A stretch of 42,835 nt of DNA. Origin: a virus. Taxonomy: Duplodnaviria; Heunggongvirae; Uroviricota; Caudoviricetes. Every line of letters begins with the position of its first letter. Positions within the stretch are counted from its first letter, which is position 1. Shown here one piece after another: positions 1 to 42,835 of this stretch. The DNA is taken from the IMG/VR virus record IMGVR_UViG_3300001336_000001, positions 1-42,835 of that record; one strand, 5' to 3'. The notes below the pieces were generated by a model. The model ran no database searches and was not told the origin of the DNA. It was given only the letters and a program-made list of their open reading frames with translations. A program made the translations under genes and the position numbers.

Positions 1-421
1 ACTCTTGGTCAGTTAACCTATAATTCTCTGATATTCTCATCTTAATATATTCCAATTTCAAATTATCAGGTGTAATTGAATATTGTTGGTCAGTTAACTC
101 CCCAGCATTATATACTCTAGTCTTAATATATTTCAATTTTAAGTCATTTGGGATAATTAAATACTGGTGGTCAGTTAACTTCCGACCTATAAACATTCTA
201 ATCTTAATATCTTCCAACCTCGACTCACGATATTCCAATCTCAACTCACCTGATAATAATCTATATTCATAGTCACTTAAGTATACATTTGTTTGCTTAA
301 TAGCAATAAGTCTCTTTCTTATATATGTATTCTTCAAGTTATTTGATAACTTGGATATTTGATATTCTGGCAATTGTAAACCAGTATCCACATATTGTTT
401 TATTAAATCTTTATTTGTCAT
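1..421 (-). CDS. Helical-repeat protein with ~27-aa repeats, 3' end runs off the window
   Basis: Hand translation from ATG at 421: MTNKDLIKQYVDTGLQLPEYQ...LTDHQYLIIPNDLKLKYIKTRVYNAGE LTDQQYSITPDNLKLEYIKMRISENYR LTDQE, open to the window edge. Not in the ORF track. Confidence 0.8.
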   Translation of the reverse strand, partial: MTNKDLIKQYVDTGLQLPEYQISKLSNNLKNTYIRKRLIAIKQTNVYLSDYEYRLLSGELRLEYRESRLEDIKIRMFIGRKLTDHQYLIIPNDLKLKYIKTRVYNAGELTDQQYSITPDNLKLEYIKMRISENYRLTDQE

Positions 422-431
422 GAGTCACAAA

Positions 432-1490
432 TTAATTATCACCAATTAAATAGTCAAATTGGTCGTTTGTTAATGCATGACCCCTTCCAATATATGCTGA
501 CTTATATTCTATCGGAAGCTTCATAAACCATTCTAAATCATTATTCGGTCTTCCCAATAACTCATCTTCCTTTCTTTCTTGGTCTGTTTTAGGTTTATTT
601 ACCATCTTATCAACAGGAACCCCCATTGATTTCAAATAATCAATATAACCATCTACATCTTTACCATATTCAGCAATAGTACCTGTATCATTATTTGCAT
701 CAGTTAATTCAACACCTCTATTAGTGACATCAAAAACAACAATGTGTAATGGGTCATCTAAATTAACTGAACCATCTTCGTTTGTAATAAACTTATTTCT
801 ATCGACAATAAAATAAAATGTAGAAGTTTTACTATCTCTATATGACTTATACATCGTATTCCCAGGTTGCCCAATACAAAAAGAGTATGCCCTACCAGTT
901 AATGCACCACCAGTATAATTAATACACTTCCCAACATTATCACCCTCGTAAATATCAATGTTATTACCACTCCACAATGGTTTCTTTTCTGATTTAAAAT
1001 CACCAGACGTTGATGAACCCTTAGTATCACCTTTAGTGTACTTATTAGTTTCACCATGAATATATTCAGAGAATTTTAAAAAGTCATTAAACACCTTATC
1101 ACCAATAACCAAACCTTTTTTGGTTGGTTGGACTGGTTTTACACGATTCTTTTTAACCAACTCATTATACTCATTAACAATATCAACAATATTTTTTATA
1201 TCATTACCCCCTAATGCATATAAATAACCCATTATTGGTAGATTTTTTTGGTTTTCTGATTTATCCCCAGATTTAAAAGATGATAAAACGTCTTCTGGAG
1301 ATTCAACACCCCCCTTATTTAAGATATTCATGGTTTGTTGCTCACTAGCCCTTGATTCAACGATTGTTGTACCAATAGTTGTTTTTGTTGTATTACTATT
1401 ACCCCCAATAAACCCTTTATCTTTCAAATATCGTTGCTCAAGTAATATATTAGCTTTTTTAATTTGTTTACTTTTATCAAACCTTCTCAT
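432..1490 (-). CDS. Hypothetical phage protein with basic N-terminal leader (…ILLEQ) and a C-terminal repeat like the neighbouring gene
   Basis: 352-aa ORF. TATTTATA motif upstream (1506-1513). C-terminal LPIEYKSAYIGRGHALTNDQF resembles the repeat in 1-421. Confidence 0.75.
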   Translation of the reverse strand: MRRFDKSKQIKKANILLEQRYLKDKGFIGGNSNTTKTTIGTTIVESRASEQQTMNILNKGGVESPEDVLSSFKSGDKSENQKNLPIMGYLYALGGNDIKNIVDIVNEYNELVKKNRVKPVQPTKKGLVIGDKVFNDFLKFSEYIHGETNKYTKGDTKGSSTSGDFKSEKKPLWSGNNIDIYEGDNVGKCINYTGGALTGRAYSFCIGQPGNTMYKSYRDSKTSTFYFIVDRNKFITNEDGSVNLDDPLHIVVFDVTNRGVELTDANNDTGTIAEYGKDVDGYIDYLKSMGVPVDKMVNKPKTDQERKEDELLGRPNNDLEWFMKLPIEYKSAYIGRGHALTNDQFDYLIGDN

Positions 1491-1602
1491 TATTATACTT
1501 TTTATTATAAATATGACTTAAATACCAAAAAAAAAACTATAAATCCCTTGCATATATCATTATTTTACAATATATTTGTACCCAATTAAAAAAAATAATA
1601 CA

Positions 1603-3468
1603 ATGAGTTTTAACCCATCAAAATATCAAAAAGACATCTTTAATTTCATAGAAAACGGTACTGGAAATGCTGTTATTAACGCTGTTGCTGGTTCTGGTAA
1701 AACAACCACACTATTAGAATCATTGAAATTAATCAATAAAAACTCATCTAAACTATTTTTAGCCTTCAATAAATCAATTAAAGAAGAAATTGAAGTCAAA
1801 TTAAAGAAAAATAATATATCAGTAGACATCAATACGTGCCATGGTTTCGGTTACACAACAATCCTTAAACACATGGAAGAAAGACCAACCATAGATAACT
1901 TCAAATATCGTAAACTACTTAGAGCATTAGTTAATAATTTTTACCTACAAAACGCATATGAACTATCAAACTTCGGTTTTGACACCTCAATGTTGAAATA
2001 TATTAACAAATTTGACATTGATTGGGGTGGTATGACTGATAGAAACGAGTTCCAAAACAGAATTATTAAAATTGCTGACCTAAGTAGGCTCTTTTTAACT
2101 GACAAAAAGAGTGAAATTGCGAAAATTTGCACCAAATACACCATATCAACCACTGGTGAAGAGGTTAAATTAGCTATAAATCTAGTTAAATTAGCTAATA
2201 ATAAACTATCTACGATAGATTATACCGATATGATTTACCTACCAATACATCTAAACTTAGAAACTGATAAATATGACTGGGTTTTTATAGATGAATGTCA
2301 AGATTTAAATGGTGCACAACGTGAATTAATGCTAAAATCACTAAATGATAACGGTAGATTTATCGCTGTTGGGGACAAAAGACAGGCAATATACGCTTTT
2401 GCTGGCGCAGACTCCGATTCATTCGATAAATTAATGAATTTGCCCAACACAACCATACTTCCACTATCAGAATGTTATAGATGTGGGTCTGAAATTATAA
2501 AAACAGTCAAAACTATCGTACCACAAATAGAACCACACCCCTCAACTGGTATAGGTGTAGTAAATCAATCCGCAGAATTATGTGATATTAACCAAGGTGA
2601 CATGGTTATATGTCGAAATACCTACCCATTAGTTAAATTATGCCTAAAATACTTAGGAATGGGCATAAAAGCTACAATTATGGGTGGTGATATAGGTAAA
2701 TCAATCATTAAATTAGTAAAAGACACCAATGAAACTGATATGCAAGCGGTGTTTAACAAATTATATTCAGATTTGGAGAATACACTTAAAAGATTAATGC
2801 AAGCACACGCTTGCACCAGAGAAACCGCCATGTCAAAATCGGAATATATTAACAGTTACGAACGTATTCAAGTCGTTGAAGCCATATTTAAGTCAGTTGG
2901 AGGCGATGCAAATGATGTTATTAATAAAATTAATAGTATTTTTAATGATAAAAAAGAAGGTATCTTAATGTCAACAATCCACAAAGCAAAGGGACTAGAA
3001 TCTGACCGTGTTTTTATCATTCATAACGAACTTTTACCAAGTAGATTCGCAGAACAACCATGGGAACTAGAACAAGAACAAAATTTAAGATATGTGGCAC
3101 ACACCAGAGCAAAATCATATCTTGGTTTCGTTAGAGATTTTGATGCTTTCTCAAATTCAGAAGAAGAAAGTTTCGAAAATAAGGTTACAAAGGTGAAAAA
3201 ATCAAACCATGTCGGTAAAATAGGTGAAAAAATACAAATAATCGGTAAAATTACTAGTATAAATTATATGGATAAATTTAACAGTAATGTTTATACTATT
3301 GAAGATGAAAATGGTAATATTTTTGAAAAATGGGGTAAAATTGAAAATAGATTTATCAAAAACGGATTATTATCTGTAGGTGCCGAAATTAAAGCCAAAG
3401 CTAGAGTATCAAAACACACCAGTTATAACGGATTGGATAAAACAACAGTTAAAAATTTCTCCCACTAA
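1603..3468 (+). CDS. Superfamily 1 (UvrD/Rep-like) helicase with C-terminal OB-fold-like extension
   Basis: Walker A AVAGSGKTT, Walker B FIDECQD, VGDKRQAIY, YR motif, STIHKAKGLE, YVAHTRAK. Start moved to ATG 1603 because the track start lies inside the TATATTTG promoter (1571-1578). Confidence 0.9.
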   Translation: MSFNPSKYQKDIFNFIENGTGNAVINAVAGSGKTTTLLESLKLINKNSSKLFLAFNKSIKEEIEVKLKKNNISVDINTCHGFGYTTILKHMEERPTIDNFKYRKLLRALVNNFYLQNAYELSNFGFDTSMLKYINKFDIDWGGMTDRNEFQNRIIKIADLSRLFLTDKKSEIAKICTKYTISTTGEEVKLAINLVKLANNKLSTIDYTDMIYLPIHLNLETDKYDWVFIDECQDLNGAQRELMLKSLNDNGRFIAVGDKRQAIYAFAGADSDSFDKLMNLPNTTILPLSECYRCGSEIIKTVKTIVPQIEPHPSTGIGVVNQSAELCDINQGDMVICRNTYPLVKLCLKYLGMGIKATIMGGDIGKSIIKLVKDTNETDMQAVFNKLYSDLENTLKRLMQAHACTRETAMSKSEYINSYERIQVVEAIFKSVGGDANDVINKINSIFNDKKEGILMSTIHKAKGLESDRVFIIHNELLPSRFAEQPWELEQEQNLRYVAHTRAKSYLGFVRDFDAFSNSEEESFENKVTKVKKSNHVGKIGEKIQIIGKITSINYMDKFNSNVYTIEDENGNIFEKWGKIENRFIKNGLLSVGAEIKAKARVSKHTSYNGLDKTTVKNFSH

Positions 3469-4247
3469 CCTCTATTCGTCACCCTGGTTATCTTATCAGC
3501 ATACTTGTTAATATCATCCTTATCCAAATTAACACATACATAATGTTCACCAGCTTCAATGGCCCCCATAACTCTGTGGTGGCCATCTCTTAATTGTATC
3601 CTAAAATCACCTAAATCACCCAGCTCACCATCAACAACATCTTTTAATGATGTTTCTAACTCTATAAACTCATCAAATATATATTCGTCATCCTCATCGT
3701 AGTCCAAATTTAAAAATTCACGCTTAAGGTTATCAACAGATTTACCGCCCTCAACTAAAGCATACTTGTTTTTTTTGAAAAAATTGGAAACCTCTTCAGA
3801 ACTTGGACCATATTCCTCATCAATATAATCCTCATTACCAATATAAACATCCAAAACATCATCACCAGTTGATGCTGCTTTTGTCACCCCTTCGTAATCA
3901 ATCTCAAACCTACCACTATAAACCGCTTCTTGATGCTCTTTTACGTCAACCAACCCAATAACATTACCCATAGCATACGAACACTCAAACTCAACATTAT
4001 CCTCACTATCCCGAATCATCTCAATCACATGATTAAACTTATCCATGTCATATATGTTACCCCACATACCATCAACATAATCCTTGTGAATAACAATCAT
4101 CTGATTTGGGTCACCATACCAAGTTACACCCCTACCAACATACCTGTTGGATAAACGCTTGATATTATCAGGTAATGTAACATCAAAATAATCTTCCATC
4201 AACCGATTAATTGACTCCCTTAATAACTTATTTATATAATCCCTCAT
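3465..4247 (-). CDS. Acidic protein with C-terminal ParB/sulfiredoxin-like motif and INKLLRE leader
   Basis: LRDGHHRVMGA matches the DGHHR ParB/Srx signature. N-terminus is MRDYINKLLRESINRLME. Confidence 0.6.
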   Translation of the reverse strand: MRDYINKLLRESINRLMEDYFDVTLPDNIKRLSNRYVGRGVTWYGDPNQMIVIHKDYVDGMWGNIYDMDKFNHVIEMIRDSEDNVEFECSYAMGNVIGLVDVKEHQEAVYSGRFEIDYEGVTKAASTGDDVLDVYIGNEDYIDEEYGPSSEEVSNFFKKNKYALVEGGKSVDNLKREFLNLDYDEDDEYIFDEFIELETSLKDVVDGELGDLGDFRIQLRDGHHRVMGAIEAGEHYVCVNLDKDDINKYADKITRVTNRG

Positions 4248-4252
4248 AATAA

Positions 4253-5017
4253 CTACCAATTACGCATATTTTTACCCAACAATCCCTCTCTATACATTCT
4301 AGTTTTTAAATCACGAACCCACTTAACCCTATCATCATCACTTAAATTATCATAAATAGTACCAATGGTTGGAGATATATCTATAAGGTCTTTAAAACTA
4401 AGAATATCCCAATCATCACCAAACCTCTTTTTCAATTGAGCAATATTACCCATTTGACCTTGGATTTCCAACTTGCTCATGTTAATATTTTTACCCTTAA
4501 AATATTTATCAACACCCACCTCACTAGCCTTTTCCAATGTTTTCTTTATATGTTGATTATTTAATGTGTCATCAACCCAATGTAATAACTCATGATGTAT
4601 ACTACCCTTAATCTTACTTTCTGTAAACTCAGATAAAAACCTACCACGACTATCTTCATCAATATCATTTGAAGCTAAACTTAAATCACCATCATAACTT
4701 AAAGCGTGCCCCAAAGCACCCATATGTACCGAAAGATTAATAAACTTATTAACTGGTGAATAATTATTCCCATCATGGTTTATATAAATAGTACAAGGAT
4801 TTAACTCATGTGCTTTAAGACAAACCTCACTTTTAAATATTGAGGTATCGGTATTACCCCTACTAAACATATCCTTATCAACCACATTAAAAGCTTTAAT
4901 GTTAGATATATCATCTTTGAAATATTTATCATATATCAAATCCACATCACTATTCACATCTGGTAATGCCTCATTCAATAATCCCTCTCTTAATAACTTA
5001 TTTATATAACCCCTCAT
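4253..5017 (-). CDS. Putative zincin metallopeptidase (HExxH) with INKLLRE leader
   Basis: SIHHELLHWVD motif followed by a downstream E (KLEIQG). N-terminus is MRGYINKLLREGLLNE. Confidence 0.6.
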   Translation of the reverse strand: MRGYINKLLREGLLNEALPDVNSDVDLIYDKYFKDDISNIKAFNVVDKDMFSRGNTDTSIFKSEVCLKAHELNPCTIYINHDGNNYSPVNKFINLSVHMGALGHALSYDGDLSLASNDIDEDSRGRFLSEFTESKIKGSIHHELLHWVDDTLNNQHIKKTLEKASEVGVDKYFKGKNINMSKLEIQGQMGNIAQLKKRFGDDWDILSFKDLIDISPTIGTIYDNLSDDDRVKWVRDLKTRMYREGLLGKNMRNW

Positions 5018-5029
5018 TTAAAATAATAT

Positions 5030-5671
5030 TTACATCTTTCCACCCATACCAGGATTTGCCCATCTATGGAATTCAGAATCACTCATATTCGAATCATCAT
5101 GATTTACCGAATCGTTAACCATTTCTAATAATTCTGCAAACTCAGTATCCAATTTGCTAATTACCTCACTAGTTAGGTCATTTGTAATATCAGTTGAACG
5201 TTTAACCCAACCAATCCGATATGAACCCTTATAACTAATCGGCTCCCCCCAACCATATTTACCACGTATGTAGTCGTTTCTTTCATGGTTTTCATCACCG
5301 TGGAATGTTGAATCTTCAGTTATATACATAAACCGTACAGTATCACCATTCCTCAAATCGAAACCTAATTCTAATACAATGGTATAATCATAAAAATCAT
5401 CATCACTAACATTTTCACCACTAGAAACCTTATACTTAAATCTACCTATAACCGCATTACCACTAAAATTGTATGGACTACGCAAGTCATTAGGGTCATA
5501 ATCTTCTTCTTCATACACACCTTCAGTTGATAAAGCTTTAGAAAAGTAATAACTTAAAGTGTTGTGTTCACTAACACCATCCTCATTTATCGCTTTAATC
5601 TTATTGTAAACCTTACCAAAATTCTCAACAATTAATGACTCTAATTTTCCAATACGTTTTTTATTTTTCAT
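5030..5671 (-). CDS. Hypothetical protein, putative late gene
   Basis: 213-aa ORF with TATTTATT motif upstream (5692-5699). Confidence 0.7.
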   Translation of the reverse strand: MKNKKRIGKLESLIVENFGKVYNKIKAINEDGVSEHNTLSYYFSKALSTEGVYEEEDYDPNDLRSPYNFSGNAVIGRFKYKVSSGENVSDDDFYDYTIVLELGFDLRNGDTVRFMYITEDSTFHGDENHERNDYIRGKYGWGEPISYKGSYRIGWVKRSTDITNDLTSEVISKLDTEFAELLEMVNDSVNHDDSNMSDSEFHRWANPGMGGKM

Positions 5672-5735
5672 AATTAAAATGTTTTTATATTAATAAATAT
5701 ACAAAATTTTTAGTATATTTGCAAAAATAAAACAC

Positions 5736-6560
5736 ATGAATAAGTTATATCAAATATTCAAAGAACATAAATACAAACTAATAACAATATACTTATTCAT
5801 GTTAGTCACTGAATTGTCAATAATATCACAACCATTCCTATTAGGGAAAACAGTTGATGACCTTATTGATGGTAACTTCTTTTGGGTTATATTTCTAGCA
5901 CTATCCTATTTTATATCAAACCTATTCACATACAAAAGAATGGTATATGATACCAAAGTATACACCCAAATATATAACAACATCGTTATATCATTCCTAA
6001 AAAAAACAAATATAGATAACTCAAAAAAAATAGCAAGAACCGAAATGGCCAGCGATATCGTTAATGTCCTTGAAGGTTACGTACACTACTATATCGCAAC
6101 AATCATAACAATATTCGGCTCAATAGGTTTTATCTACTCACAAAACTGGAGAGTAGGTATCCTAATAACAACAGCACTCATATTTATAGTCCTGGGTGTA
6201 CTATTCTACTATAAAAAAATAAGACAAAGTATTGATGTTAAAAATAACCACTATGAAAATAAGGTTAGCGCAATACAAGAAAGTTATAAATCATCAGTCT
6301 CTTTCTTTAACCGAAAAAGAAAATTGGAAATATTCGAATCAACTCTACAAGGTAAAAACTGGTTCCTAGCTGGGACAATTAAAAATATATTCCTACTACT
6401 AGCAATAATTATCCTTATCAAAACATCAAACAATATAACCGCTGGGTCCATAATAACAACATATACCTACATTAGTAGATTCCTAATATCACTAATGTCA
6501 ATACCCGTAACATTTGAAATGTACTCAAGACTAAATAATATAATTAAACGATTAAATTAA
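5736..6560 (+). CDS. Stand-alone ABC-transporter-type six-transmembrane domain protein (no ATPase domain)
   Basis: Several hydrophobic helices. PFLLGKTVDDL and helix spacing resemble ABC exporter TMDs. No Walker motifs. TATATTTG promoter at 5714-5721. Confidence 0.6.
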   Translation: MNKLYQIFKEHKYKLITIYLFMLVTELSIISQPFLLGKTVDDLIDGNFFWVIFLALSYFISNLFTYKRMVYDTKVYTQIYNNIVISFLKKTNIDNSKKIARTEMASDIVNVLEGYVHYYIATIITIFGSIGFIYSQNWRVGILITTALIFIVLGVLFYYKKIRQSIDVKNNHYENKVSAIQESYKSSVSFFNRKRKLEIFESTLQGKNWFLAGTIKNIFLLLAIIILIKTSNNITAGSIITTYTYISRFLISLMSIPVTFEMYSRLNNIIKRLN

Positions 6561-6588
6561 AACCATATTTATTAATAAATTAAAAATT

Positions 6589-7269
6589 ATGAATATGAAA
6601 AATACCATAAAAAGAAATATAAGAAAACGCCTTAACGAAACCAAAAATAAAACAAATAAACAACTAAGATTATTAAATGAATCCGAATTGAACAATAAAA
6701 CAATAATCAATGTTGATATACAACCAGAATATGAATCTTACATATCATTCAATATATACGAATGGGTTAACTTTATAAATCAAAACGCAAACACAAACAA
6801 CTTAATATTCCTTTATAACGGTGAAGATACCCTAGGCATGATTGGTGAAGGTGATTACCAAATGTGGTTAATGGACCTGGGTGTCGATGAAGATGTTATA
6901 TATAATACCACATTCTATGATAAAGGTTATGCGTTTTTTAGATACTGTATGGATAACTCAATCGATGAAGATAATATCGTTGACCTCGTTAAATATATGA
7001 TAAGACACAATATAACTGATAGTAGAGATATTGATGAAGAAATGTGGGATGATTATATGGGAGAAACAAATCACAACCAACAAGATGTTAGAGAACTACT
7101 CGAAAATGCTGATGATTTAATATCCATACCAGACCTAATGAAATTTCTAAACAATAAATCTAATATCATATTAACTGGTGGGGGTATTAATGAATGTTTA
7201 AAAGAAGTCGAAATAGCACTTTTAAGCTTAGAAAAAAATTATAATATATTAAACAAATTCACCTACTAA
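6589..7269 (+). CDS. Isochorismatase/cysteine-hydrolase-like protein with RLNE leader
   Basis: IINVDIQPEY (catalytic D, DxQ) and LTGGGINEC (catalytic C) motifs. TATTTATT upstream at 6566-6573. Confidence 0.6.
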   Translation: MNMKNTIKRNIRKRLNETKNKTNKQLRLLNESELNNKTIINVDIQPEYESYISFNIYEWVNFINQNANTNNLIFLYNGEDTLGMIGEGDYQMWLMDLGVDEDVIYNTTFYDKGYAFFRYCMDNSIDEDNIVDLVKYMIRHNITDSRDIDEEMWDDYMGETNHNQQDVRELLENADDLISIPDLMKFLNNKSNIILTGGGINECLKEVEIALLSLEKNYNILNKFTY

Positions 7270-7309
7270 AAAATACCACCAAATTTTTACCAAAAAATTT
7301 TTTTAAAAA

Positions 7310-7460
7310 AAGGGGGGTCTCAAAAAATAAAGCAAAATTTTACCCAAAAAAATTTGAATAGAAATCCGACTGGGTATATATGCCCCGTAACGGGGGGTAT
7401 ATGGGAGGGTTCAACGGAGGGGGGGCTACGGGGGGTATACGACCACCCCTACCCCCGTAT
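7310..7460. repeat. G/C homopolymer-rich boundary element with direct and inverted repeats
   Basis: ACGGGGGGTATA at 7390-7401 and 7428-7439. CCCCG-TAA-CGGGG hairpin. G6/G3/G3/G7/G6 runs followed by C runs in an otherwise AT-rich genome. Confidence 0.8.
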
Positions 7461-7587
7461 CTATATTAATCTATATGTTGATACCATCCAGGACTTAAAG
7501 TGTCTTAAATCGCAAATATGGGGGTCAAGTAAAATAATTCACATACGCAAGTAATTTAACAATTTTAACATATTAATTTTTGGGCAA

Positions 7588-7612
7588 AAAAAAGTCCCCG
7601 AAGGGACTTTCA
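7588..7612. terminator. Intrinsic terminator, probably bidirectional
   Basis: AAAGTCCC-CGAA-GGGACTTT flanked by A/T runs, at the end of gene 7617-8237. Confidence 0.85.
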
Positions 7613-7616
7613 TTTT

Positions 7617-8237
7617 TTACTCGATGATTACTTCATCTTTGTTAACACTAATCGACTTTACAAGGTTATCAATTGCGAAGCGTCTCAAACTTGCACTTCG
7701 ACCTTTTGCTTGCTTTTCAATCAATCGTTTTGCAATTGTTTTAGGTGCGCTTTTCACTTTCTTAAATTCACCTTGCTTTTCAACTTGCTTTGATAAGCTT
7801 TGCCCCAAAACAGATAAGCGCATTGTGTTTCTGTTAAAACAAACAACCTTGTTTAACCAAATATCAGCGGACGTATCACGACTTTTCTTTGGTGCTTGCA
7901 ATTCAGTTAGTGCAATTGGCAAAGCGTCTTTAACCGCTTGTTTATACTCGTCTAGGGTTAATTTAGCCGTATCAATTGAATCGTAGTTAAACTTTTCAAC
8001 GTCAACAGAATTCAAGTCAAAATTAGCGTAAATATCGCTATCTTTTTTAATCATATTGGCATAAGTAGCACCAACATTAACTGTTTGGCTTGCAACCTCG
8101 GTATTATTGCTTTTATCACTAGAATAACCGTTTATACGGACAATTGAACAACCTGTAATAGGGTCTGTTAATTCAAGTAATTTAGCCACGTCAATTGCGT
8201 ATGCTTTAGCCAACAACTCTCTAATCTCTGCTTTCAT
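7617..8237 (-). CDS. Hypothetical phage protein, paralog of 16625-17191
   Basis: Shared blocks TGCSIVRINGY/TGVSLISIKGY, TVNVGA/LVNAGA and KTIAKRLIEK/LTIAKRRLEK. Promoter at 8275-8282. Confidence 0.8.
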   Translation of the reverse strand: MKAEIRELLAKAYAIDVAKLLELTDPITGCSIVRINGYSSDKSNNTEVASQTVNVGATYANMIKKDSDIYANFDLNSVDVEKFNYDSIDTAKLTLDEYKQAVKDALPIALTELQAPKKSRDTSADIWLNKVVCFNRNTMRLSVLGQSLSKQVEKQGEFKKVKSAPKTIAKRLIEKQAKGRSASLRRFAIDNLVKSISVNKDEVIIE

Positions 8238-8427
8238 AAGTCAAAAATTTTAATTAATAAATAAAGAACTGACACAAAGATACAAAACTTTTTTGTTTCT
8301 GCAATGAAAAAAATGAAAAAGTTTGCTAAAAGTTATTAACAATAGTAAAATAAAATTGTTAATAACTAAATACAATTTTTATTTCTAAAAATTTGCATAA
8401 TTCAAATATAATCCTTATCTTTGTTAT

Positions 8428-8490
8428 GTACGATTAAGGTACGTGTGAGTGCTCCAAGGGGTGGTCAAAGGTAGACTCCGACCTGCCTTA
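8428..8490 (+). ncRNA. Three-hairpin small RNA family, copy 1
   Basis: TATCTTTG promoter at 8416-8423. GTAC/GTAC hairpin, middle hairpin, GGTAG-ACTCCGAC-CTGCC, then a T-tract. Confidence 0.6.
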
Positions 8491-8608
8491 TATTTTTTTT
8501 TGTGTGTGCTTATTTAGAATGATTATAAATTACAAAAAAGTTTGGTAGATTGGAAAATTATGCTTATATTTGTATCAGTTCTTTATTTATTAATTTAACA
8601 CTTTTGAT

Positions 8609-8821
8609 ATGGGTTTTACCGCACTATCTAAGATGCGCAACAAAGTTGTTTTTGCGCCGAAGGACATCGACCAAAAATTCTTCAAGCAGGACGATGTTAA
8701 TGAGCTAATTGAAATTGGCTACACTAAACTAGAGGCTATTGAGCTTCTGGACGTGTTATCCCACAGAACACTTGAGGTGGACGAAGTAGACCACTACGAG
8801 TACACAGAAAGCGACCATTAG
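8609..8821 (+). CDS. Small hypothetical protein, counter-oriented expression unit
   Basis: 70 aa. Own promoter TATATTTG at 8565-8572 and terminator AAGCGACC-ATTA-GGTCGCTT+T-run at 8809-8833. Confidence 0.7.
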   Translation: MGFTALSKMRNKVVFAPKDIDQKFFKQDDVNELIEIGYTKLEAIELLDVLSHRTLEVDEVDHYEYTESDH

Positions 8822-8841
8822 GTCGCTTTTTTTGTTTGGTG

Positions 8842-8861
8842 ATATACACAAATGTGTATTA
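8842..8861. repeat. 20-bp palindrome ATATACACA-AA-TGTGTATAT, variant copy
   Basis: ATATACACAAATGTGTATTA. Six further exact copies lie in the window. Confidence 0.85.
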
Positions 8862-8939
8862 AGGTTATTAACATTTTTTTGTTAATAACTAATCGAGTAA
8901 AAGTTTGGTAGATTAGAAAATTATGCTTATCTTTGTATT

Positions 8940-8996
8940 GTCGATATGGACGTGCTGACACTCACAAGGTGGTAGTAGAGTAGACTCCGACCTGTT
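8940..8996 (+). ncRNA. Three-hairpin small RNA family, copy 2
   Basis: TATCTTTG at 8928-8935. GTC/GAC hairpin, CTGACAC-TCACAAG-GTGGTAG, GAGTAG-ACTCCGAC-CTGTTT, T-tract. Confidence 0.65.
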
Positions 8997-9055
8997 TTTA
9001 TATTTTTTTTATGCGTAAACAAGAAAAACGACTACCTTTCGATAGTCGTTCAAAA

Positions 9056-9433
9056 TCAAACCCAATAAAACCCATCAATGACCTCCATAATCTCCAGCGG
9101 GATATCATTGATTACGCAAAGGTAATCAACGTAGTATTCGGACTTCTCCTCACCAAAATAATGATGGTGTTGCTCATAAACGGATTTGAACTTACCAAAC
9201 CCATTCAACACAAACGAACTAAACGCCTTAATGTCGTCATTCGAACCATTGTAAAGTGTTTCGAAGTACTCATCAGCGTCAATCTCGTTAGAATCATACT
9301 TAGCAGTAAGGGCTTCATAAACTGCAACACGCTCAGGTGTTAATTGCTCATTACCATAGTAAGGTGCAACTTTGTTAAACGCATCAACCTTACTAACATT
9401 CGCCTTAACGATTGGATATAATCTAACTCCCAT
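9056..9433 (-). CDS. Hypothetical phage protein
   Basis: Start MGVRLYP downstream of the promoter at 9472-9479. Confidence 0.7.
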   Translation of the reverse strand: MGVRLYPIVKANVSKVDAFNKVAPYYGNEQLTPERVAVYEALTAKYDSNEIDADEYFETLYNGSNDDIKAFSSFVLNGFGKFKSVYEQHHHYFGEEKSEYYVDYLCVINDIPLEIMEVIDGFYWV

Positions 9434-9633
9434 GATATAAAGTATTAAATTAAATAAATAAAGAACTGACACAAAGATAATATAAAATAAGATAACTACC
9501 AAATAAAATAGTATTTTTTTTTAGATTATTTCTATTTAAGTTTTTAAGCTAATTTAAGCACGTTTTTAAGTCAATCTATATGTAGATACCACAAATGGGT
9601 TAAACACACCTTAAACGCAAAATAAAGCACAAA

Positions 9634-9656
9634 AAAAAGCCCCTTTCGGGGCTTAT
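9634..9656 (-). terminator. Intrinsic terminator
   Basis: AAGCCCC-GAAA-GGGGCTT followed by a T-run on the minus strand, after gene 9658-10080. Confidence 0.85.
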
Positions 9657-9657
9657 C

Positions 9658-10080
9658 TTACACGGCACTAGCACAAGTCGGTCCGAGACCCCTACTAATA
9701 CTTTCCGAATCGGTTAACGTTCTACCGCATCTAATACATGACCCAGTGTGCATAACCTCGACATTTTTGTCCAAGAACTCGAATTGACCTTGTTCAACTT
9801 TATTAAGGACAAAAGCGATAGCAACAGCCGAAGGTGAATCAACAACTTGTCGTTTGTTGAAAATCTTACCATTAAAGTACGTACCTAAACGCTTGTAGTT
9901 TTGGTATTCAGTTTCCACTTTAACGTGTGTATACCATTTACCATTGAAATTTGAACGTGAAATAGCGTAGGTAAATTCCTTACCAGACTTCAATGACTTA
10001 ACGGTGAAATCAGCACCATTATTGTTTTTTTCAGCCATTAATACGTTAACTAGTGCAGCGGCTTTGATTAAATTTTTCAT
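9658..10080 (-). CDS. DUF6011-like protein with C-terminal Zn-binding motif
   Basis: GSCIRCGRTLTDSESISRGLGPTC matches the recalled DUF6011 C-terminus (CxxCGRxLTDxxSxxRGxGPxC). Confidence 0.7.
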   Translation of the reverse strand: MKNLIKAAALVNVLMAEKNNNGADFTVKSLKSGKEFTYAISRSNFNGKWYTHVKVETEYQNYKRLGTYFNGKIFNKRQVVDSPSAVAIAFVLNKVEQGQFEFLDKNVEVMHTGSCIRCGRTLTDSESISRGLGPTCASAV

Positions 10081-10210
10081 AGTAAATAATTTTAATTGAT
10101 AAATAAATAACGAATACAAATGTAAGTATAATATTTGAGATATGCAAATATAAAATAGTATTTTATTTATTTAGAATGATTATAAATAATAAGATATAAA
10201 AAAATATAGT

Positions 10211-10262
10211 GTAGGGTGGAGTCTACTCTACCGCTACCGTATTAAAGTATCAGCCCCTTTGT
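10211..10262 (-). ncRNA. Small RNA family, copy 3 (minus strand, 5' hairpin reduced)
   Basis: Reverse complement GGGGCTGATACTTTAATACGGTAGCGGTAGAGTAGACTCCACCCTAC. Promoter TACCTTTG at 10268-10275. Confidence 0.6.
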
Positions 10263-10326
10263 GTTAACAAAGGTAATAAAAAAAAACAACACTACCAAAG
10301 ATAATGTTGTTTTTTTTATGAAAATA

Positions 10327-10527
10327 TTAATTCATTAATATTTGATTAATTTCGGCTACTATTTTTTCGTTTTTCTTGATTAGTCGCTTTGTGTCTTTTA
10401 TCATTAATTCTAGGAAACATTTTTCGTTTTCATTTGCGGTTTTTAATTTTTCAGTAAAATCGATAAGCATTCGTTTTTGACGTGTCAAAAAATCATTTGC
10501 TAATTTTAAGTTAATTAATAAATCCAT
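10327..10527 (-). CDS. Small coiled-coil hypothetical protein
   Basis: 66-aa ORF with A-rich start context. Confidence 0.55.
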   Translation of the reverse strand: MDLLINLKLANDFLTRQKRMLIDFTEKLKTANENEKCFLELMIKDTKRLIKKNEKIVAEINQILMN

Positions 10528-10676
10528 AATTTTGTTTTTTAATGAGTTTAATTAATATACGGGCTAAGTTTTCATTTATAACAAAGTATTAATATTTTTT
10601 TTATTACCACGAAATTAGGGTAATTAAAAAAATTATATTATCTTTGTGTTTAGTTCTTAATTAAAATAGTATTATT

Positions 10677-10835
10677 ATGCAAAAGTATGTTAGTTACATA
10701 TTTGTTGTTTGTTTGTTATCGGGCATGACATCATTGTTTGGTATTTACCCGAATAGTGTTATTGATTTCCTATTGGGGTTTGGTATTTCATTTTTATTCT
10801 GGTGTGGTATGTTGGCACCAATGTTATCTGAATGA
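10677..10835 (+). CDS. Small two-TM membrane protein (52 aa), counter-oriented unit
   Basis: Hand translation MQKYVSYIFVVCLLSGMTSLFGIYPNSVIDFLLGFGISFLFWCGMLAPMLSE. TATCTTTG promoter upstream and AAGCGGA/TCCGCTT terminator at ~10858-10886. Confidence 0.65.
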   Translation: MQKYVSYIFVVCLLSGMTSLFGIYPNSVIDFLLGFGISFLFWCGMLAPMLSE

Positions 10836-10906
10836 TGGTTTGGTATTGTTAAATAATAAAAGCGGATTAATAGTCCGCTTTTTTTTGTGTTTATACGTGT
10901 GTGTGG

Positions 10907-10926
10907 ATATACACAAATGTGTATAT
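10907..10926. repeat. 20-bp palindrome copy
   Basis: ATATACACAAATGTGTATAT exact. Confidence 0.9.
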
Positions 10927-10933
10927 TGGGGTA

Positions 10934-11050
10934 TTAATCGTAAGTTTTATTCTTATGTTTAGACTTTCTATTATAAGTCTTTTTTGACTTATGAATAGAA
11001 TGTTTCATTGCTTGTTGAATTTCGTGTTGAGTAACTTGAATTGTTTTCAT
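10934..11050 (-). CDS. Tiny basic protein (38 aa)
   Basis: Hand translation MKTIQVTQHEIQQAMKHSIHKSKKTYNRKSKHKNKTYD. Confidence 0.5.
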   Translation of the reverse strand: MKTIQVTQHEIQQAMKHSIHKSKKTYNRKSKHKNKTYD

Positions 11051-11061
11051 GGTAATAAATA

Positions 11062-11307
11062 TTAAGGTTGTAGTAAAATATAAATACCTAACTCTGTAAT
11101 ATATACTGGGTCTAGTTCTAGTTGTTCGGCAATATCTTTTTCATTTTCATAAGCTTCAATAACATCGTTTTTATACATTGAAACATAGAAATAGTTATTA
11201 TCACATTGCTCGATAACATCAATAGCTTCCTCAAAGGTCATATCTTTTGTTAAGAATGTATCTTGATAAAGATTAAACGTTTCAATTGACTGTTCTGTAA
11301 ATTCCAT
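11062..11307 (-). CDS. Small acidic hypothetical protein
   Basis: Promoter at 11335-11342. Confidence 0.7.
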   Translation of the reverse strand: MEFTEQSIETFNLYQDTFLTKDMTFEEAIDVIEQCDNNYFYVSMYKNDVIEAYENEKDIAEQLELDPVYITELGIYILLQP

Positions 11308-11398
11308 AATATTTGTTTTAATTGGTTAACAACACAAAGGTAATAAAAAAAAATGACACTACCAAAAGATAGTGCCACTTTTTTTGTTCTTTATTTAT

Positions 11399-11731
11399 CT
11401 AATATGCACTTATGGGCATTTTTTGATTCTGTTCGTAGCTTTGACTTTCCCATTCAGTATCGGGGTTAGTCAATTCGTGAAAGTGTTTTTTAAGTCTTTC
11501 AGCGATTCTATCAAGCTTTGCTGCTTGTTTCTCTGTATGTGGTTTGTTAAACGCTCTAATCGTATCATTTGCGCAAATACGACCCAACATACCACCACCA
11601 AGGTAATTTTGGTATGCGGACATTTTTTGACCACTAAACCCAAAACGTGTTAAGTCTATTTCAATTCCACCACCTCTACTTGAAATTTCCAATCTCAATG
11701 TTACTTCTGAAAACTGAATTCTTTTAGCCAT
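11399..11731 (-). CDS. Hypothetical phage protein (SAYQNYLGGGMLG motif)
   Basis: Promoter at 11762-11769, glycine-rich conserved-looking motif. Confidence 0.75.
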   Translation of the reverse strand: MAKRIQFSEVTLRLEISSRGGGIEIDLTRFGFSGQKMSAYQNYLGGGMLGRICANDTIRAFNKPHTEKQAAKLDRIAERLKKHFHELTNPDTEWESQSYEQNQKMPISAY

Positions 11732-11868
11732 AATCTTATTGTTTTAATTGATTAACGAATACAAATATAAGAATAATATTTTACATTTCCAAATAAAACG
11801 ATAAAAAAAATGGAAACATTTCTGTTCCCATCTTTTCGTTCTTCATTTACCAACCTAAAACAACTGAC

Positions 11869-12126
11869 TTACACCGCAATAACCCAATCAGTAACTTCCC
11901 AATTCACACTTGATGTTACTGAATAACCTTTGGCACGCAACCTTTGTGCAACAATAGGCATATACATATATTCTTCAACACTCCAACCATACGCTGGTGC
12001 GCACTTACAAGTTTCAAACTTTGTGGTTAATGAACTACCACTCAACTCACGCTCGAATCTATCAACCAAATTTTGGATGAATTGTTCTTTTTTTTCTTGT
12101 GGGCTTAATGTTTTTACTTCTGACAT
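11869..12126 (-). CDS. Small hypothetical protein
   Basis: Promoter at 12153-12160. Confidence 0.7.
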   Translation of the reverse strand: MSEVKTLSPQEKKEQFIQNLVDRFERELSGSSLTTKFETCKCAPAYGWSVEEYMYMPIVAQRLRAKGYSVTSSVNWEVTDWVIAV

Positions 12127-12204
12127 AATAATTTGTTTTTAATTAGACAATACAAATATAAGGATAATATTTTACATTTCCAAATTATTCTTATATTTTT
12201 TTAT

Positions 12205-12390
12205 TTAACCAAAAAGTATTTTATATTGTTCTTGACTACATTCAATTAATTCTACTTCACATTTCTGTTCATCAGCCAATTCTTTTAGTACCGTATTAAT
12301 AAGTCTAGTTTCTGACATTTTAAAATCTTGTGAACATTGCTTACCTTCCCAATTTTTGTAACTCACTTTAAGATAATTTCGTTTTTTCAT
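12205..12390 (-). CDS. Small hypothetical protein
   Basis: 61-aa ORF in the minus-strand array. Confidence 0.55.
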   Translation of the reverse strand: MKKRNYLKVSYKNWEGKQCSQDFKMSETRLINTVLKELADEQKCEVELIECSQEQYKILFG

Positions 12391-12423
12391 GTTTTTTTGT
12401 TTTTTAATAGTAATACAAATAAA

Positions 12424-12606
12424 TTAGAAATTAATTTTCATTTGAGTACCAATTTCTTTTTTAGTCACTATTGGTTTAATTGGTTTATCAATAGCCAAAG
12501 TATTAGCATATAGACTTAGTAGTGCTTTAACTTCAGTTTTTGTGGGTTTATTTTTATAACCACAATGATTTGCTTTGTGTTTTTTACTATTAGGGTTATA
12601 ACTCAT
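12424..12606 (-). CDS. Small basic hypothetical protein
   Basis: 60-aa ORF in the minus-strand array. Confidence 0.5.
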   Translation of the reverse strand: MSYNPNSKKHKANHCGYKNKPTKTEVKALLSLYANTLAIDKPIKPIVTKKEIGTQMKINF

Positions 12607-12712
12607 AACTAGTCAAGATTAAAATTAAGTGGTTTAAGTGAATAACTATAACCAAACACCCAATTGGTAAAACCAACGACTTCCAATCTACCATGGGCAA
12701 CGTGTTCCAATG

Positions 12713-12940
12713 TTATATGGAAGTGAAGTAATCCACTAAATTAGACACTTCGCTTTCATCAGTTTTGTTATCAATCATCATCATTGGATATTCATTAGGT
12801 TTTATTTGTTCATAAACCAACCCTTTTGTAAAAATAGTCTCACCATATAGATTGGTTATATCTTCATTACACCTCCATATAACAACAGGTATATCCAATT
12901 GCTCCTGTTGTGCTTCTAATTTACTTTCTTCTGTATTCAT
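12713..12940 (-). CDS. Small hypothetical protein
   Basis: 75-aa ORF in the minus-strand array. Confidence 0.55.
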   Translation of the reverse strand: MNTEESKLEAQQEQLDIPVVIWRCNEDITNLYGETIFTKGLVYEQIKPNEYPMMMIDNKTDESEVSNLVDYFTSI

Positions 12941-13233
12941 ACTTTTGTTCTTTTAATTAAGTTTATATTGATTTCGCGCAACTGTATATACCTGCAACCG
13001 ATAGAACTCCATCAGCACCGATAAACAAATTACTTAGTTCCATATCAATTTTCTTTAATTAATAAACCAAATAGTAAAAATACAATCCCGAATGGGTTTC
13101 CACCGAATAACAGAACGAACCCGACAAGTGAAATGAAATACAACATAATATTGTTTTAATTGATTAACAATACAAATATAAGAAAAAAATACCGTTCTAC
13201 CAAATATAAAACGATATTTCTTTAAACTTTCTT

Positions 13234-13419
13234 TTAAATAATTTCAACCTCTTCAGGTTCAACACAGAACGCATTGTCTTCTTGGTCTAATACAACTACT
13301 AAACCATTTCTAAAGTCATCAACATGACCAACAAATTCCTCATTGTCTTCTGTTCTGTCTACTTGTACTGTATCACCAGTAGATAACTCATTTCCTTTTT
13401 TATCTAAAATCGCATTCAT
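13234..13419 (-). CDS. Small acidic protein, KOW/SH3-like barrel appearance
   Basis: LSTGDTVQV…FVGHV…LVVV…FCV pattern. Promoter at 13444-13451. Confidence 0.65.
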   Translation of the reverse strand: MNAILDKKGNELSTGDTVQVDRTEDNEEFVGHVDDFRNGLVVVLDQEDNAFCVEPEEVEII

Positions 13420-13503
13420 AATAGTTCTTTTAATTGTTCACAACAAAGATAAGAAAAAAATATCGTTCTACCAAATATAAAACGATATTTCTTTAATTTT
13501 ATT

Positions 13504-13803
13504 TTACCAAAACATTTGCTTGTTAAGTTTCACTTTGCTTTCAATCCACTTCATGATATTGTCAGCATGGTACGAAGTTGTAAGGTCTCCAAGAAAGAAA
13601 CTCAATTTACGGTCTGCATTAGTTTGTTCTACATCCACCTCAAGTCTATTCCATTCCTTTGCATTGCTTTGGTTTGAACCCTTGCGACTACCTTGAGAAA
13701 AATCCCATTCTTTTGCAATTACTGTTACTACATTCTTCTTTGTTTCAACGGTAATAACACCACCTCTACAAACTTCACCTAATTTCCATGTTTTTGTTGC
13801 CAT
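13504..13803 (-). CDS. Hypothetical protein, paralog of 21713-22015
   Basis: KTWKLGEVCRGGVITVET…KEWDFSQGSRKGSNQSNAKEW…DLTTSYHADNIMKW is nearly identical to the paralog. Confidence 0.8.
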   Translation of the reverse strand: MATKTWKLGEVCRGGVITVETKKNVVTVIAKEWDFSQGSRKGSNQSNAKEWNRLEVDVEQTNADRKLSFFLGDLTTSYHADNIMKWIESKVKLNKQMFW

Positions 13804-13878
13804 AATATTGTGTTTTAATTGTTCAATACAAAGATAAGTATAATATTCCAATATACCAAATATATTAGTATATTTCTT

Positions 13879-14187
13879 TTAAGAATAAAATACTCTTAAC
13901 TCATCATCAGGTTCAAGTCCAATGATAGATTCAAATTGCTCAATTAATAATACCTTATTTTGGTTCAAATATTTAAGCGTATTCTCAACATCTGAAATAT
14001 CGGTTGCTAGTGTATCACCTTTACCAAATTTAAACCATAACGATGCACCGCTTTTAGCTTCTATAGTTTCTTTTGCATGGCTCTCAACTTCTTTTAACTT
14101 AATTATTAACTTGTCAATATCACCATCTTTTAGGTAGTTAAACATTGTGTTGGTGCAAGAAAATGTGTATTGCGTAAGTGCTTTCAT
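13879..14187 (-). CDS. Hypothetical protein
   Basis: Promoter at 14211-14218. Confidence 0.7.
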   Translation of the reverse strand: MKALTQYTFSCTNTMFNYLKDGDIDKLIIKLKEVESHAKETIEAKSGASLWFKFGKGDTLATDISDVENTLKYLNQNKVLLIEQFESIIGLEPDDELRVFYS

Positions 14188-14246
14188 GATATATGTTTTA
14201 TTGTTCTCTACAAAGATAAGAAACTTTTATCGATACCCCAAATATA

Positions 14247-14453
14247 TTACCTAGTTTTCTCAATATTTTTTTCAGCGAAGTTTAATAGTATAATTTCTTT
14301 CTTGCTATCAGTCATTTGTTTAACGTCCTCTAATGGTATGCGTCCAATGATTGATACAAGGTTTTCAAATAACCCCCTAGTCATTGTAACGTCTTCATAT
14401 TCTCTTGGGTCATATTCGTTTAACCTTTCTTTAATAATTTTCTTGTTGCTCAT
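14247..14453 (-). CDS. Small protein with IIKERLNE leader, putative late gene
   Basis: TATTTATA motif at 14469-14476 instead of TAnnTTTG. Confidence 0.6.
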   Translation of the reverse strand: MSNKKIIKERLNEYDPREYEDVTMTRGLFENLVSIIGRIPLEDVKQMTDSKKEIILLNFAEKNIEKTR

Positions 14454-14539
14454 ATTTTCTAGTTTTATTATAAATACATTCTTATATTAAAAAAAAGACC
14501 ACCAAAGCATGGTAGTCTCAATTTTTTGTTGTATCTTTG

Positions 14540-14800
14540 TTAGTCCATCACACCATAGTCAATTTTGATTTCACTTTCAGATACACCGCTCTCTAATAAC
14601 ATTGTTTTGATTTCACTATAGACACGTTCACACGTTGAACTACCTTGGGCTGGTTGAGAAACAAATGGTTGTTTACAACCACCTACAAACATCTTATAAC
14701 CCATAACACATGAACCACAGTCACCCACTTCTCTAAGGACACGATTAGAAATTTGAATCGCTTCTTTTTGTAACTTAAAATAATTTACTTCATTTAACAT
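14540..14800 (-). CDS. Hypothetical protein
   Basis: Promoter at 14828-14835. Confidence 0.7.
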   Translation of the reverse strand: MLNEVNYFKLQKEAIQISNRVLREVGDCGSCVMGYKMFVGGCKQPFVSQPAQGSSTCERVYSEIKTMLLESGVSESEIKIDYGVMD

Positions 14801-14887
14801 GACTCATATTGTTTTAATTGTTCACTACAAAGATAAAACAAATAAACCATATATCCAAATAATATATGGTTTATTTTGAAAATATTT

Positions 14888-15223
14888 TTATCTACTATAT
14901 TCTTTCACTCGTTCAACATTTGCATCAATGATTTCAGTTAAATCATCACAATAAACATTTTCAAATGTTTTCTTCACATTCCATTGTGTTGATATTACCC
15001 TAACTTTATATGTATCATCCCAAGCTAAAGTTATTAAAACAAACCCATTGTGTTTTCTTCCCGACACTCTAAAGAATAGTATAGTATCTTTATATCTAGT
15101 AAATTCTCTAGCACCCCAAGACATAACCCAAAGTGGGTTAGTCATAATCCATTGCATAGTTTCTTGTTGGTTAAATGGTCTTTCACCAACAGTTCTCAAT
15201 AATTCTTCTTTTTTCTTTGACAT
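14888..15223 (-). CDS. Hypothetical phage protein
   Basis: Promoter at 15250-15257, WGA…LAWDDTYKV motif. Confidence 0.75.
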   Translation of the reverse strand: MSKKKEELLRTVGERPFNQQETMQWIMTNPLWVMSWGAREFTRYKDTILFFRVSGRKHNGFVLITLAWDDTYKVRVISTQWNVKKTFENVYCDDLTEIIDANVERVKEYSR

Positions 15224-15321
15224 AACTTATAAGTTTTAATTAGACAATACAAATGTAATAAAAAAAAATGACACTACCAAATGATAGTGCCACTTTTTTC
15301 GTTATTTATTAATCAACCAAA

Positions 15322-15732
15322 CTACTCTTTTAATCTTTTATAGATATATCTATCAAATTGACGTGAATACGCTTGATGTACTGTTTGTTCACCAAATTCC
15401 TCACCATCTGAACCCAACATCGGTATTGGTACTCTTAATACTTCCTTAGCGAATTTTTCATCTTCATTTAAAAAACTAAAAAATTCACGTATATGCAGTT
15501 CTCTTTTACGATTGATTTCACGATTGATTATTTTGTCCACGTATTTTTCAAAGATACGATAAAAATAAACCAACAATACACAACTAATAGCCAATGTATA
15601 AAAAATGGTATAAAGACTAGTACCAATGTTAAATGAATAAACAAATGGTGCTAGAAACAAAAATGACATTAACGCTGACAATAACATTAACATAATTTTC
15701 AATCCCGAATAATCCTCAACAAACTTTCTCAT
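15322..15732 (-). CDS. Two-TM membrane protein
   Basis: Two hydrophobic N-terminal segments. Promoter at 15767-15774. Confidence 0.7.
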   Translation of the reverse strand: MRKFVEDYSGLKIMLMLLSALMSFLFLAPFVYSFNIGTSLYTIFYTLAISCVLLVYFYRIFEKYVDKIINREINRKRELHIREFFSFLNEDEKFAKEVLRVPIPMLGSDGEEFGEQTVHQAYSRQFDRYIYKRLKE

Positions 15733-15800
15733 AATAATATAATTTTAATTGATTAATAACTTGATACAAATATAAGGATAATATTTTACATTTCCAAATT

Positions 15801-16019
15801 TTAATTGTAATTAATCCCAACTTTATCGAAAACATTTTTAGCTTCAGTATAAACAATGTAACGACCTAAACTTTCACCTCTTAACAATGCTTCACAATAG
15901 AATTGAATCATCTCTAGGTCTGCTCTGCTACAAGTAACACCATGTAATTTAACACCTCGATATTCACTATTTTTAATAAGGTTAGTTACCTTAGATAATA
16001 AAACATTAACTTTTTTCAT
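15801..16019 (-). CDS. Small hypothetical protein
   Basis: Promoter at 16045-16052. Confidence 0.7.
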   Translation of the reverse strand: MKKVNVLLSKVTNLIKNSEYRGVKLHGVTCSRADLEMIQFYCEALLRGESLGRYIVYTEAKNVFDKVGINYN

Positions 16020-16084
16020 AATTCTTAGTTTTAATTAGACAATACAAATATAAAACAATATTATTTAATATGCAAATAAAAATA

Positions 16085-16309
16085 CTATAATTTATAAAAT
16101 TTAGTCATACCACCAGGCATTGTGGTTATTCGCATGAGTTTTGCACCATCTTTTTTGTATTCCTTGAAACGTTGCAACAATTCTTTAATTGTTGGTTTAA
16201 TATCAAAGGTAATTGACCTTTGCGCAATAATACTATTAGTATCGTTGAAGAATGTTAAAATAACATCACACTTACCATTCTTTGTTGTTGTGAACTTAAA
16301 TCGACCCAT
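16085..16309 (-). CDS. Small basic hypothetical protein
   Basis: Promoter at 16340-16347. Confidence 0.7.
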   Translation of the reverse strand: MGRFKFTTTKNGKCDVILTFFNDTNSIIAQRSITFDIKPTIKELLQRFKEYKKDGAKLMRITTMPGGMTKFYKL

Positions 16310-16485
16310 AACTAAATTGTTTTAATTGATTAACGAATACAAATATAAAACAATATTATTTAATATGCAAATATAAAATGGTATTTTTTAATTAACTTTA
16401 TTAACAATAATGTTGTTAATAACTCAATACAATTTTTATTGCTAAAAATTTGCATAAGTCAAATATAATCCTTATCTTTGTTATG

Positions 16486-16546
16486 TACCAATGAAGGTAA
16501 GGGCTGACATTCACAAGATGGTAGTAGAGTAGACTCCGACCTACCT
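16486..16546 (+). ncRNA. Three-hairpin small RNA family, copy 4
   Basis: TATCTTTG at 16473-16480. TACC/GGTA hairpin, CTGACAT-TCACAAG-ATGGTAG, GTAG-ACTCCGAC-CTAC, T-tract. Confidence 0.7.
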
Positions 16547-16624
16547 TTTATTTTTTTTTATTTAGAAAAAGAAAAGCACTCACTTTTGTGAATGCTTAAC
16601 TTCGTTATTTATTTACTAAAACTA

Positions 16625-17191
16625 TTACACCTCAAAAATTAACTCCTCACCATTGGTACGAATTTTCGCCATGCTTGATAGCTTAAAGTTCGTGAATGCA
16701 CTACTTTTAAGTTCTTTTTCTAAACGTCTTTTAGCAATGGTTAACGGACGTGAATTTACTTGTTTGTATTCACCTTTGGTGATGATTGTTTTGTTCAACC
16801 TCAAACCGAATATGTAAATTTCACCAGTTTCGTTATGCACCTTGATACACTCATTAATTTTAGTGTACGCATCAATTTGTCCTTGACTACGTTTTTTGTT
16901 TGGGTTGGTAAACGAATTGATTAATTCAACACGTGCTTTTTCCAACGTGATTTTGTCAATATCTGAATCAATTTTTGTAACGTCCATTGCTTTTAACGTT
17001 TCAACGTCTTTAGCTTTTGCGTTAGACAACTTCGCACCTGCGTTTACAAGGTTATTAGAAACCTCACCAAAACGATTGGTATAACCTTTAATTGAAATTA
17101 AAGATACACCAGTAGGTGATTTGTCGATTGCTGACTGCAATGCGTTAATTGTCTTTAATGCTTCGATTGATACTGAAATTTGCTTTTCCAT
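16625..17191 (-). CDS. Hypothetical phage protein, paralog of 7617-8237
   Basis: See the paralog. Promoter at 17222-17229. Confidence 0.8.
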   Translation of the reverse strand: MEKQISVSIEALKTINALQSAIDKSPTGVSLISIKGYTNRFGEVSNNLVNAGAKLSNAKAKDVETLKAMDVTKIDSDIDKITLEKARVELINSFTNPNKKRSQGQIDAYTKINECIKVHNETGEIYIFGLRLNKTIITKGEYKQVNSRPLTIAKRRLEKELKSSAFTNFKLSSMAKIRTNGEELIFEV

Positions 17192-17280
17192 AATTTTAAT
17201 GTTTTAATTGATTAACGAATACAAATATAAAACAAAAAAGTGATATAAACAAATTTTTATACCACTTTTTTATATTTTTT

Positions 17281-18036
17281 TTACAACTTAATGATAAAGT
17301 CGTTATTTTCAAGGTTTTCCTTATTTACACCTTTAGTATTTTTACCTGTAAGATATTTATATTTCAACCCAACAATAACGTTTTTTTCGTCCAAAAATCT
17401 TAAATCATCTTCATCACCATTAACAACTTTATAACCCATGTATTTTTTAGGTAGTTCGTTTTCATTTTTAACCCCGAACACCATAGCAACGTTATGACCT
17501 TTACTCAATAAGTCAATACAAATATCTTTATTGTCTTCGCTCATTGAAAATGTTAAATGATAGTTTTTTGGTAGTTCTTTAGAAAAACGTACATAGTTCT
17601 TTGTATAGTCATAAAATTGAATTTTAGGGTGCAATTCAAAGATATTTTTACCACCTCTAACTTTAATTTTTTCAAATGGAATATCTGACGTACCATTCAA
17701 ACGAATAGTTGGAATGATATCAGTATCTTTGTGTTTTTTTGTGATGTTGGTAATTTCTTTATCCAACTTCAACATGAATTTTGTTCTATCAGCTAGATAG
17801 AATTCTGTTTTGTTTATTTTACCATTTTGTACTTTGTCAAAACGTGCAGCACCACTATTGAATAAACAAGCTTTTGCGCACCCCTTTGATGCGTGACTAC
17901 AAAGATTAATACCTTTGCTATTTTGCGTATGCGGTGCAAGATACATAATGTAAGTTATGTAACCTTTTTTTTCACCTTTAATTGTCTTATCATTCTTTGT
18001 AGACAATAAATCTTTTGGTATTCTGTAAATGCTCAT
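17281..18036 (-). CDS. GP88-like protein with a Cys cluster (radical-SAM/Fe-S-like barrel)
   Basis: NLCSHASKGCAKACL, IRLNGTSDI, QFYDYTK, YHLTFS and GDEDDLRFLD motifs recalled from phage GP88-like families. Confidence 0.55.
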   Translation of the reverse strand: MSIYRIPKDLLSTKNDKTIKGEKKGYITYIMYLAPHTQNSKGINLCSHASKGCAKACLFNSGAARFDKVQNGKINKTEFYLADRTKFMLKLDKEITNITKKHKDTDIIPTIRLNGTSDIPFEKIKVRGGKNIFELHPKIQFYDYTKNYVRFSKELPKNYHLTFSMSEDNKDICIDLLSKGHNVAMVFGVKNENELPKKYMGYKVVNGDEDDLRFLDEKNVIVGLKYKYLTGKNTKGVNKENLENNDFIIKL

Positions 18037-18186
18037 AAAAAATGTTTTAATTGATTAACGAATACAAATATAAAACAATATTATTTAATATGCAAGGAAT
18101 TTAGAAAAAAAAATACTTTGACTTATTAACATTAAAATTGTTAATAACTAAATTTGGAAATATGGGATATTATTATTAACTTTACA

Positions 18187-18250
18187 CCATGGTTATTAAC
18201 CCATGGTCTGGCACTCGCAAGGTGGTAGTAGAGTAGACTCCAACCTACCT
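18187..18250 (+). ncRNA. Three-hairpin small RNA family, copy 5
   Basis: CCATGG/CCATGG hairpin, CTGGCAC-TCGCAAG-GTGGTAG, GTAG-ACTCCAAC-CTAC. Variant promoter TAACTTTA. Confidence 0.65.
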
Positions 18251-18312
18251 TATATTTTGGACCAGAAATAAAATGGAAAATTATTTGGTTTATTAAATAA
18301 TTTTCCTTACCT

Positions 18313-18510
18313 TTACTTTTCTTTAAGATTTATAATTTGTTTTTGAATGAAGTCAATATCAGAACCTATTGTCTTAACCAGATTATAATCTTTATTTCTG
18401 TATGCTTTTAGTTGTTCAAGTTGTGATTGATTCAACAATTTATACCATGCACTTTTTTCATCTAACCCTCGATTAATTAAGTTAATATGTTTGATAATTA
18501 GCTTTTCCAT
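18313..18510 (-). CDS. Small hypothetical protein, putative late-type unit
   Basis: TATTTATT at 18528-18535 upstream. Confidence 0.5.
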   Translation of the reverse strand: MEKLIIKHINLINRGLDEKSAWYKLLNQSQLEQLKAYRNKDYNLVKTIGSDIDFIQKQIINLKEK

Positions 18511-18562
18511 AATACCAGTGATTTATTAATAAATATATCACATACATCATTTAACTTAACCG

Positions 18563-18582
18563 ATATACACAAATGTGTATAT
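18563..18582. repeat. 20-bp palindrome copy
   Basis: Exact copy abutting the stop codon of 18583-18897. Confidence 0.9.
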
Positions 18583-18897
18583 TTAGTTGGTACATATCAA
18601 AGTTAACCCACTATTCAACTCAAGTACTTCCATTGCTGACATTCTTTTTATTGCAGTCTTAATCACGTGCATTCTAACGGTGAAATAGTCCTTGTCTTGC
18701 TCAACACTGTAACGTGATAACCCTAGTTCAGAATACAGTCCATAATTTAATATGGTATTAACGTTTTCCAATAATTGATAACCATCCGACAAGTAAACCA
18801 ACAATGTTGTGTAGTCGTAGTTCTTTTCGATTTGTTCAATAGAATATGCTCTAGCAAAAAATTCAGCACTATTCTTTGGGTATGGATAATTCTTCAT
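18583..18897 (-). CDS. Hypothetical protein
   Basis: Promoter at 18928-18935. Confidence 0.7.
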   Translation of the reverse strand: MKNYPYPKNSAEFFARAYSIEQIEKNYDYTTLLVYLSDGYQLLENVNTILNYGLYSELGLSRYSVEQDKDYFTVRMHVIKTAIKRMSAMEVLELNSGLTLICTN

Positions 18898-18975
18898 AAC
18901 TATAATGTTTTAATTGATTAACGAATACAAATATAAGAATATAAAATGATATATCCAAATTTATTAGTAACTTAT

Positions 18976-19275
18976 TTATTGAAATTCGTAACCAACTTCT
19001 GTAATGTACATTGTTGCACCATCAAACCCCTCTCTCCTCATTGGTAAGAAATAAATGTCGCCATCCACAAATAAATCCTCATGCTCAATAGCAAACATAA
19101 GATTCCAATCTCCTAACTCATCATCTTCCCCATTGTCAATTCTACATTGACTAGCATTGTAAACTTCTACTTTTTCCCCAAAAAAATCAGATAGTTTTTT
19201 ATTAAGACTTTCAAGTGAAAATCTACTATGTACCAATGATTCTAAAAAATTAATAGTTTCTTGTTGCGTTTTCAT
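18976..19275 (-). CDS. Hypothetical acidic protein
   Basis: Start MKTQQ downstream of the promoter at 19304-19311. Confidence 0.7.
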   Translation of the reverse strand: MKTQQETINFLESLVHSRFSLESLNKKLSDFFGEKVEVYNASQCRIDNGEDDELGDWNLMFAIEHEDLFVDGDIYFLPMRREGFDGATMYITEVGYEFQ

Positions 19276-19363
19276 AACAAATAATTTTAATTGATTAACA
19301 ATACAAATATAAAACAAATAAACCATATATCCAAATAATATATGGTTTATTTTATACATTTTT

Positions 19364-19945
19364 TTATACTAAATTCAATTCCCTCACAAATTCAACATCT
19401 TCATTTGACAAATATTCAAGAATACCATTTTCTTTAATATCATAACCATAGAACCCCCAACATGAATCCTCAACTTCACCATTTTCATCACAAACTTGAA
19501 ATCCATAAACGTCACCACTAATGTATTGGTCTAATGTTTTAATTTCACCCCTCACAATATCTATTGTTTTATCAATGTATTTCTTTGTTACATTTTTAAT
19601 CCCCCAATTTTCTCTAATAGCTTCTTTTGTAACAACAACCCAACCCAATTTACCTGAATCCCAACGACAATTAAATGGAGTTAAAGAAATTGTCATACCT
19701 GAATGAATATAAGCATAAACTGGTAAAATAATAGCAACATCCATTTGTTTTACAATGTGTTTTTGGTGCGCTTCAAAACTTTCATGTTCACCGTGAAAAT
19801 CATGATTATCACCCAAATGTGAATAGTTTCCAATGAAAATCATTTTAGATAAGTTATCCCATCTTCTTGGTGAATCACTTGAATCATCTTGAAATACCTT
19901 TAATGTTCTGTTGTTTGGTAATTCATAAGTTTTAATTGTTTCCAT
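19364..19945 (-). CDS. Conserved phage protein of unknown function
   Basis: LPVYAYIHSG…WDSG…LDQYISGDVYGF…DSCWGFYG pattern, familiar from phage early regions. Promoter at 19975-19982. Confidence 0.75.
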   Translation of the reverse strand: METIKTYELPNNRTLKVFQDDSSDSPRRWDNLSKMIFIGNYSHLGDNHDFHGEHESFEAHQKHIVKQMDVAIILPVYAYIHSGMTISLTPFNCRWDSGKLGWVVVTKEAIRENWGIKNVTKKYIDKTIDIVRGEIKTLDQYISGDVYGFQVCDENGEVEDSCWGFYGYDIKENGILEYLSNEDVEFVRELNLV

Positions 19946-20088
19946 AATATAATGTTTTAATTAATTAGACAAGACAAATATAAGAATATAAAATGATATA
20001 TCCAAATAAAATGATAAAAAAAATGGGATATATTTCTACATCCCATCTTTTCCGTTATCAATTAAAACTATACATTATGTATCGTTTG

Positions 20089-20157
20089 TAGGATACGAGG
20101 ACTCGAACCTCACATACACCTCATCGGTGCCGTACTAACCAATTATACTAGTATCCA
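20089..20157 (-). ncRNA. tRNA-like element with aberrant anticodon arm (pseudo-tRNA or tRNA mimic)
   Basis: Reverse complement TGGATAC-TA-GTAT-AATTGGTTA-GTAC-G-GCACC-GATGA-GGTGT-ATGT-GAGG-TTCGAGT-CCTC-GTATCCT-A. D-loop TGG and T-loop TTCGA are canonical. The anticodon loop is 5 nt and lacks U33. Confidence 0.65.
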
Positions 20158-20289
20158 ATAGACTTGCAAGTATTCACTAACAAGTTTGCAACCTTGTTAA
20201 CTAAAAAACGATTACCAGCCTTGCACTTGTTCGGGAGCATCTGTAACCCTCCAATCGTTTCTTTTACAAAAAAAATACTTTTATTTCAA

Positions 20290-20820
20290 TTAAACAAGAA
20301 TTTCATTACTTTTTTTCCAATAAATTTCACTCCAACTTAATGGATAACCACTATTACCCCGAACAACCGAACCATTATCAAACGCTTCGACATTACCATT
20401 AATGATATTAATGTAATTGGAGTACGCTTGTTCAATTAATACCACTTTATTATCACCAGTAAAGTTAGCATTAAATTGGTAACAACATTCTTTTGCTTTA
20501 CCCAAGAACCCACAACGATATGCGTTTTTACCTTTGCCGTATGTATGTACGTCCAATTGATTAACAAATAATGGTTTACTCATTGGTTTGTGTTCAGCAG
20601 TAATTAACCCTAACTCAACCCATTCTCGAATAACAACATCGTGTAGAAATTCAAACTTTGAATTGAATTCGGCTTCATCAAATACAACACCATATACCAT
20701 ATATTGTTTTGTATTATTGTCCTCGATAACCATACAACGATATGGTTTACCATATTGGAATTTCGTGGTTTCCGTTTCGAACGAATCTTTTACGAGTACT
20801 AAATTAGTTTTATCAAACAT
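20290..20820 (-). CDS. Hypothetical protein
   Basis: Start MFDKTN downstream of the promoter at 20849-20856. Confidence 0.75.
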   Translation of the reverse strand: MFDKTNLVLVKDSFETETTKFQYGKPYRCMVIEDNNTKQYMVYGVVFDEAEFNSKFEFLHDVVIREWVELGLITAEHKPMSKPLFVNQLDVHTYGKGKNAYRCGFLGKAKECCYQFNANFTGDNKVVLIEQAYSNYINIINGNVEAFDNGSVVRGNSGYPLSWSEIYWKKSNEILV

Positions 20821-20897
20821 AACAAATATTTTTAATTGATTAACAAAACAAAGATAAGGATAAGTTTTCACTTATCCAAATCTTTTCCCAATTATTT

Positions 20898-21263
20898 TTA
20901 CTTAACCTCTAAAAAAACTTCGTCCTCATTGAGTACACCAGCTTCAATTTCAGCACGAACCTCATCCATGCAATCCTCAATGGTATTCAATTCTTTACCA
21001 CTATGGTAACCCTCATCACCAATTTCATAAGTGAATGGGATATTAATGGTAACTTCATCACCAATTTCCAATTCTACTTTTGGTAGTGTATTCAAATAAT
21101 CTGAAATACAATCGTATTCACTTTTGGTTTCAGTATCAAAAGAACTACCAACAAAATCTTTATAGATAAATTGTGCTTGTTCCCACAACAAATCGTATTC
21201 AAGGTTTGGTTTGAAAATCCCTTTCAATCTACCCAATTCTGCAATCAAAAATACTCCGTACAT
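20898..21263 (-). CDS. Hypothetical acidic protein
   Basis: Promoter at 21289-21296. Confidence 0.7.
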   Translation of the reverse strand: MYGVFLIAELGRLKGIFKPNLEYDLLWEQAQFIYKDFVGSSFDTETKSEYDCISDYLNTLPKVELEIGDEVTINIPFTYEIGDEGYHSGKELNTIEDCMDEVRAEIEAGVLNEDEVFLEVK

Positions 21264-21320
21264 AATTCTTAGTTTTAATTAGACAATACAAATATAAAAC
21301 AATATAATTACATTTCCAAA

Positions 21321-21635
21321 TTAATTTGAAATTCTTTTTTCTGTTTTTAATTGTTCGGCTTCATACTCCTCACACAACATAAGAATCTCCTCTAAAATAT
21401 CCTTATCCAAATCCTCGTAGTCAACATCGTATTCATCTTCGGGGTCTGAACTAAACCCACTTGGCATATAAACATTGACCTGAACATTTGTTGGTTTAAA
21501 GTATTCAGCCAACCCAACATAGTTTCCCAACGTACCAACACAAGGGCTAACTTCTGCACCAATTTCGTTTACATCAAAACTACCAAACTCATTGATAATT
21601 TTTTTAATTCTTTTAATGATTGATTTCTTTTGCAT
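21321..21635 (-). CDS. Hypothetical acidic protein
   Basis: Promoter at 21664-21671. Confidence 0.7.
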   Translation of the reverse strand: MQKKSIIKRIKKIINEFGSFDVNEIGAEVSPCVGTLGNYVGLAEYFKPTNVQVNVYMPSGFSSDPEDEYDVDYEDLDKDILEEILMLCEEYEAEQLKTEKRISN

Positions 21636-21712
21636 AATAAATAGTTTTAATAATTAGACAATACAAAGATAAGGATAAGTTTTCACTTATCCAAATCTTT
21701 TTACAATTTTAT

Positions 21713-22015
21713 TTACCAATTAAAGAAATGTTTGTCGGTAACTTTTTCTTCGACCCACTTAATAATTTCGTCAGCATAATAACTAGTCGTTAAGTCATGC
21801 AAAAAGTTTGACGCATGACGATATGCCCCTGGGGTTTCCTTAACGTCAAACTCACAACGTGTCCATTCTTTTGCACCACTTTGGTTTGAACCTCTGTTGC
21901 TACCCTTTGAAAAATCCCATTCCTTACCAATGATAGCAACCTTGTTACCCTTTGTCTCAACTGTAATAATACCACCCTTGCAGTATTCACCAATCTTCCA
22001 TGTTTTCTTTGCCAT
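21713..22015 (-). CDS. Hypothetical protein, paralog of 13504-13803
   Basis: See the paralog. Promoter at 22045-22052. Confidence 0.8.
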   Translation of the reverse strand: MAKKTWKIGEYCKGGIITVETKGNKVAIIGKEWDFSKGSNRGSNQSGAKEWTRCEFDVKETPGAYRHASNFLHDLTTSYYADEIIKWVEEKVTDKHFFNW

Positions 22016-22076
22016 AATAATATTGTTTTAATTGATTAACATTACAAATATAAGAATATAAAATGATATTTCCAAA

Positions 22077-22565
22077 TTATTCCTCAACAATTTCCCAAAA
22101 ACTTTTATCTGCCAACCCCAAATCGTATGGATAACGTGTATTAACTCCCTCTCTCAATCCTACTGGGCTATGTGTGTCACCACCTTTAATAACCCTTGTC
22201 AATTCCTTTGGGTCACTATACATACTTCTGCAATAAACAATACATTCACCTTCAATAACTGAACAAAATATATCACCTCGGTTTGTTCCTTGATTTGGTA
22301 CTTTTAGAATAGTACCTTTTGGTACACTAATTGTTTCGGGTGTATTATAACTATTTGATACACCCCTTAAATCAACCTTTGCTCGGATAAACATCCCACC
22401 CTTTAATTCAAAGTTTGGTTTTCTATCCTCAACAATCTGCAAATTAACTTTGCTCAATTTGGATAAGACTTGCTTATCATCTAATGCGTTGATAATAACA
22501 TCCAACGTTTCAGAATTACCACTTGCAAGTTCATCAGTAATTTGATTAATCAATAAATCTTTCAT
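22077..22565 (-). CDS. Hypothetical protein
   Basis: Promoter at 22591-22598. Confidence 0.7.
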   Translation of the reverse strand: MKDLLINQITDELASGNSETLDVIINALDDKQVLSKLSKVNLQIVEDRKPNFELKGGMFIRAKVDLRGVSNSYNTPETISVPKGTILKVPNQGTNRGDIFCSVIEGECIVYCRSMYSDPKELTRVIKGGDTHSPVGLREGVNTRYPYDLGLADKSFWEIVEE

Positions 22566-22676
22566 AACCCTTAGTTTTAATTAGACAATACAAATATAAA
22601 ACAAAATAATTACATTTCCAAATTATTTAACAAAAAAAATGGAATATATTTCTATATCCCATTTCTACATTTGTTT

Positions 22677-23303
22677 TTATTCTGTTAAATCAAAAATCAA
22701 TTCGGTGTAACCTTTCGGAATTGCTGACTTAGTTGATTCAACTGAAATTATATCTCTTGCCCAACTTCCAACTAAATCACTATCCCCTCTGAAATCTCCA
22801 CCACCTCGACCATTCCCCTCGCAAGTCAACAATGGTAATGGATGGATTCTCCAACCATCATTATCTTTCGGCACTTTGGTTTTGTTAACAAATTGTTTCT
22901 TGTCGTGGTTAACCAAATACTTTGTTTTGGTTATCGGTAGAATTTTGAAGTCCGAAGTAGTAGGCACTAACTTTACCGCTGAATTACTTGCAATACTATA
23001 AAGTGTTGCACCTCTTTCTTTTAATTGCTCTAATTCGCAACCATCCTCAATCAATTTGTCAATAACAACCTTTGGTATTGTATCAAATGGTTCTTCATCC
23101 GCATAATCACCAGCCCAAACAATTGGACTTTTATAAAATGCTGAACCATTTGTTAATAGACTTTCAATGAAACCAACAAAGTCATTCTTCATCCATGAAT
23201 GCTCCATTAGTTTAAGTCCACTACCGAAGTCGTGTGAGTATGCAAACCCTATCGGCGTTTGCTTATCCTCTTTCAAAATTACTGGCTTATAATACTGACC
23301 CAT
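22677..23303 (-). CDS. Conserved phage protein of unknown function (MGQYY… family)
   Basis: LMEHSW, IVWAGDYAD, YLVNHDKKQFV, HPLPLLTCEGNGRGGGD and VGSWARD motifs. Promoter at 23332-23339. Confidence 0.75.
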   Translation of the reverse strand: MGQYYKPVILKEDKQTPIGFAYSHDFGSGLKLMEHSWMKNDFVGFIESLLTNGSAFYKSPIVWAGDYADEEPFDTIPKVVIDKLIEDGCELEQLKERGATLYSIASNSAVKLVPTTSDFKILPITKTKYLVNHDKKQFVNKTKVPKDNDGWRIHPLPLLTCEGNGRGGGDFRGDSDLVGSWARDIISVESTKSAIPKGYTELIFDLTE

Positions 23304-23542
23304 TTTTTTATGTTTTAATAATTAGACAATACAAATATAAGAATAATAAATTACATATCCTAATTTTCTTTCAACATTTTATTAAAAATAATATTAAGTT
23401 CCTGTAACTCAGAAAGCAAAACATGTGCTTCTTGATATCTTTGCTCCAGTAATAAATCATTACGTTTTTTTATTAACGCTTCACGTTTTAACCTAACGAC
23501 ATCAATTGAAATATATTTTACCATAATAATATTGTTTTATAT

Positions 23543-23818
23543 TTACATCCAACCTTGTTTAACAATAGTTGGTTTATTATTTACCAACGCCCATTTCTCA
23601 AACCATTCTCCCCATTCACCTCTACGACTTCTTGATACACAAACTTCGTCATCACCAATATGGTTATGTAAGATATAATCCTTTAATGCTTTTTTCAATT
23701 CAGCATAAGTATTAAATCTTTTTGTTACATAAGGTGAACGCACCCTATATCTGTCAACGTTGTAATCATGTTGACTATCTCTAGTCATATATGTTACTTG
23801 CGGTTTAAAATTGCTCAT
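23543..23818 (-). CDS. Hypothetical protein, paralog of 30180-30446
   Basis: FKPQ…TRDS…SRSRRGEWGEWFEKW…GWM is shared. Confidence 0.8.
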   Translation of the reverse strand: MSNFKPQVTYMTRDSQHDYNVDRYRVRSPYVTKRFNTYAELKKALKDYILHNHIGDDEVCVSRSRRGEWGEWFEKWALVNNKPTIVKQGWM

Positions 23819-23835
23819 AATAATATTGTTTTATA

Positions 23836-24069
23836 TTATAGGTGTCCACCGAAATCGTTTGTTGGGTCTTGGAATTCGTATGAATCATCATCTGCTGACA
23901 ATGAACTTTGGTATAACCCCTCCTCAATTTCATTATCCAACGCTTCATTTTCCGTTAAGAAATCAATTAACTCATCATCTTGAATTTCTACGGGAACATC
24001 AACTTCAACAGTTGTTTGTTTTGAATAGTAACGTGTTGCAGTTACAGTAACTTTTCTTGTTGCACTCAT
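23836..24069 (-). CDS. Small acidic protein, paralog of 28432-28680
   Basis: RKVTVT.TRYYSKQ…YEFQDPTNDFGGHL is shared. Confidence 0.8.
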   Translation of the reverse strand: MSATRKVTVTATRYYSKQTTVEVDVPVEIQDDELIDFLTENEALDNEIEEGLYQSSLSADDDSYEFQDPTNDFGGHL

Positions 24070-24118
24070 GACTTTATGTTTTTAATTAATTAGACAAAAC
24101 AAATATAAGAATAATATT

Positions 24119-24397
24119 TTACATTACCAAATAAACTTGGTTAATTTTTTCATCTTTATCCAAATGAATTTCCAATATATGGTCTTTATCTAAATCAACG
24201 AATGAAATAATCTCATCATCAATTAACCCATGTTCTTCATCCATTGCATAATCTTTGGACAATCTCATAAAGTACTTCTTATCATTAAATTTAAGCCTAT
24301 CAAATTCTTTTGTCTGTTTAATAGGTTTAATTGACTTCATTAACTTAACAAGTCCTATGTGAAATTCTTTTGTTGTTATTGGTAAATGACCAGCCAT
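24119..24397 (-). CDS. Hypothetical protein
   Basis: Promoter at 24427-24434. Confidence 0.7.
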   Translation of the reverse strand: MAGHLPITTKEFHIGLVKLMKSIKPIKQTKEFDRLKFNDKKYFMRLSKDYAMDEEHGLIDDEIISFVDLDKDHILEIHLDKDEKINQVYLVM

Positions 24398-24459
24398 AAT
24401 AATATTGTTTTAATTGATTAACAATACAAAGATAAGGATAAGTTTTGACAATTCCAAAT

Positions 24460-24666
24460 TTATTCTTTTAAATTACACCAAAAATCTTCTTCTACAAAAA
24501 TAGTATCACTATAATAATATTTAACAAAATCCATTGGAATTTCTTCTTCTGAATTAATTTCTTTAAAAACTTCATCTAGTGAACCATCATCAAGTGATTC
24601 GTAATATAAACGATTTCTAAGTTCTTGTAGTTCGTTCTCATTAAGCTCATCAACATTTTTATACAT
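24460..24666 (-). CDS. Small acidic protein
   Basis: Promoter at 24692-24699. Confidence 0.7.
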   Translation of the reverse strand: MYKNVDELNENELQELRNRLYYESLDDGSLDEVFKEINSEEEIPMDFVKYYYSDTIFVEEDFWCNLKE

Positions 24667-24800
24667 AACTTATTGTTTTAATTAGACAATACAAATATAA
24701 AACAAAATAATTACATTTCCAAATTTTTAATGAAAATAATTTTTAAAAAAATATCTTATTTTATTTGGATATATGGAATATAATCCTTACCTTTGTTATG

Positions 24801-24861
24801 TAGCAATGATGCTAAGGGCTGACACTCGCAAGGTGGTAGTAGAGTAGACTCCGACCTACCT
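24801..24861 (+). ncRNA. Three-hairpin small RNA family, copy 6
   Basis: TACCTTTG at 24788-24795. TAGC/GCTA hairpin, CTGACAC-TCGCAAG-GTGGTAG, GTAG-ACTCCGAC-CTAC, T-tract. Confidence 0.7.
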
Positions 24862-24887
24862 TTTATTTTTTTTTGTTATGAAATAAA

Positions 24888-24915
24888 AATTGGGGAGAAT
24901 ATTCTCCCCAATTAA
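24888..24915. terminator. Intrinsic terminator
   Basis: AATTGGGGAGAA-TA-TTCTCCCCAATT inverted repeat after the DUF932-like gene. Confidence 0.8.
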
Positions 24916-24916
24916 A

Positions 24917-25801
24917 TTATACCATTACCAACCCCAACTTTTGCATTGTAAATTCAAAAGCATCGTTATTAGTTTTGTAATTAGTACCCATCATGATACT
25001 CTCATCACGACCATTCTCTCTGCGTGGTGCTGACTTCTCATGTGTAGTCCATGAAGTAACTCCACTAAACAACCCGAACGCATTCCAACCCTTCTGATTG
25101 GTTTCCTTCTCAATGTGGTTGTATAGCGAATCCATTGAGTTTAATGCACGTGTGGACAATTCGCTCTCATCCTTAATTGACATTTGACGGTCAAACCCTA
25201 ACAACGACTTAACCAACTCATCTCCCAACTTGCGTGACACTTCGGTCGATTGGAAACGCTTGTACGTTTCAGTCAATTTAAGGCTCTCTGCCAACGTCAA
25301 TTCAATTAACTGTGGTAATTCCTTAATGCGCTGTGTTAAACTCGCTGTATGGCGAAATTTGGACTGTCCACCTTTGTAGAACTTGTAAAACTGATTGTTA
25401 CAAGACATAACCAATTCACCAATACCTACTGACAACCCAGTACTACCATCATTACTGTCAATGATAGTAACATAACGCTTAATGCGCTCGCTACCAACCA
25501 TTGAATAACCCTCAACCGCTAGTTGAATGAAAACCTTGCGACCACCATTAATTGAACCCGCTTTTGATACGGACAATTCACCGAATCCTTCCATACCACG
25601 TAAAACCAACTCAACAATCTCATCATTTTGAGACACTGTATAACCTTCTTTACACGTGTTAATACACTCATCGGTTTTACTGTTAAACAACCCATAATAA
25701 GGTGTTCTGCGACCCGTTGGTGAAAACAACGCTTCCTTCTCAATGCGAAAATCCAAATCATTCGCTACCAAAATCTCTTGTACTCTCTGCTCAATACTCA
25801 T
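24917..25801 (-). CDS. DUF932-family phage/plasmid protein
   Basis: GYTVSQN…GSINGGRKVFIQL…DSNDGST…MSCNNQ…FRHT…NAFGLFSGVT pattern matches recalled DUF932 (TIGR03299-like). Confidence 0.75.
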   Translation of the reverse strand: MSIEQRVQEILVANDLDFRIEKEALFSPTGRRTPYYGLFNSKTDECINTCKEGYTVSQNDEIVELVLRGMEGFGELSVSKAGSINGGRKVFIQLAVEGYSMVGSERIKRYVTIIDSNDGSTGLSVGIGELVMSCNNQFYKFYKGGQSKFRHTASLTQRIKELPQLIELTLAESLKLTETYKRFQSTEVSRKLGDELVKSLLGFDRQMSIKDESELSTRALNSMDSLYNHIEKETNQKGWNAFGLFSGVTSWTTHEKSAPRRENGRDESIMMGTNYKTNNDAFEFTMQKLGLVMV

Positions 25802-25938
25802 AGTATAAAATTTTATTTGATTAATAACTGACACAAAGTTAAGCATTCTTTTTCATTCTACCAAATATAAAATAAGATTTTTTTCATTTTTCTTGTTATT
25901 TATATTCATTCTAAATAAGGTCATATAAAAAAATATAC

Positions 25939-25995
25939 TGTAGGATGGAGTCAACTCTCTCATATACTTATAATATACGACCCGTCTCAAGTGAC
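25939..25995 (-). ncRNA. Three-hairpin small RNA family, copy 7 (minus strand, diverged)
   Basis: Reverse complement GTC-ACTTGA-GAC GGG TCGTATAT-TATAA-GTATATGA GAGAGTTG-ACTCCATC-CTAC. Promoter TATATTTG at 26000-26007. Confidence 0.55.
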
Positions 25996-26064
25996 AATAC
26001 AAATATAAAAAGAAAAAACCACATATCCAAATAATATGTGGTTTGTTTTATAACTTTTTTTTAC

Positions 26065-26277
26065 TTATCTTTGTGGATATATTTCCTCATCGAACTCTGG
26101 GTCATATGGACACTCTGTGTCCTCACATATTGACTCTAAGTTTTCATTGAATTCATGCTGAATCTTTTCAGACATCTTAATCGAAGCTTGTTCAATCACG
26201 TCTGACTCACTAGCATTCTCATCAACAATAACTCTGGTCGTCATTGTAATCGTAACCAATTTAGCAACTTTTTCCAT
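26065..26277 (-). CDS. Small acidic protein, paralog of the N-terminal half of 26472-26837
   Basis: KVAK.V.I…TRVIVDENA…ECP is shared. Confidence 0.75.
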   Translation of the reverse strand: MEKVAKLVTITMTTRVIVDENASESDVIEQASIKMSEKIQHEFNENLESICEDTECPYDPEFDEEIYPQR

Positions 26278-26330
26278 AACAATATAATTTTATATTTAAC
26301 AACTTACTTTACACGCTCACACACACACGG

Positions 26331-26350
26331 ATATACACAAATGTGTATAT
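26331..26350. repeat. 20-bp palindrome copy
   Basis: Exact copy, preceded by a CA-dinucleotide run. Confidence 0.9.
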
Positions 26351-26471
26351 TATCCAACTATAGAATATAAGATATTCTCAATAACCAAATCCCATGTTGC
26401 CGTTGGGTCTAGGTCAGCTTCAATAGGATAGATAGTAATAACCTCTTCAATTTCTTTTTTCATAACTTTTT

Positions 26472-26837
26472 TTATTTAATTATATAAGGGTTTTCAATAT
26501 CTCCCTTAACATAAGCATTTATCTTTCTATCAGGAAAATCTTCCTTTGCTTTTTCAAGTGATGAATAAACAAAATAACTCCACAATTCAACTCCATCAGG
26601 TGTAACAAGAATATCATCATTACCAAAGTCAGGTTGAAAATGTAAATCATCATTAAAAGTTCCTAAAGGACATTCTTCATCATCATAAATTTCTTCTAAG
26701 TTATCCATTAACTCTCCCTCAACTTTTGCTTTGAAGTTATCTTTTGCTGATAATACAATTTCTTCATCAGTTGCATTTTCATCAACTATTACCCTTGTCA
26801 TTAAGGATATACAAACTATTTTTGCTACTTTTTTCAT
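26472..26837 (-). CDS. Two-module hypothetical protein
   Basis: N-half is paralogous to 26065-26277, followed by an extra C-terminal module. Promoter at 26864-26871. Confidence 0.75.
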   Translation of the reverse strand: MKKVAKIVCISLMTRVIVDENATDEEIVLSAKDNFKAKVEGELMDNLEEIYDDEECPLGTFNDDLHFQPDFGNDDILVTPDGVELWSYFVYSSLEKAKEDFPDRKINAYVKGDIENPYIIK

Positions 26838-26908
26838 AATTTCTATTTAATAATTAGACAAAACAAAGATAAGGATAATATTTCTATTATCCAAATCTTT
26901 TTACAATT

Positions 26909-27346
26909 TTATTTTCTTTTTCTACTGAAAAACCCTTGGTCTGGGTCTCCTAAACTACACGTATCCAAATCTTCATAAGTACCTTTGAATGATGCTGATA
27001 CTAATTTCAATGGGTATTTTAAGTTTAGAATATCATCATCGTAACAACCAATATCAATACCCTTATTTCTATTGTGGTCAGTATGATGGTCAATCTCTTT
27101 TATCAACGGATATTCATCACCATCAAACCTTAACCCCTCTACTTTATTCCAAAAAGCCAAAAGTTCATACATATCATATTTAGGTTCACCATTTTCCTTT
27201 GTACCCAAATAACCATAATCTTGATACACATCCTTAATGAATCCACCACCAAATTCTTTTGGTATTAAGAATTTAAATGACGTACCAAAAGCAACATTCT
27301 CAATGTTGGTTAATTTATCTGCTTTATTCCAACTGAAACTTCCCAT
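26909..27346 (-). CDS. Conserved-looking phage hypothetical protein
   Basis: 145-aa ORF, MGSFSW…YQDYGYLG…DPDQGF. Confidence 0.7.
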   Translation of the reverse strand: MGSFSWNKADKLTNIENVAFGTSFKFLIPKEFGGGFIKDVYQDYGYLGTKENGEPKYDMYELLAFWNKVEGLRFDGDEYPLIKEIDHHTDHNRNKGIDIGCYDDDILNLKYPLKLVSASFKGTYEDLDTCSLGDPDQGFFSRKRK

Positions 27347-27394
27347 AATAATATAATTTAATATTTAACAACTTACTATTTCACACACACATTT

Positions 27395-27592
27395 CTACTG
27401 TGGTATGTGTTTCTTAATGAACTCATCCATATACTCCTCGAAGCTTCTATCTTCCCATTTATCATTTGGGTCATAAGTTTGTACAAACTTCTCGGCTAAT
27501 TCATACACACTATCAAACTCTTGCCATAAGGTTTGTTTATCATAACCCCCCCAAAAGTAAAATGCTACGAATAATGCTTTATCTTTTTCCAT
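27395..27592 (-). CDS. Small hypothetical protein
   Basis: Start MEKDK downstream of the promoter at 27617-27624. Confidence 0.7.
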   Translation of the reverse strand: MEKDKALFVAFYFWGGYDKQTLWQEFDSVYELAEKFVQTYDPNDKWEDRSFEEYMDEFIKKHIPQ

Positions 27593-27697
27593 AACTATAA
27601 TTTTAATTAGACAATACAAATATAAAAAGAAAAAATGATAATTCCTAATTTTTTAAGATATTTATTATTATAACAATTTAAATAAAATAATATTATT

Positions 27698-27859
27698 ATG
27701 AACAAAGAAAGAATTTTAGGTATTGTACGCCACACATTAACATTTGTTGGTGGTATCTTAATTATGAAAGGTATTGTTGATGAAGCATTGGTAACTGAAA
27801 TAGTTGGTGGTGCGGTAACACTTACTGGTGCTATTTGGTCTATTTTCGAAAAGAAATAA
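27698..27859 (+). CDS. Putative small two-TM holin (Pam3-gp28-like)
   Basis: Hand translation MNKERILGIVRHTLTFVGGILIMKGIVDEALVTEIVGGAVTLTGAIWSIFEKK. TATTTATT upstream (27659-27666) and terminator at 27876-27906. Missed by the ORF track. Confidence 0.65.
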   Translation: MNKERILGIVRHTLTFVGGILIMKGIVDEALVTEIVGGAVTLTGAIWSIFEKK

Positions 27860-27907
27860 TCAACACAATTAAACAAAAAAGCCACAAATTACTGTGGCTT
27901 TTTTTAT

Positions 27908-28186
27908 TTAATTTAACACTTTCTCCAATAGTTTATATCTAACTCTCATTGGTTTACCCTCTGTACTTAAACAGTTATAAGTAATGTATGTACAACTTTT
28001 TGTTCCAATACCACAATAACCTTCATCACGAACAACATCAGTACCTTTATTTACCTCAATCCTATTCTGAATTGCTTGTTCAATCTTTTTTCTTGAAGTA
28101 AACACCTCAAGGTCATAGAAATGGAATAGGTTATCAATACTACTCAAATCACCAATTTGTAAAACGTAAATGCTTTTTGACTTCAT
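27908..28186 (-). CDS. Hypothetical protein
   Basis: Start MKSKS downstream of the promoter at 28211-28218. Confidence 0.7.
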   Translation of the reverse strand: MKSKSIYVLQIGDLSSIDNLFHFYDLEVFTSRKKIEQAIQNRIEVNKGTDVVRDEGYCGIGTKSCTYITYNCLSTEGKPMRVRYKLLEKVLN

Positions 28187-28431
28187 AAGAACTGTTTTAA
28201 TTAGACAAAACAAAGGTAAGGATAATATTTTAATCCACCAAATGTTTTACAAAGTTTTTATTAATTCTTTTAACCTTGCAATCGCATCACTCTTGTAACG
28301 ATACCACCCAATATAATTACATGTACTACCCATCCACCCAATAGGTTGATTGTGTTTAATGGTATAACCAAATGCTTTACCATTAAATTCCTTATTACAC
28401 TTTACCACTTCCATAATAATATTATTTTAAA

Positions 28432-28680
28432 TTATAGGTGTCCACCAAAATCATTTGTCGGGTCTTGAAACTCATAGATATCATCATCAATAGTTAGACT
28501 TAATGACGTATCAGCCAACAAAGTATCTAATTGATTATCAATTTCCGTGACAGTCTCTTGGTCTTCTGTCAAATAATCTTTCAACGCTTCGTCTGTGATA
28601 TCCACATGAACCTCAACTTCAACACTCACTTGCTTTGAATAGTAACGTGTCAACGTCACTGTAACCTTTCTAGTTTCCAT
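28432..28680 (-). CDS. Small acidic protein, paralog of 23836-24069
   Basis: See the paralog. Promoter at 28709-28716. Confidence 0.8.
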   Translation of the reverse strand: METRKVTVTLTRYYSKQVSVEVEVHVDITDEALKDYLTEDQETVTEIDNQLDTLLADTSLSLTIDDDIYEFQDPTNDFGGHL

Positions 28681-28777
28681 AATAATATAATTTAATAATT
28701 AGACAATACAAATATAAAACAAAAAAACCACATATCCAAATAATATATGGTTTATTTTTGTTAATCAATAAAAACTT

Positions 28778-29605
28778 TTATTCTTCCGTTTCGGTTTCTT
28801 TGACTGACAATAACTGGTCAATCTCAATCACCCTTTCAAATTGTTCATTAGCCAATGCCAATTCTTTCAATTTGTTCAACACACTTATTGGGTATTCATC
28901 AATTAAGAATCCTTTTTCGTGTGCAATCTCAACCAATGTTTCTTCGAATTCACTCAATTCTTCATCATCTGTGTCATAGCAAAGATAATCAGTTAGGTAA
29001 TAATCCTCATCACCCTTAATGTCCATAGCCATCATTATAGCTTCTCTTGAACCACCATCGGGAATATTCTCATCAATCGAATCCCCATCAAGTAAGGTGT
29101 AAGTTCCAACATTGTAACCGAAATCCTCATCAGCGTATTCAACTTGAAATTCAACTTCGGGAAACAATTTACTCAACTTAACCATTAGTTCGTATGGTGT
29201 ACTCCAAGCAGTATCAAATTCGATACAATTCTCATCAAGTTCGTGTTGACTATAAGCGTTCCACTTTGTACCCCAATTTTCATTTTGCCAACCATACCAA
29301 TCAGCGTGTCCAAATTTTGCGATATACTCATCAGCAAGTTCTTGTGTCAATCCTCTTGACAATCCCCATTGTCGTTCCATATCGGTTAGGTCGTCCTCAC
29401 GAATTTTTCGTTCTTGCTCATCGTATTCTTCTTTAGAAATAATACGCATTGGCGAAATTGTACCCACCAATTCTTTTGGTATTGGTGCAATCTTATTAAA
29501 GTTAATAAACTGGTCTTCACCCTCACCTTTAATTGCTTCACGAACTTGTTTCACTTGTTCTTCTGTTCCGATAATTGTTAATCGGTTTGTTACATGATTC
29601 GGCAT
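28778..29605 (-). CDS. DUF1281/YubB ferredoxin-like domain protein
   Basis: MPNHVTNRLTI…FNKIAPIP…WYGWQNENWGTKWNA…EFDTAWSTP signature. Confidence 0.75.
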   Translation of the reverse strand: MPNHVTNRLTIIGTEEQVKQVREAIKGEGEDQFINFNKIAPIPKELVGTISPMRIISKEEYDEQERKIREDDLTDMERQWGLSRGLTQELADEYIAKFGHADWYGWQNENWGTKWNAYSQHELDENCIEFDTAWSTPYELMVKLSKLFPEVEFQVEYADEDFGYNVGTYTLLDGDSIDENIPDGGSREAIMMAMDIKGDEDYYLTDYLCYDTDDEELSEFEETLVEIAHEKGFLIDEYPISVLNKLKELALANEQFERVIEIDQLLSVKETETEE

Positions 29606-29693
29606 AATAATATAATTTAATAATTAGACAATACAAATATAAAACAAATAAACCACATATCCAAATAATATATGGTTTATTTTTGTAACTTTT

Positions 29694-30095
29694 TTATGGT
29701 GTTACAAAATTATATAACAAATTCTCAACAACCAAACCCCATGATGCAGTTGGGTCATTTTTACTTTCACTAGGGAAATACTTAATTACCTCATTGATAT
29801 CACCAATAGTAGGGTTTAACCCCAAATCCATCGCCACCTTAACAACATCATCAACACTAATCGTTGGTTCATCATTAAATTCGGGATTATTTTGACATCC
29901 CTCATACCATAAGTCGGGGCAATCACTAACATCCATAACCAAATGACATGAAGCACAAACAATTTCTTCCGCACTAATATCGTGCAATAAGACATTACCA
30001 CAATTCCCACAAGTAACAATGTTTACATTAGCTAAGTCTTGTACTCGCTTCTGCAAATCAATTTGCTCATTTGCTAAATCTCTTTTTGTTTTCAT
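29694..30095 (-). CDS. Zn-ribbon-containing hypothetical protein
   Basis: CGNCG…CASC…CPD. Promoter at 30122-30129. Confidence 0.7.
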   Translation of the reverse strand: MKTKRDLANEQIDLQKRVQDLANVNIVTCGNCGNVLLHDISAEEIVCASCHLVMDVSDCPDLWYEGCQNNPEFNDEPTISVDDVVKVAMDLGLNPTIGDINEVIKYFPSESKNDPTASWGLVVENLLYNFVTP

Positions 30096-30179
30096 AATAA
30101 TACTGTTTTAATTAGACAATACAAATATAAAACAAAAAAACCACATATCCAAATAATATATGGTTTTTTTTTATTTTTT

Positions 30180-30446
30180 TTACATCCAACCTTGGTCAAT
30201 AATCACTGGTTTTCTTTCATGGTCTAGTTGCCAATTTTCATACCATTCACCCCATTCACCACGTCTCGACCTAGATACCGAAACAGTATCACCTAAATCT
30301 TCTTCCAAATGACGCTTAATGTTCTTTCTCAACTCAGCGTATGTTGGATACTGTATGGTCTTATATGGGCTTCTTTTTTTACCCATACGATATTCATTCT
30401 CACTATCCCTAGTTAACACTGTAATTTGTGGTTTAAACTTTCCCAT
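30180..30446 (-). CDS. Hypothetical protein, paralog of 23543-23818
   Basis: See the paralog. Promoter at 30476-30483. Confidence 0.8.
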   Translation of the reverse strand: MGKFKPQITVLTRDSENEYRMGKKRSPYKTIQYPTYAELRKNIKRHLEEDLGDTVSVSRSRRGEWGEWYENWQLDHERKPVIIDQGWM

Positions 30447-30569
30447 AATAATTCGTTTTATTTAATTAGACAATACAAATGTAAAGAAAAAAAGTGATAC
30501 CACCAAATTATAGTATCACTTTTTTATATTTATTTTATACTATCCACTAGTATATTGGTATCAAAAAAG

Positions 30570-30794
30570 TTACAGTTGTTTCAATTCAAACACTTCATCA
30601 CCATAACCATTATCTATAAGATAATCATCAATTGCTTCTTCACTATTATCACCCAAGATAATTTCTAAATCACCAAAAAGTACCAACTCACCATTTTCAA
30701 CAGAATACATTGTTATAGTTTTATAACCAGTTGTTTCTTCCACTTCACCAATTGATTGTAGTTGCTTTTCTACTACATAATAAATCCTTTTCAT
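30570..30794 (-). CDS. Small acidic protein
   Basis: Start MKRIY downstream of the promoter at 30822-30829. Confidence 0.7.
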   Translation of the reverse strand: MKRIYYVVEKQLQSIGEVEETTGYKTITMYSVENGELVLFGDLEIILGDNSEEAIDDYLIDNGYGDEVFELKQL

Positions 30795-30857
30795 AATAAT
30801 ATAATTTTTAATTAGACAATACAAATATAAAACAAATAAACCACATATCCAAATTAT

Positions 30858-31067
30858 TTATGCAGTATTTTCTAACATTTCCTTAAGTAAATTGAAATCG
30901 TGATTTAAATCATCTTCATTCTTATAAACGTAACTATCAAATGACCTTGGTGAATTATGTTCAACCTCAATTGAATGTCCGCCTATACTACCAACCGAAA
31001 TAATAGGTTTCAAAGATAATAAGATAGATATCTCATCCCTTAATGCTTTATTTATAAATTTAACCAT
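30858..31067 (-). CDS. Small hypothetical protein
   Basis: 69-aa ORF. Confidence 0.5.
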   Translation of the reverse strand: MVKFINKALRDEISILLSLKPIISVGSIGGHSIEVEHNSPRSFDSYVYKNEDDLNHDFNLLKEMLENTA

Positions 31068-31199
31068 ACGATAAATGAATTTATGATAGACTTAAAATAA
31101 TGGGTCCACAAACAAGGTATGGATTTTTGTAGAATTCATCCGTGGACTCATTGTTGTCTATCTAATTAAAACTATATTACAACCACCCTTATATCTTGA

Positions 31200-31466
31200 T
31201 TAGTAAATCCAAGTCTCAATAATCTCAACATCGTAATTGAGACCATCAATCTCAATACCAACTTCATAACTGTAACCACCGTCAAACAAGTCAGGAATCT
31301 CATCAAAGTTAAAATCATCAGCATCGAAATGACTACCAACAGCTTCAATAAACTTAGTCTTGAAATCTGCTTTACCAATCTCATCATTACTAACGTTAGC
31401 AATAACACCAATCATTGGACACTCACTATTTCCAACCTCCAATAATGCAAAACTCTTATTTTTCAT
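31200..31466 (-). CDS. Small acidic protein
   Basis: 88-aa ORF, co-transcribed with 31484-31762. Confidence 0.7.
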   Translation of the reverse strand: MKNKSFALLEVGNSECPMIGVIANVSNDEIGKADFKTKFIEAVGSHFDADDFNFDEIPDLFDGGYSYEVGIEIDGLNYDVEIIETWIY

Positions 31467-31483
31467 AATAATATTATTTTATA

Positions 31484-31762
31484 TTAATAAACACTTGTCA
31501 CATAACCAATGAAACATCCACTAAAATCTTCCATTGATTGGTTGTTAACCTCGGAAGTAAAATCACCAAGTTCCCAAACCTCGAAACGCTTCTCATCAGC
31601 AAAACTCGAATCTAAATCAATTAACATATCTCGAACTAGACCACTTTGATTGTATGGTTCATGACCACGTAAATCAAATACAGTACCTTCATGTTTTTCA
31701 AGTAATTCTCGTCCACCTTGACCGCAGCCAACAATTACAATAAACGTTTTAATTTTAGACAT
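31484..31762 (-). CDS. Hypothetical protein
   Basis: Promoter at 31790-31797. Confidence 0.7.
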   Translation of the reverse strand: MSKIKTFIVIVGCGQGGRELLEKHEGTVFDLRGHEPYNQSGLVRDMLIDLDSSFADEKRFEVWELGDFTSEVNNQSMEDFSGCFIGYVTSVY

Positions 31763-31843
31763 AACTTATACATTTTTAATTAGACAATTCAAAGGTAAGA
31801 AAAATAAGTGACACCACCAAATTATAGTGCCACTTATCTTTAA

Positions 31844-32197
31844 TTAGATACTGAAACCTTCACTTTCAATTTGGTCGCCTGAATGATACTTGTTCTGTGC
31901 ATAATAGTATGCTGTATTATCATACACCACAAAAGAATGTGTATCTGTTTTCCACCCATCAAATTTCTCAAATACACCCTCCTCATCAGTCTCACGCTCA
32001 TAAGTAACTGAACCGTTTATATAAACTTTAACCGAATGAATATCACCATTTGTTTTGATAAACTCCTGGGCTTGGTTTATAATCGAAATATCTTTATCAG
32101 ACAACTCCAATACAACCCTGTCAATCTCGAAACTATCAGAATAATCCCAACTTCTGAATGCAATTTCTAACTCGAATTTTTTAACTACTGAATTCAT
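31844..32197 (-). CDS. Hypothetical acidic protein
   Basis: Variant promoter TATCTTCG at ~32225. Confidence 0.7.
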   Translation of the reverse strand: MNSVVKKFELEIAFRSWDYSDSFEIDRVVLELSDKDISIINQAQEFIKTNGDIHSVKVYINGSVTYERETDEEGVFEKFDGWKTDTHSFVVYDNTAYYYAQNKYHSGDQIESEGFSI

Positions 32198-32272
32198 AAC
32201 TTATATGTTTTTAATTAGACAATACGAAGATAAATATATTATTTTATAATTCCAAATAAAATCGTATTTATT

Positions 32273-32545
32273 TTAGAGATTATTTGCACAACCCTCAACG
32301 GCAGTCTCAATACCTTCAAGGTACGCTGAATTCTCAACATCTACACCAGCTATGGCGTGTGCAAGAATCATCGCTTCAATACCATCCATTGCTGCATTGT
32401 ATAACTCATCCTCTTCATCCTCATTTTCGGTCTTCAACATTGCTGAATGGATTGAACCACCTTTACCATCTTTGTTGATAATGATTAGAATATTAAATAC
32501 TGGTAAGGTAATCATTGTGTTACCGTCTTTATCAATACTTTTCAT
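32273..32545 (-). CDS. Hypothetical acidic protein
   Basis: Variant promoter TATCTTCG at ~32573. Confidence 0.7.
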   Translation of the reverse strand: MKSIDKDGNTMITLPVFNILIIINKDGKGGSIHSAMLKTENEDEEDELYNAAMDGIEAMILAHAIAGVDVENSAYLEGIETAVEGCANNL

Positions 32546-32631
32546 AACTTATATATTTTTAATTAGACAATACGAAGATAAGAAAAAATAATGACACTAC
32601 CAAATTATAGTGCCATTATTTTACACTTTTT

Positions 32632-33324
32632 TTATACGAATTTTTTAGCCTTAGTGCCATGCACAATGATAGCAATGTTTTTAGCCTTGGTACTAGCACC
32701 CTTACACAAATTACAATCAATACATTGTACTCCATGCGTATAGTTAGGACACATAATCTCATTGTCCATTAACTCATTGTCATTTTTAACAACTCTAAAC
32801 GTTCTCCAACCTCTACCTTGCGCAACCTTAGCTTGCTCCTCGGTCTCTACACTAGCCATTGTTAAATCCTTAACAGAATCCTCATTGGTAGTTTCCCATT
32901 GGTGTGTGTAACTTGTATTGTTTTTAACAACACTTTTTAACCCAACTAAAATATCTGTAGGTAATGCCAATGGGTCTCCATATGCCCCAAATCTCATTTT
33001 TAACCCCTCAAAAATCGCATAACTATCTACCTTTGGATAGTTACCACGTTTCCATGCTCTAAACACACTTAATGGGGCTTGGTGTGTAATAACGTAACAC
33101 GCACCGCCAGTATGATGTCTCAATGGACAATCACCACATACTGCCGAATCATCACCACTTTTGATTGCTTGGTTAGGTTCAATTTCACCATGAAGAATCC
33201 ATAAACTAGCCATGTTACCAGTTTTAATGTTGTTACTTTCCAATGTAACAATACCAACAATAGGTGCACCGTTAATCATACTAGCACCCTCATAAACCAC
33301 ATAACCCTTAATTTCCTTGCTCAT
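32632..33324 (-). CDS. Cys-rich phage protein, radical-SAM/Fe-S-like (DUF7227-like)
   Basis: SNNIKTGNM, VCGDCPLR…GACYV, MRFGAYGDP, SYTHQW and CP…CIDCNLC motifs. Confidence 0.6.
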   Translation of the reverse strand: MSKEIKGYVVYEGASMINGAPIVGIVTLESNNIKTGNMASLWILHGEIEPNQAIKSGDDSAVCGDCPLRHHTGGACYVITHQAPLSVFRAWKRGNYPKVDSYAIFEGLKMRFGAYGDPLALPTDILVGLKSVVKNNTSYTHQWETTNEDSVKDLTMASVETEEQAKVAQGRGWRTFRVVKNDNELMDNEIMCPNYTHGVQCIDCNLCKGASTKAKNIAIIVHGTKAKKFV

Positions 33325-33416
33325 AATAATACTGTTTTAATTAGACAATACAAATATAAAACAAATAAACCACATATCCAAATAATATATGGTTTATTTT
33401 ATAAAATTATATTATT

Positions 33417-34067
33417 TTACTGTTCCTCAATCCAACGTCTGAAACCAATAACAACATCATCATTGTTCCACTTCCCCTCATCAGCACAATCCATAATATC
33501 CTCATAAATGAACTGTACAATGTCCTCCCAATTTTCGGGTAAATCCATACCCAACTTGGTAATTAGGTTTATGAAGACTTTCTCAATCTCATCTTTCATA
33601 GTTGGATTGTTAAACATTTGCTTTCTCCAATCTTTATCAGCTTCACTATATTCACCGTTTTTTTTCCAAAAACCAATATTCAATATATCATCAGCCTCAC
33701 CATGTGTAATACCAACCGACTCACAAAAGTTTTTGTGTTCTTCAATATCAAACTTTGCAATATCGAATAAATAATTCCTTTCACCATCAATCTCCTCATC
33801 ACCATCAATTGAGATAACATTACCTTGCATATCACATTTGATAGTTCCCCAACTACCCTCAAACTCATAGTTATACCCCTCACATGACTCAATAAATGCT
33901 TCCGATTGATAATCCACCTCCGAATCAGATAACGTTAAATTCATGCCGTTCTCAAAAGACAGAACAACTTTGCCATCAATAATATCAACACCCGATATCG
34001 ACCCCATTTCACACTTCAACATATCTAAACGTCTCTTAGTGTTGTTTAACTTGATTTCTGAATTCAT
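33417..34067 (-). CDS. Multi-module acidic hypothetical protein
   Basis: 216-aa ORF. Promoter at 34095-34102. Confidence 0.7.
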   Translation of the reverse strand: MNSEIKLNNTKRRLDMLKCEMGSISGVDIIDGKVVLSFENGMNLTLSDSEVDYQSEAFIESCEGYNYEFEGSWGTIKCDMQGNVISIDGDEEIDGERNYLFDIAKFDIEEHKNFCESVGITHGEADDILNIGFWKKNGEYSEADKDWRKQMFNNPTMKDEIEKVFINLITKLGMDLPENWEDIVQFIYEDIMDCADEGKWNNDDVVIGFRRWIEEQ

Positions 34068-34113
34068 AACTTATATATTTTTAATTAGACAATACAAATA
34101 TAAAACAAAATAA

Positions 34114-34401
34114 TTACTTATCCAAATATTCTTCCGAAATTTCTTCAATAAATTCCATGGGAATATCCAAATGATTCTTACAAATCTCAACCGCACTCAA
34201 TTCAAGTTCGTTGTCATCTACATAGTAGTAAATTTCATCATCAACATCAAACTCCTCATCACTATAATCACTAGCACTACCCATGTCCGAATTCAAAGAA
34301 TAATTCCCAATTCTAATAACTTGGTTCTCCCCAAACTCTGGGTTGTTAACGATGAATAATCGTGTTGGGTATTCCTTACCTTTATACTTAATGCTATCCA
34401 T
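34114..34401 (-). CDS. Small acidic protein
   Basis: Promoter at 34430-34437. Confidence 0.7.
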   Translation of the reverse strand: MDSIKYKGKEYPTRLFIVNNPEFGENQVIRIGNYSLNSDMGSASDYSDEEFDVDDEIYYYVDDNELELSAVEICKNHLDIPMEFIEEISEEYLDK

Positions 34402-34462
34402 AACCCTATAATTTAATAATTAGACAATACAAATATAAAACAAAATAATTACTTATCCAAAT

Positions 34463-34816
34463 TTATTTGAAGCTATTTTTAAACTTTTCTTCTTGCTCAA
34501 TGAAGAATATAATTTTTTCATCGGTGGTTCTAACCTCATTTCTCAACCTAACACTATCTAGTGGGTGTAAATCATCCAACCAATACTCAAATACTTTATC
34601 AATCCTTTCAACACTCCACGTATCAAATTCAGTTAATAACCTAAGTTCATACGGGTCAGCATCTAACCCATAATTAAAAGTGTAACCCAATGGTTTCAAT
34701 TCAATAAGTAATCGTTCCAATTCAGTATATGTATTATCACAATCCTCATTAAAACTATTTAATATTTTCTGAACCTCAATAGGTAAATCCTCAAATTTAT
34801 CAAATAAATCAACCAT
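34463..34816 (-). CDS. Hypothetical acidic protein
   Basis: Promoter at 34845-34852. Confidence 0.7.
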   Translation of the reverse strand: MVDLFDKFEDLPIEVQKILNSFNEDCDNTYTELERLLIELKPLGYTFNYGLDADPYELRLLTEFDTWSVERIDKVFEYWLDDLHPLDSVRLRNEVRTTDEKIIFFIEQEEKFKNSFK

Positions 34817-34887
34817 AACCCTATAATTTAATAATTAGACAATACAAATATAAAACAAAAAAACTATATATCCAAATTTATTTGAAA

Positions 34888-35211
34888 TTATTTTGAATGT
34901 TTCATAATACCCTTATATAATAACTTAATCTCCTCAACAGTTAAATTACTCTTCATTTGATTAAACCACTTGGAACAAGCAACAACATTATTATCAACAT
35001 ATCCCCTATCATTATCAACCCTATCAAATGTTAATTGATTCTTATCATCAGTAATGTGATTTAATTTAACTCCAGTAAAATAACAACGCTTGGTATTTAA
35101 TACACGCTTAACCCTATTGAAAGTTAAACCAAACTCAATACCACGACTCTTTGCTGAATTCTCCAATGCTATCAATTTCTTAGCTATTTTAATATCATCA
35201 ATGACTTTCAT
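34888..35211 (-). CDS. HNH/His-Me-finger-like small nuclease-fold protein
   Basis: CYFTG…TFDRVDNDRGYVDNNVVACSKWFNQMK is the DRxDN…GY…N…C…N variant of HNH. Confidence 0.6.
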   Translation of the reverse strand: MKVIDDIKIAKKLIALENSAKSRGIEFGLTFNRVKRVLNTKRCYFTGVKLNHITDDKNQLTFDRVDNDRGYVDNNVVACSKWFNQMKSNLTVEEIKLLYKGIMKHSK

Positions 35212-35352
35212 AATAAAATACTTTTATAATTAAACCCACACAAATATAAAACAAAATAATCTGACATCCAAATAATAACCACAATAAAAATAATTTATTT
35301 TTTTTACCAAAATAATTTGCATATATCATTTATTATTCTTACCTTTGTTATG

Positions 35353-35413
35353 TAGCAATGATGCTAAGGGCTGGTACTCACAAGGTACTTGGAGCGTAGA
35401 CTCCAACCTACCC
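35353..35413 (+). ncRNA. Three-hairpin small RNA family, copy 8
   Basis: TACCTTTG at 35340-35347. TAGC/GCTA, GGTAC-TCACAAG-GTACT, GTAG-ACTCCAAC-CTAC. Confidence 0.65.
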
Positions 35414-35487
35414 TATACTTTCCTAACAAAAAAATATATCCAATAAAATTTGCATATGTCAAAAATTATTCTTACCTTTATAATATA

Positions 35488-35557
35488 TACTCGACAAGGA
35501 ATTTTAAAAGGGCTGATACCATTACACGGTGTCAGGAGAGTGGACTACAACCTACCT
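35488..35557 (+). ncRNA. Small RNA family, copy 9 (tandem with copy 8)
   Basis: Variant promoter TACCTTTA at 35473-35480. CTGATACC-ATTACAC-GGTGTCAG hairpin and GTGG-ACTACAAC-CTAC. Confidence 0.6.
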
Positions 35558-35680
35558 TATATTTTATCTTAAACCATAACCACCAAATCTATTTAATTAT
35601 ATAAAATAATATTATAATTAATTTTACTTATAATTTATCCTGACTTATATTATAACTTCTTTTTTCATATTTGCGTTTTA

Positions 35681-35720
35681 CAAAAAAGGATGAGGTCTAT
35701 AAAAATCCTCATCCTTTTTT
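35681..35720. terminator. Intrinsic terminator-like hairpin
   Basis: AAAAAGGATGAGG-…-CCTCATCCTTTTT inverted repeat. Confidence 0.7.
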
Positions 35721-35782
35721 TATTCCCATCATTTATCATATCCAATATTATTTTTAAAGTATTACACAAACCAGCTTGACGC

Positions 35783-35802
35783 ATATACACAAATGTGTAT
35801 AT
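35783..35802. repeat. 20-bp palindrome copy overlapping a TATATTTG promoter
   Basis: Exact copy running into …TATATTTG upstream of 35834. Confidence 0.9.
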
Positions 35803-35833
35803 ATTTGCAGTTATATATAATAAAGAATATACT

Positions 35834-36019
35834 ATGAGAAAAATTGTTGCATATAAAAAAGATTATCTAATAACTAATGAGGAAGTAACCGTATATCATC
35901 CAGACACATTTGAACCCATCAAAAAAATTGTGGAGAAAAAAACACCAATACAAATACCAGTTTATGAAGATGATATACCATCCAATACCAAAAATTATAA
36001 ATACCTTTTAATAATATAA
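35834..36019 (+). CDS. Small hypothetical protein ending YKYLLII
   Basis: ATG at 35834, downstream of the promoter. Confidence 0.6.
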   Translation: MRKIVAYKKDYLITNEEVTVYHPDTFEPIKKIVEKKTPIQIPVYEDDIPSNTKNYKYLLII

Positions 36020-36023
36020 AATT

Positions 36024-36191
36024 ATGGAACCAAAAAATTATATCGATACTTCAGAATACTATATAGAACTAGATACTGATAGAAGAACAATAAATGGCAT
36101 ACCTGTTATTGGTGGAATTAGAAAACGAATAATTGAAAGAAAAATAGTCACACCATCAAATGATAAATACAAATATCTACTTATAAGATAA
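36024..36191 (+). CDS. Small hypothetical protein ending YKYLLIR (55 aa)
   Basis: Hand translation MEPKNYIDTSEYYIELDTDRRTINGIPVIGGIRKRIIERKIVTPSNDKYKYLLIR. Confidence 0.55.
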   Translation: MEPKNYIDTSEYYIELDTDRRTINGIPVIGGIRKRIIERKIVTPSNDKYKYLLIR

Positions 36192-36192
36192 A

Positions 36193-36212
36193 ATATACAC
36201 AAATGTGTATAT
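36193..36212. repeat. 20-bp palindrome copy
   Basis: Exact copy upstream of the Nudix gene. Confidence 0.9.
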
Positions 36213-36230
36213 ATCATCATATTTATTATT

Positions 36231-36758
36231 ATGATAGTTAAAGATATTAAAACCATTTTCCAAGGTTATTATAAAATAGATGAACTAACCTTAAAAACTA
36301 ATAAAGGTAATACTATAACCAGAGAACTATTTAACAATAAAGACGGTATCGGGGCCATAGTATATAATACAAAACTAAATAAATATATACTAGTTAAACA
36401 GTGGAGAATCGCTACCAAACAACCTATCGTAGAAATTGTTGGTGGGTCCATTGAAGAAAATCAATCACCAATTAATGCTGTACATACTGAAGTACTAGAA
36501 GAAATTGGTTATAAATGTGATGCCGTAATACCTATCACTTGTTTCTACCCATCCCCTGGTGCAATAGCAGAAAAAGTTTTCCTATATTATGTAGAAGTAT
36601 CTGAACAAATAAATCCTGGTGGTGGTAATCAAAATGAAGATGAAGATATTGAACTAATATATCTATCTCACTCAGACTTAATCAATACAATATTTGATGA
36701 TGCCAAAACTATTATTGCTATTAATTATATTAAAGAAAATTACACACTAAGGGCCTGA
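36231..36758 (+). CDS. Nudix hydrolase, ADP-ribose pyrophosphatase (NudF/NudK)-like
   Basis: Nudix box GGSIEENQSPINAVHTEVLEEIGY, LVKQWR, YPSPG and EDEDIE motifs typical of ADPR-ases. Confidence 0.85.
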   Translation: MIVKDIKTIFQGYYKIDELTLKTNKGNTITRELFNNKDGIGAIVYNTKLNKYILVKQWRIATKQPIVEIVGGSIEENQSPINAVHTEVLEEIGYKCDAVIPITCFYPSPGAIAEKVFLYYVEVSEQINPGGGNQNEDEDIELIYLSHSDLINTIFDDAKTIIAINYIKENYTLRA

Positions 36759-36777
36759 TATACACAAATGTGTATAT
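36758..36777. repeat. 20-bp palindrome copy
   Basis: Exact copy at the Nudix stop codon. Confidence 0.9.
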
Positions 36778-36815
36778 ATTAGATAAAAATAATTTAATCT
36801 TTTTTACCAAAAAAC

Positions 36816-36846
36816 TTGCATAATTAAAATACTTGTTGTATCTTTG
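36816..36846 (+). promoter_or_regulatory. Host-type promoter for the tRNA/ncRNA cluster
   Basis: TTGC at ~36816 and TATCTTTG at 36839-36846. Confidence 0.7.
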
Positions 36847-36994
36847 TATCCACTTCAAAACATAATAATATATGTTTTAATAATTAGACAACTAGTGTTG
36901 ATGGTAAAATCCCAGTAGGTACCATACACTTTAATAAAACATAAACGGTGAACGTGTCGACTTAAGAAACGACTAGTAACAACGAAGGGATTTA

Positions 36995-37068
36995 GGGTTT
37001 GTAACTCAGTTGGTTAGAGTGCAACACTCATAATGTTGAAGCCCTAGGTTCGAGTCCTAGCTGACCCA
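36995..37068 (+). tRNA. tRNA with CAT anticodon (Ile2 or elongator Met, not initiator), no encoded CCA
   Basis: GGGTTTG/CTGACCC acceptor, ACTC/GAGT D-stem, CAACA-CTCATAA-TGTTG, CTAGG-TTCGAGT-CCTAG. Lacks initiator GGG/CCC pairs. Confidence 0.9.
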
Positions 37069-37074
37069 CAATGT

Positions 37075-37200
37075 AAAACTAACTTCAGAGAGGTGCAAGT
37101 TAATAGGTCGACAAACCCTGGCGCTATTAACCGTTATGATAACTTCGCAAAAGTTATTAACTCCAAGAGTAAAGGGATGTGAGGAGTTAGGTTAGTTTTT
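37075..37200 (+). ncRNA. Unidentified multi-stem structured RNA
   Basis: Closing stem AAAACTAAC/GTTAGTTTT, inner stems TAATAG/CTATTA, ATAACTT/AAGTTAT and TAACTCC/GGAGTTA. No ORF. Confidence 0.45.
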
Positions 37201-37223
37201 TAAAATTGTTCTTTGATATTATA

Positions 37224-37452
37224 ACTATCTGTATTCATTACAGACAAATGATATGGCAAAAATAGGTGCTTAATAGTATACTCGCTACATATCATTAACA
37301 CTTACCCAATAAAGTGTTTAGGTTTGAATGAATGTGTTGTGAAGACCTATTAGGGATAGTGAGTAGTTCTATAGGGATAACTAACTCTCACATAAGTTGT
37401 GTATCAACTAGATGACACTTACAATGCTCCCAATTGGTGGGGACAGATAGTT
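37224..37452 (+). ncRNA. Unidentified multi-stem structured RNA
   Basis: Closing stem AACTATCTGT/ACAGATAGTT, inner stems AATGATATG/CATATCATT, AACACTT/AAGTGTT, GTGAG/CTCAC and others. No ORF. Confidence 0.45.
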
Positions 37453-37564
37453 TTTTAATGGTTTGAGAATCTTAGTTATTGTTGAGTTCCGAGTATCATT
37501 TCTCGGTTTCGCCCTCAACAATTCTTAGGTAAGGTTTGGTAGAGTTCGAATAACTACCATTTTT

Positions 37565-37638
37565 GCGCCCATAGCATAATTGGATAATGCATCTGCCTTC
37601 TAAGCAGACGAGTCCAGGTTCGAATCCTGGTGGGCGTA
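37565..37638 (+). tRNA. trnR: tRNA-Arg (TCT), no encoded CCA
   Basis: GCGCCCA/TGGGCGT acceptor, GCAT/ATGC D-stem, TCTGC-CTTCTAA-GCAGA, CCAGG-TTCGAAT-CCTGG. Confidence 0.95.
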
Positions 37639-37686
37639 CAATTATAATACTATTGTTGTATTTTATTCACCTAAAATAGATTAACC

Positions 37687-38019
37687 ATGTTTGAAAGATT
37701 ACAAAATAATACACAAACACCCAGTGACGAATTCTTATTATTCTCCCTAGAATTCTTAATATTCTTCCTATTACTATCCACTTGGATGATGTTAATTTAT
37801 GTGTTACACTTAATGGGTATTTCTAAATTAAAATTATTTAAAGTTAAACGCAAAACCAAAATAGAAAATCGTTACTCCAAAAATATGGGGAGGTTAATCT
37901 CTAATGTCGTATATATAAAATTATACTTCATAGGAATCCCCATTAAAACAATTCATAAATATAGAACAACATATTATGGTGAAATTAAAAATACTGATGA
38001 CTGTGATTTGAATAAATAG
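37687..38019 (+). CDS. Hypothetical protein, possibly membrane-anchored, start uncertain
   Basis: 110-aa ORF with a hydrophobic segment. Confidence 0.45.
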   Translation: MFERLQNNTQTPSDEFLLFSLEFLIFFLLLSTWMMLIYVLHLMGISKLKLFKVKRKTKIENRYSKNMGRLISNVVYIKLYFIGIPIKTIHKYRTTYYGEIKNTDDCDLNK

Positions 38020-38440
38020 TACATATTAACCCCCAGTGGGAAAAAGTGGTAATTTAATATTATATACCATTTTTCTTAAAAAATTTGTAGAAATTTTATA
38101 CAAAATTTGTGAACGGGTCAGACTTTTTTATACTATCTAACATATCCTACCATTTTTAGGTACATCGCATTACCACATTTTCCCACTTTTTACCACCAAA
38201 TTGTTAAAAAACTAACATTACGTAAAAAAAGTCATAACGTGCGATACACGGTACAAAAAGTACATATATATAGTTAGATATGGTTAGTGTAGATAAAGTG
38301 TGTGTATGGGCTTAAAAAGTGCATATAAATAGAATCCCCATATAGTTTTTATATATGGGGATTTATGATATTATGTTTGTGTTACTTTTTAAAACAGATA
38401 CTTCAAGATTTAAATTTCCTACACAAAAAAAATAAAACTA

Positions 38441-39208
38441 TTACCTAATTTTAACGTGTTCTATAATTCTTAAATTATTAGTATTAAATATAATATATTC
38501 ATAATCTTTATAATTAAAACCATCATAACCACATTTATTAAAAAATAATGAAACATATTTTTCGTAGCTAAGGGGTTTATGATTAAAATAATATATAAGG
38601 AAATCATTAATATCTCTACCTTTATTTTTTTTCAACTCATAAAATATTTCTTTATTTATAGTATTTGGTTTTTCAATCAATAATAGATTTTTGATATTTG
38701 AAATATCATTATTTATTTCATCATGTTCTTTATTGTTTCTAACTTTATATAAGGCATCCTCTAATTTATATAGTAAACTTTTTAAGTCAGAAATACTATA
38801 TATACTATATTCTCTTAAACTAACATATTTATTGTTTGTGTTAATTTCATTTCTAATATTTTCAAATTCTCCATAGCCTAAATTAACTTCAATTTCTTGA
38901 ATAAATTCATCAGTTATTTTATAATCAAGTGGTAATAAATTCAAATTTGATTTATCAACTATTGTCATATAATCCCCATAATCAGATGCTTTAAATGCAG
39001 TTGAAGCAAAATAAATACCCCAACCATGAATTCCTCTATGTGCACCTTTAATATATTCTAATTTAAACTCATGTCTAAAATCATCACTACAATGATACAT
39101 AACATTTTTATTTGAATATTTGTTGCTTATACTTTGGGTTGTGTATTGTATCACTTGTTCATTCAAATATTGACGTAGAGTTGTCGTGATAAGTTTTCTT
39201 GATTCCAT
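38441..39208 (-). CDS. ADP-ribosyltransferase-fold protein (ART-PolyVal-like) with YLNE leader
   Basis: MYHCS…F…HGWGIYFAS…KASDYG…GYDGF…EYIIF pattern matches H-Y-E-type ART cores. TATTTATA motif at 39233-39240. Confidence 0.6.
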   Translation of the reverse strand: MESRKLITTTLRQYLNEQVIQYTTQSISNKYSNKNVMYHCSDDFRHEFKLEYIKGAHRGIHGWGIYFASTAFKASDYGDYMTIVDKSNLNLLPLDYKITDEFIQEIEVNLGYGEFENIRNEINTNNKYVSLREYSIYSISDLKSLLYKLEDALYKVRNNKEHDEINNDISNIKNLLLIEKPNTINKEIFYELKKNKGRDINDFLIYYFNHKPLSYEKYVSLFFNKCGYDGFNYKDYEYIIFNTNNLRIIEHVKIR

Positions 39209-39266
39209 ATTGTTAAATAGTTTTATTCTATATATAAATATGATGTTATCTTAATTAAGATAGTAA

Positions 39267-39494
39267 TCAACAAGGTAATGCATCAAAAATATTACCTATA
39301 AATGTAATATCCTCAAACCCTTCTTTATCTAGGACTACATTTGTAAGGTCATCTTGGTTATACTCATATTCTCTTGAGATTTCTTTATTGTAGTAGTGCC
39401 ACTTACCAGATAACATTACAAATTTAGAAATTCCATTAACTGTTTGACCTATATCATATACATCTCCATTGTTTATTAATATAGTGGGAACCAT
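39267..39494 (-). CDS. Small hypothetical protein
   Basis: 75-aa ORF. Confidence 0.6.
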   Translation of the reverse strand: MVPTILINNGDVYDIGQTVNGISKFVMLSGKWHYYNKEISREYEYNQDDLTNVVLDKEGFEDITFIGNIFDALPC

Positions 39495-39507
39495 TTTTAT
39501 TTTATAT

Positions 39508-39750
39508 TTAGTTATCGAATACGTATATTATGAATCCTATTATGTACATAATTAGTATTAGGGTTATGTTTAAGAATATACCATAAGTTAATGAGGCTAA
39601 TATGGTATTTTCTTTCATGATATATTCTGTTGGTAATTTTATTGCATCATCTAAACCAACGAGAGATATTATAGGTAATATTGAGAATAGTAATAGTATT
39701 CTAAGTATGTATTTCATTTTGTTTGTATTGGGTTGTAATTCTTTTTTCAT
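39508..39750 (-). CDS. Small two-TM membrane protein
   Basis: Two hydrophobic helices. Confidence 0.55.
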   Translation of the reverse strand: MKKELQPNTNKMKYILRILLLFSILPIISLVGLDDAIKLPTEYIMKENTILASLTYGIFLNITLILIMYIIGFIIYVFDN

Positions 39751-39956
39751 TGGATAATTTTTATTTCTATGGTTACTAAATCAATATTATGGAAATCTTT
39801 ATTAGGATACATTCTTTTTAAGTCTTCCCATGTTATATTTTTATTCATAAGATTTATTGGGGTAGAAGAAGTTACCCAATCATCTGTTACTCCTGAAATA
39901 AAACCATAAAACTCTTGATATTCTGTTCCTTTATTTTTTATCTTTTTGGTTTATTT

Positions 39957-40214
39957 TTAACCTTCAGTTTGGTTTATAAGTTCTTTTAATTGTTGTTCCA
40001 GATTTTCAATCTTTGATATGAGTTCGTCATATTTCTTTTGTGCTTGGATATCTGAAGCTGGGAAGTGTTTATTTTTTGTGTTATAGAAACTTGCCATATC
40101 TTTATCTAGTTGATGGAAGTGCCAAAAATATTTTTTTAATGATTTAAGTTCATTCAGTTCTTTTTTTAGTCGTTTTCTCCCCAAACCACTTATTTTATAT
40201 ATTGATTTATTCAT
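39957..40214 (-). CDS. Small coiled-coil hypothetical protein
   Basis: Promoter TATCTTTG at 40258-40265. Confidence 0.65.
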   Translation of the reverse strand: MNKSIYKISGLGRKRLKKELNELKSLKKYFWHFHQLDKDMASFYNTKNKHFPASDIQAQKKYDELISKIENLEQQLKELINQTEG

Positions 40215-40355
40215 TTATTTATTATTAACCTTAAATTATGTTATTTTTTAATTTAAGCAAAGATAGTGATAATATTTTAATTATGTGGATTAATTTAAAA
40301 AAAAATTCCCTTACGGATTTATATAATTACCAGCTCAGTTATTAGCAGTTATTAG

Positions 40356-40672
40356 TTGTGGTTATTACCAACTGTTTCACGCTTTTTGTTTCGAGTAACC
40401 ATGTTGGATATACCTTTCAAATTGTGGTTATTACCAACAACACAAATTAAATAACGATGATAGTATTCGTTGGATATACCTTTCAAATTGTGGTTATTAC
40501 CAACAACACCCATTGGATTACGTTGGATATACCTTTCAAATTGTGGTTATTACCAACATTATTTGATGAGCATCTTCAAGCACAATCGTTGGATATACCT
40601 TTCAAATTGTGGTTATTACCAACACAGATGAATTTTATTTGTAAATACTATTTGTTGGATATACCTTTCAAA
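40356..40672 (-). CRISPR. CRISPR mini-array: four full 36-nt repeats, two terminal half-repeats, five spacers (30, 30, 17, 30, 30 nt)
   Basis: Plus-strand repeat GTTGGATATACCTTTCAAATTGTGGTTATTACCAAC at 40403, 40469, 40522 and 40588. The 17-nt half is at 40356-40372 and the 19-nt half at 40654-40672. Confidence 0.95.
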
Positions 40673-40820
40673 GCAAACCAATTGTCGGGGTATTTACCGA
40701 GTGCGTTATATATAATATATCTATTATCTTTCATATATTAATTAGTTATTAACACCTCAGTTTAAGGCTGTCCAACCAGCCCGACATTTAAGTCAAAATA
40801 TCAAAGAACTTTTTTCTTTA
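40673..40820 (-). ncRNA. Putative tracrRNA/omegaRNA-like scaffold fused to the first CRISPR half-repeat
   Basis: Own promoter TATATTTG at 40826-40833. Stems ATGTCGGG/CCCGACA, GCTG-GTTGGA-CAGC, ACTGAGGTGTTA/TAACGCACTCGGT and TAATATAT/ATATATTA. The loop GTTGGA is complementary to the repeat 3' end TCCAAC. Confidence 0.7.
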
Positions 40821-40844
40821 TAGTACAAATATAGTAATTATTTT

Positions 40845-42134
40845 TTATACTTTCAACAATTCTGTTTCTTTTTTTTCTTTATTTTTTGAATATTTTTCAA
40901 TTTGTTTTATATAATCTTTCGTATGTGCGATTGATATATTTTTTGATGCATTAAAATCTGCGTTATCTTCGAAGTCACAATTCTGACATTTAAATTTTGA
41001 TTGCGATATTCTATTATCTTCATGTATATGACCACAATTTGAACATCTTTGTGATGAATACCTTGGGTTGATTAAATTAACGGTTATTCCGTATTTTTTT
41101 GCTTTATATTTAATCATTGTCTGCAATTCATGATATGACCAGTTTCTTAGAATGAATGAATTTTTTTCATCTTTACCAATACCTTTTAGGTTTTCGATAT
41201 TTATGATTGCGCAGTTATTTTTAATTGCTGCATTAATAATTTCTTTTGATATTGTATGGTTCATTGTTTTTGCAAAATTTCTTTCTTTGATTCCCAAAGA
41301 GTCGAGTTTTTGCATTTTTTTAGTTCGACCTTTACCACCATTTGTATATTTAAGATTTTTGCTAATATTTTTTCTTTGTTTTTGTATTGCTAATCTTACT
41401 TGTAAAAATGATTCTGAACACCCTATTGCTTGTCTAAATTTTTTATTAGTATTAACTGACACGTATGCTGGGTGTGTAATACCTAAATCCACACCTAAGA
41501 CATTATCCTCAATGAGGTTTACTTTTGTTTGGGGTATATCAACAACCATTAACATGAATAATTTATTATCATAGAATTTAAAAGACGAATCACACATTTT
41601 ATATTGGCCAGATATAACTTTATCAACAATTTCCCTATTATTTGACCTATCTCTTCCGAATTTCATTCTAAATGGGATTGAAAAGAATTCAAATGAAGCT
41701 CCAGAATCGTCCATTTGTAAACCTCTAATCGATTTTGACATAAATAATAATGGGAAATCTTTTTTATAAGAGATTATTGATGATTCACCTTTAAGAACAT
41801 CCTTTATGGAGTTTCCAAAATTTGAGAATACGTAAGAATTTATACAACTTCTATAAGATGATGGTAATGTTTCTCTATATTTTTGTGCAAATACTTTATA
41901 ACCCAAATTTCTTTTTGAGGTCTCCAAATATTCATTTAATGATTTTTTGTTACTTGGGTCAATATCTTTATTAATACTATCTAAGAAATAAGTTGACTGC
42001 AAAAGATTCATTATATCATTTGCGTAATTCCTAGATGTATTTGACCAATCCCTAAGGGTTTTATAAAATTCTTTTTTTAGTTCAGTATTTGATTCAGAAA
42101 CGAAGACTTCTATTTTTCTTGTTATTACACTCAT
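40845..42134 (-). CDS. cas12f: Cas12f-family (type V-F/TnpB-derived) miniature RNA-guided nuclease
   Basis: 429 aa. RuvC triad D216 (GVDLG), E314 (IENL) and D393 (NADFNA) is intact. Zn finger CSNC…CQNC. Collinear similarity by eye to AsCas12f1 (SYKKDFPL, NWSYHELQ, YSSQRCS). Adjacent to a CRISPR array. Promoter at 42154-42161. Confidence 0.85.
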   Translation of the reverse strand: MSVITRKIEVFVSESNTELKKEFYKTLRDWSNTSRNYANDIMNLLQSTYFLDSINKDIDPSNKKSLNEYLETSKRNLGYKVFAQKYRETLPSSYRSCINSYVFSNFGNSIKDVLKGESSIISYKKDFPLLFMSKSIRGLQMDDSGASFEFFSIPFRMKFGRDRSNNREIVDKVISGQYKMCDSSFKFYDNKLFMLMVVDIPQTKVNLIEDNVLGVDLGITHPAYVSVNTNKKFRQAIGCSESFLQVRLAIQKQRKNISKNLKYTNGGKGRTKKMQKLDSLGIKERNFAKTMNHTISKEIINAAIKNNCAIINIENLKGIGKDEKNSFILRNWSYHELQTMIKYKAKKYGITVNLINPRYSSQRCSNCGHIHEDNRISQSKFKCQNCDFEDNADFNASKNISIAHTKDYIKQIEKYSKNKEKKETELLKV

Positions 42135-42214
42135 GATTTTTATTTTAGTTTTACAAATATAAGAATAATATTTTAATTATGCAAATTAATTTTTAAATTT
42201 TGATTTATTTGTTT

Positions 42215-42493
42215 TTAATTTATTTCAAAATATTTTTCAATACTATCAATACCACTATTTAAGTCCATTAATATCATACTGAATAATTCTCTATTTGAGT
42301 TAAAGGTGTTTTTTATGACCTCATTAACTTTATTCTCTAGTGATTGTTTATATTTTTTAGTTGAATGCTTTATATCCATCTTAGATTCATTCTCAACATC
42401 ATCTAGTGTATCCAATAATACTTGTGTCTGCAAATAAGCTTTAAGTATTAAATAATCTTGTTTTTTAATTTTTAACTTCGATGTAGTATCCAT
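42215..42493 (-). CDS. Hypothetical helical protein
   Basis: 92-aa ORF. Confidence 0.6.
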   Translation of the reverse strand: MDTTSKLKIKKQDYLILKAYLQTQVLLDTLDDVENESKMDIKHSTKKYKQSLENKVNEVIKNTFNSNRELFSMILMDLNSGIDSIEKYFEIN

Positions 42494-42834
42494 TTATTAT
42501 TAATTTCTTTATATAGAATAAAATCCCCAATGAAATCATATCTAGATATTAAGTAACCTTCAGTATTACTACCCTCATCTCCCGATTCCTTTGTTGTTTT
42601 AAAGTTGTTAGTTTCAATTAACCTTTTCAAATCCTCAACCCTTATCAACCATAGTTCTTTTGGTTTTAAATTTCCAAACATATAAGCATATATGTCGGCC
42701 TTTGTGGTTCTTATACCAGCTTCTCTATTCCAAGATGTATACTCAATAAAGATATTACCAGTGTCACTTGTTGGTAACCACGATAGTGTTGGTGTTATAC
42801 ATTTTTGGTCATTCTTAACCTCAACTTTGAATTC
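42472..42834 (-). CDS. PD-(D/E)xK nuclease-fold phage protein, 5' end outside the window
   Basis: The frame is open to the window edge: EFKVEVKNDQ…TGNIFIEY…GIRTTKAD… has an ExK core. The track's 69-aa ORF is only its C-terminus. Confidence 0.6.
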   Translation of the reverse strand, partial: EFKVEVKNDQKCITPTLSWLPTSDTGNIFIEYTSWNREAGIRTTKADIYAYMFGNLKPKELWLIRVEDLKRLIETNNFKTTKESGDEGSNTEGYLISRYDFIGDFILYKEINNKWILHRS

Positions 42835-42835
42835 T

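Follow-up and report, generated by a model that had tools for sequence, protein, structure and literature searches.

Nine predicted genes of a phage-specific small RNA family dispersed in a 288-kb phage genome

What are the short repeats that lie between the genes of this phage, and what might they do if they are transcribed? The window, by which we mean the whole stretch of 42,835 nucleotides analyzed here, had been described in an initial annotation as containing nine dispersed copies of a promoter-driven, noncoding, structured RNA within an early region. All nine repeats were found where they had been placed, spanning 8.4–35.6 kb, and they do lie among small early-type cassette genes. A covariance model (R1) applied to the whole 287,855-bp genome yields exactly nine matches (E 6e-21 to 2e-7), and a scan with the 14-mer GTAGACTCCRACCT confirms them: on the plus strand with 0 mismatches at 8471, 8980, 16529, 18233, 24844, and 35396 and with 2 mismatches at 35540, and on the minus strand at 10226 (1 mismatch) and 25955 (2 mismatches). 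Shuffled sequence gives 2.0 ± 1.4 matches to this 14-mer at up to 3 mismatches, and ACTCCRAC alone is found 8 times against 1.3 expected. The copies are spaced 0.13–10.5 kb apart on both strands, and no tandem array of the unit was found.

A Bacteroidota-type promoter (TTTG, 20 nt, TAnnTTTG) could be read before 9/9 copies, upholding the proposal of a host-type −7 promoter at each; TAnnTTTA replaces TAnnTTTG at the copies at 18187 and 35488, and the −7 box ends 3–5 nt ahead of the start of each copy. A T-rich tract had been reported at every 3' end; this holds for seven of the nine, which are followed by a T-run, and for the copy at 35488, which ends in a shorter T-rich stretch, but the copy at 35353 ends CCCTATACTTTCC. 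The copies contain no conserved ORF, as had been claimed, and none is common to them because the variable hairpin H2 ranges in length from 12 to 24 nt. Promoter boxes 19–21 nt apart, lack of an ORF, conserved structure, and a predicted 3' end, by which a promoter-driven sRNA gene of the Bacteroidota is generically recognized, are thus all present. Together with the comparisons below, these observations strongly support the prediction that each of the nine copies is a stand-alone gene belonging to a single, phage-specific family of small RNAs; host RNA polymerase would be expected to make from it an RNA of ~55–75 nt, with ends placed by the promoter boxes and T-runs.

The predicted RNA has a strongly supported layout, which comprises, from 5' to 3', an optional hairpin (H1), GG, the variable hairpin H2 as a structural spacer of free sequence, an RAGR linker, a short hairpin (H3) with GUAGAC-UCCRAC, and a CUUAUA(U)n tail. 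sRNA gene 1 (8392..8501, +) has its −33 TTTG at 8392–8395, its −7 box TATCTTTG at 8416–8423, a predicted RNA start at ~8427, and a T-run to 8501; reading and folding give H1 as GUAC/GUAC, a divergent H2, and a GGUAG/CUGCC stem around ACUCCGAC, with the motif at 8471–8486, and its covariance-model match (8457–8492, 32.6 bits) is the weakest of the nine. sRNA gene 2 (8904..9010, +; −33 8904–8907, −7 TATCTTTG 8928–8935, T-run to 9010) combines H1 GUC/GAC with H2 CUGACAC/GUGGUAG, and the stem of its motif (8980–8995; 61.2 bits) has CUGU as 3' strand, its pairs being all wobble. On the minus strand, sRNA gene 3 (10198..10299; −33 10299–10296, −7 TACCTTTG 10275–10268, T-run to ~10198) lies 146 nt upstream of a co-oriented DUF6011 gene (9658–10119), as judged by synteny and Pfam; it has no clear H1, and its motif (10226–10211; 48.8 bits) carries the loop ACUCCACC.

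With both neighbors antisense, sRNA gene 4 (16449..16559, +; −33 16449–16452, −7 TATCTTTG 16473–16480, T-run to 16559) is convergent with 16625–17191(−); H1 is UACC/GGUA, H2 is present, and the motif is at 16529–16544 (73.7 bits). sRNA gene 5 (18153..18258, +; −33 18153–18156, −7 TAACTTTA 18177–18184, short T-run) is divergent from a gene assigned by Pfam to GP88 (17281–18036, −); its H1 was read and folded as CCAUGG/CCAUGG and its motif is at 18233–18248 (70.1 bits). Nearest to the local consensus is sRNA gene 6 (24764..24874, +; −33 24764–24767, −7 TACCTTTG 24788–24795, T-run to 24874), with H1 UAGC/GCUA and a motif at 24844–24859 (74.3 bits), which is convergent with a DUF932 gene (24917–25846, −). 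sRNA gene 7 (25927..26031, −; −33 26031–26028, −7 TATATTTG 26007–26000; 60.8 bits) has H1 GUC/GAC and, by reading and folding, H2 UCGUAUAU/GUAUAUGA, in which the sequence is wholly different and pairing is kept; its motif (25955–25940) forms GUUG...CUAC with one U.U mismatch. sRNA gene 8 (35316..35425, +; −33 35316–35319, −7 TACCTTTG 35340–35347; 72.4 bits) has H1 UAGC/GCUA, H2 GGUAC/GUACU, the linker GAGC, a motif at 35396–35411, and the tail CCCUAUACUUUCC, without a long T-run. sRNA gene 9 (35449..35568, +; −33 35449–35452, −7 TACCTTTA 35473–35480; 47.0 bits) has a long leader without structure, followed by H2 CUGAUACC/GGUGUCAG (read and folded) and a GUGG...CUAC motif at 35540–35555 with the loop ACUACAAC.

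Support for the structure comes from comparison across phages, because single-sequence folding energies are no better than those of shuffles (z −1.5 to +0.7). H2, which had been proposed to be maintained by compensatory change, shows strong covariation across phages: double changes occur at all 7 pairs, in 231 cells compared with 68 in shuffles (0/500 shuffles as high), and 88% of cells are paired. For the H2 closing pair, a test that does not depend on a fold counted 44 C-G, 37 U-A, 3 U.G, and 1 C.A (Fisher p = 2e-19), and 52 distinct H2 hairpins, when compared with shuffles, folded better (p = 1.4e-6). G.U pairs are frequent, which places the structure on the transcribed strand. The compensatory changes also ascribed to H3 were not recovered; its stem is short and occurs in two registers, and in the main form we found wobble-type changes only and no double change. 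H1, given in the initial annotation as reduced in two copies, is optional in the family as a whole, with ≤4 nt before GG in ~20% of copies. The loop ACTCCRAC is indeed near-invariant, but the conserved part is wider (RAGR-GUAGAC-UCCRAC), and ~20 positions in a 45-nt core are invariant. The constancy of GUAGACUCC is not independent evidence, because the search was anchored on it and tolerated no more than 1 mismatch; immediately beyond it, R10, A11, and C12 are 83–94% conserved in 124 copies, R10 being a purine in 94% and A11 an A in 83%, while H2 is free to vary.

The family recurs in more than 100 phage sequences of Bacteroidota, including one cultured phage, Tenacibaculum phage Larrie, with four copies. 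IMG/VR phage contigs contain ~90–120 distinct copies (~90 by exact motif), and the covariance model yields 123 matches at E<1e-3. By one 12-mer probe, 47 records checked carry 0–10 clustered copies each, and several jumbo phages have a single copy; the phages that carry the family span 64 to 340 kb. Nearly all of the ~90 exact-motif copies lie 27–60 nt downstream of TAnnTTTG, and a T-rich tract follows the hairpin in most copies, a T-run being absent in about half of the family members. Orthologous copies are retained at fixed places: in 8/9 loci the DUF932 stop and a convergent copy are separated by a constant distance, and in 6/6 a co-oriented copy lies upstream of DUF6011. Of the 87 copies flanked on each side by an ORF, 45 run antisense to both neighbors and 27 are co-oriented, while 9 and 6 occupy divergent and convergent junctions, respectively. 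The ten flanking proteins in the window, which differ from copy to copy, were assigned by Pfam to DUF932, GP88, DUF6011, or nothing.

No catalogued RNA family was recognized at the copies. Rfam 15 gave no family match to the copies at the gathering threshold or at E≤10, in keeping with the earlier description of an unrecognized family; at the gathering threshold the window contains only two tRNAs, elsewhere, and at E≤10 copy 6 has only a chance match to snoR113 (11 bits). A 4.7-kb stretch of L029 with six copies likewise produced no match at any copy. ARAGORN made no call at the sRNA loci, only at other loci, and with no cloverleaf recognized at the copies by either program, a tRNA or tRNA-like RNA was rejected.

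Matches in host genomes were few. An exact 21-mer searched in 185,579 species genomes occurs in two MAG contigs, one with three copies and the other with a match that looks like chance. The core 15-mer was found on either strand in 2/401 Bacteroidota genomes sampled across the phylum (7 matches for the reversed control), each with two or three copies on a single contig and no CRISPR-like array at the matches. This supports a family that is probably phage-specific, with no occurrence in the sampled host genomes apart from these few matches. It also argues against mimicry of a host CRISPR repeat or host antitoxin, because the core is so rare and multicopy on single contigs, and it weakens the appeal that had been made to pseudo-ToxI and RNA anti-CRISPRs, both of which need a like host RNA.

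These two precedents nevertheless share features with the phage family. Racr RNA anti-CRISPRs are phage-encoded small noncoding RNAs, sometimes multicopy, that lie among early or anti-defense genes as stand-alone units without spacers or cas genes, much as the copies described here are scattered units that each have a promoter; titration of an RNA-binding protein of the host has reportedly been proposed as their role. Racr, however, copies the host CRISPR repeat, a relationship for which neither the 15-mer nor the 21-mer search gave evidence, and identity with Racr was rejected. ToxI and pseudo-ToxI are likewise short, structured phage RNAs with repeated units that could neutralize a protein, but ToxI consists of tandem 34–36-nt repeats cut by an adjacent ToxN, whereas the phage units are dispersed and individually promoted. 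A type III antitoxin or pseudo-ToxI was rejected on the lack of tandem repeats, of a ToxN/AbiQ/CptN/TenpN neighbor (no ToxN/AbiQ-type toxin is among the 10 flanking proteins scanned), and of a like RNA in the sampled host genomes. A host toxin of unrelated structure may nonetheless be involved.

Our best guess, which we hold tentatively, is that the family supplies an RNA made early and in abundance, which acts in trans by binding a host factor that is conserved. The RNA itself would be the product and would work in trans soon after infection begins; through its invariant junction and loop nucleotides it would be recognized by a single, highly conserved partner, most probably a protein or RNP that Bacteroidota hosts have in common, and several copies would provide the dose by which this partner is titrated or re-programmed, following the logic of 6S, CsrB, or a decoy. 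A protein-binding decoy or sponge is possible and is the leading guess. A host rather than a phage partner is suggested by comparison of three complete genomes (G000, Larrie, and G436), in which blastp finds nothing in common beyond RNR alpha, RNR beta, and thymidylate synthase, although the method lacks the sensitivity to rule out a rapidly evolving phage partner, and by the spread of the family over phages of 64–340 kb. More doubtful is the bolder proposal of a new class of phage RNA effector, in which the GUAGAC-UCCRAC surface of a two-hairpin RNA, possibly a T-loop/elbow-like fold with the 5' GG, would, within minutes of the onset of infection, capture a single factor that is conserved universally in Bacteroidota, be it a protein of translation, RNA processing, or immunity. 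If true, this would represent an RNA-based takeover or anti-defense tool common to lytic phages from 64 to 340 kb.

Several observations sit uneasily with a trans-acting, dose-dependent RNA. High dose is not universal, because several jumbo phages are single-copy; the fixed sites by DUF932 and DUF6011 could mean a local cis role; the ~20 invariant nucleotides would equally fit a small ribozyme or aptamer; and one subgroup keeps a ~100-aa protein beside the RNA.

A base-pairing riboregulator, whose exposed loop and junction (ACUCCRAC, with a CUCC core) would serve as seed for GGAG sites in host or phage RNAs, appears unlikely to us. The hairpin loop of 8 nt in which the conserved nucleotides are predicted to fall is a usual place for a seed; in Firmicutes, sRNAs with C-rich loops pair with G-rich ribosome-binding sites, and host mRNAs with a Shine-Dalgarno sequence, which are few (rpsU, for example), are candidate targets. 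Against this, 399/401 Bacteroidota genomes lack an identical or complementary 15-nt core and there is no excess of identical or complementary words of ≥9 nt elsewhere in the 288-kb genome, both being searches for words longer than a 6–8-nt seed, and ~20 invariant positions far exceed what a seed requires. The FopS/GibS-type sRNAs of Bacteroides thetaiotaomicron resemble the phage genes in being small, noncoding, and stand-alone, with a Bacteroidota −33/−7 promoter, several paralogous intergenic copies per genome, and a short hairpin before a U-rich 3' end; they differ in being chromosomal and host-encoded, in their unrelated sequence, and in using a single-stranded seed, whereas the phage-specific family conserves a junction plus hairpin.

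We consider equally unlikely a cis-acting transcription element, in which the 5' module would be a put-/nut-like antiterminator or a 5' stabilizer of its own transcript, driving antisense transcripts into convergent early genes or insulating neighboring cassettes. The module invariably comes right after the promoter, more than half of the copies are oriented against their neighbors, the convergent copy keeps its distance from the DUF932 stop, and H3 is a weak terminator stem with the T-run missing in about half of the family. Yet 27/87 copies are co-oriented with both neighbors, behind each of the window's two minus-strand copies comes a T-run and, after it, a promoter of the next gene's own, the T-rich tract behind the hairpin in most copies suggests a short product, and an insulator has no need for ~20 nucleotides that are invariant across unrelated phages. 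The HK022 put and lambda nut sites likewise place a pair of hairpins, with unpaired nucleotides that are conserved, immediately behind early promoters, but they act in cis on following operons, whereas more than half of the phage copies face away from any gene and a T-tract follows most. With 45/87 copies antisense and only 27/87 co-oriented as promoter and operon would be, a put/nut antiterminator was rejected.

Less probable again is a small ribozyme or ligand aptamer of a new class, such as a sponge for a small signaling molecule or a tRNA-elbow-like fold. In our reading U7-C8-C9-R10-A11 resembles the T-loop U54-psi55-C56-R57-A58, with R10 a purine in 94% and A11 kept in 83% of copies; the invariant 5' GG could stand in for D-loop G18-G19, in form II the pentad begins right after the pair that closes a 5–6-bp stem, as in a T-arm, and the compact core has many invariant unpaired nucleotides while its stems vary freely. 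However, no Rfam ribozyme, riboswitch, or tRNA-like model matches even at E≤10, ARAGORN does not call the loci, A11 is missing in 17% of copies, GG-to-GUG and C8-to-A variants occur without compensating change, and a promoter-ribozyme unit without cargo has no obvious purpose.

That the RNA is instead the partner of a small, fast-evolving phage protein encoded nearby, as an RNP or antitoxin-like pair, strikes us as very unlikely. One subgroup, mostly single-copy records including several jumbo phages, does have, at 27 loci, a ~100-aa protein family encoded no more than ~0.5 kb from the RNA, tail-to-tail with it or directly upstream, but this protein has no homologue in the 288-kb genome, no Pfam family, and no fold match; the three complete genomes yield no common candidate, and the window neighbors DUF932, GP88, and DUF6011 vary by copy. 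A pure DNA element (binding site, origin, or recombination site) is scarcely credible, for despite dispersed repeats in a cassette-rich region and a palindrome, TTATTAACA-N-TGTTAATAA, just upstream of four copies, position and orientation behind the promoter are constant, G.U-rich covariation fits one strand only, and pairing is kept while the hairpin sequence varies.

Other phage-encoded small RNAs without an assigned role, among them the stable RNAs C and D of T4, are likewise structured and abundant-looking. T4 RNAs C and D are single-copy and lie in a tRNA cluster of one lineage, whereas the family described here is multicopy and common to very different phages of 64 to 340 kb.

Our analyses strongly support the view that the nine small RNA genes of the window belong to a stand-alone, phage-specific family of structured RNAs, in which a sequence-invariant junction-and-loop module is carried on a variable scaffold. 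All nine repeats listed in the initial annotation were recovered: the 14-mer GTAGACTCCRACCT matches each of them with 0-2 mismatches (shuffled control, 2.0 ± 1.4 matches even with three mismatches allowed), and a covariance model (R1) built from twelve gapless copies (alignment A3) finds exactly nine matches in the whole genome, with E-values from 6e-21 to 2e-7. The copies are confined to 8.4-35.6 kb of this 288-kb genome, an IMG/VR phage sequence of 287,855 bp with direct terminal repeats, of which the window forms the first 42.8 kb and has a G+C content of approximately 30%. Promoter boxes in the window take the form TTTG and TAnnTTTG, separated by approximately 20 nt, the arrangement of the Bacteroidota housekeeping promoter. 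On reading the sequence, both boxes, at 20-nt spacing, are found upstream of all nine copies, in agreement with the earlier claim of a -7 promoter. The absence of an encoded protein was likewise upheld, the nine copies having no ORF in common, and a T-run ends seven of the nine, with a shorter T-rich tail in the other two.

The RNA comprises three hairpins, H1 to H3, from 5' to 3'. The leader hairpin H1 is optional, approximately 20% of copies having 4 nt or fewer ahead of the GG that follows it (usually RGGG); the 22 distinct leaders of at least 12 nt fold better than shuffles (p = 0.008). H2 spans 12-24 nt, with almost no constraint on its sequence. Among 52 H2 hairpins less than 75% alike, 83% fold better than shuffles (p = 1.4e-6), and a comparison made without folding, of the nucleotide after the leftmost GG with that before the 4-nt linker, gives as closing pair C-G in 44 cases, U-A in 37, U.G in three, and C.A in one (Fisher p = 2e-19). 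Compensatory changes throughout the structure had been proposed at the outset. This stands for H2, where all seven pairs of the covariance-model alignment show changes on both sides, with 231 double-change cells versus 68 ± 11 in shuffles (a count reached in none of 500) and a signal that collapses in slid controls; it does not stand for form I of H3, in which only wobble-type changes occur. RNAalifold on the raw MAFFT alignment recovers H3 alone, because H2 is misaligned there, and single-sequence folding energies of the copies are not better than those of shuffles.

The linker after H2, N-A-G-R, leads into GUAGACUCC, whose near-invariance arises partly by selection, as it served as anchor of the conservation tally (one mismatch at most), and then into R-A-C, where positions R10, A11, and C12 are conserved in 83-94% of copies. 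H3 exists in two registers. Form I pairs GUAG with CURC around the loop ACUCCRAC; form II, found in 18 copies, pairs GUAGAC with GUCUAU around UCCRACAC, with the stem shifted by two nucleotides and extending up to 6 bp, and offers one compensatory change (GUGGAC/GUCC). Two alternative pairings thus preserve a hairpin that displays UCCRAC, and the GUAGAC-UCCRAC sequence itself must have a significance beyond base pairing. At the 3' end is the tail CUUAUA, which roughly half of the copies extend by a T-run and which pairs in some phages with a downstream UAUAAG. Cross-tabulation of linker and tail is compatible with an extended H3 (A-U, G.U, and G-C) and revealed no covariation between them; a mutual-information scan for tertiary pairs (GG with loop CC, GGG with tail CCU, and GAG with CUC) gave subfamily signals only.

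The family extends well beyond this phage. An exact scan of IMG/VR for GTAGACTCCRACCTRC returned at least 117 stretches, or at least approximately 100 copies after removal of duplicates, of which at least approximately 90 have a TAnnTTTG box 27-60 nt upstream or lie in a GG-hairpin context; 14 stretches, G+C-rich and chance-like, were set aside. A relaxed scan (up to four mismatches, promoter required) added 40 copies, versus six for the reversed motif, and cmsearch over 86 sources produced 123 hits at E<1e-3. A 12-mer probe detected 0-10 copies in each of 47 IMG/VR records. Most records with more than one copy cover 12-40% of a large genome; one or two copies are present in several complete jumbo phages. 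Tenacibaculum phage Larrie (ON950054.1, Cbastvirus, 77.5 kb), whose host belongs to the Flavobacteriaceae, carries four copies, so that the function of the RNA is directly testable in a cultured phage; blastn of the phage collection yielded no match beyond it. All protein genes of Larrie are on the strand opposite to that of three copies, and two copies are mutually convergent; those outside the convergent pair are at 18815 (+) and 19447 (+). The convergent pair, at 16966 (+) and 17026 (-) of the Larrie sequence (L128), have 3' tails that overlap as reverse complements, and the two RNAs could pair through these ends. A complete 64-kb phage of 40.6% G+C (G436) has a single copy behind a TTGCTATACAC motif rather than a TAnnTTTG box. 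The motif stands directly before the RNA gene (L138-L141; 59489 and 59562), occurs five times in that genome, and may be a phage-specific promoter.

No match to Rfam 15 was obtained at any threshold, as the initial annotation had anticipated, and literature searches by motif string and by topic found no description; the family is thus without a Rfam model or a published account that we could find. A tRNA identity was rejected, as was a coding role, the length of H2 varying out of frame and not in multiples of three; four close paralogues alone share a short ORF whose stop is the UAG of GUAGAC. Mimicry of the 16S 3' tail (anti-SD) was dropped, the CCUACCUU part being missing from form II copies. 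Scans of host genomes also rejected a copy or complement of host sequence. The exact 21-mer occurs in two of 185,579 species genomes, both times on MAG contigs, and the 15-nt core in two of 401 genomes drawn from across the Bacteroidota (reversed control, 7 hits); since two or three copies share one contig in each of these two genomes, we infer that the contigs are phage DNA. The precedents first suggested, CRISPR-repeat mimics and pseudo-ToxI, are accordingly disfavored, because both rely on likeness to host RNA; for pseudo-ToxI, moreover, the units form no tandem array, and no ToxN-type toxin is among ten flanking proteins scanned.

To our knowledge, few phage small RNAs have a known job, and almost none in phages of the Bacteroidota, a phylum without Hfq or ProQ that dominates gut and aquatic habitats. 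The approximately 20 near-invariant nucleotides common to otherwise unrelated phages, the presence of up to ten copies, and the absence from the host chromosomes searched indicate strong common selective pressure, and the pattern points to a single conserved target. We tentatively favor a model in which the RNA would be transcribed by the host polymerase early in infection and would act in trans, bound to one conserved factor, the number of genes serving dose. The identity of this partner could reveal a new RNA-based mechanism of anti-defense or takeover, or a new class of small ribozyme or aptamer.

A regulator that base-pairs through a short seed is unlikely, and words complementary to the conserved region are not overrepresented in the phage genome. 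We consider a cis-acting transcription element or antisense driver equally unlikely. Of the 87 copies flanked by an ORF on either side, 45 run antisense to both neighbors, 27 are co-oriented, nine lie at divergent junctions, and six at convergent ones; these orientations reject a leader role. Slightly less plausible still is a new ribozyme, aptamer, or T-loop-like fold. U-C-C-R-A may be a counterpart of the U-psi-C-R-A of the tRNA T-loop, this pentad coming in form II immediately after the stem's closing pair, and the invariant 5' GG might be an analogue of G18-G19, a likeness weakened by the lack of the A in 17% of copies. Partnership with a fast-evolving phage protein seems rather improbable. 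A protein of approximately 100 amino acids (alignment A5; e.g., L013 5403-5696 (-), L027 3028-3327 (-), and L020 6130-6441 (+)) adjoins the RNA in 27 loci of a distinct subgroup, mostly of single-copy records and with several jumbo phages among them; the RNA of this subgroup is longer and has an additional AU hairpin as well as a 5' GGGGG/3' CCCCC closing stem. This protein belongs to no Pfam family and has no homologue in the genome of the window phage; its structure model is confident (pLDDT 86) and has no fold match in the PDB or AlphaFold clusters. A pure DNA site is very improbable, the many G.U pairs of H2 assigning that structure to the transcribed strand.

Gene neighborhoods around the copies are shared between phages. 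A convergent copy lies 73-145 nt past the stop of a DUF932 gene at eight of nine loci (in the window, 24917-25846 with copy 6), and a co-oriented copy 106-146 nt upstream of a DUF6011 gene at all six (9658-10119 with copy 3); GP88 and SprT-like genes are also recurrent neighbors across phages. The paralogues are therefore ancient and conserved one by one rather than recent duplications. By blastp, three complete carrier genomes have no protein in common except RNR and ThyA.

At approximately 10-35 kb of the window, nearly all small genes are encoded on the minus strand, and each of them has the same promoter-like cassette ahead of it and a hairpin behind it (repeat families D1-D10). This set of approximately 30 genes (approximately 9400-35300 (-)), with its common promoter and 5'-UTR cassette (plus strand, TTAATTAGACAATACAAATATAAAAC...CCAAAT) and hairpin terminators, is a cassette-like early gene array. 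In four of the small RNA genes, the -33 box is preceded at a distance of approximately 5-27 nt by an AT-rich palindrome, TTATTAACA-N(6-15)-TGTTAATAA, which lies between divergent promoters (8333-8365, 8865-8888, 16398-16422, and 18123-18147) and may serve as an operator or as a bidirectional terminator. Another palindrome, the 20-nt ATATACACAAATGTGTATAT (D20), has seven copies (8834, 10899, 18555, 26323, 35775, 36185, and 36750), suggestive of a distinct regulatory or protein-binding site. At 20088-20157 (-), ARAGORN predicts a tRNA-His (anticodon ATG) that scores below threshold with the Rfam tRNA model and may be atypical or degenerate. Four 57-nt direct repeats (D19; 40403-40644) adjoin a 429-amino-acid ORF (40845-42134 (-)).

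Follow-up and report, generated by a model that had tools for sequence, protein, structure and literature searches.

The window, by which is meant the whole stretch of 42,835 nucleotides that was analysed, belongs to a complete virus genome of 287,855 bp with direct terminal repeats, and carries on its minus strand a cas12f gene, a tracrRNA-like scaffold and a short CRISPR array (Table 1). The encoded protein matches the PADLOC profiles for Cas12f (9e-115) and Cas12u3 (3e-110), and its top match in the PDB is 9NZO (506 aa, 1e-70), which we take to be Al3Cas12f. Three RuvC residues (D216, E314 and D393) that are invariant among 55 homologues are all intact, as are four invariant zinc-finger cysteines; TnpB-derived and within the range of 400-550 aa, the protein has the features of a V-F1 effector. 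The rest of the locus agrees with that assignment: the tracrRNA lies between gene and array and is predicted to pair with the 3' end of the repeat, and the array downstream holds distinct spacers and has no linked cas1 or cas2. At this locus the gene adjoining the array is cas12f and not cas13b. A first-pass annotation of this DNA had remarked that cas1 and cas2 are missing from the window, which holds and extends to the complete genome, where neither gene gave a match although positive controls were detected. We infer that the protein is a nuclease acting against rival mobile elements. The same phage carries a second, distant TnpB-like gene (G000:C1:72808-73377, L004; 32% identity, in a 412-aa frame).

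Table 1. Features of the cas12f cassette and its array (coordinates are those of the window)
Feature	Position	Strand	Basis or remark
cas12f, 429 aa, V-F1 (former V-U3), Al3Cas12f-like	40845..42134	-	PADLOC, PDB, invariant columns
Putative -7 promoter box TAnnTTTG ahead of scaffold	40826..40833	-	sequence; kept in alignment
tracrRNA-like scaffold	40673..40810	-	alignment of 17 loci; fold z -2.3
tracr-side first repeat, 19 nt, fused to scaffold	40654..40672	-	exact match to plus-strand repeat positions 1-19
Spacer S5, first transcribed	40624..40653	-	also in L191, there the last spacer
Four full repeats with spacers S4, S3, S2 between	40403..40623	-	sequence
Spacer S1, last transcribed	40373..40402	-	no match among relatives
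Trailer repeat, first 17 nt as transcribed	40356..40372	-	exact match to plus-strand repeat positions 20-36
10-nt tandem duplication with the repeat's TAATAAC word, directly past trailer	40336..40355	-	sequence

Within the scaffold, a hairpin (40766-40781) presents the loop GTTGGA (40771-40776), which is complementary to the last 6 nt of the repeat. Loop and repeat end covary in several lineages across the clade, the pairs being GTTGGA with TCCAAC, GTTGGT with ACCAAC, GTTGTA with TACAAC and GTTATA with TATAAC, and are mismatched in a few loci (L107, L124 and the inner repeats of L178). The TAnnTTTG word ahead of the scaffold is presumably a Bacteroidota-type -7 promoter box, and guide RNA transcription would start from it; a sigma-70 promoter scan gave hits at chance level only, and an Rfam search found two tRNAs and nothing else. 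The GUUGGA loop recurs, together with a CACUC motif, in the MG119-3 and Al3Cas12f tracrRNAs, and the crRNAs of these two systems have the ending AUAUCCAAC in common with the window repeat (PMC13186708, supplement). Because of these shared scaffold motifs and the shared crRNA end, the array is read on the minus strand, behind cas12f and the tracrRNA, so that the first repeat is represented by its 3' end, the 19-nt piece, and the last by its 5' start, the 17-nt piece. A CCGAC-like word right before the repeat remnant, complementary to a GTCGG at the start of the scaffold, occurs in the subclade with a fused first repeat (window 40682-40688 and 40780-40786, minus strand; also L085, L165, L178, L188 and L189) and was not seen in the deeper-branch cassettes with a full first repeat (L005, L181, L086 and L090); the two words may pair into an additional stem that would close the single guide.

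The array itself comprises four identical full repeats of 36 nt (40403-40438, 40469-40504, 40522-40557 and 40588-40623) set between the two partial ones, with spacers of 30, 30, 17, 30 and 30 nt. As the first-pass annotation had stated, the terminal pieces total exactly one repeat (17+19=36 nt), with zero overlap and zero gap. The repeat likewise has, on the plus strand, the paired ends GTTGG and CCAAC and the start GTTG-N7-CTTTCAAATT that had been reported for it; the annotation gave the spacers as 30 nt and left unmentioned the short S3, which has 17 nt and shares its final 5 nt with S2. No further copies of the repeat occur in the 287,855-bp genome. The duplication just past the trailer is suggestive of a slippage-like scar. 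A 94-aa ORF across the array (40457-40741, plus strand) was taken as spurious.

The repeat was at first regarded as resembling those of Bacteroidota type II-C and VI-B systems rather than those of Cas12f, and as a host repeat that the phage had grafted onto its guide RNA. Searched in 401 sampled Bacteroidota genomes, the motif GTTG-N7-CYTTCAAAWT retrieves host arrays that have 46-47-nt repeats beside cas1 and cas9, or 36-nt repeats beside cas13b. The window repeat agrees with two of the latter, VI-B, repeats at 26/36 (G131) and 25/36 (G327) positions (inner-shuffle P about 1e-4), and its array has the VI-B format of a 36-nt repeat, a GTTG-N7-CYTTCAAA antisense motif and 30-nt spacers. With II-C repeats it shares 15-17 of the first 21 nt, and the clade consensus shares 11 of 12 nt with the leader-side end of one II-C repeat family; as a II-C array the locus does not qualify, its repeat having 36 nt where the retrieved II-C repeats have 46-47, no cas9 adjoining it and the genome being without cas1 and cas2. 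The likeness to host repeats therefore stands, and the preference over Cas12f repeats falls: to other Cas12f loci, comprising most near relatives and two distant ones, the agreement is 29-32/36, and this clustering with V-F repeats had been named beforehand as an outcome incompatible with a graft. When the repeat pattern was sought in 185,579 species genomes, matches in arrays occurred only at chromosomal Cas12f loci of Bacteroides and Phocaeicola (26/36).

In the wider family, the repeat format tracks protein clades (7 changes against 23.6 with shuffled labels, a figure that speaks of clustering only). The formats seen by clade (L005-L164) are 36/30 GTTG..CAAC, 36/30 GTTTT..AAAC, 29/32, 32/35, 29-30/36 and 38/36, and from length and sequence we take GTTTT..AAAC to be II-A-like, 29/32 I-E-like, 32/35 I-C-like and 29-30/36 I-B-like. 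Since format follows protein clades, it is probable that the formats were taken over from other CRISPR types early and repeatedly, and not by the window phage; and since the repeat end covaries clade-wide with the tracrRNA loop, a recent graft by this phage is not what is seen. A design in which a grafted II-C or VI-B repeat and its half-repeat ends served host Cas1-Cas2 loading, or acted as homology arms, accords with the agreement of 25-26/36 to two VI-B repeats, the 11 of 12 nt shared with one II-C leader-side end, the phage's want of cas1 and cas2, and the II-C to VI-B trans adaptation shown in Flavobacterium columnare (PMC8092290). It is nevertheless very improbable, as the same repeat class runs through the Bacteroidota Cas12f clade, occurs on chromosomes too and changes in step with the tracrRNA, the ends are not conserved, and the half that was lost is the leader-side half; moreover, the spacers of the L191 array, three window spacers included, found no host-array match in the 401 Bacteroidota genomes, where the best hits were repeat matches. 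Capture of host spacers through half-repeat homology arms was also considered and is unsupported in the 401 genomes sampled.

Two of the host-side observations may be recorded here. Among the 401 genomes, no host repeat agrees better with the phage array than that of G131; G131 is a Cas13b genome, possibly incomplete, with two VI-B-type arrays (L242 and L243) and no matched Cas1. The chromosomal loci L199, L200, L202 and L203 in Bacteroides and Phocaeicola each pair a Cas12f of about 490 aa with a tracrRNA and an array of 1-5 spacers in differing neighbourhoods, three of the four have the same conserved small gene next downstream, and L200 and L202 show internal repeat deletions; to judge from its sequence context, this unit looks like a mobile cassette.

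How the two ends came to add up is best approached through the relatives. In the sister cassettes L191/L192, cas12f differs from that of the window at 10 of 1290 nt (99% identity) and the flanking genes are unrelated; L191 and the window have the same scaffold, the same repeat and three spacers in common (S2 and S4, of 30 nt each, and S5). The ends of L191/L192 nonetheless differ from those of the window, with a first repeat of 35/36 nt and a trailer of 30 nt. At the tracr side the window junction is 20 nt shorter than that of L191, its placement being ambiguous by one T, and over about 70 nt of distal flank the two are wholly unlike. In L171 and L195, the relatives that follow, the first repeat is down to about 12 nt, and the trailer of L195 is a full repeat. 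The tracr-side junction thus varies among cassettes with near-identical proteins, as between L189 and L190 and among the window, L191 and L171/L195. Across 19 other arrays, from which L055 was excluded, in which the consensus of L173 was mis-called, and where the ends of L005, L182, L086 and three chromosomal loci were scored by eye, the first repeat is cut to 11-14 nt in seven and the trailer is cut or decayed after 14-30 nt in six. In none of the 19 are both ends trimmed, or the ends complementary, the 99% identical sister cassette included, and the complementary halves are therefore not a conserved design. Trailer repeats of the host II-C arrays L246 and L248 are trimmed on the same side as those of the phage arrays.

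We consider it most probable (roughly 0.7) that the complementary ends are a coincidence of two separate, common deletions, that is, of wear in a stand-alone Cas12f cassette. A Cas12f guide takes in the 3' portion of a repeat together with the spacer that follows it; the first repeat could therefore do without its 5' portion, and the last repeat without its 3' portion. Loss at the 5' side of the first repeat would also fuse the remnant to the tracrRNA, giving a natural single guide, and loss at the 3' side of the last repeat would also spare an extraneous guide. As no other directions of trimming would be tolerated, the terminal pieces would come from opposite halves, and the exact total of 36 nt would then be coincidental. 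Given both cuts, uniform cutting would produce an exact 36-nt sum in about 3% of cases, and when the relatives' end lengths are cross-paired, 7 of 54 combinations reach 36, a rough figure from a small sample with one value taken from a degenerate trailer; the sum is therefore weakly beyond chance (about 3-13% given both cuts). The array bears further scars of rearrangement, namely the 17-nt spacer with its neighbour's ending, the 10-nt duplication after the trailer and an altered spacer order, and half repeats fused to the tracrRNA have already been described in this Cas12f branch, which is without cas1, cas2 and cas4 (PMC10691335). Against wear, the double-cut state of the window is itself rare, being unmatched among the 19 arrays, and the permuted order of the three shared spacers is left unexplained by simple erosion. 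A tree, from which 18 loci were left out as their protein was not recovered by the filter, places the window and L191 within the cassettes that have 12-nt first repeats, and because of this nesting the direction from an L191-type to a window-type array is unproven.

That permutation is the point at which a single event enters, in which part of the array, excised between two repeats as a circle, opened within a repeat between positions 17 and 18 and was then re-inserted or copied back. The three spacers in common are ordered S5, S4, S2 in the window and S4, S2, S5 in L191, a circular permutation; closing the window array at both pieces gives S4, S3, S2, S1, S5, and the order seen in L191 is contained in this circle. 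The exact complementarity of the pieces and the entirely different distal flank of about 70 nt would also follow. The permutation has little power, however, since circular permutation accounts for two of the five non-identical orders of three spacers, and spacers can likewise be permuted by unequal crossover between repeats. In addition, the junctions lack a shared core, the empty site was not found in the relatives compared, the tracr-side junction resembles a plain 20-nt deletion, and a second example is absent from the 19 other arrays; a literature search on circular array rearrangement returned nothing relevant. One such circular event is thus unlikely. A general form of the idea, that phage Cas12f mini-arrays reshuffle as circles opened inside repeats, in one step permuting the spacers and making a single guide of a new first spacer by its fusion to the tracrRNA, while the repeats stay extendable in trans by Bacteroidota II-C Cas1-Cas2, would be more doubtful still. 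Tandem duplication of one guide unit was rejected as a source of the ends, the spacers being unrelated and relatives having full repeats.

Arrays do differ among strains, and a mixed phage population might in principle have yielded the ends or the spacer order as artefacts of assembly. This is scarcely credible, as both partial repeats abut unique DNA with no shared overlap, which would be abnormal for a misjoin, 5'-trimmed first repeats recur across many independent assemblies, and the genome is complete, terminal repeats included. Within the arrays of the clade there are also chimeric or duplicated spacers, the first spacers of L086 and L089 having a 15-nt start in common, and near-identical pairs (spacers 5 and 6 of L090, spacers 2 and 7 of L006); such spacers show frequent recombination within these arrays.

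If wear accounts for the ends, the array must still have been filled. Near-identical cassettes, compared across phage variants, carry differing spacers, and as the phage is without cas1 and cas2, an outside source probably loads them. It is plausible, and on balance we favour the view from analogy, that the arrays of the clade are loaded in trans by host Cas1-Cas2. In F. columnare, in line with what the first-pass annotation had said of Flavobacterium, a VI-B array is served in trans by the II-C machinery, II-C Cas1 being required for spacer gain and the leader lying at the corresponding end (PMC8092290). That system and the window have in common a 36-nt repeat, 30-nt spacers, a leader-distal motif, reading from the leader side and the lack of adaptation genes of their own; they differ in the effector, which in the window is Cas12f with a tracrRNA and not Cas13b. 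In II-C arrays the leader sits at the repeat end equivalent to the tracr side here, and a host II-C-type Cas1-Cas2 would add spacers at that end, in cassettes with a full first repeat. In L191 the five unshared spacers all lie at the tracr side, and the first two repeats carry the same variant first base, which fits copying of the first repeat at the latest insertion; among the arrays compared, degenerate trailers are distal. By analogy with host arrays, the 19-nt first repeat of the window would hinder canonical loading, its leader-side half being gone, and loading would therefore use an inner repeat or stop. Two mismatches temper the analogy: the retrieved II-C repeats, at 46-47 nt, are 10-11 nt longer than that of the window, which leaves a mismatch of ruler (the II-C repeat of F. 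columnare has 36 nt), and the F. columnare acquisition motif would fall 5 nt off the PAM site that Cas12f requires. A Cas1 match was found in only one of five candidate genomes, all incomplete. No protospacer for PAM assignment was found for about 108 clade spacers in the phage genome (G000) and all collected loci, nor in IMG/VR by exact-seed search, where matches carried 9 mismatches over the full spacer, in the INPHARED phages or in the 401 Bacteroidota genomes.

The window system is, then, a member of a known Cas12f family, carried by a phage and equipped with the Bacteroidota-format repeat that is usual in that family, and the complementary ends matter little alone, since they are most likely strain-level wear. 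The protein belongs to the same family as Al3Cas12f/Cas12f-MG119 (V-F1, former V-U3; 1e-70; PMC13186708) and differs in being shorter (429 aa), phage-borne and, to judge from the sequence, supplied with a first guide to which the scaffold is natively joined. On the path from Cas12f to sigma-linked dCas12f a half repeat also lies beside the tracrRNA and is fused to it (PMC10691335; PMC13472631); the window differs in its intact RuvC site and in the multi-spacer array retained behind the fused guide. The Cas12r of phage Lalka (bioRxiv 10.64898/2026.04.20.719267) is likewise a phage-encoded type V system that has no adaptation genes, its repeat and its spacer length are host-like, its array grows at the gene-side end, and host loading has been proposed for it; it is unlike the window in its effector, its lack of a tracrRNA, its type I-E-like repeat and its Thermus host. 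The compact 429-aa clade from large Bacteroidota-type phages is thus kin to an efficient genome editor, Al3Cas12f; its natural tracr-repeat fusions, with 11-19 nt of repeat, show how short a guide junction can be; and L191 and the window form a matched pair, with a full and a trimmed first repeat, for how Cas12f arrays that lack adaptation genes gain spacers.

A 255-aa ORF upstream in coordinates (window 38441-39208, minus strand) has a weak ART-PolyVal match (E 0.01, under the cut-off). The genes neighbouring the cas12f cassette (window 40845-42211; L191, L171, L195, L165 and L188) are unrelated in each case and, with a repeated phage promoter element flanking it, the cassette therefore appears to move as a module. 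Between 9441 and 35300 the window holds dozens of copies of a promoter/ribosome-site element, each upstream of small genes, and a separate multi-copy element of about 100 nt (families D1-D16).

What the first reader, a model, noticed from the sequence alone, without database searches (positions are those of the whole stretch)
40356..42161. Phage Cas12f with a natural scaffold-repeat fusion: candidate TnpB-to-CRISPR intermediate
A catalytically intact 429-aa Cas12f-like nuclease is followed by a separate promoter and a ~150-nt RNA with four clear stems. This RNA runs without a break into the 3' 19 nt of the repeat and the first spacer, forming a natural single guide. Its hairpin loop GTTGGA is the exact complement of the repeat end TCCAAC next to the spacer. 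That matches the guide-proximal pseudoknot of TnpB omegaRNA and the short repeat:anti-repeat pairing of Cas12f (established architecture). No long anti-repeat is visible. In full repeats the 5' GTTGG can pair with the same CCAAC, so downstream spacers need either scaffold pairing in trans or promotion to the first position by recombination. This suggests a hybrid omegaRNA/CRISPR system with one expressed guide plus a reserve. There is no transposase, cas1/2 or sigma-factor neighbour, unlike IS605 elements or the nuclease-dead Cas12f regulators reported in Bacteroidota.
Basis: partly seen in the sequence, partly recalled or inferred. Interest (0 to 1): 0.92.

Follow-up and report, generated by a model that had tools for sequence, protein, structure and literature searches.

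The report
Phage Cas12f with self-joined guide RNA
A 288-kb phage of Bacteroidota carries a small, intact CRISPR nuclease (Cas12f) whose helper RNA is joined directly to its first guide, much as engineers join them by hand; the joining is a late change inside a known Cas12f family, not a leftover from the transposon ancestor.

Summary
A 429-aa Cas12f with an intact RuvC triad and zinc finger (40845-42134, minus strand) is followed by a near-consensus Bacteroidota promoter and a roughly 165-nt structured scaffold. The scaffold runs without a U-tract into the last 19 nt of a repeat and spacer 1. Four full repeats and a 17-nt terminal half repeat follow.

The scaffold is a homologue of the experimentally validated Al3Cas12f/Cas12f-MG119 tracrRNA, with the same GUUGGA loop and the same crRNA end AUAUCCAAC. 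Loop-to-repeat-end pairing takes five different complementary forms across relatives.

The evolutionary reading is not supported. On a protein tree the fused layout is confined to a derived phage clade. Deeper relatives and outgroups have separate tracrRNAs, and a second fusion arose independently in a nuclease-dead relative. The protein is a type V-F1 Cas12f, not a TnpB or a TranC.

New here: the repeats are 64-81% identical to type VI-B (Cas13b) repeats of Bacteroidota, and the phage has no cas1, cas2, tnpA or cas13b. Arrays differ between near-identical phages. Spacer targets and RNA ends are unknown.

This scan has noted tracrRNA-fused Cas12f mini-arrays in other phages before. Verdict: a new variant of a known kind, interest about 0.6.

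The parts
42154..42185 (-). Bacteroidota-type promoter (TTTG-N20-TATATTTG) of cas12f
   Evidence: Exact match to the consensus pattern, which occurs 53 times in the window against 3.6 expected. It lies 20 nt upstream of the ATG at 42134.
40845..42134 (-). cas12f gene, 429 aa, type V-F1 (former V-U3) lineage, with intact RuvC D216/E314/D393 and a CCCC zinc finger
40826..40857 (-). Promoter of the guide RNA: -33-like GTTG (40854-40857), 20-nt spacer, -7 box TATATTTG (40826-40833). The start of transcription is inferred near 40820.
   Evidence: Sequence. A TAnnTTTG box lies a few to about 30 nt after the stop codon in most close relatives. The sigma-70 scan also scores 10 of 12 here. The start site itself is inferred, not shown.
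40803..40819 (-). 5' hairpin (AAAGAA/UUCUUU). It contains GUUCUUUGA, which is conserved as far as relatives of 36% identity and in a dCas12f-like guide RNA.
40766..40781 (-). P1 hairpin GGCUG-GUUGGA-CAGCC. The loop at 40771-40776 is the pseudoknot partner of the repeat end.
   Evidence: Compensatory changes at three stem pairs. Loop and repeat end co-vary. The loop is identical in the published Al3Cas12f sgRNA.
40697..40760 (-). P2 long stem (CUGAGGUG ... CGCACUCGG) with a conserved apical motif
   Evidence: Compensatory changes in the basal pairs. Alignment A2.
40689..40693 (-). Short anti-repeat AUACC, which pairs with GGUAU of every repeat
   Evidence: the anti-repeat co-varies with the repeat in L009, L261, L178 and L206. 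It sits where the anti-repeat of the published Al3/MG119 sgRNAs sits.
40673..40688 (-). Natural linker. Its CCGACA pairs with UGUCGG at 40781-40786 to form a closing stem. There is no U-tract.
   Evidence: Sequence. The same linker is in L253, L006 and L173, and L254 has a wobble variant. Unfused relatives L013, L255, L014, L176 and L178 have a U-tract here instead.
40654..40672 (-). Fused 3' half repeat (the crRNA handle): GGUAU at 40661-40665, UCCAAC at 40654-40659
40624..40653 (-). Spacer 1 (30 nt), the guide of the natural single-guide RNA
   Evidence: No target was found.
40373..40623 (-). Four identical 36-nt repeats (40588-623, 40522-557, 40469-504, 40403-438) with spacers 2-5 (30, 17, 30, 30 nt). 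The repeat is of type VI-B-like form.
   Evidence: Similarity to Cas13b-linked repeats.
40356..40372 (-). Terminal 5' half repeat (17 nt). With the 19-nt proximal half it adds up to exactly 36 nt.
   Evidence: Terminal 5' half repeats also occur in L175 and L181.
40297..40305 (-). U9 tract after a weak hairpin: the likely end of the guide/array transcript
   Evidence: Sequence only. The terminator scan did not call it.

Best explanation
This is a phage-borne type V-F1 CRISPR-Cas12f system with no adaptation genes.

The tracrRNA gene lies just downstream of cas12f and has its own host-type promoter. In this phage clade, the U-tract, the leader and the 5' half of the first repeat have been lost. 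The tracrRNA therefore continues through a 16-nt linker into the last 19 nt of a repeat and spacer 1. The result is a natural single-guide RNA with the same topology as laboratory Cas12f sgRNAs.

The RNA is held together by a 5-bp anti-repeat (AUACC:GGUAU) and a 6-bp pseudoknot (loop GUUGGA with repeat end UCCAAC).

Inferred steps:
- A Cas12f dimer loads this RNA and cuts PAM-flanked DNA that matches spacer 1, probably from rival phages or other mobile elements.
- Transcription runs on through four full repeats. Their handles are identical and could pair with the same scaffold.
- Those handles are at a disadvantage. They come later in the transcript, and each is partly closed by the GUUGG:CCAAC pairing within its own repeat. 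Spacer 1 should therefore dominate.
- Recombination at repeats changes which spacer sits first.

The repeats belong to the Bacteroidota type VI-B-like family. This suggests the arrays were taken from, or are extended by, host CRISPR machinery.

Shown: anatomy, homology, covariation, the derived position of the fusion, and array variation between strains. Inferred: RNA ends, loading, cleavage, targets and use of the downstream spacers.
For: Protein:
- A profile of 26 relatives matches Al3Cas12f (9NZO) at E = 2e-107. It also matches CnCas12f, AsCas12f and dCas12f.
- PADLOC Cas12f scores 9e-115.
- The catalytic residues and zinc-finger cysteines are invariant.

Scaffold:
- The published Al3Cas12f and MG119-3 sgRNAs have the same GUUGGA loop, the same ...GAGG / CACUC... 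framework and the same crRNA end AUAUCCAAC. They are made by joining the tracrRNA 3' end to the repeat 3' part with GAAA (PMC13186708 supplementary data).
- Ten of 18 stem pairs show compensatory changes.
- The pseudoknot takes five complementary forms and the anti-repeat several others.

Fusion:
- The same layout is found in relatives L253, L006, L173 (two modules), L009/L010, L254, L256 and L259.
- Fused loci lack the U-tract that follows the anti-repeat in unfused L013, L255, L014, L176 and L178.
- In L254 the loop GUUGGU matches the fused handle ACCAAC perfectly, but the array repeats only 5 of 6.
- The genome holds only one scaffold copy.

Derived state: tree; 3 state changes. The dCas12f-like L206 has an independent fusion.

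Turnover:
- L009 and L010 encode the identical protein but carry mosaic arrays.
- Near-identical genes in other metagenomes join the scaffold to other array positions.

Handle selection: the 3' half of repeats is 90% identical between loci, against 67% for the 5' half.

No cas1, cas2, tnpA or cas13b is in the genome.
Against: - No RNA data exist, so the start, the end and any cleavage in the linker are unknown.
- No protospacer was found for any spacer, so neither a target nor a PAM is known.
- The promoter has one mismatch in its -33 box, and no canonical terminator was called.
- The closing stem is seen only in a subclade and shows only wobble variation.
- The fused handles of L253 and L173a carry a G-U in the pseudoknot while their array repeats pair perfectly. 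This does not favour the fused unit.
- The strong conservation of downstream handles suggests that downstream spacers are used too. That needs scaffold acting in trans, or cleavage of the fusion.
Confidence: 0.7

Rival explanations
1. This is an ordinary dual-RNA system. The fused transcript is only a precursor. Host RNases or Cas12f cut the linker, which frees a standard tracrRNA that serves all five spacers equally. On this view the half repeat is just a damaged first repeat.
For: - Downstream repeats are identical, and their 3' handles are strongly conserved across loci.
- There is only one scaffold for five handles.
- Unfused relatives use the same 5-bp anti-repeat and 6-bp pseudoknot in trans.
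Against: - Fused loci have specifically lost the U-tract.
- A subclade has gained a closing stem that ties the linker to the 5' part of the scaffold.
- The L254 loop matches its fused handle better than its array repeats.
- Engineered fusions of the same topology are active without cleavage (PMC13186708).
Confidence: 0.2
2. One reading: an evolutionary intermediate between the TnpB omegaRNA and CRISPR, in which the unsplit guide is ancestral and the array is a recent addition.
For: - The single scaffold-guide RNA with a guide-proximal pseudoknot resembles an omegaRNA.
- No adaptation genes are present.
- The two half repeats add up to exactly 36 nt, which fits tandem duplication of a handle-guide unit.
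Against: - The protein is nested among CRISPR-associated Cas12f. Unfused relatives branch below the fused clade.
- TnpB and TranC structures are remote matches.
- The NCBIfam IS200 TnpB model scores 77 bits against a cutoff of 425.
- The scaffold begins after the stop codon and has its own promoter.
- The repeats are standard 36-nt units with 30-nt spacers, of a host repeat family.
Confidence: 0.05
3. The locus is frozen or decaying. Only the fused guide works. It may act like a TnpB or dCas12f with a fixed target, perhaps in regulation, and the array is a relic that recombination is eroding.
For: - Truncated units are common: a 17-nt spacer here, a 3-nt spacer in L006, and a 20-nt spacer plus partial repeat in L010.
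- The truncated first repeat removes the usual site of spacer integration.
- The sister clade has evolved fixed single guides for regulation (PMC12259090).
Against: - The nuclease residues are intact and invariant.
- First spacers differ between close relatives, and arrays are mosaic, so there is no single fixed target.
- Downstream handles are conserved.
Confidence: 0.12
4. The array mainly acts on the host type VI-B system. Its Cas13b-type repeats let the transcript be bound or processed by host Cas13b, either as a decoy or to arm it against rival phages. Alternatively, they let host II-C Cas1-Cas2 add spacers.
For: - The repeats are 64-78% identical to a repeat next to a bona fide Cas13b (PADLOC 4e-248).
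- By hand count, the L175 repeat matches 29 of 36 positions of the Flavobacterium columnare CRISPR-2 repeat (PMC5395568). My own knowledge identifies that locus as the VI-B locus.
- The orientation, the 36-nt repeat length and the 30-nt spacers are the same.
- VI-B arrays are known to borrow II-C adaptation proteins (PMC8092290).
Against: - The scaffold co-varies with the repeat, so Cas12f is clearly the cognate user.
- Al3Cas12f from a cellular Bacteroidota genome has the same repeat end, so the likeness may simply be a shared Bacteroidota repeat family.
- The host, and whether it has Cas13b, are unknown.
Confidence: 0.1

Closest known systems
Type V-F1 CRISPR-Cas12f of the Al3Cas12f / Cas12f-MG119 family (Alistipes; PDB 9NZO, 9NZR; PMC13186708)
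   Same: - It is the best structural-database match (E = 2e-107).
- The tracrRNA framework is the same, with an identical GUUGGA loop.
- The crRNA end is the same, AUAUCCAAC, and the anti-repeat sits at the same place.
- The laboratory sgRNA has the same topology as the natural RNA here.
   Different: - Here the join is natural: a 16-nt linker instead of GAAA.
- The anti-repeat is only 5 bp, against 8-9 bp.
- The protein is shorter: 429 aa against 433-488 aa reported for the MG119 family and 506-508-aa chains in the solved Al3Cas12f entries.
- The system sits in a 288-kb phage without adaptation genes.
- Its activity is untested.
Nuclease-dead Cas12f with single chimeric guide RNAs in Bacteroidota (dCas12f-sigmaE; PMC12259090; PDB 9N9C)
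   Same: - It is the sister clade on the tree.
- Its guide is a single scaffold-plus-guide RNA with no separate tracrRNA.
- The modules are the same, and GUUCUUUGA is conserved in a dCas12f-like guide RNA.
- L206 in that clade also fuses the scaffold to a partial repeat ahead of an array.
   Different: - Here RuvC and the zinc finger are intact.
- The protein is full length.
- There is no sigma factor or HTH neighbour.
- Guides are 30 nt, not 14-16 nt.
- The element is a phage.
- The fusion arose independently.
TnpB with omegaRNA (IS200/IS605), and TranC transposon-CRISPR intermediates
   Same: A single RNA carries both scaffold and guide, there is a pseudoknot next to the guide, and the RuvC nuclease is compact.
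   Different: - The protein is only remotely similar: ISDra2 TnpB 2e-8 and LaTranC 3.5e-10.
- There is no TnpA and no transposon ends.
- The scaffold does not overlap the ORF.
- The guide is a spacer inside a repeat array.
- The fused state is derived.
Type VI-B (Cas13b) CRISPR arrays of Bacteroidota
   Same: The repeat is 36 nt with GUUG...CAAC paired ends and a central UUUGAAAGGUA, spacers are 30 nt, the repeat sits in the same orientation downstream of the effector gene, and the locus has no cas1/cas2.
   Different: The phage has no Cas13b. The repeats are read from their 3' end by a Cas12f scaffold.
CRISPR-Cas systems of huge phages that lack adaptation modules (Cas12j/CasPhi, Cas-lambda, phage Cas12f-like; general knowledge, and PMC11748809)
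   Same: A compact type V effector with a small array sits in a large phage without cas1/cas2. Its presumed role is conflict with other mobile elements.
   Different: Those systems use crRNA alone or a separate tracrRNA. I found no description of a natural tracrRNA-repeat fusion for a nuclease-active phage Cas12f in the papers I searched.

Membership tests
Type V-F1 CRISPR-Cas12f (Al3Cas12f/AsCas12f lineage, former V-U3) | Effector homologous to Cas12f, with the RuvC D-E-D triad and a CCCC zinc finger | tested here: met
   E = 2e-107 to 9NZO; PADLOC Cas12f 9e-115 and Cas12u3 3e-110; D216/E314/D393 and four Cys invariant.
Type V-F1 CRISPR-Cas12f (Al3Cas12f/AsCas12f lineage, former V-U3) | tracrRNA-type scaffold that pairs with the repeat 3' part through an anti-repeat and a pseudoknot loop | tested here: met
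   Covariation. Motifs are shared with the published Al3/MG119 sgRNAs.
Type V-F1 CRISPR-Cas12f (Al3Cas12f/AsCas12f lineage, former V-U3) | Adjacent CRISPR array transcribed in the repeat-then-spacer direction | tested here: met
   The orientation follows from scaffold complementarity and the promoter strand. Transcription itself is not shown.
Type V-F1 CRISPR-Cas12f (Al3Cas12f/AsCas12f lineage, former V-U3) | tracrRNA and crRNA are separate molecules | tested here: inconclusive
   The DNA encodes them as one unit for spacer 1, with no U-tract between them. Whether the RNA is later cut cannot be told without RNA data (one search listed no RNA run).
Type V-F1 CRISPR-Cas12f (Al3Cas12f/AsCas12f lineage, former V-U3) | PAM-dependent RNA-guided dsDNA cleavage by a homodimer | not testable with these tools
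   No protospacers were found. The dimer was not modelled.
TnpB/omegaRNA of IS200/IS605 | omegaRNA overlaps the 3' end of tnpB and ends at the transposon right end, with the guide being flanking DNA | tested here: not met
   The scaffold starts after the stop codon, behind its own promoter. The guide is followed by repeats.
TnpB/omegaRNA of IS200/IS605 | Protein belongs to the TnpB families; TnpA or transposon ends are present | tested here: not met
   The NCBIfam IS200_TnpB model scores 77 bits against a cutoff of 425. No Y1 transposase is in the genome.
TranC (transposon-CRISPR intermediates) | Effector close to IS605/IS607 TnpB lineages, using both right-end RNA and CRISPR RNA | tested here: not met
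   LaTranC is a remote match of 3.5e-10 over about 110 residues. Use of two kinds of RNA is not testable here.
dCas12f-sigmaE RNA-guided transcription systems | Nuclease-dead, C-terminally truncated Cas12f with an ECF sigma factor as neighbour | tested here: not met
   The C-terminus and active site are intact. The two immediate neighbours have no significant Pfam family.
dCas12f-sigmaE RNA-guided transcription systems | Single chimeric guide RNA (scaffold plus guide) | tested here: met
   Met at the DNA level for spacer 1. Compare PMC12259090.
Type VI-B CRISPR array | 36-nt GTTG...CAAC repeat of the Bacteroidota VI-B family with 30-nt spacers | tested here: met
   Repeats are 64-78% identical to a Cas13b-adjacent repeat. 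By hand count, L175 matches 29 of 36 positions of F. columnare CRISPR-2.
Type VI-B CRISPR array | Cas13b effector in the same genome | tested here: not met
   No match in the complete phage genome. That search's control genomes also gave no hit, so this is weak evidence.

The most novel reading that the evidence does not exclude
The phage Cas12f has adapted its scaffold to read host-type (type VI-B-like) repeats. On this reading, the phage keeps a constitutively armed natural single guide and draws its spacer supply from host CRISPR resources. It would do so either by capturing pieces of host arrays through recombination at repeats, or by letting host II-C Cas1-Cas2 add spacers in trans. The same transcript might also be recognised by host Cas13b. 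That would make it a CRISPR system that lives parasitically on the host's own CRISPR repeat family.
Probability: 0.2. Interest if true: 0.8.

Novelty: new variant of a known kind. Interest (0 to 1): 0.6.

Why it matters
- It shows that nature has made, in a nuclease-active Cas12f, the same tracrRNA-crRNA join that engineers make. The join has arisen more than once in this lineage. Guide RNA architecture in type V systems therefore moves in both directions (split and re-fused), which cautions against reading every fused guide as ancestral.
- It offers a very small candidate editor: 429 aa with a ready-made single guide of about 165 nt, plus a set of natural linker variants.
- The fused and unfused relatives, some with identical proteins, form a natural series. 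They could be used to test how one scaffold chooses between a handle in cis and handles further down the transcript.
- The likeness of the repeats to Cas13b repeats raises a testable question: how do phages without cas1/cas2 obtain and renew spacers?

Tried and rejected
- Spacer targets. No protospacer turned up in the phage's own genome; the only hit was a 17-nt AT-rich partial match of spacer 1 at 263226-263242. None turned up in the phage record collection. IMG/VR gave no exact match for 23-mers of spacers 2 and 5. None of 106 spacers from related arrays matched this genome or the fetched loci.
- RNA evidence. No RNA holder was listed for this stretch, so expression and RNA ends could not be examined.
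- A candidate long anti-repeat inside the ORF (41028-41043, the zinc-finger codons) was unusual against shuffles. It is absent from every relative, so I rejected it as a conserved feature.
- The first scan of viral contigs with the single protein found nothing. The alignment-based scans gave mostly distant relatives. Close relatives came from exact-protein look-ups. One of these (P0013) had no DNA on file.
- Single matches to the repeat 3' part in many Bacteroidia genomes lie inside a conserved protein-coding gene and are unrelated.
- The terminator scan called nothing.
- Rfam holds no family for the scaffold; the window gave tRNAs only.
- I did not run structure prediction or dimer modelling, because sequence homology to solved Cas12f structures was already decisive.
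Full report
**Setting.** The window is the first 42.8 kb of a complete 287,855-bp phage genome with direct terminal repeats. The host-type promoter TTTG-N17-21-TAnnTTTG occurs 53 times in the window against 3.6 expected. Most genes here are small ORFs on the minus strand without Pfam families.

**The observation.**
- The ORF at 40845-42134 (-) encodes 429 aa. It matches Pfam Cas12f1-like_TNB at 8e-24, NCBIfam guided_TnpB and PADLOC Cas12f at 9e-115 and Cas12u3 at 3e-110.
- In an alignment of 26 relatives of 41-90% identity, D216, E314, D393 and C364/C367/C383/C386 are invariant. The nuclease looks intact.
- A consensus host promoter lies at 42154-42185 (-), just before the gene.
- A second, near-consensus promoter (GTTG-N20-TATATTTG, 40826-40857) starts 12 nt after the stop codon.
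- Read on the minus strand, what follows is: a 5' hairpin; the hairpin GGCUG-GUUGGA-CAGCC; a long stem; AUACC; a 16-nt linker; the last 19 nt of the repeat; spacer 1; four identical 36-nt repeats with spacers of 30, 17, 30 and 30 nt; and a 17-nt 5' half repeat.
- The 167-nt scaffold plus handle folds better than 199 of 200 shuffles.

**What the scaffold is.**
- A profile of the protein family matches solved Cas12f structures best: Al3Cas12f at 2e-107, then CnCas12f, RhCas12f, AsCas12f and dCas12f. ISDra2 TnpB (2e-8) and LaTranC (3.5e-10) are remote.
- The paper describing Al3Cas12f lists its working sgRNAs (PMC13186708). Al3Cas12f and MG119-3 have a hairpin with the same GUUGGA loop, the same ...GAGG / CACUC... 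frame, an anti-repeat at the tracrRNA 3' end, and a crRNA ending in AUAUCCAAC.
- Those sgRNAs are made by joining the tracrRNA 3' end to the repeat 3' part with GAAA. The RNA encoded here has that same topology, with a natural linker.
AUACC (40689-40693) pairs with GGUAU (40661-40665).

**Relatives and covariation.**
- The protein has 811 relatives with E below 0.001. The close ones come only from metagenomes and viral contigs. The best matches in cellular genomes are 26-44% identical over their best segment.
- I fetched the DNA of about 20 loci.
- An alignment of 15 scaffolds gives a consensus structure in which 10 of 18 pairs keep pairing through changes on both sides.
- The loop and the repeat end change together: GUUGGA:UCCAAC, GUUGUA:UACAAC, GUUAUA:UAUAAC, GUUGGU:ACCAAC and GUUUCA:UGAAAC.
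- The anti-repeat changes with the repeat too: AUACC:GGUAU, AUAUC:GGUGU, AUUGCU:AGCAAU, GCUUUC:GAAAGC and GUCGCU:AGCGAC.
- This establishes the strand, the pairing scheme, and that Cas12f is the cognate user of these repeats.

**The fusion is real and shared.**
- Relatives L253 (90% identity), L006, L173 (two complete modules in tandem), L009/L010, L254, L256 and L259 all run from the anti-repeat through a short linker into a partial repeat and a first spacer.
- Relatives L013, L255, L014, L176 and L178 instead have a U-tract right after the anti-repeat, then a gap and a full first repeat. L181 also has a separate scaffold. L174, L175 and L261 have a full repeat 12-17 nt after the anti-repeat.
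- Loss of the U-tract only in the fused loci argues that transcription reads through.
- In L254 the loop matches the fused handle perfectly but the array repeats only 5 of 6.
- The genome has one scaffold only.

**Direction of evolution.**
- The tree was rooted on Firmicutes AsCas12f-type proteins. The fused loci fall in one derived clade of ten, with unfused L013/L255 nested inside it.
- L174/L175, L261/L014/L176, L177/L178 and L181 branch below that clade and are not fused.
- The short, C-terminally truncated dCas12f-like proteins form a neighbouring clade. One of them, L206, has its own fusion ahead of an array.
- At least three changes of state are needed.
- This agrees with the published view that Cas12f guides split from an omegaRNA and later collapsed again into single guides in dCas12f (PMC12259090). 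It disagrees with the reading of this locus as a TnpB-to-CRISPR intermediate.

**Array dynamics.**
- L009 and L010 encode the same protein but share only one internal spacer and the terminal one, with different spacers on both sides. This points to exchange at repeats, not ordered addition at one end.
- Contigs from other metagenomes carry a near-identical gene (6-9 differences) but leave the window exactly at 40672, the border of scaffold and half repeat. One joins the scaffold to the next repeat and skips spacer 1. Another rejoins at 40559.
- Truncated units are frequent.
- Between loci, the 3' half of the repeat is 90% identical and the 5' half 67%. The handle is therefore under constraint in downstream repeats as well.

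**Repeat family.**
- A search of 401 Bacteroidia-class genomes found one with true arrays of a similar repeat. That repeat lies directly downstream of a Cas13b gene (PADLOC 4e-248).
- The phage repeats are 64-78% identical to it. By hand count, L175 matches 29 of 36 positions of the Flavobacterium columnare CRISPR-2 repeat printed in PMC5395568. My own knowledge identifies that locus as the VI-B locus.
- VI-B arrays are known to gain spacers through II-C Cas1-Cas2 in trans (PMC8092290).
- The phage has no cas1, cas2, tnpA or cas13b.
- Because Al3Cas12f shares the repeat end, the likeness may reflect a common Bacteroidota repeat family. It is still a concrete lead on where the spacers come from.
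- Full repeats fold with their GUUGG and CCAAC ends paired. The fused handle lacks that 5' half.

**Mechanism, and how sure.**
- I hold at about 0.7 that the locus makes a natural single guide carrying spacer 1 for an active Cas12f, with the downstream units used less or serving as exchangeable stock.
- What is shown: the anatomy, the homology, the pairing, the derived state and the turnover.
- What is inferred: the RNA ends, loading, cleavage, the PAM, the targets and the fate of spacers 2-5.
- No RNA run was listed and no target was found.

**Novelty.**
- Cas12f, its tracrRNA architecture, single chimeric guides in dCas12f, and adaptation-less CRISPR systems in large phages are all known.
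- In the papers I searched, I found no description of a nuclease-active phage Cas12f whose tracrRNA is naturally fused to the first repeat of an array. Nor did I find one of Cas12f arrays with Cas13b-type repeats.
- Earlier notes of this scan report tracrRNA-fused Cas12f mini-arrays in other, mostly gut, phages, so the layout recurs.
- I class it as a new variant of a known kind.

Noticed in passing
G000:C1:72703-73884 (outside the window; L276:1378-2559, minus strand): The phage genome holds a second RNA-guided-nuclease gene: a classical IS200/IS605-type TnpB of 393 aa. It has no TnpA and no array beside it.
   Followed up: partly
window 41028-41043: A 16-nt stretch inside cas12f (the zinc-finger codons CSNCGH) is complementary to the middle of the repeat at 15 of 16 positions. 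No shuffle in 300 reached this, yet no relative has it. It may be chance, or a private mRNA-crRNA pairing.
   Followed up: yes
window 40356-40372 and 40654-40672: The two terminal half repeats (17 and 19 nt) add up to exactly one 36-nt repeat. Terminal 5' half repeats of 16-17 nt also end the arrays of L175 and L181. This suggests that the 5' half has a role at the 3' end of the last crRNA, or that there is a preferred recombination point.
   Followed up: partly
L173:1847-3100: A relative of 66% identity carries two complete modules in tandem downstream of one cas12f. Each module has a promoter, a scaffold, a fused handle and an array.
   Followed up: partly
L206:3788-4130: A nuclease-dead, C-terminally truncated Cas12f relative (430 aa) also has its scaffold fused to a partial repeat and first spacer ahead of a CRISPR array. 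The loop GUUGUA pairs with UACAAC, and the anti-repeat GUCGCU pairs with AGCGAC.
   Followed up: partly
L261:3802-5400: A relative of 48% identity has handle-like repeat ends at three separate places downstream of cas12f, with small ORFs between them. This suggests several arrays.
   Followed up: no
window 1-42835: There are 53 exact matches to the Bacteroidota promoter consensus TTTG-N17-21-TAnnTTTG, nearly all on the minus strand ahead of small ORFs, against 3.6 expected by chance.
   Followed up: no
window 36995-37068 and 37565-37638: Two tRNA genes lie on the plus strand.
   Followed up: no
window 40241-40301 and 42137-42197: A 61-nt stretch upstream of cas12f and the stretch upstream of the next gene (39957-40214) are 74% identical. 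This is probably a shared promoter/5' leader cassette.
   Followed up: no
L274:2850-3200 and L275:2850-3200 (Bacteroidia genomes): The 21-mer AATTTGAAAGGCATAACCAAC recurs once per genome in many Bacteroidia. It lies inside a conserved protein-coding region and is unrelated to CRISPR, so it is a trap for repeat searches.
   Followed up: yes
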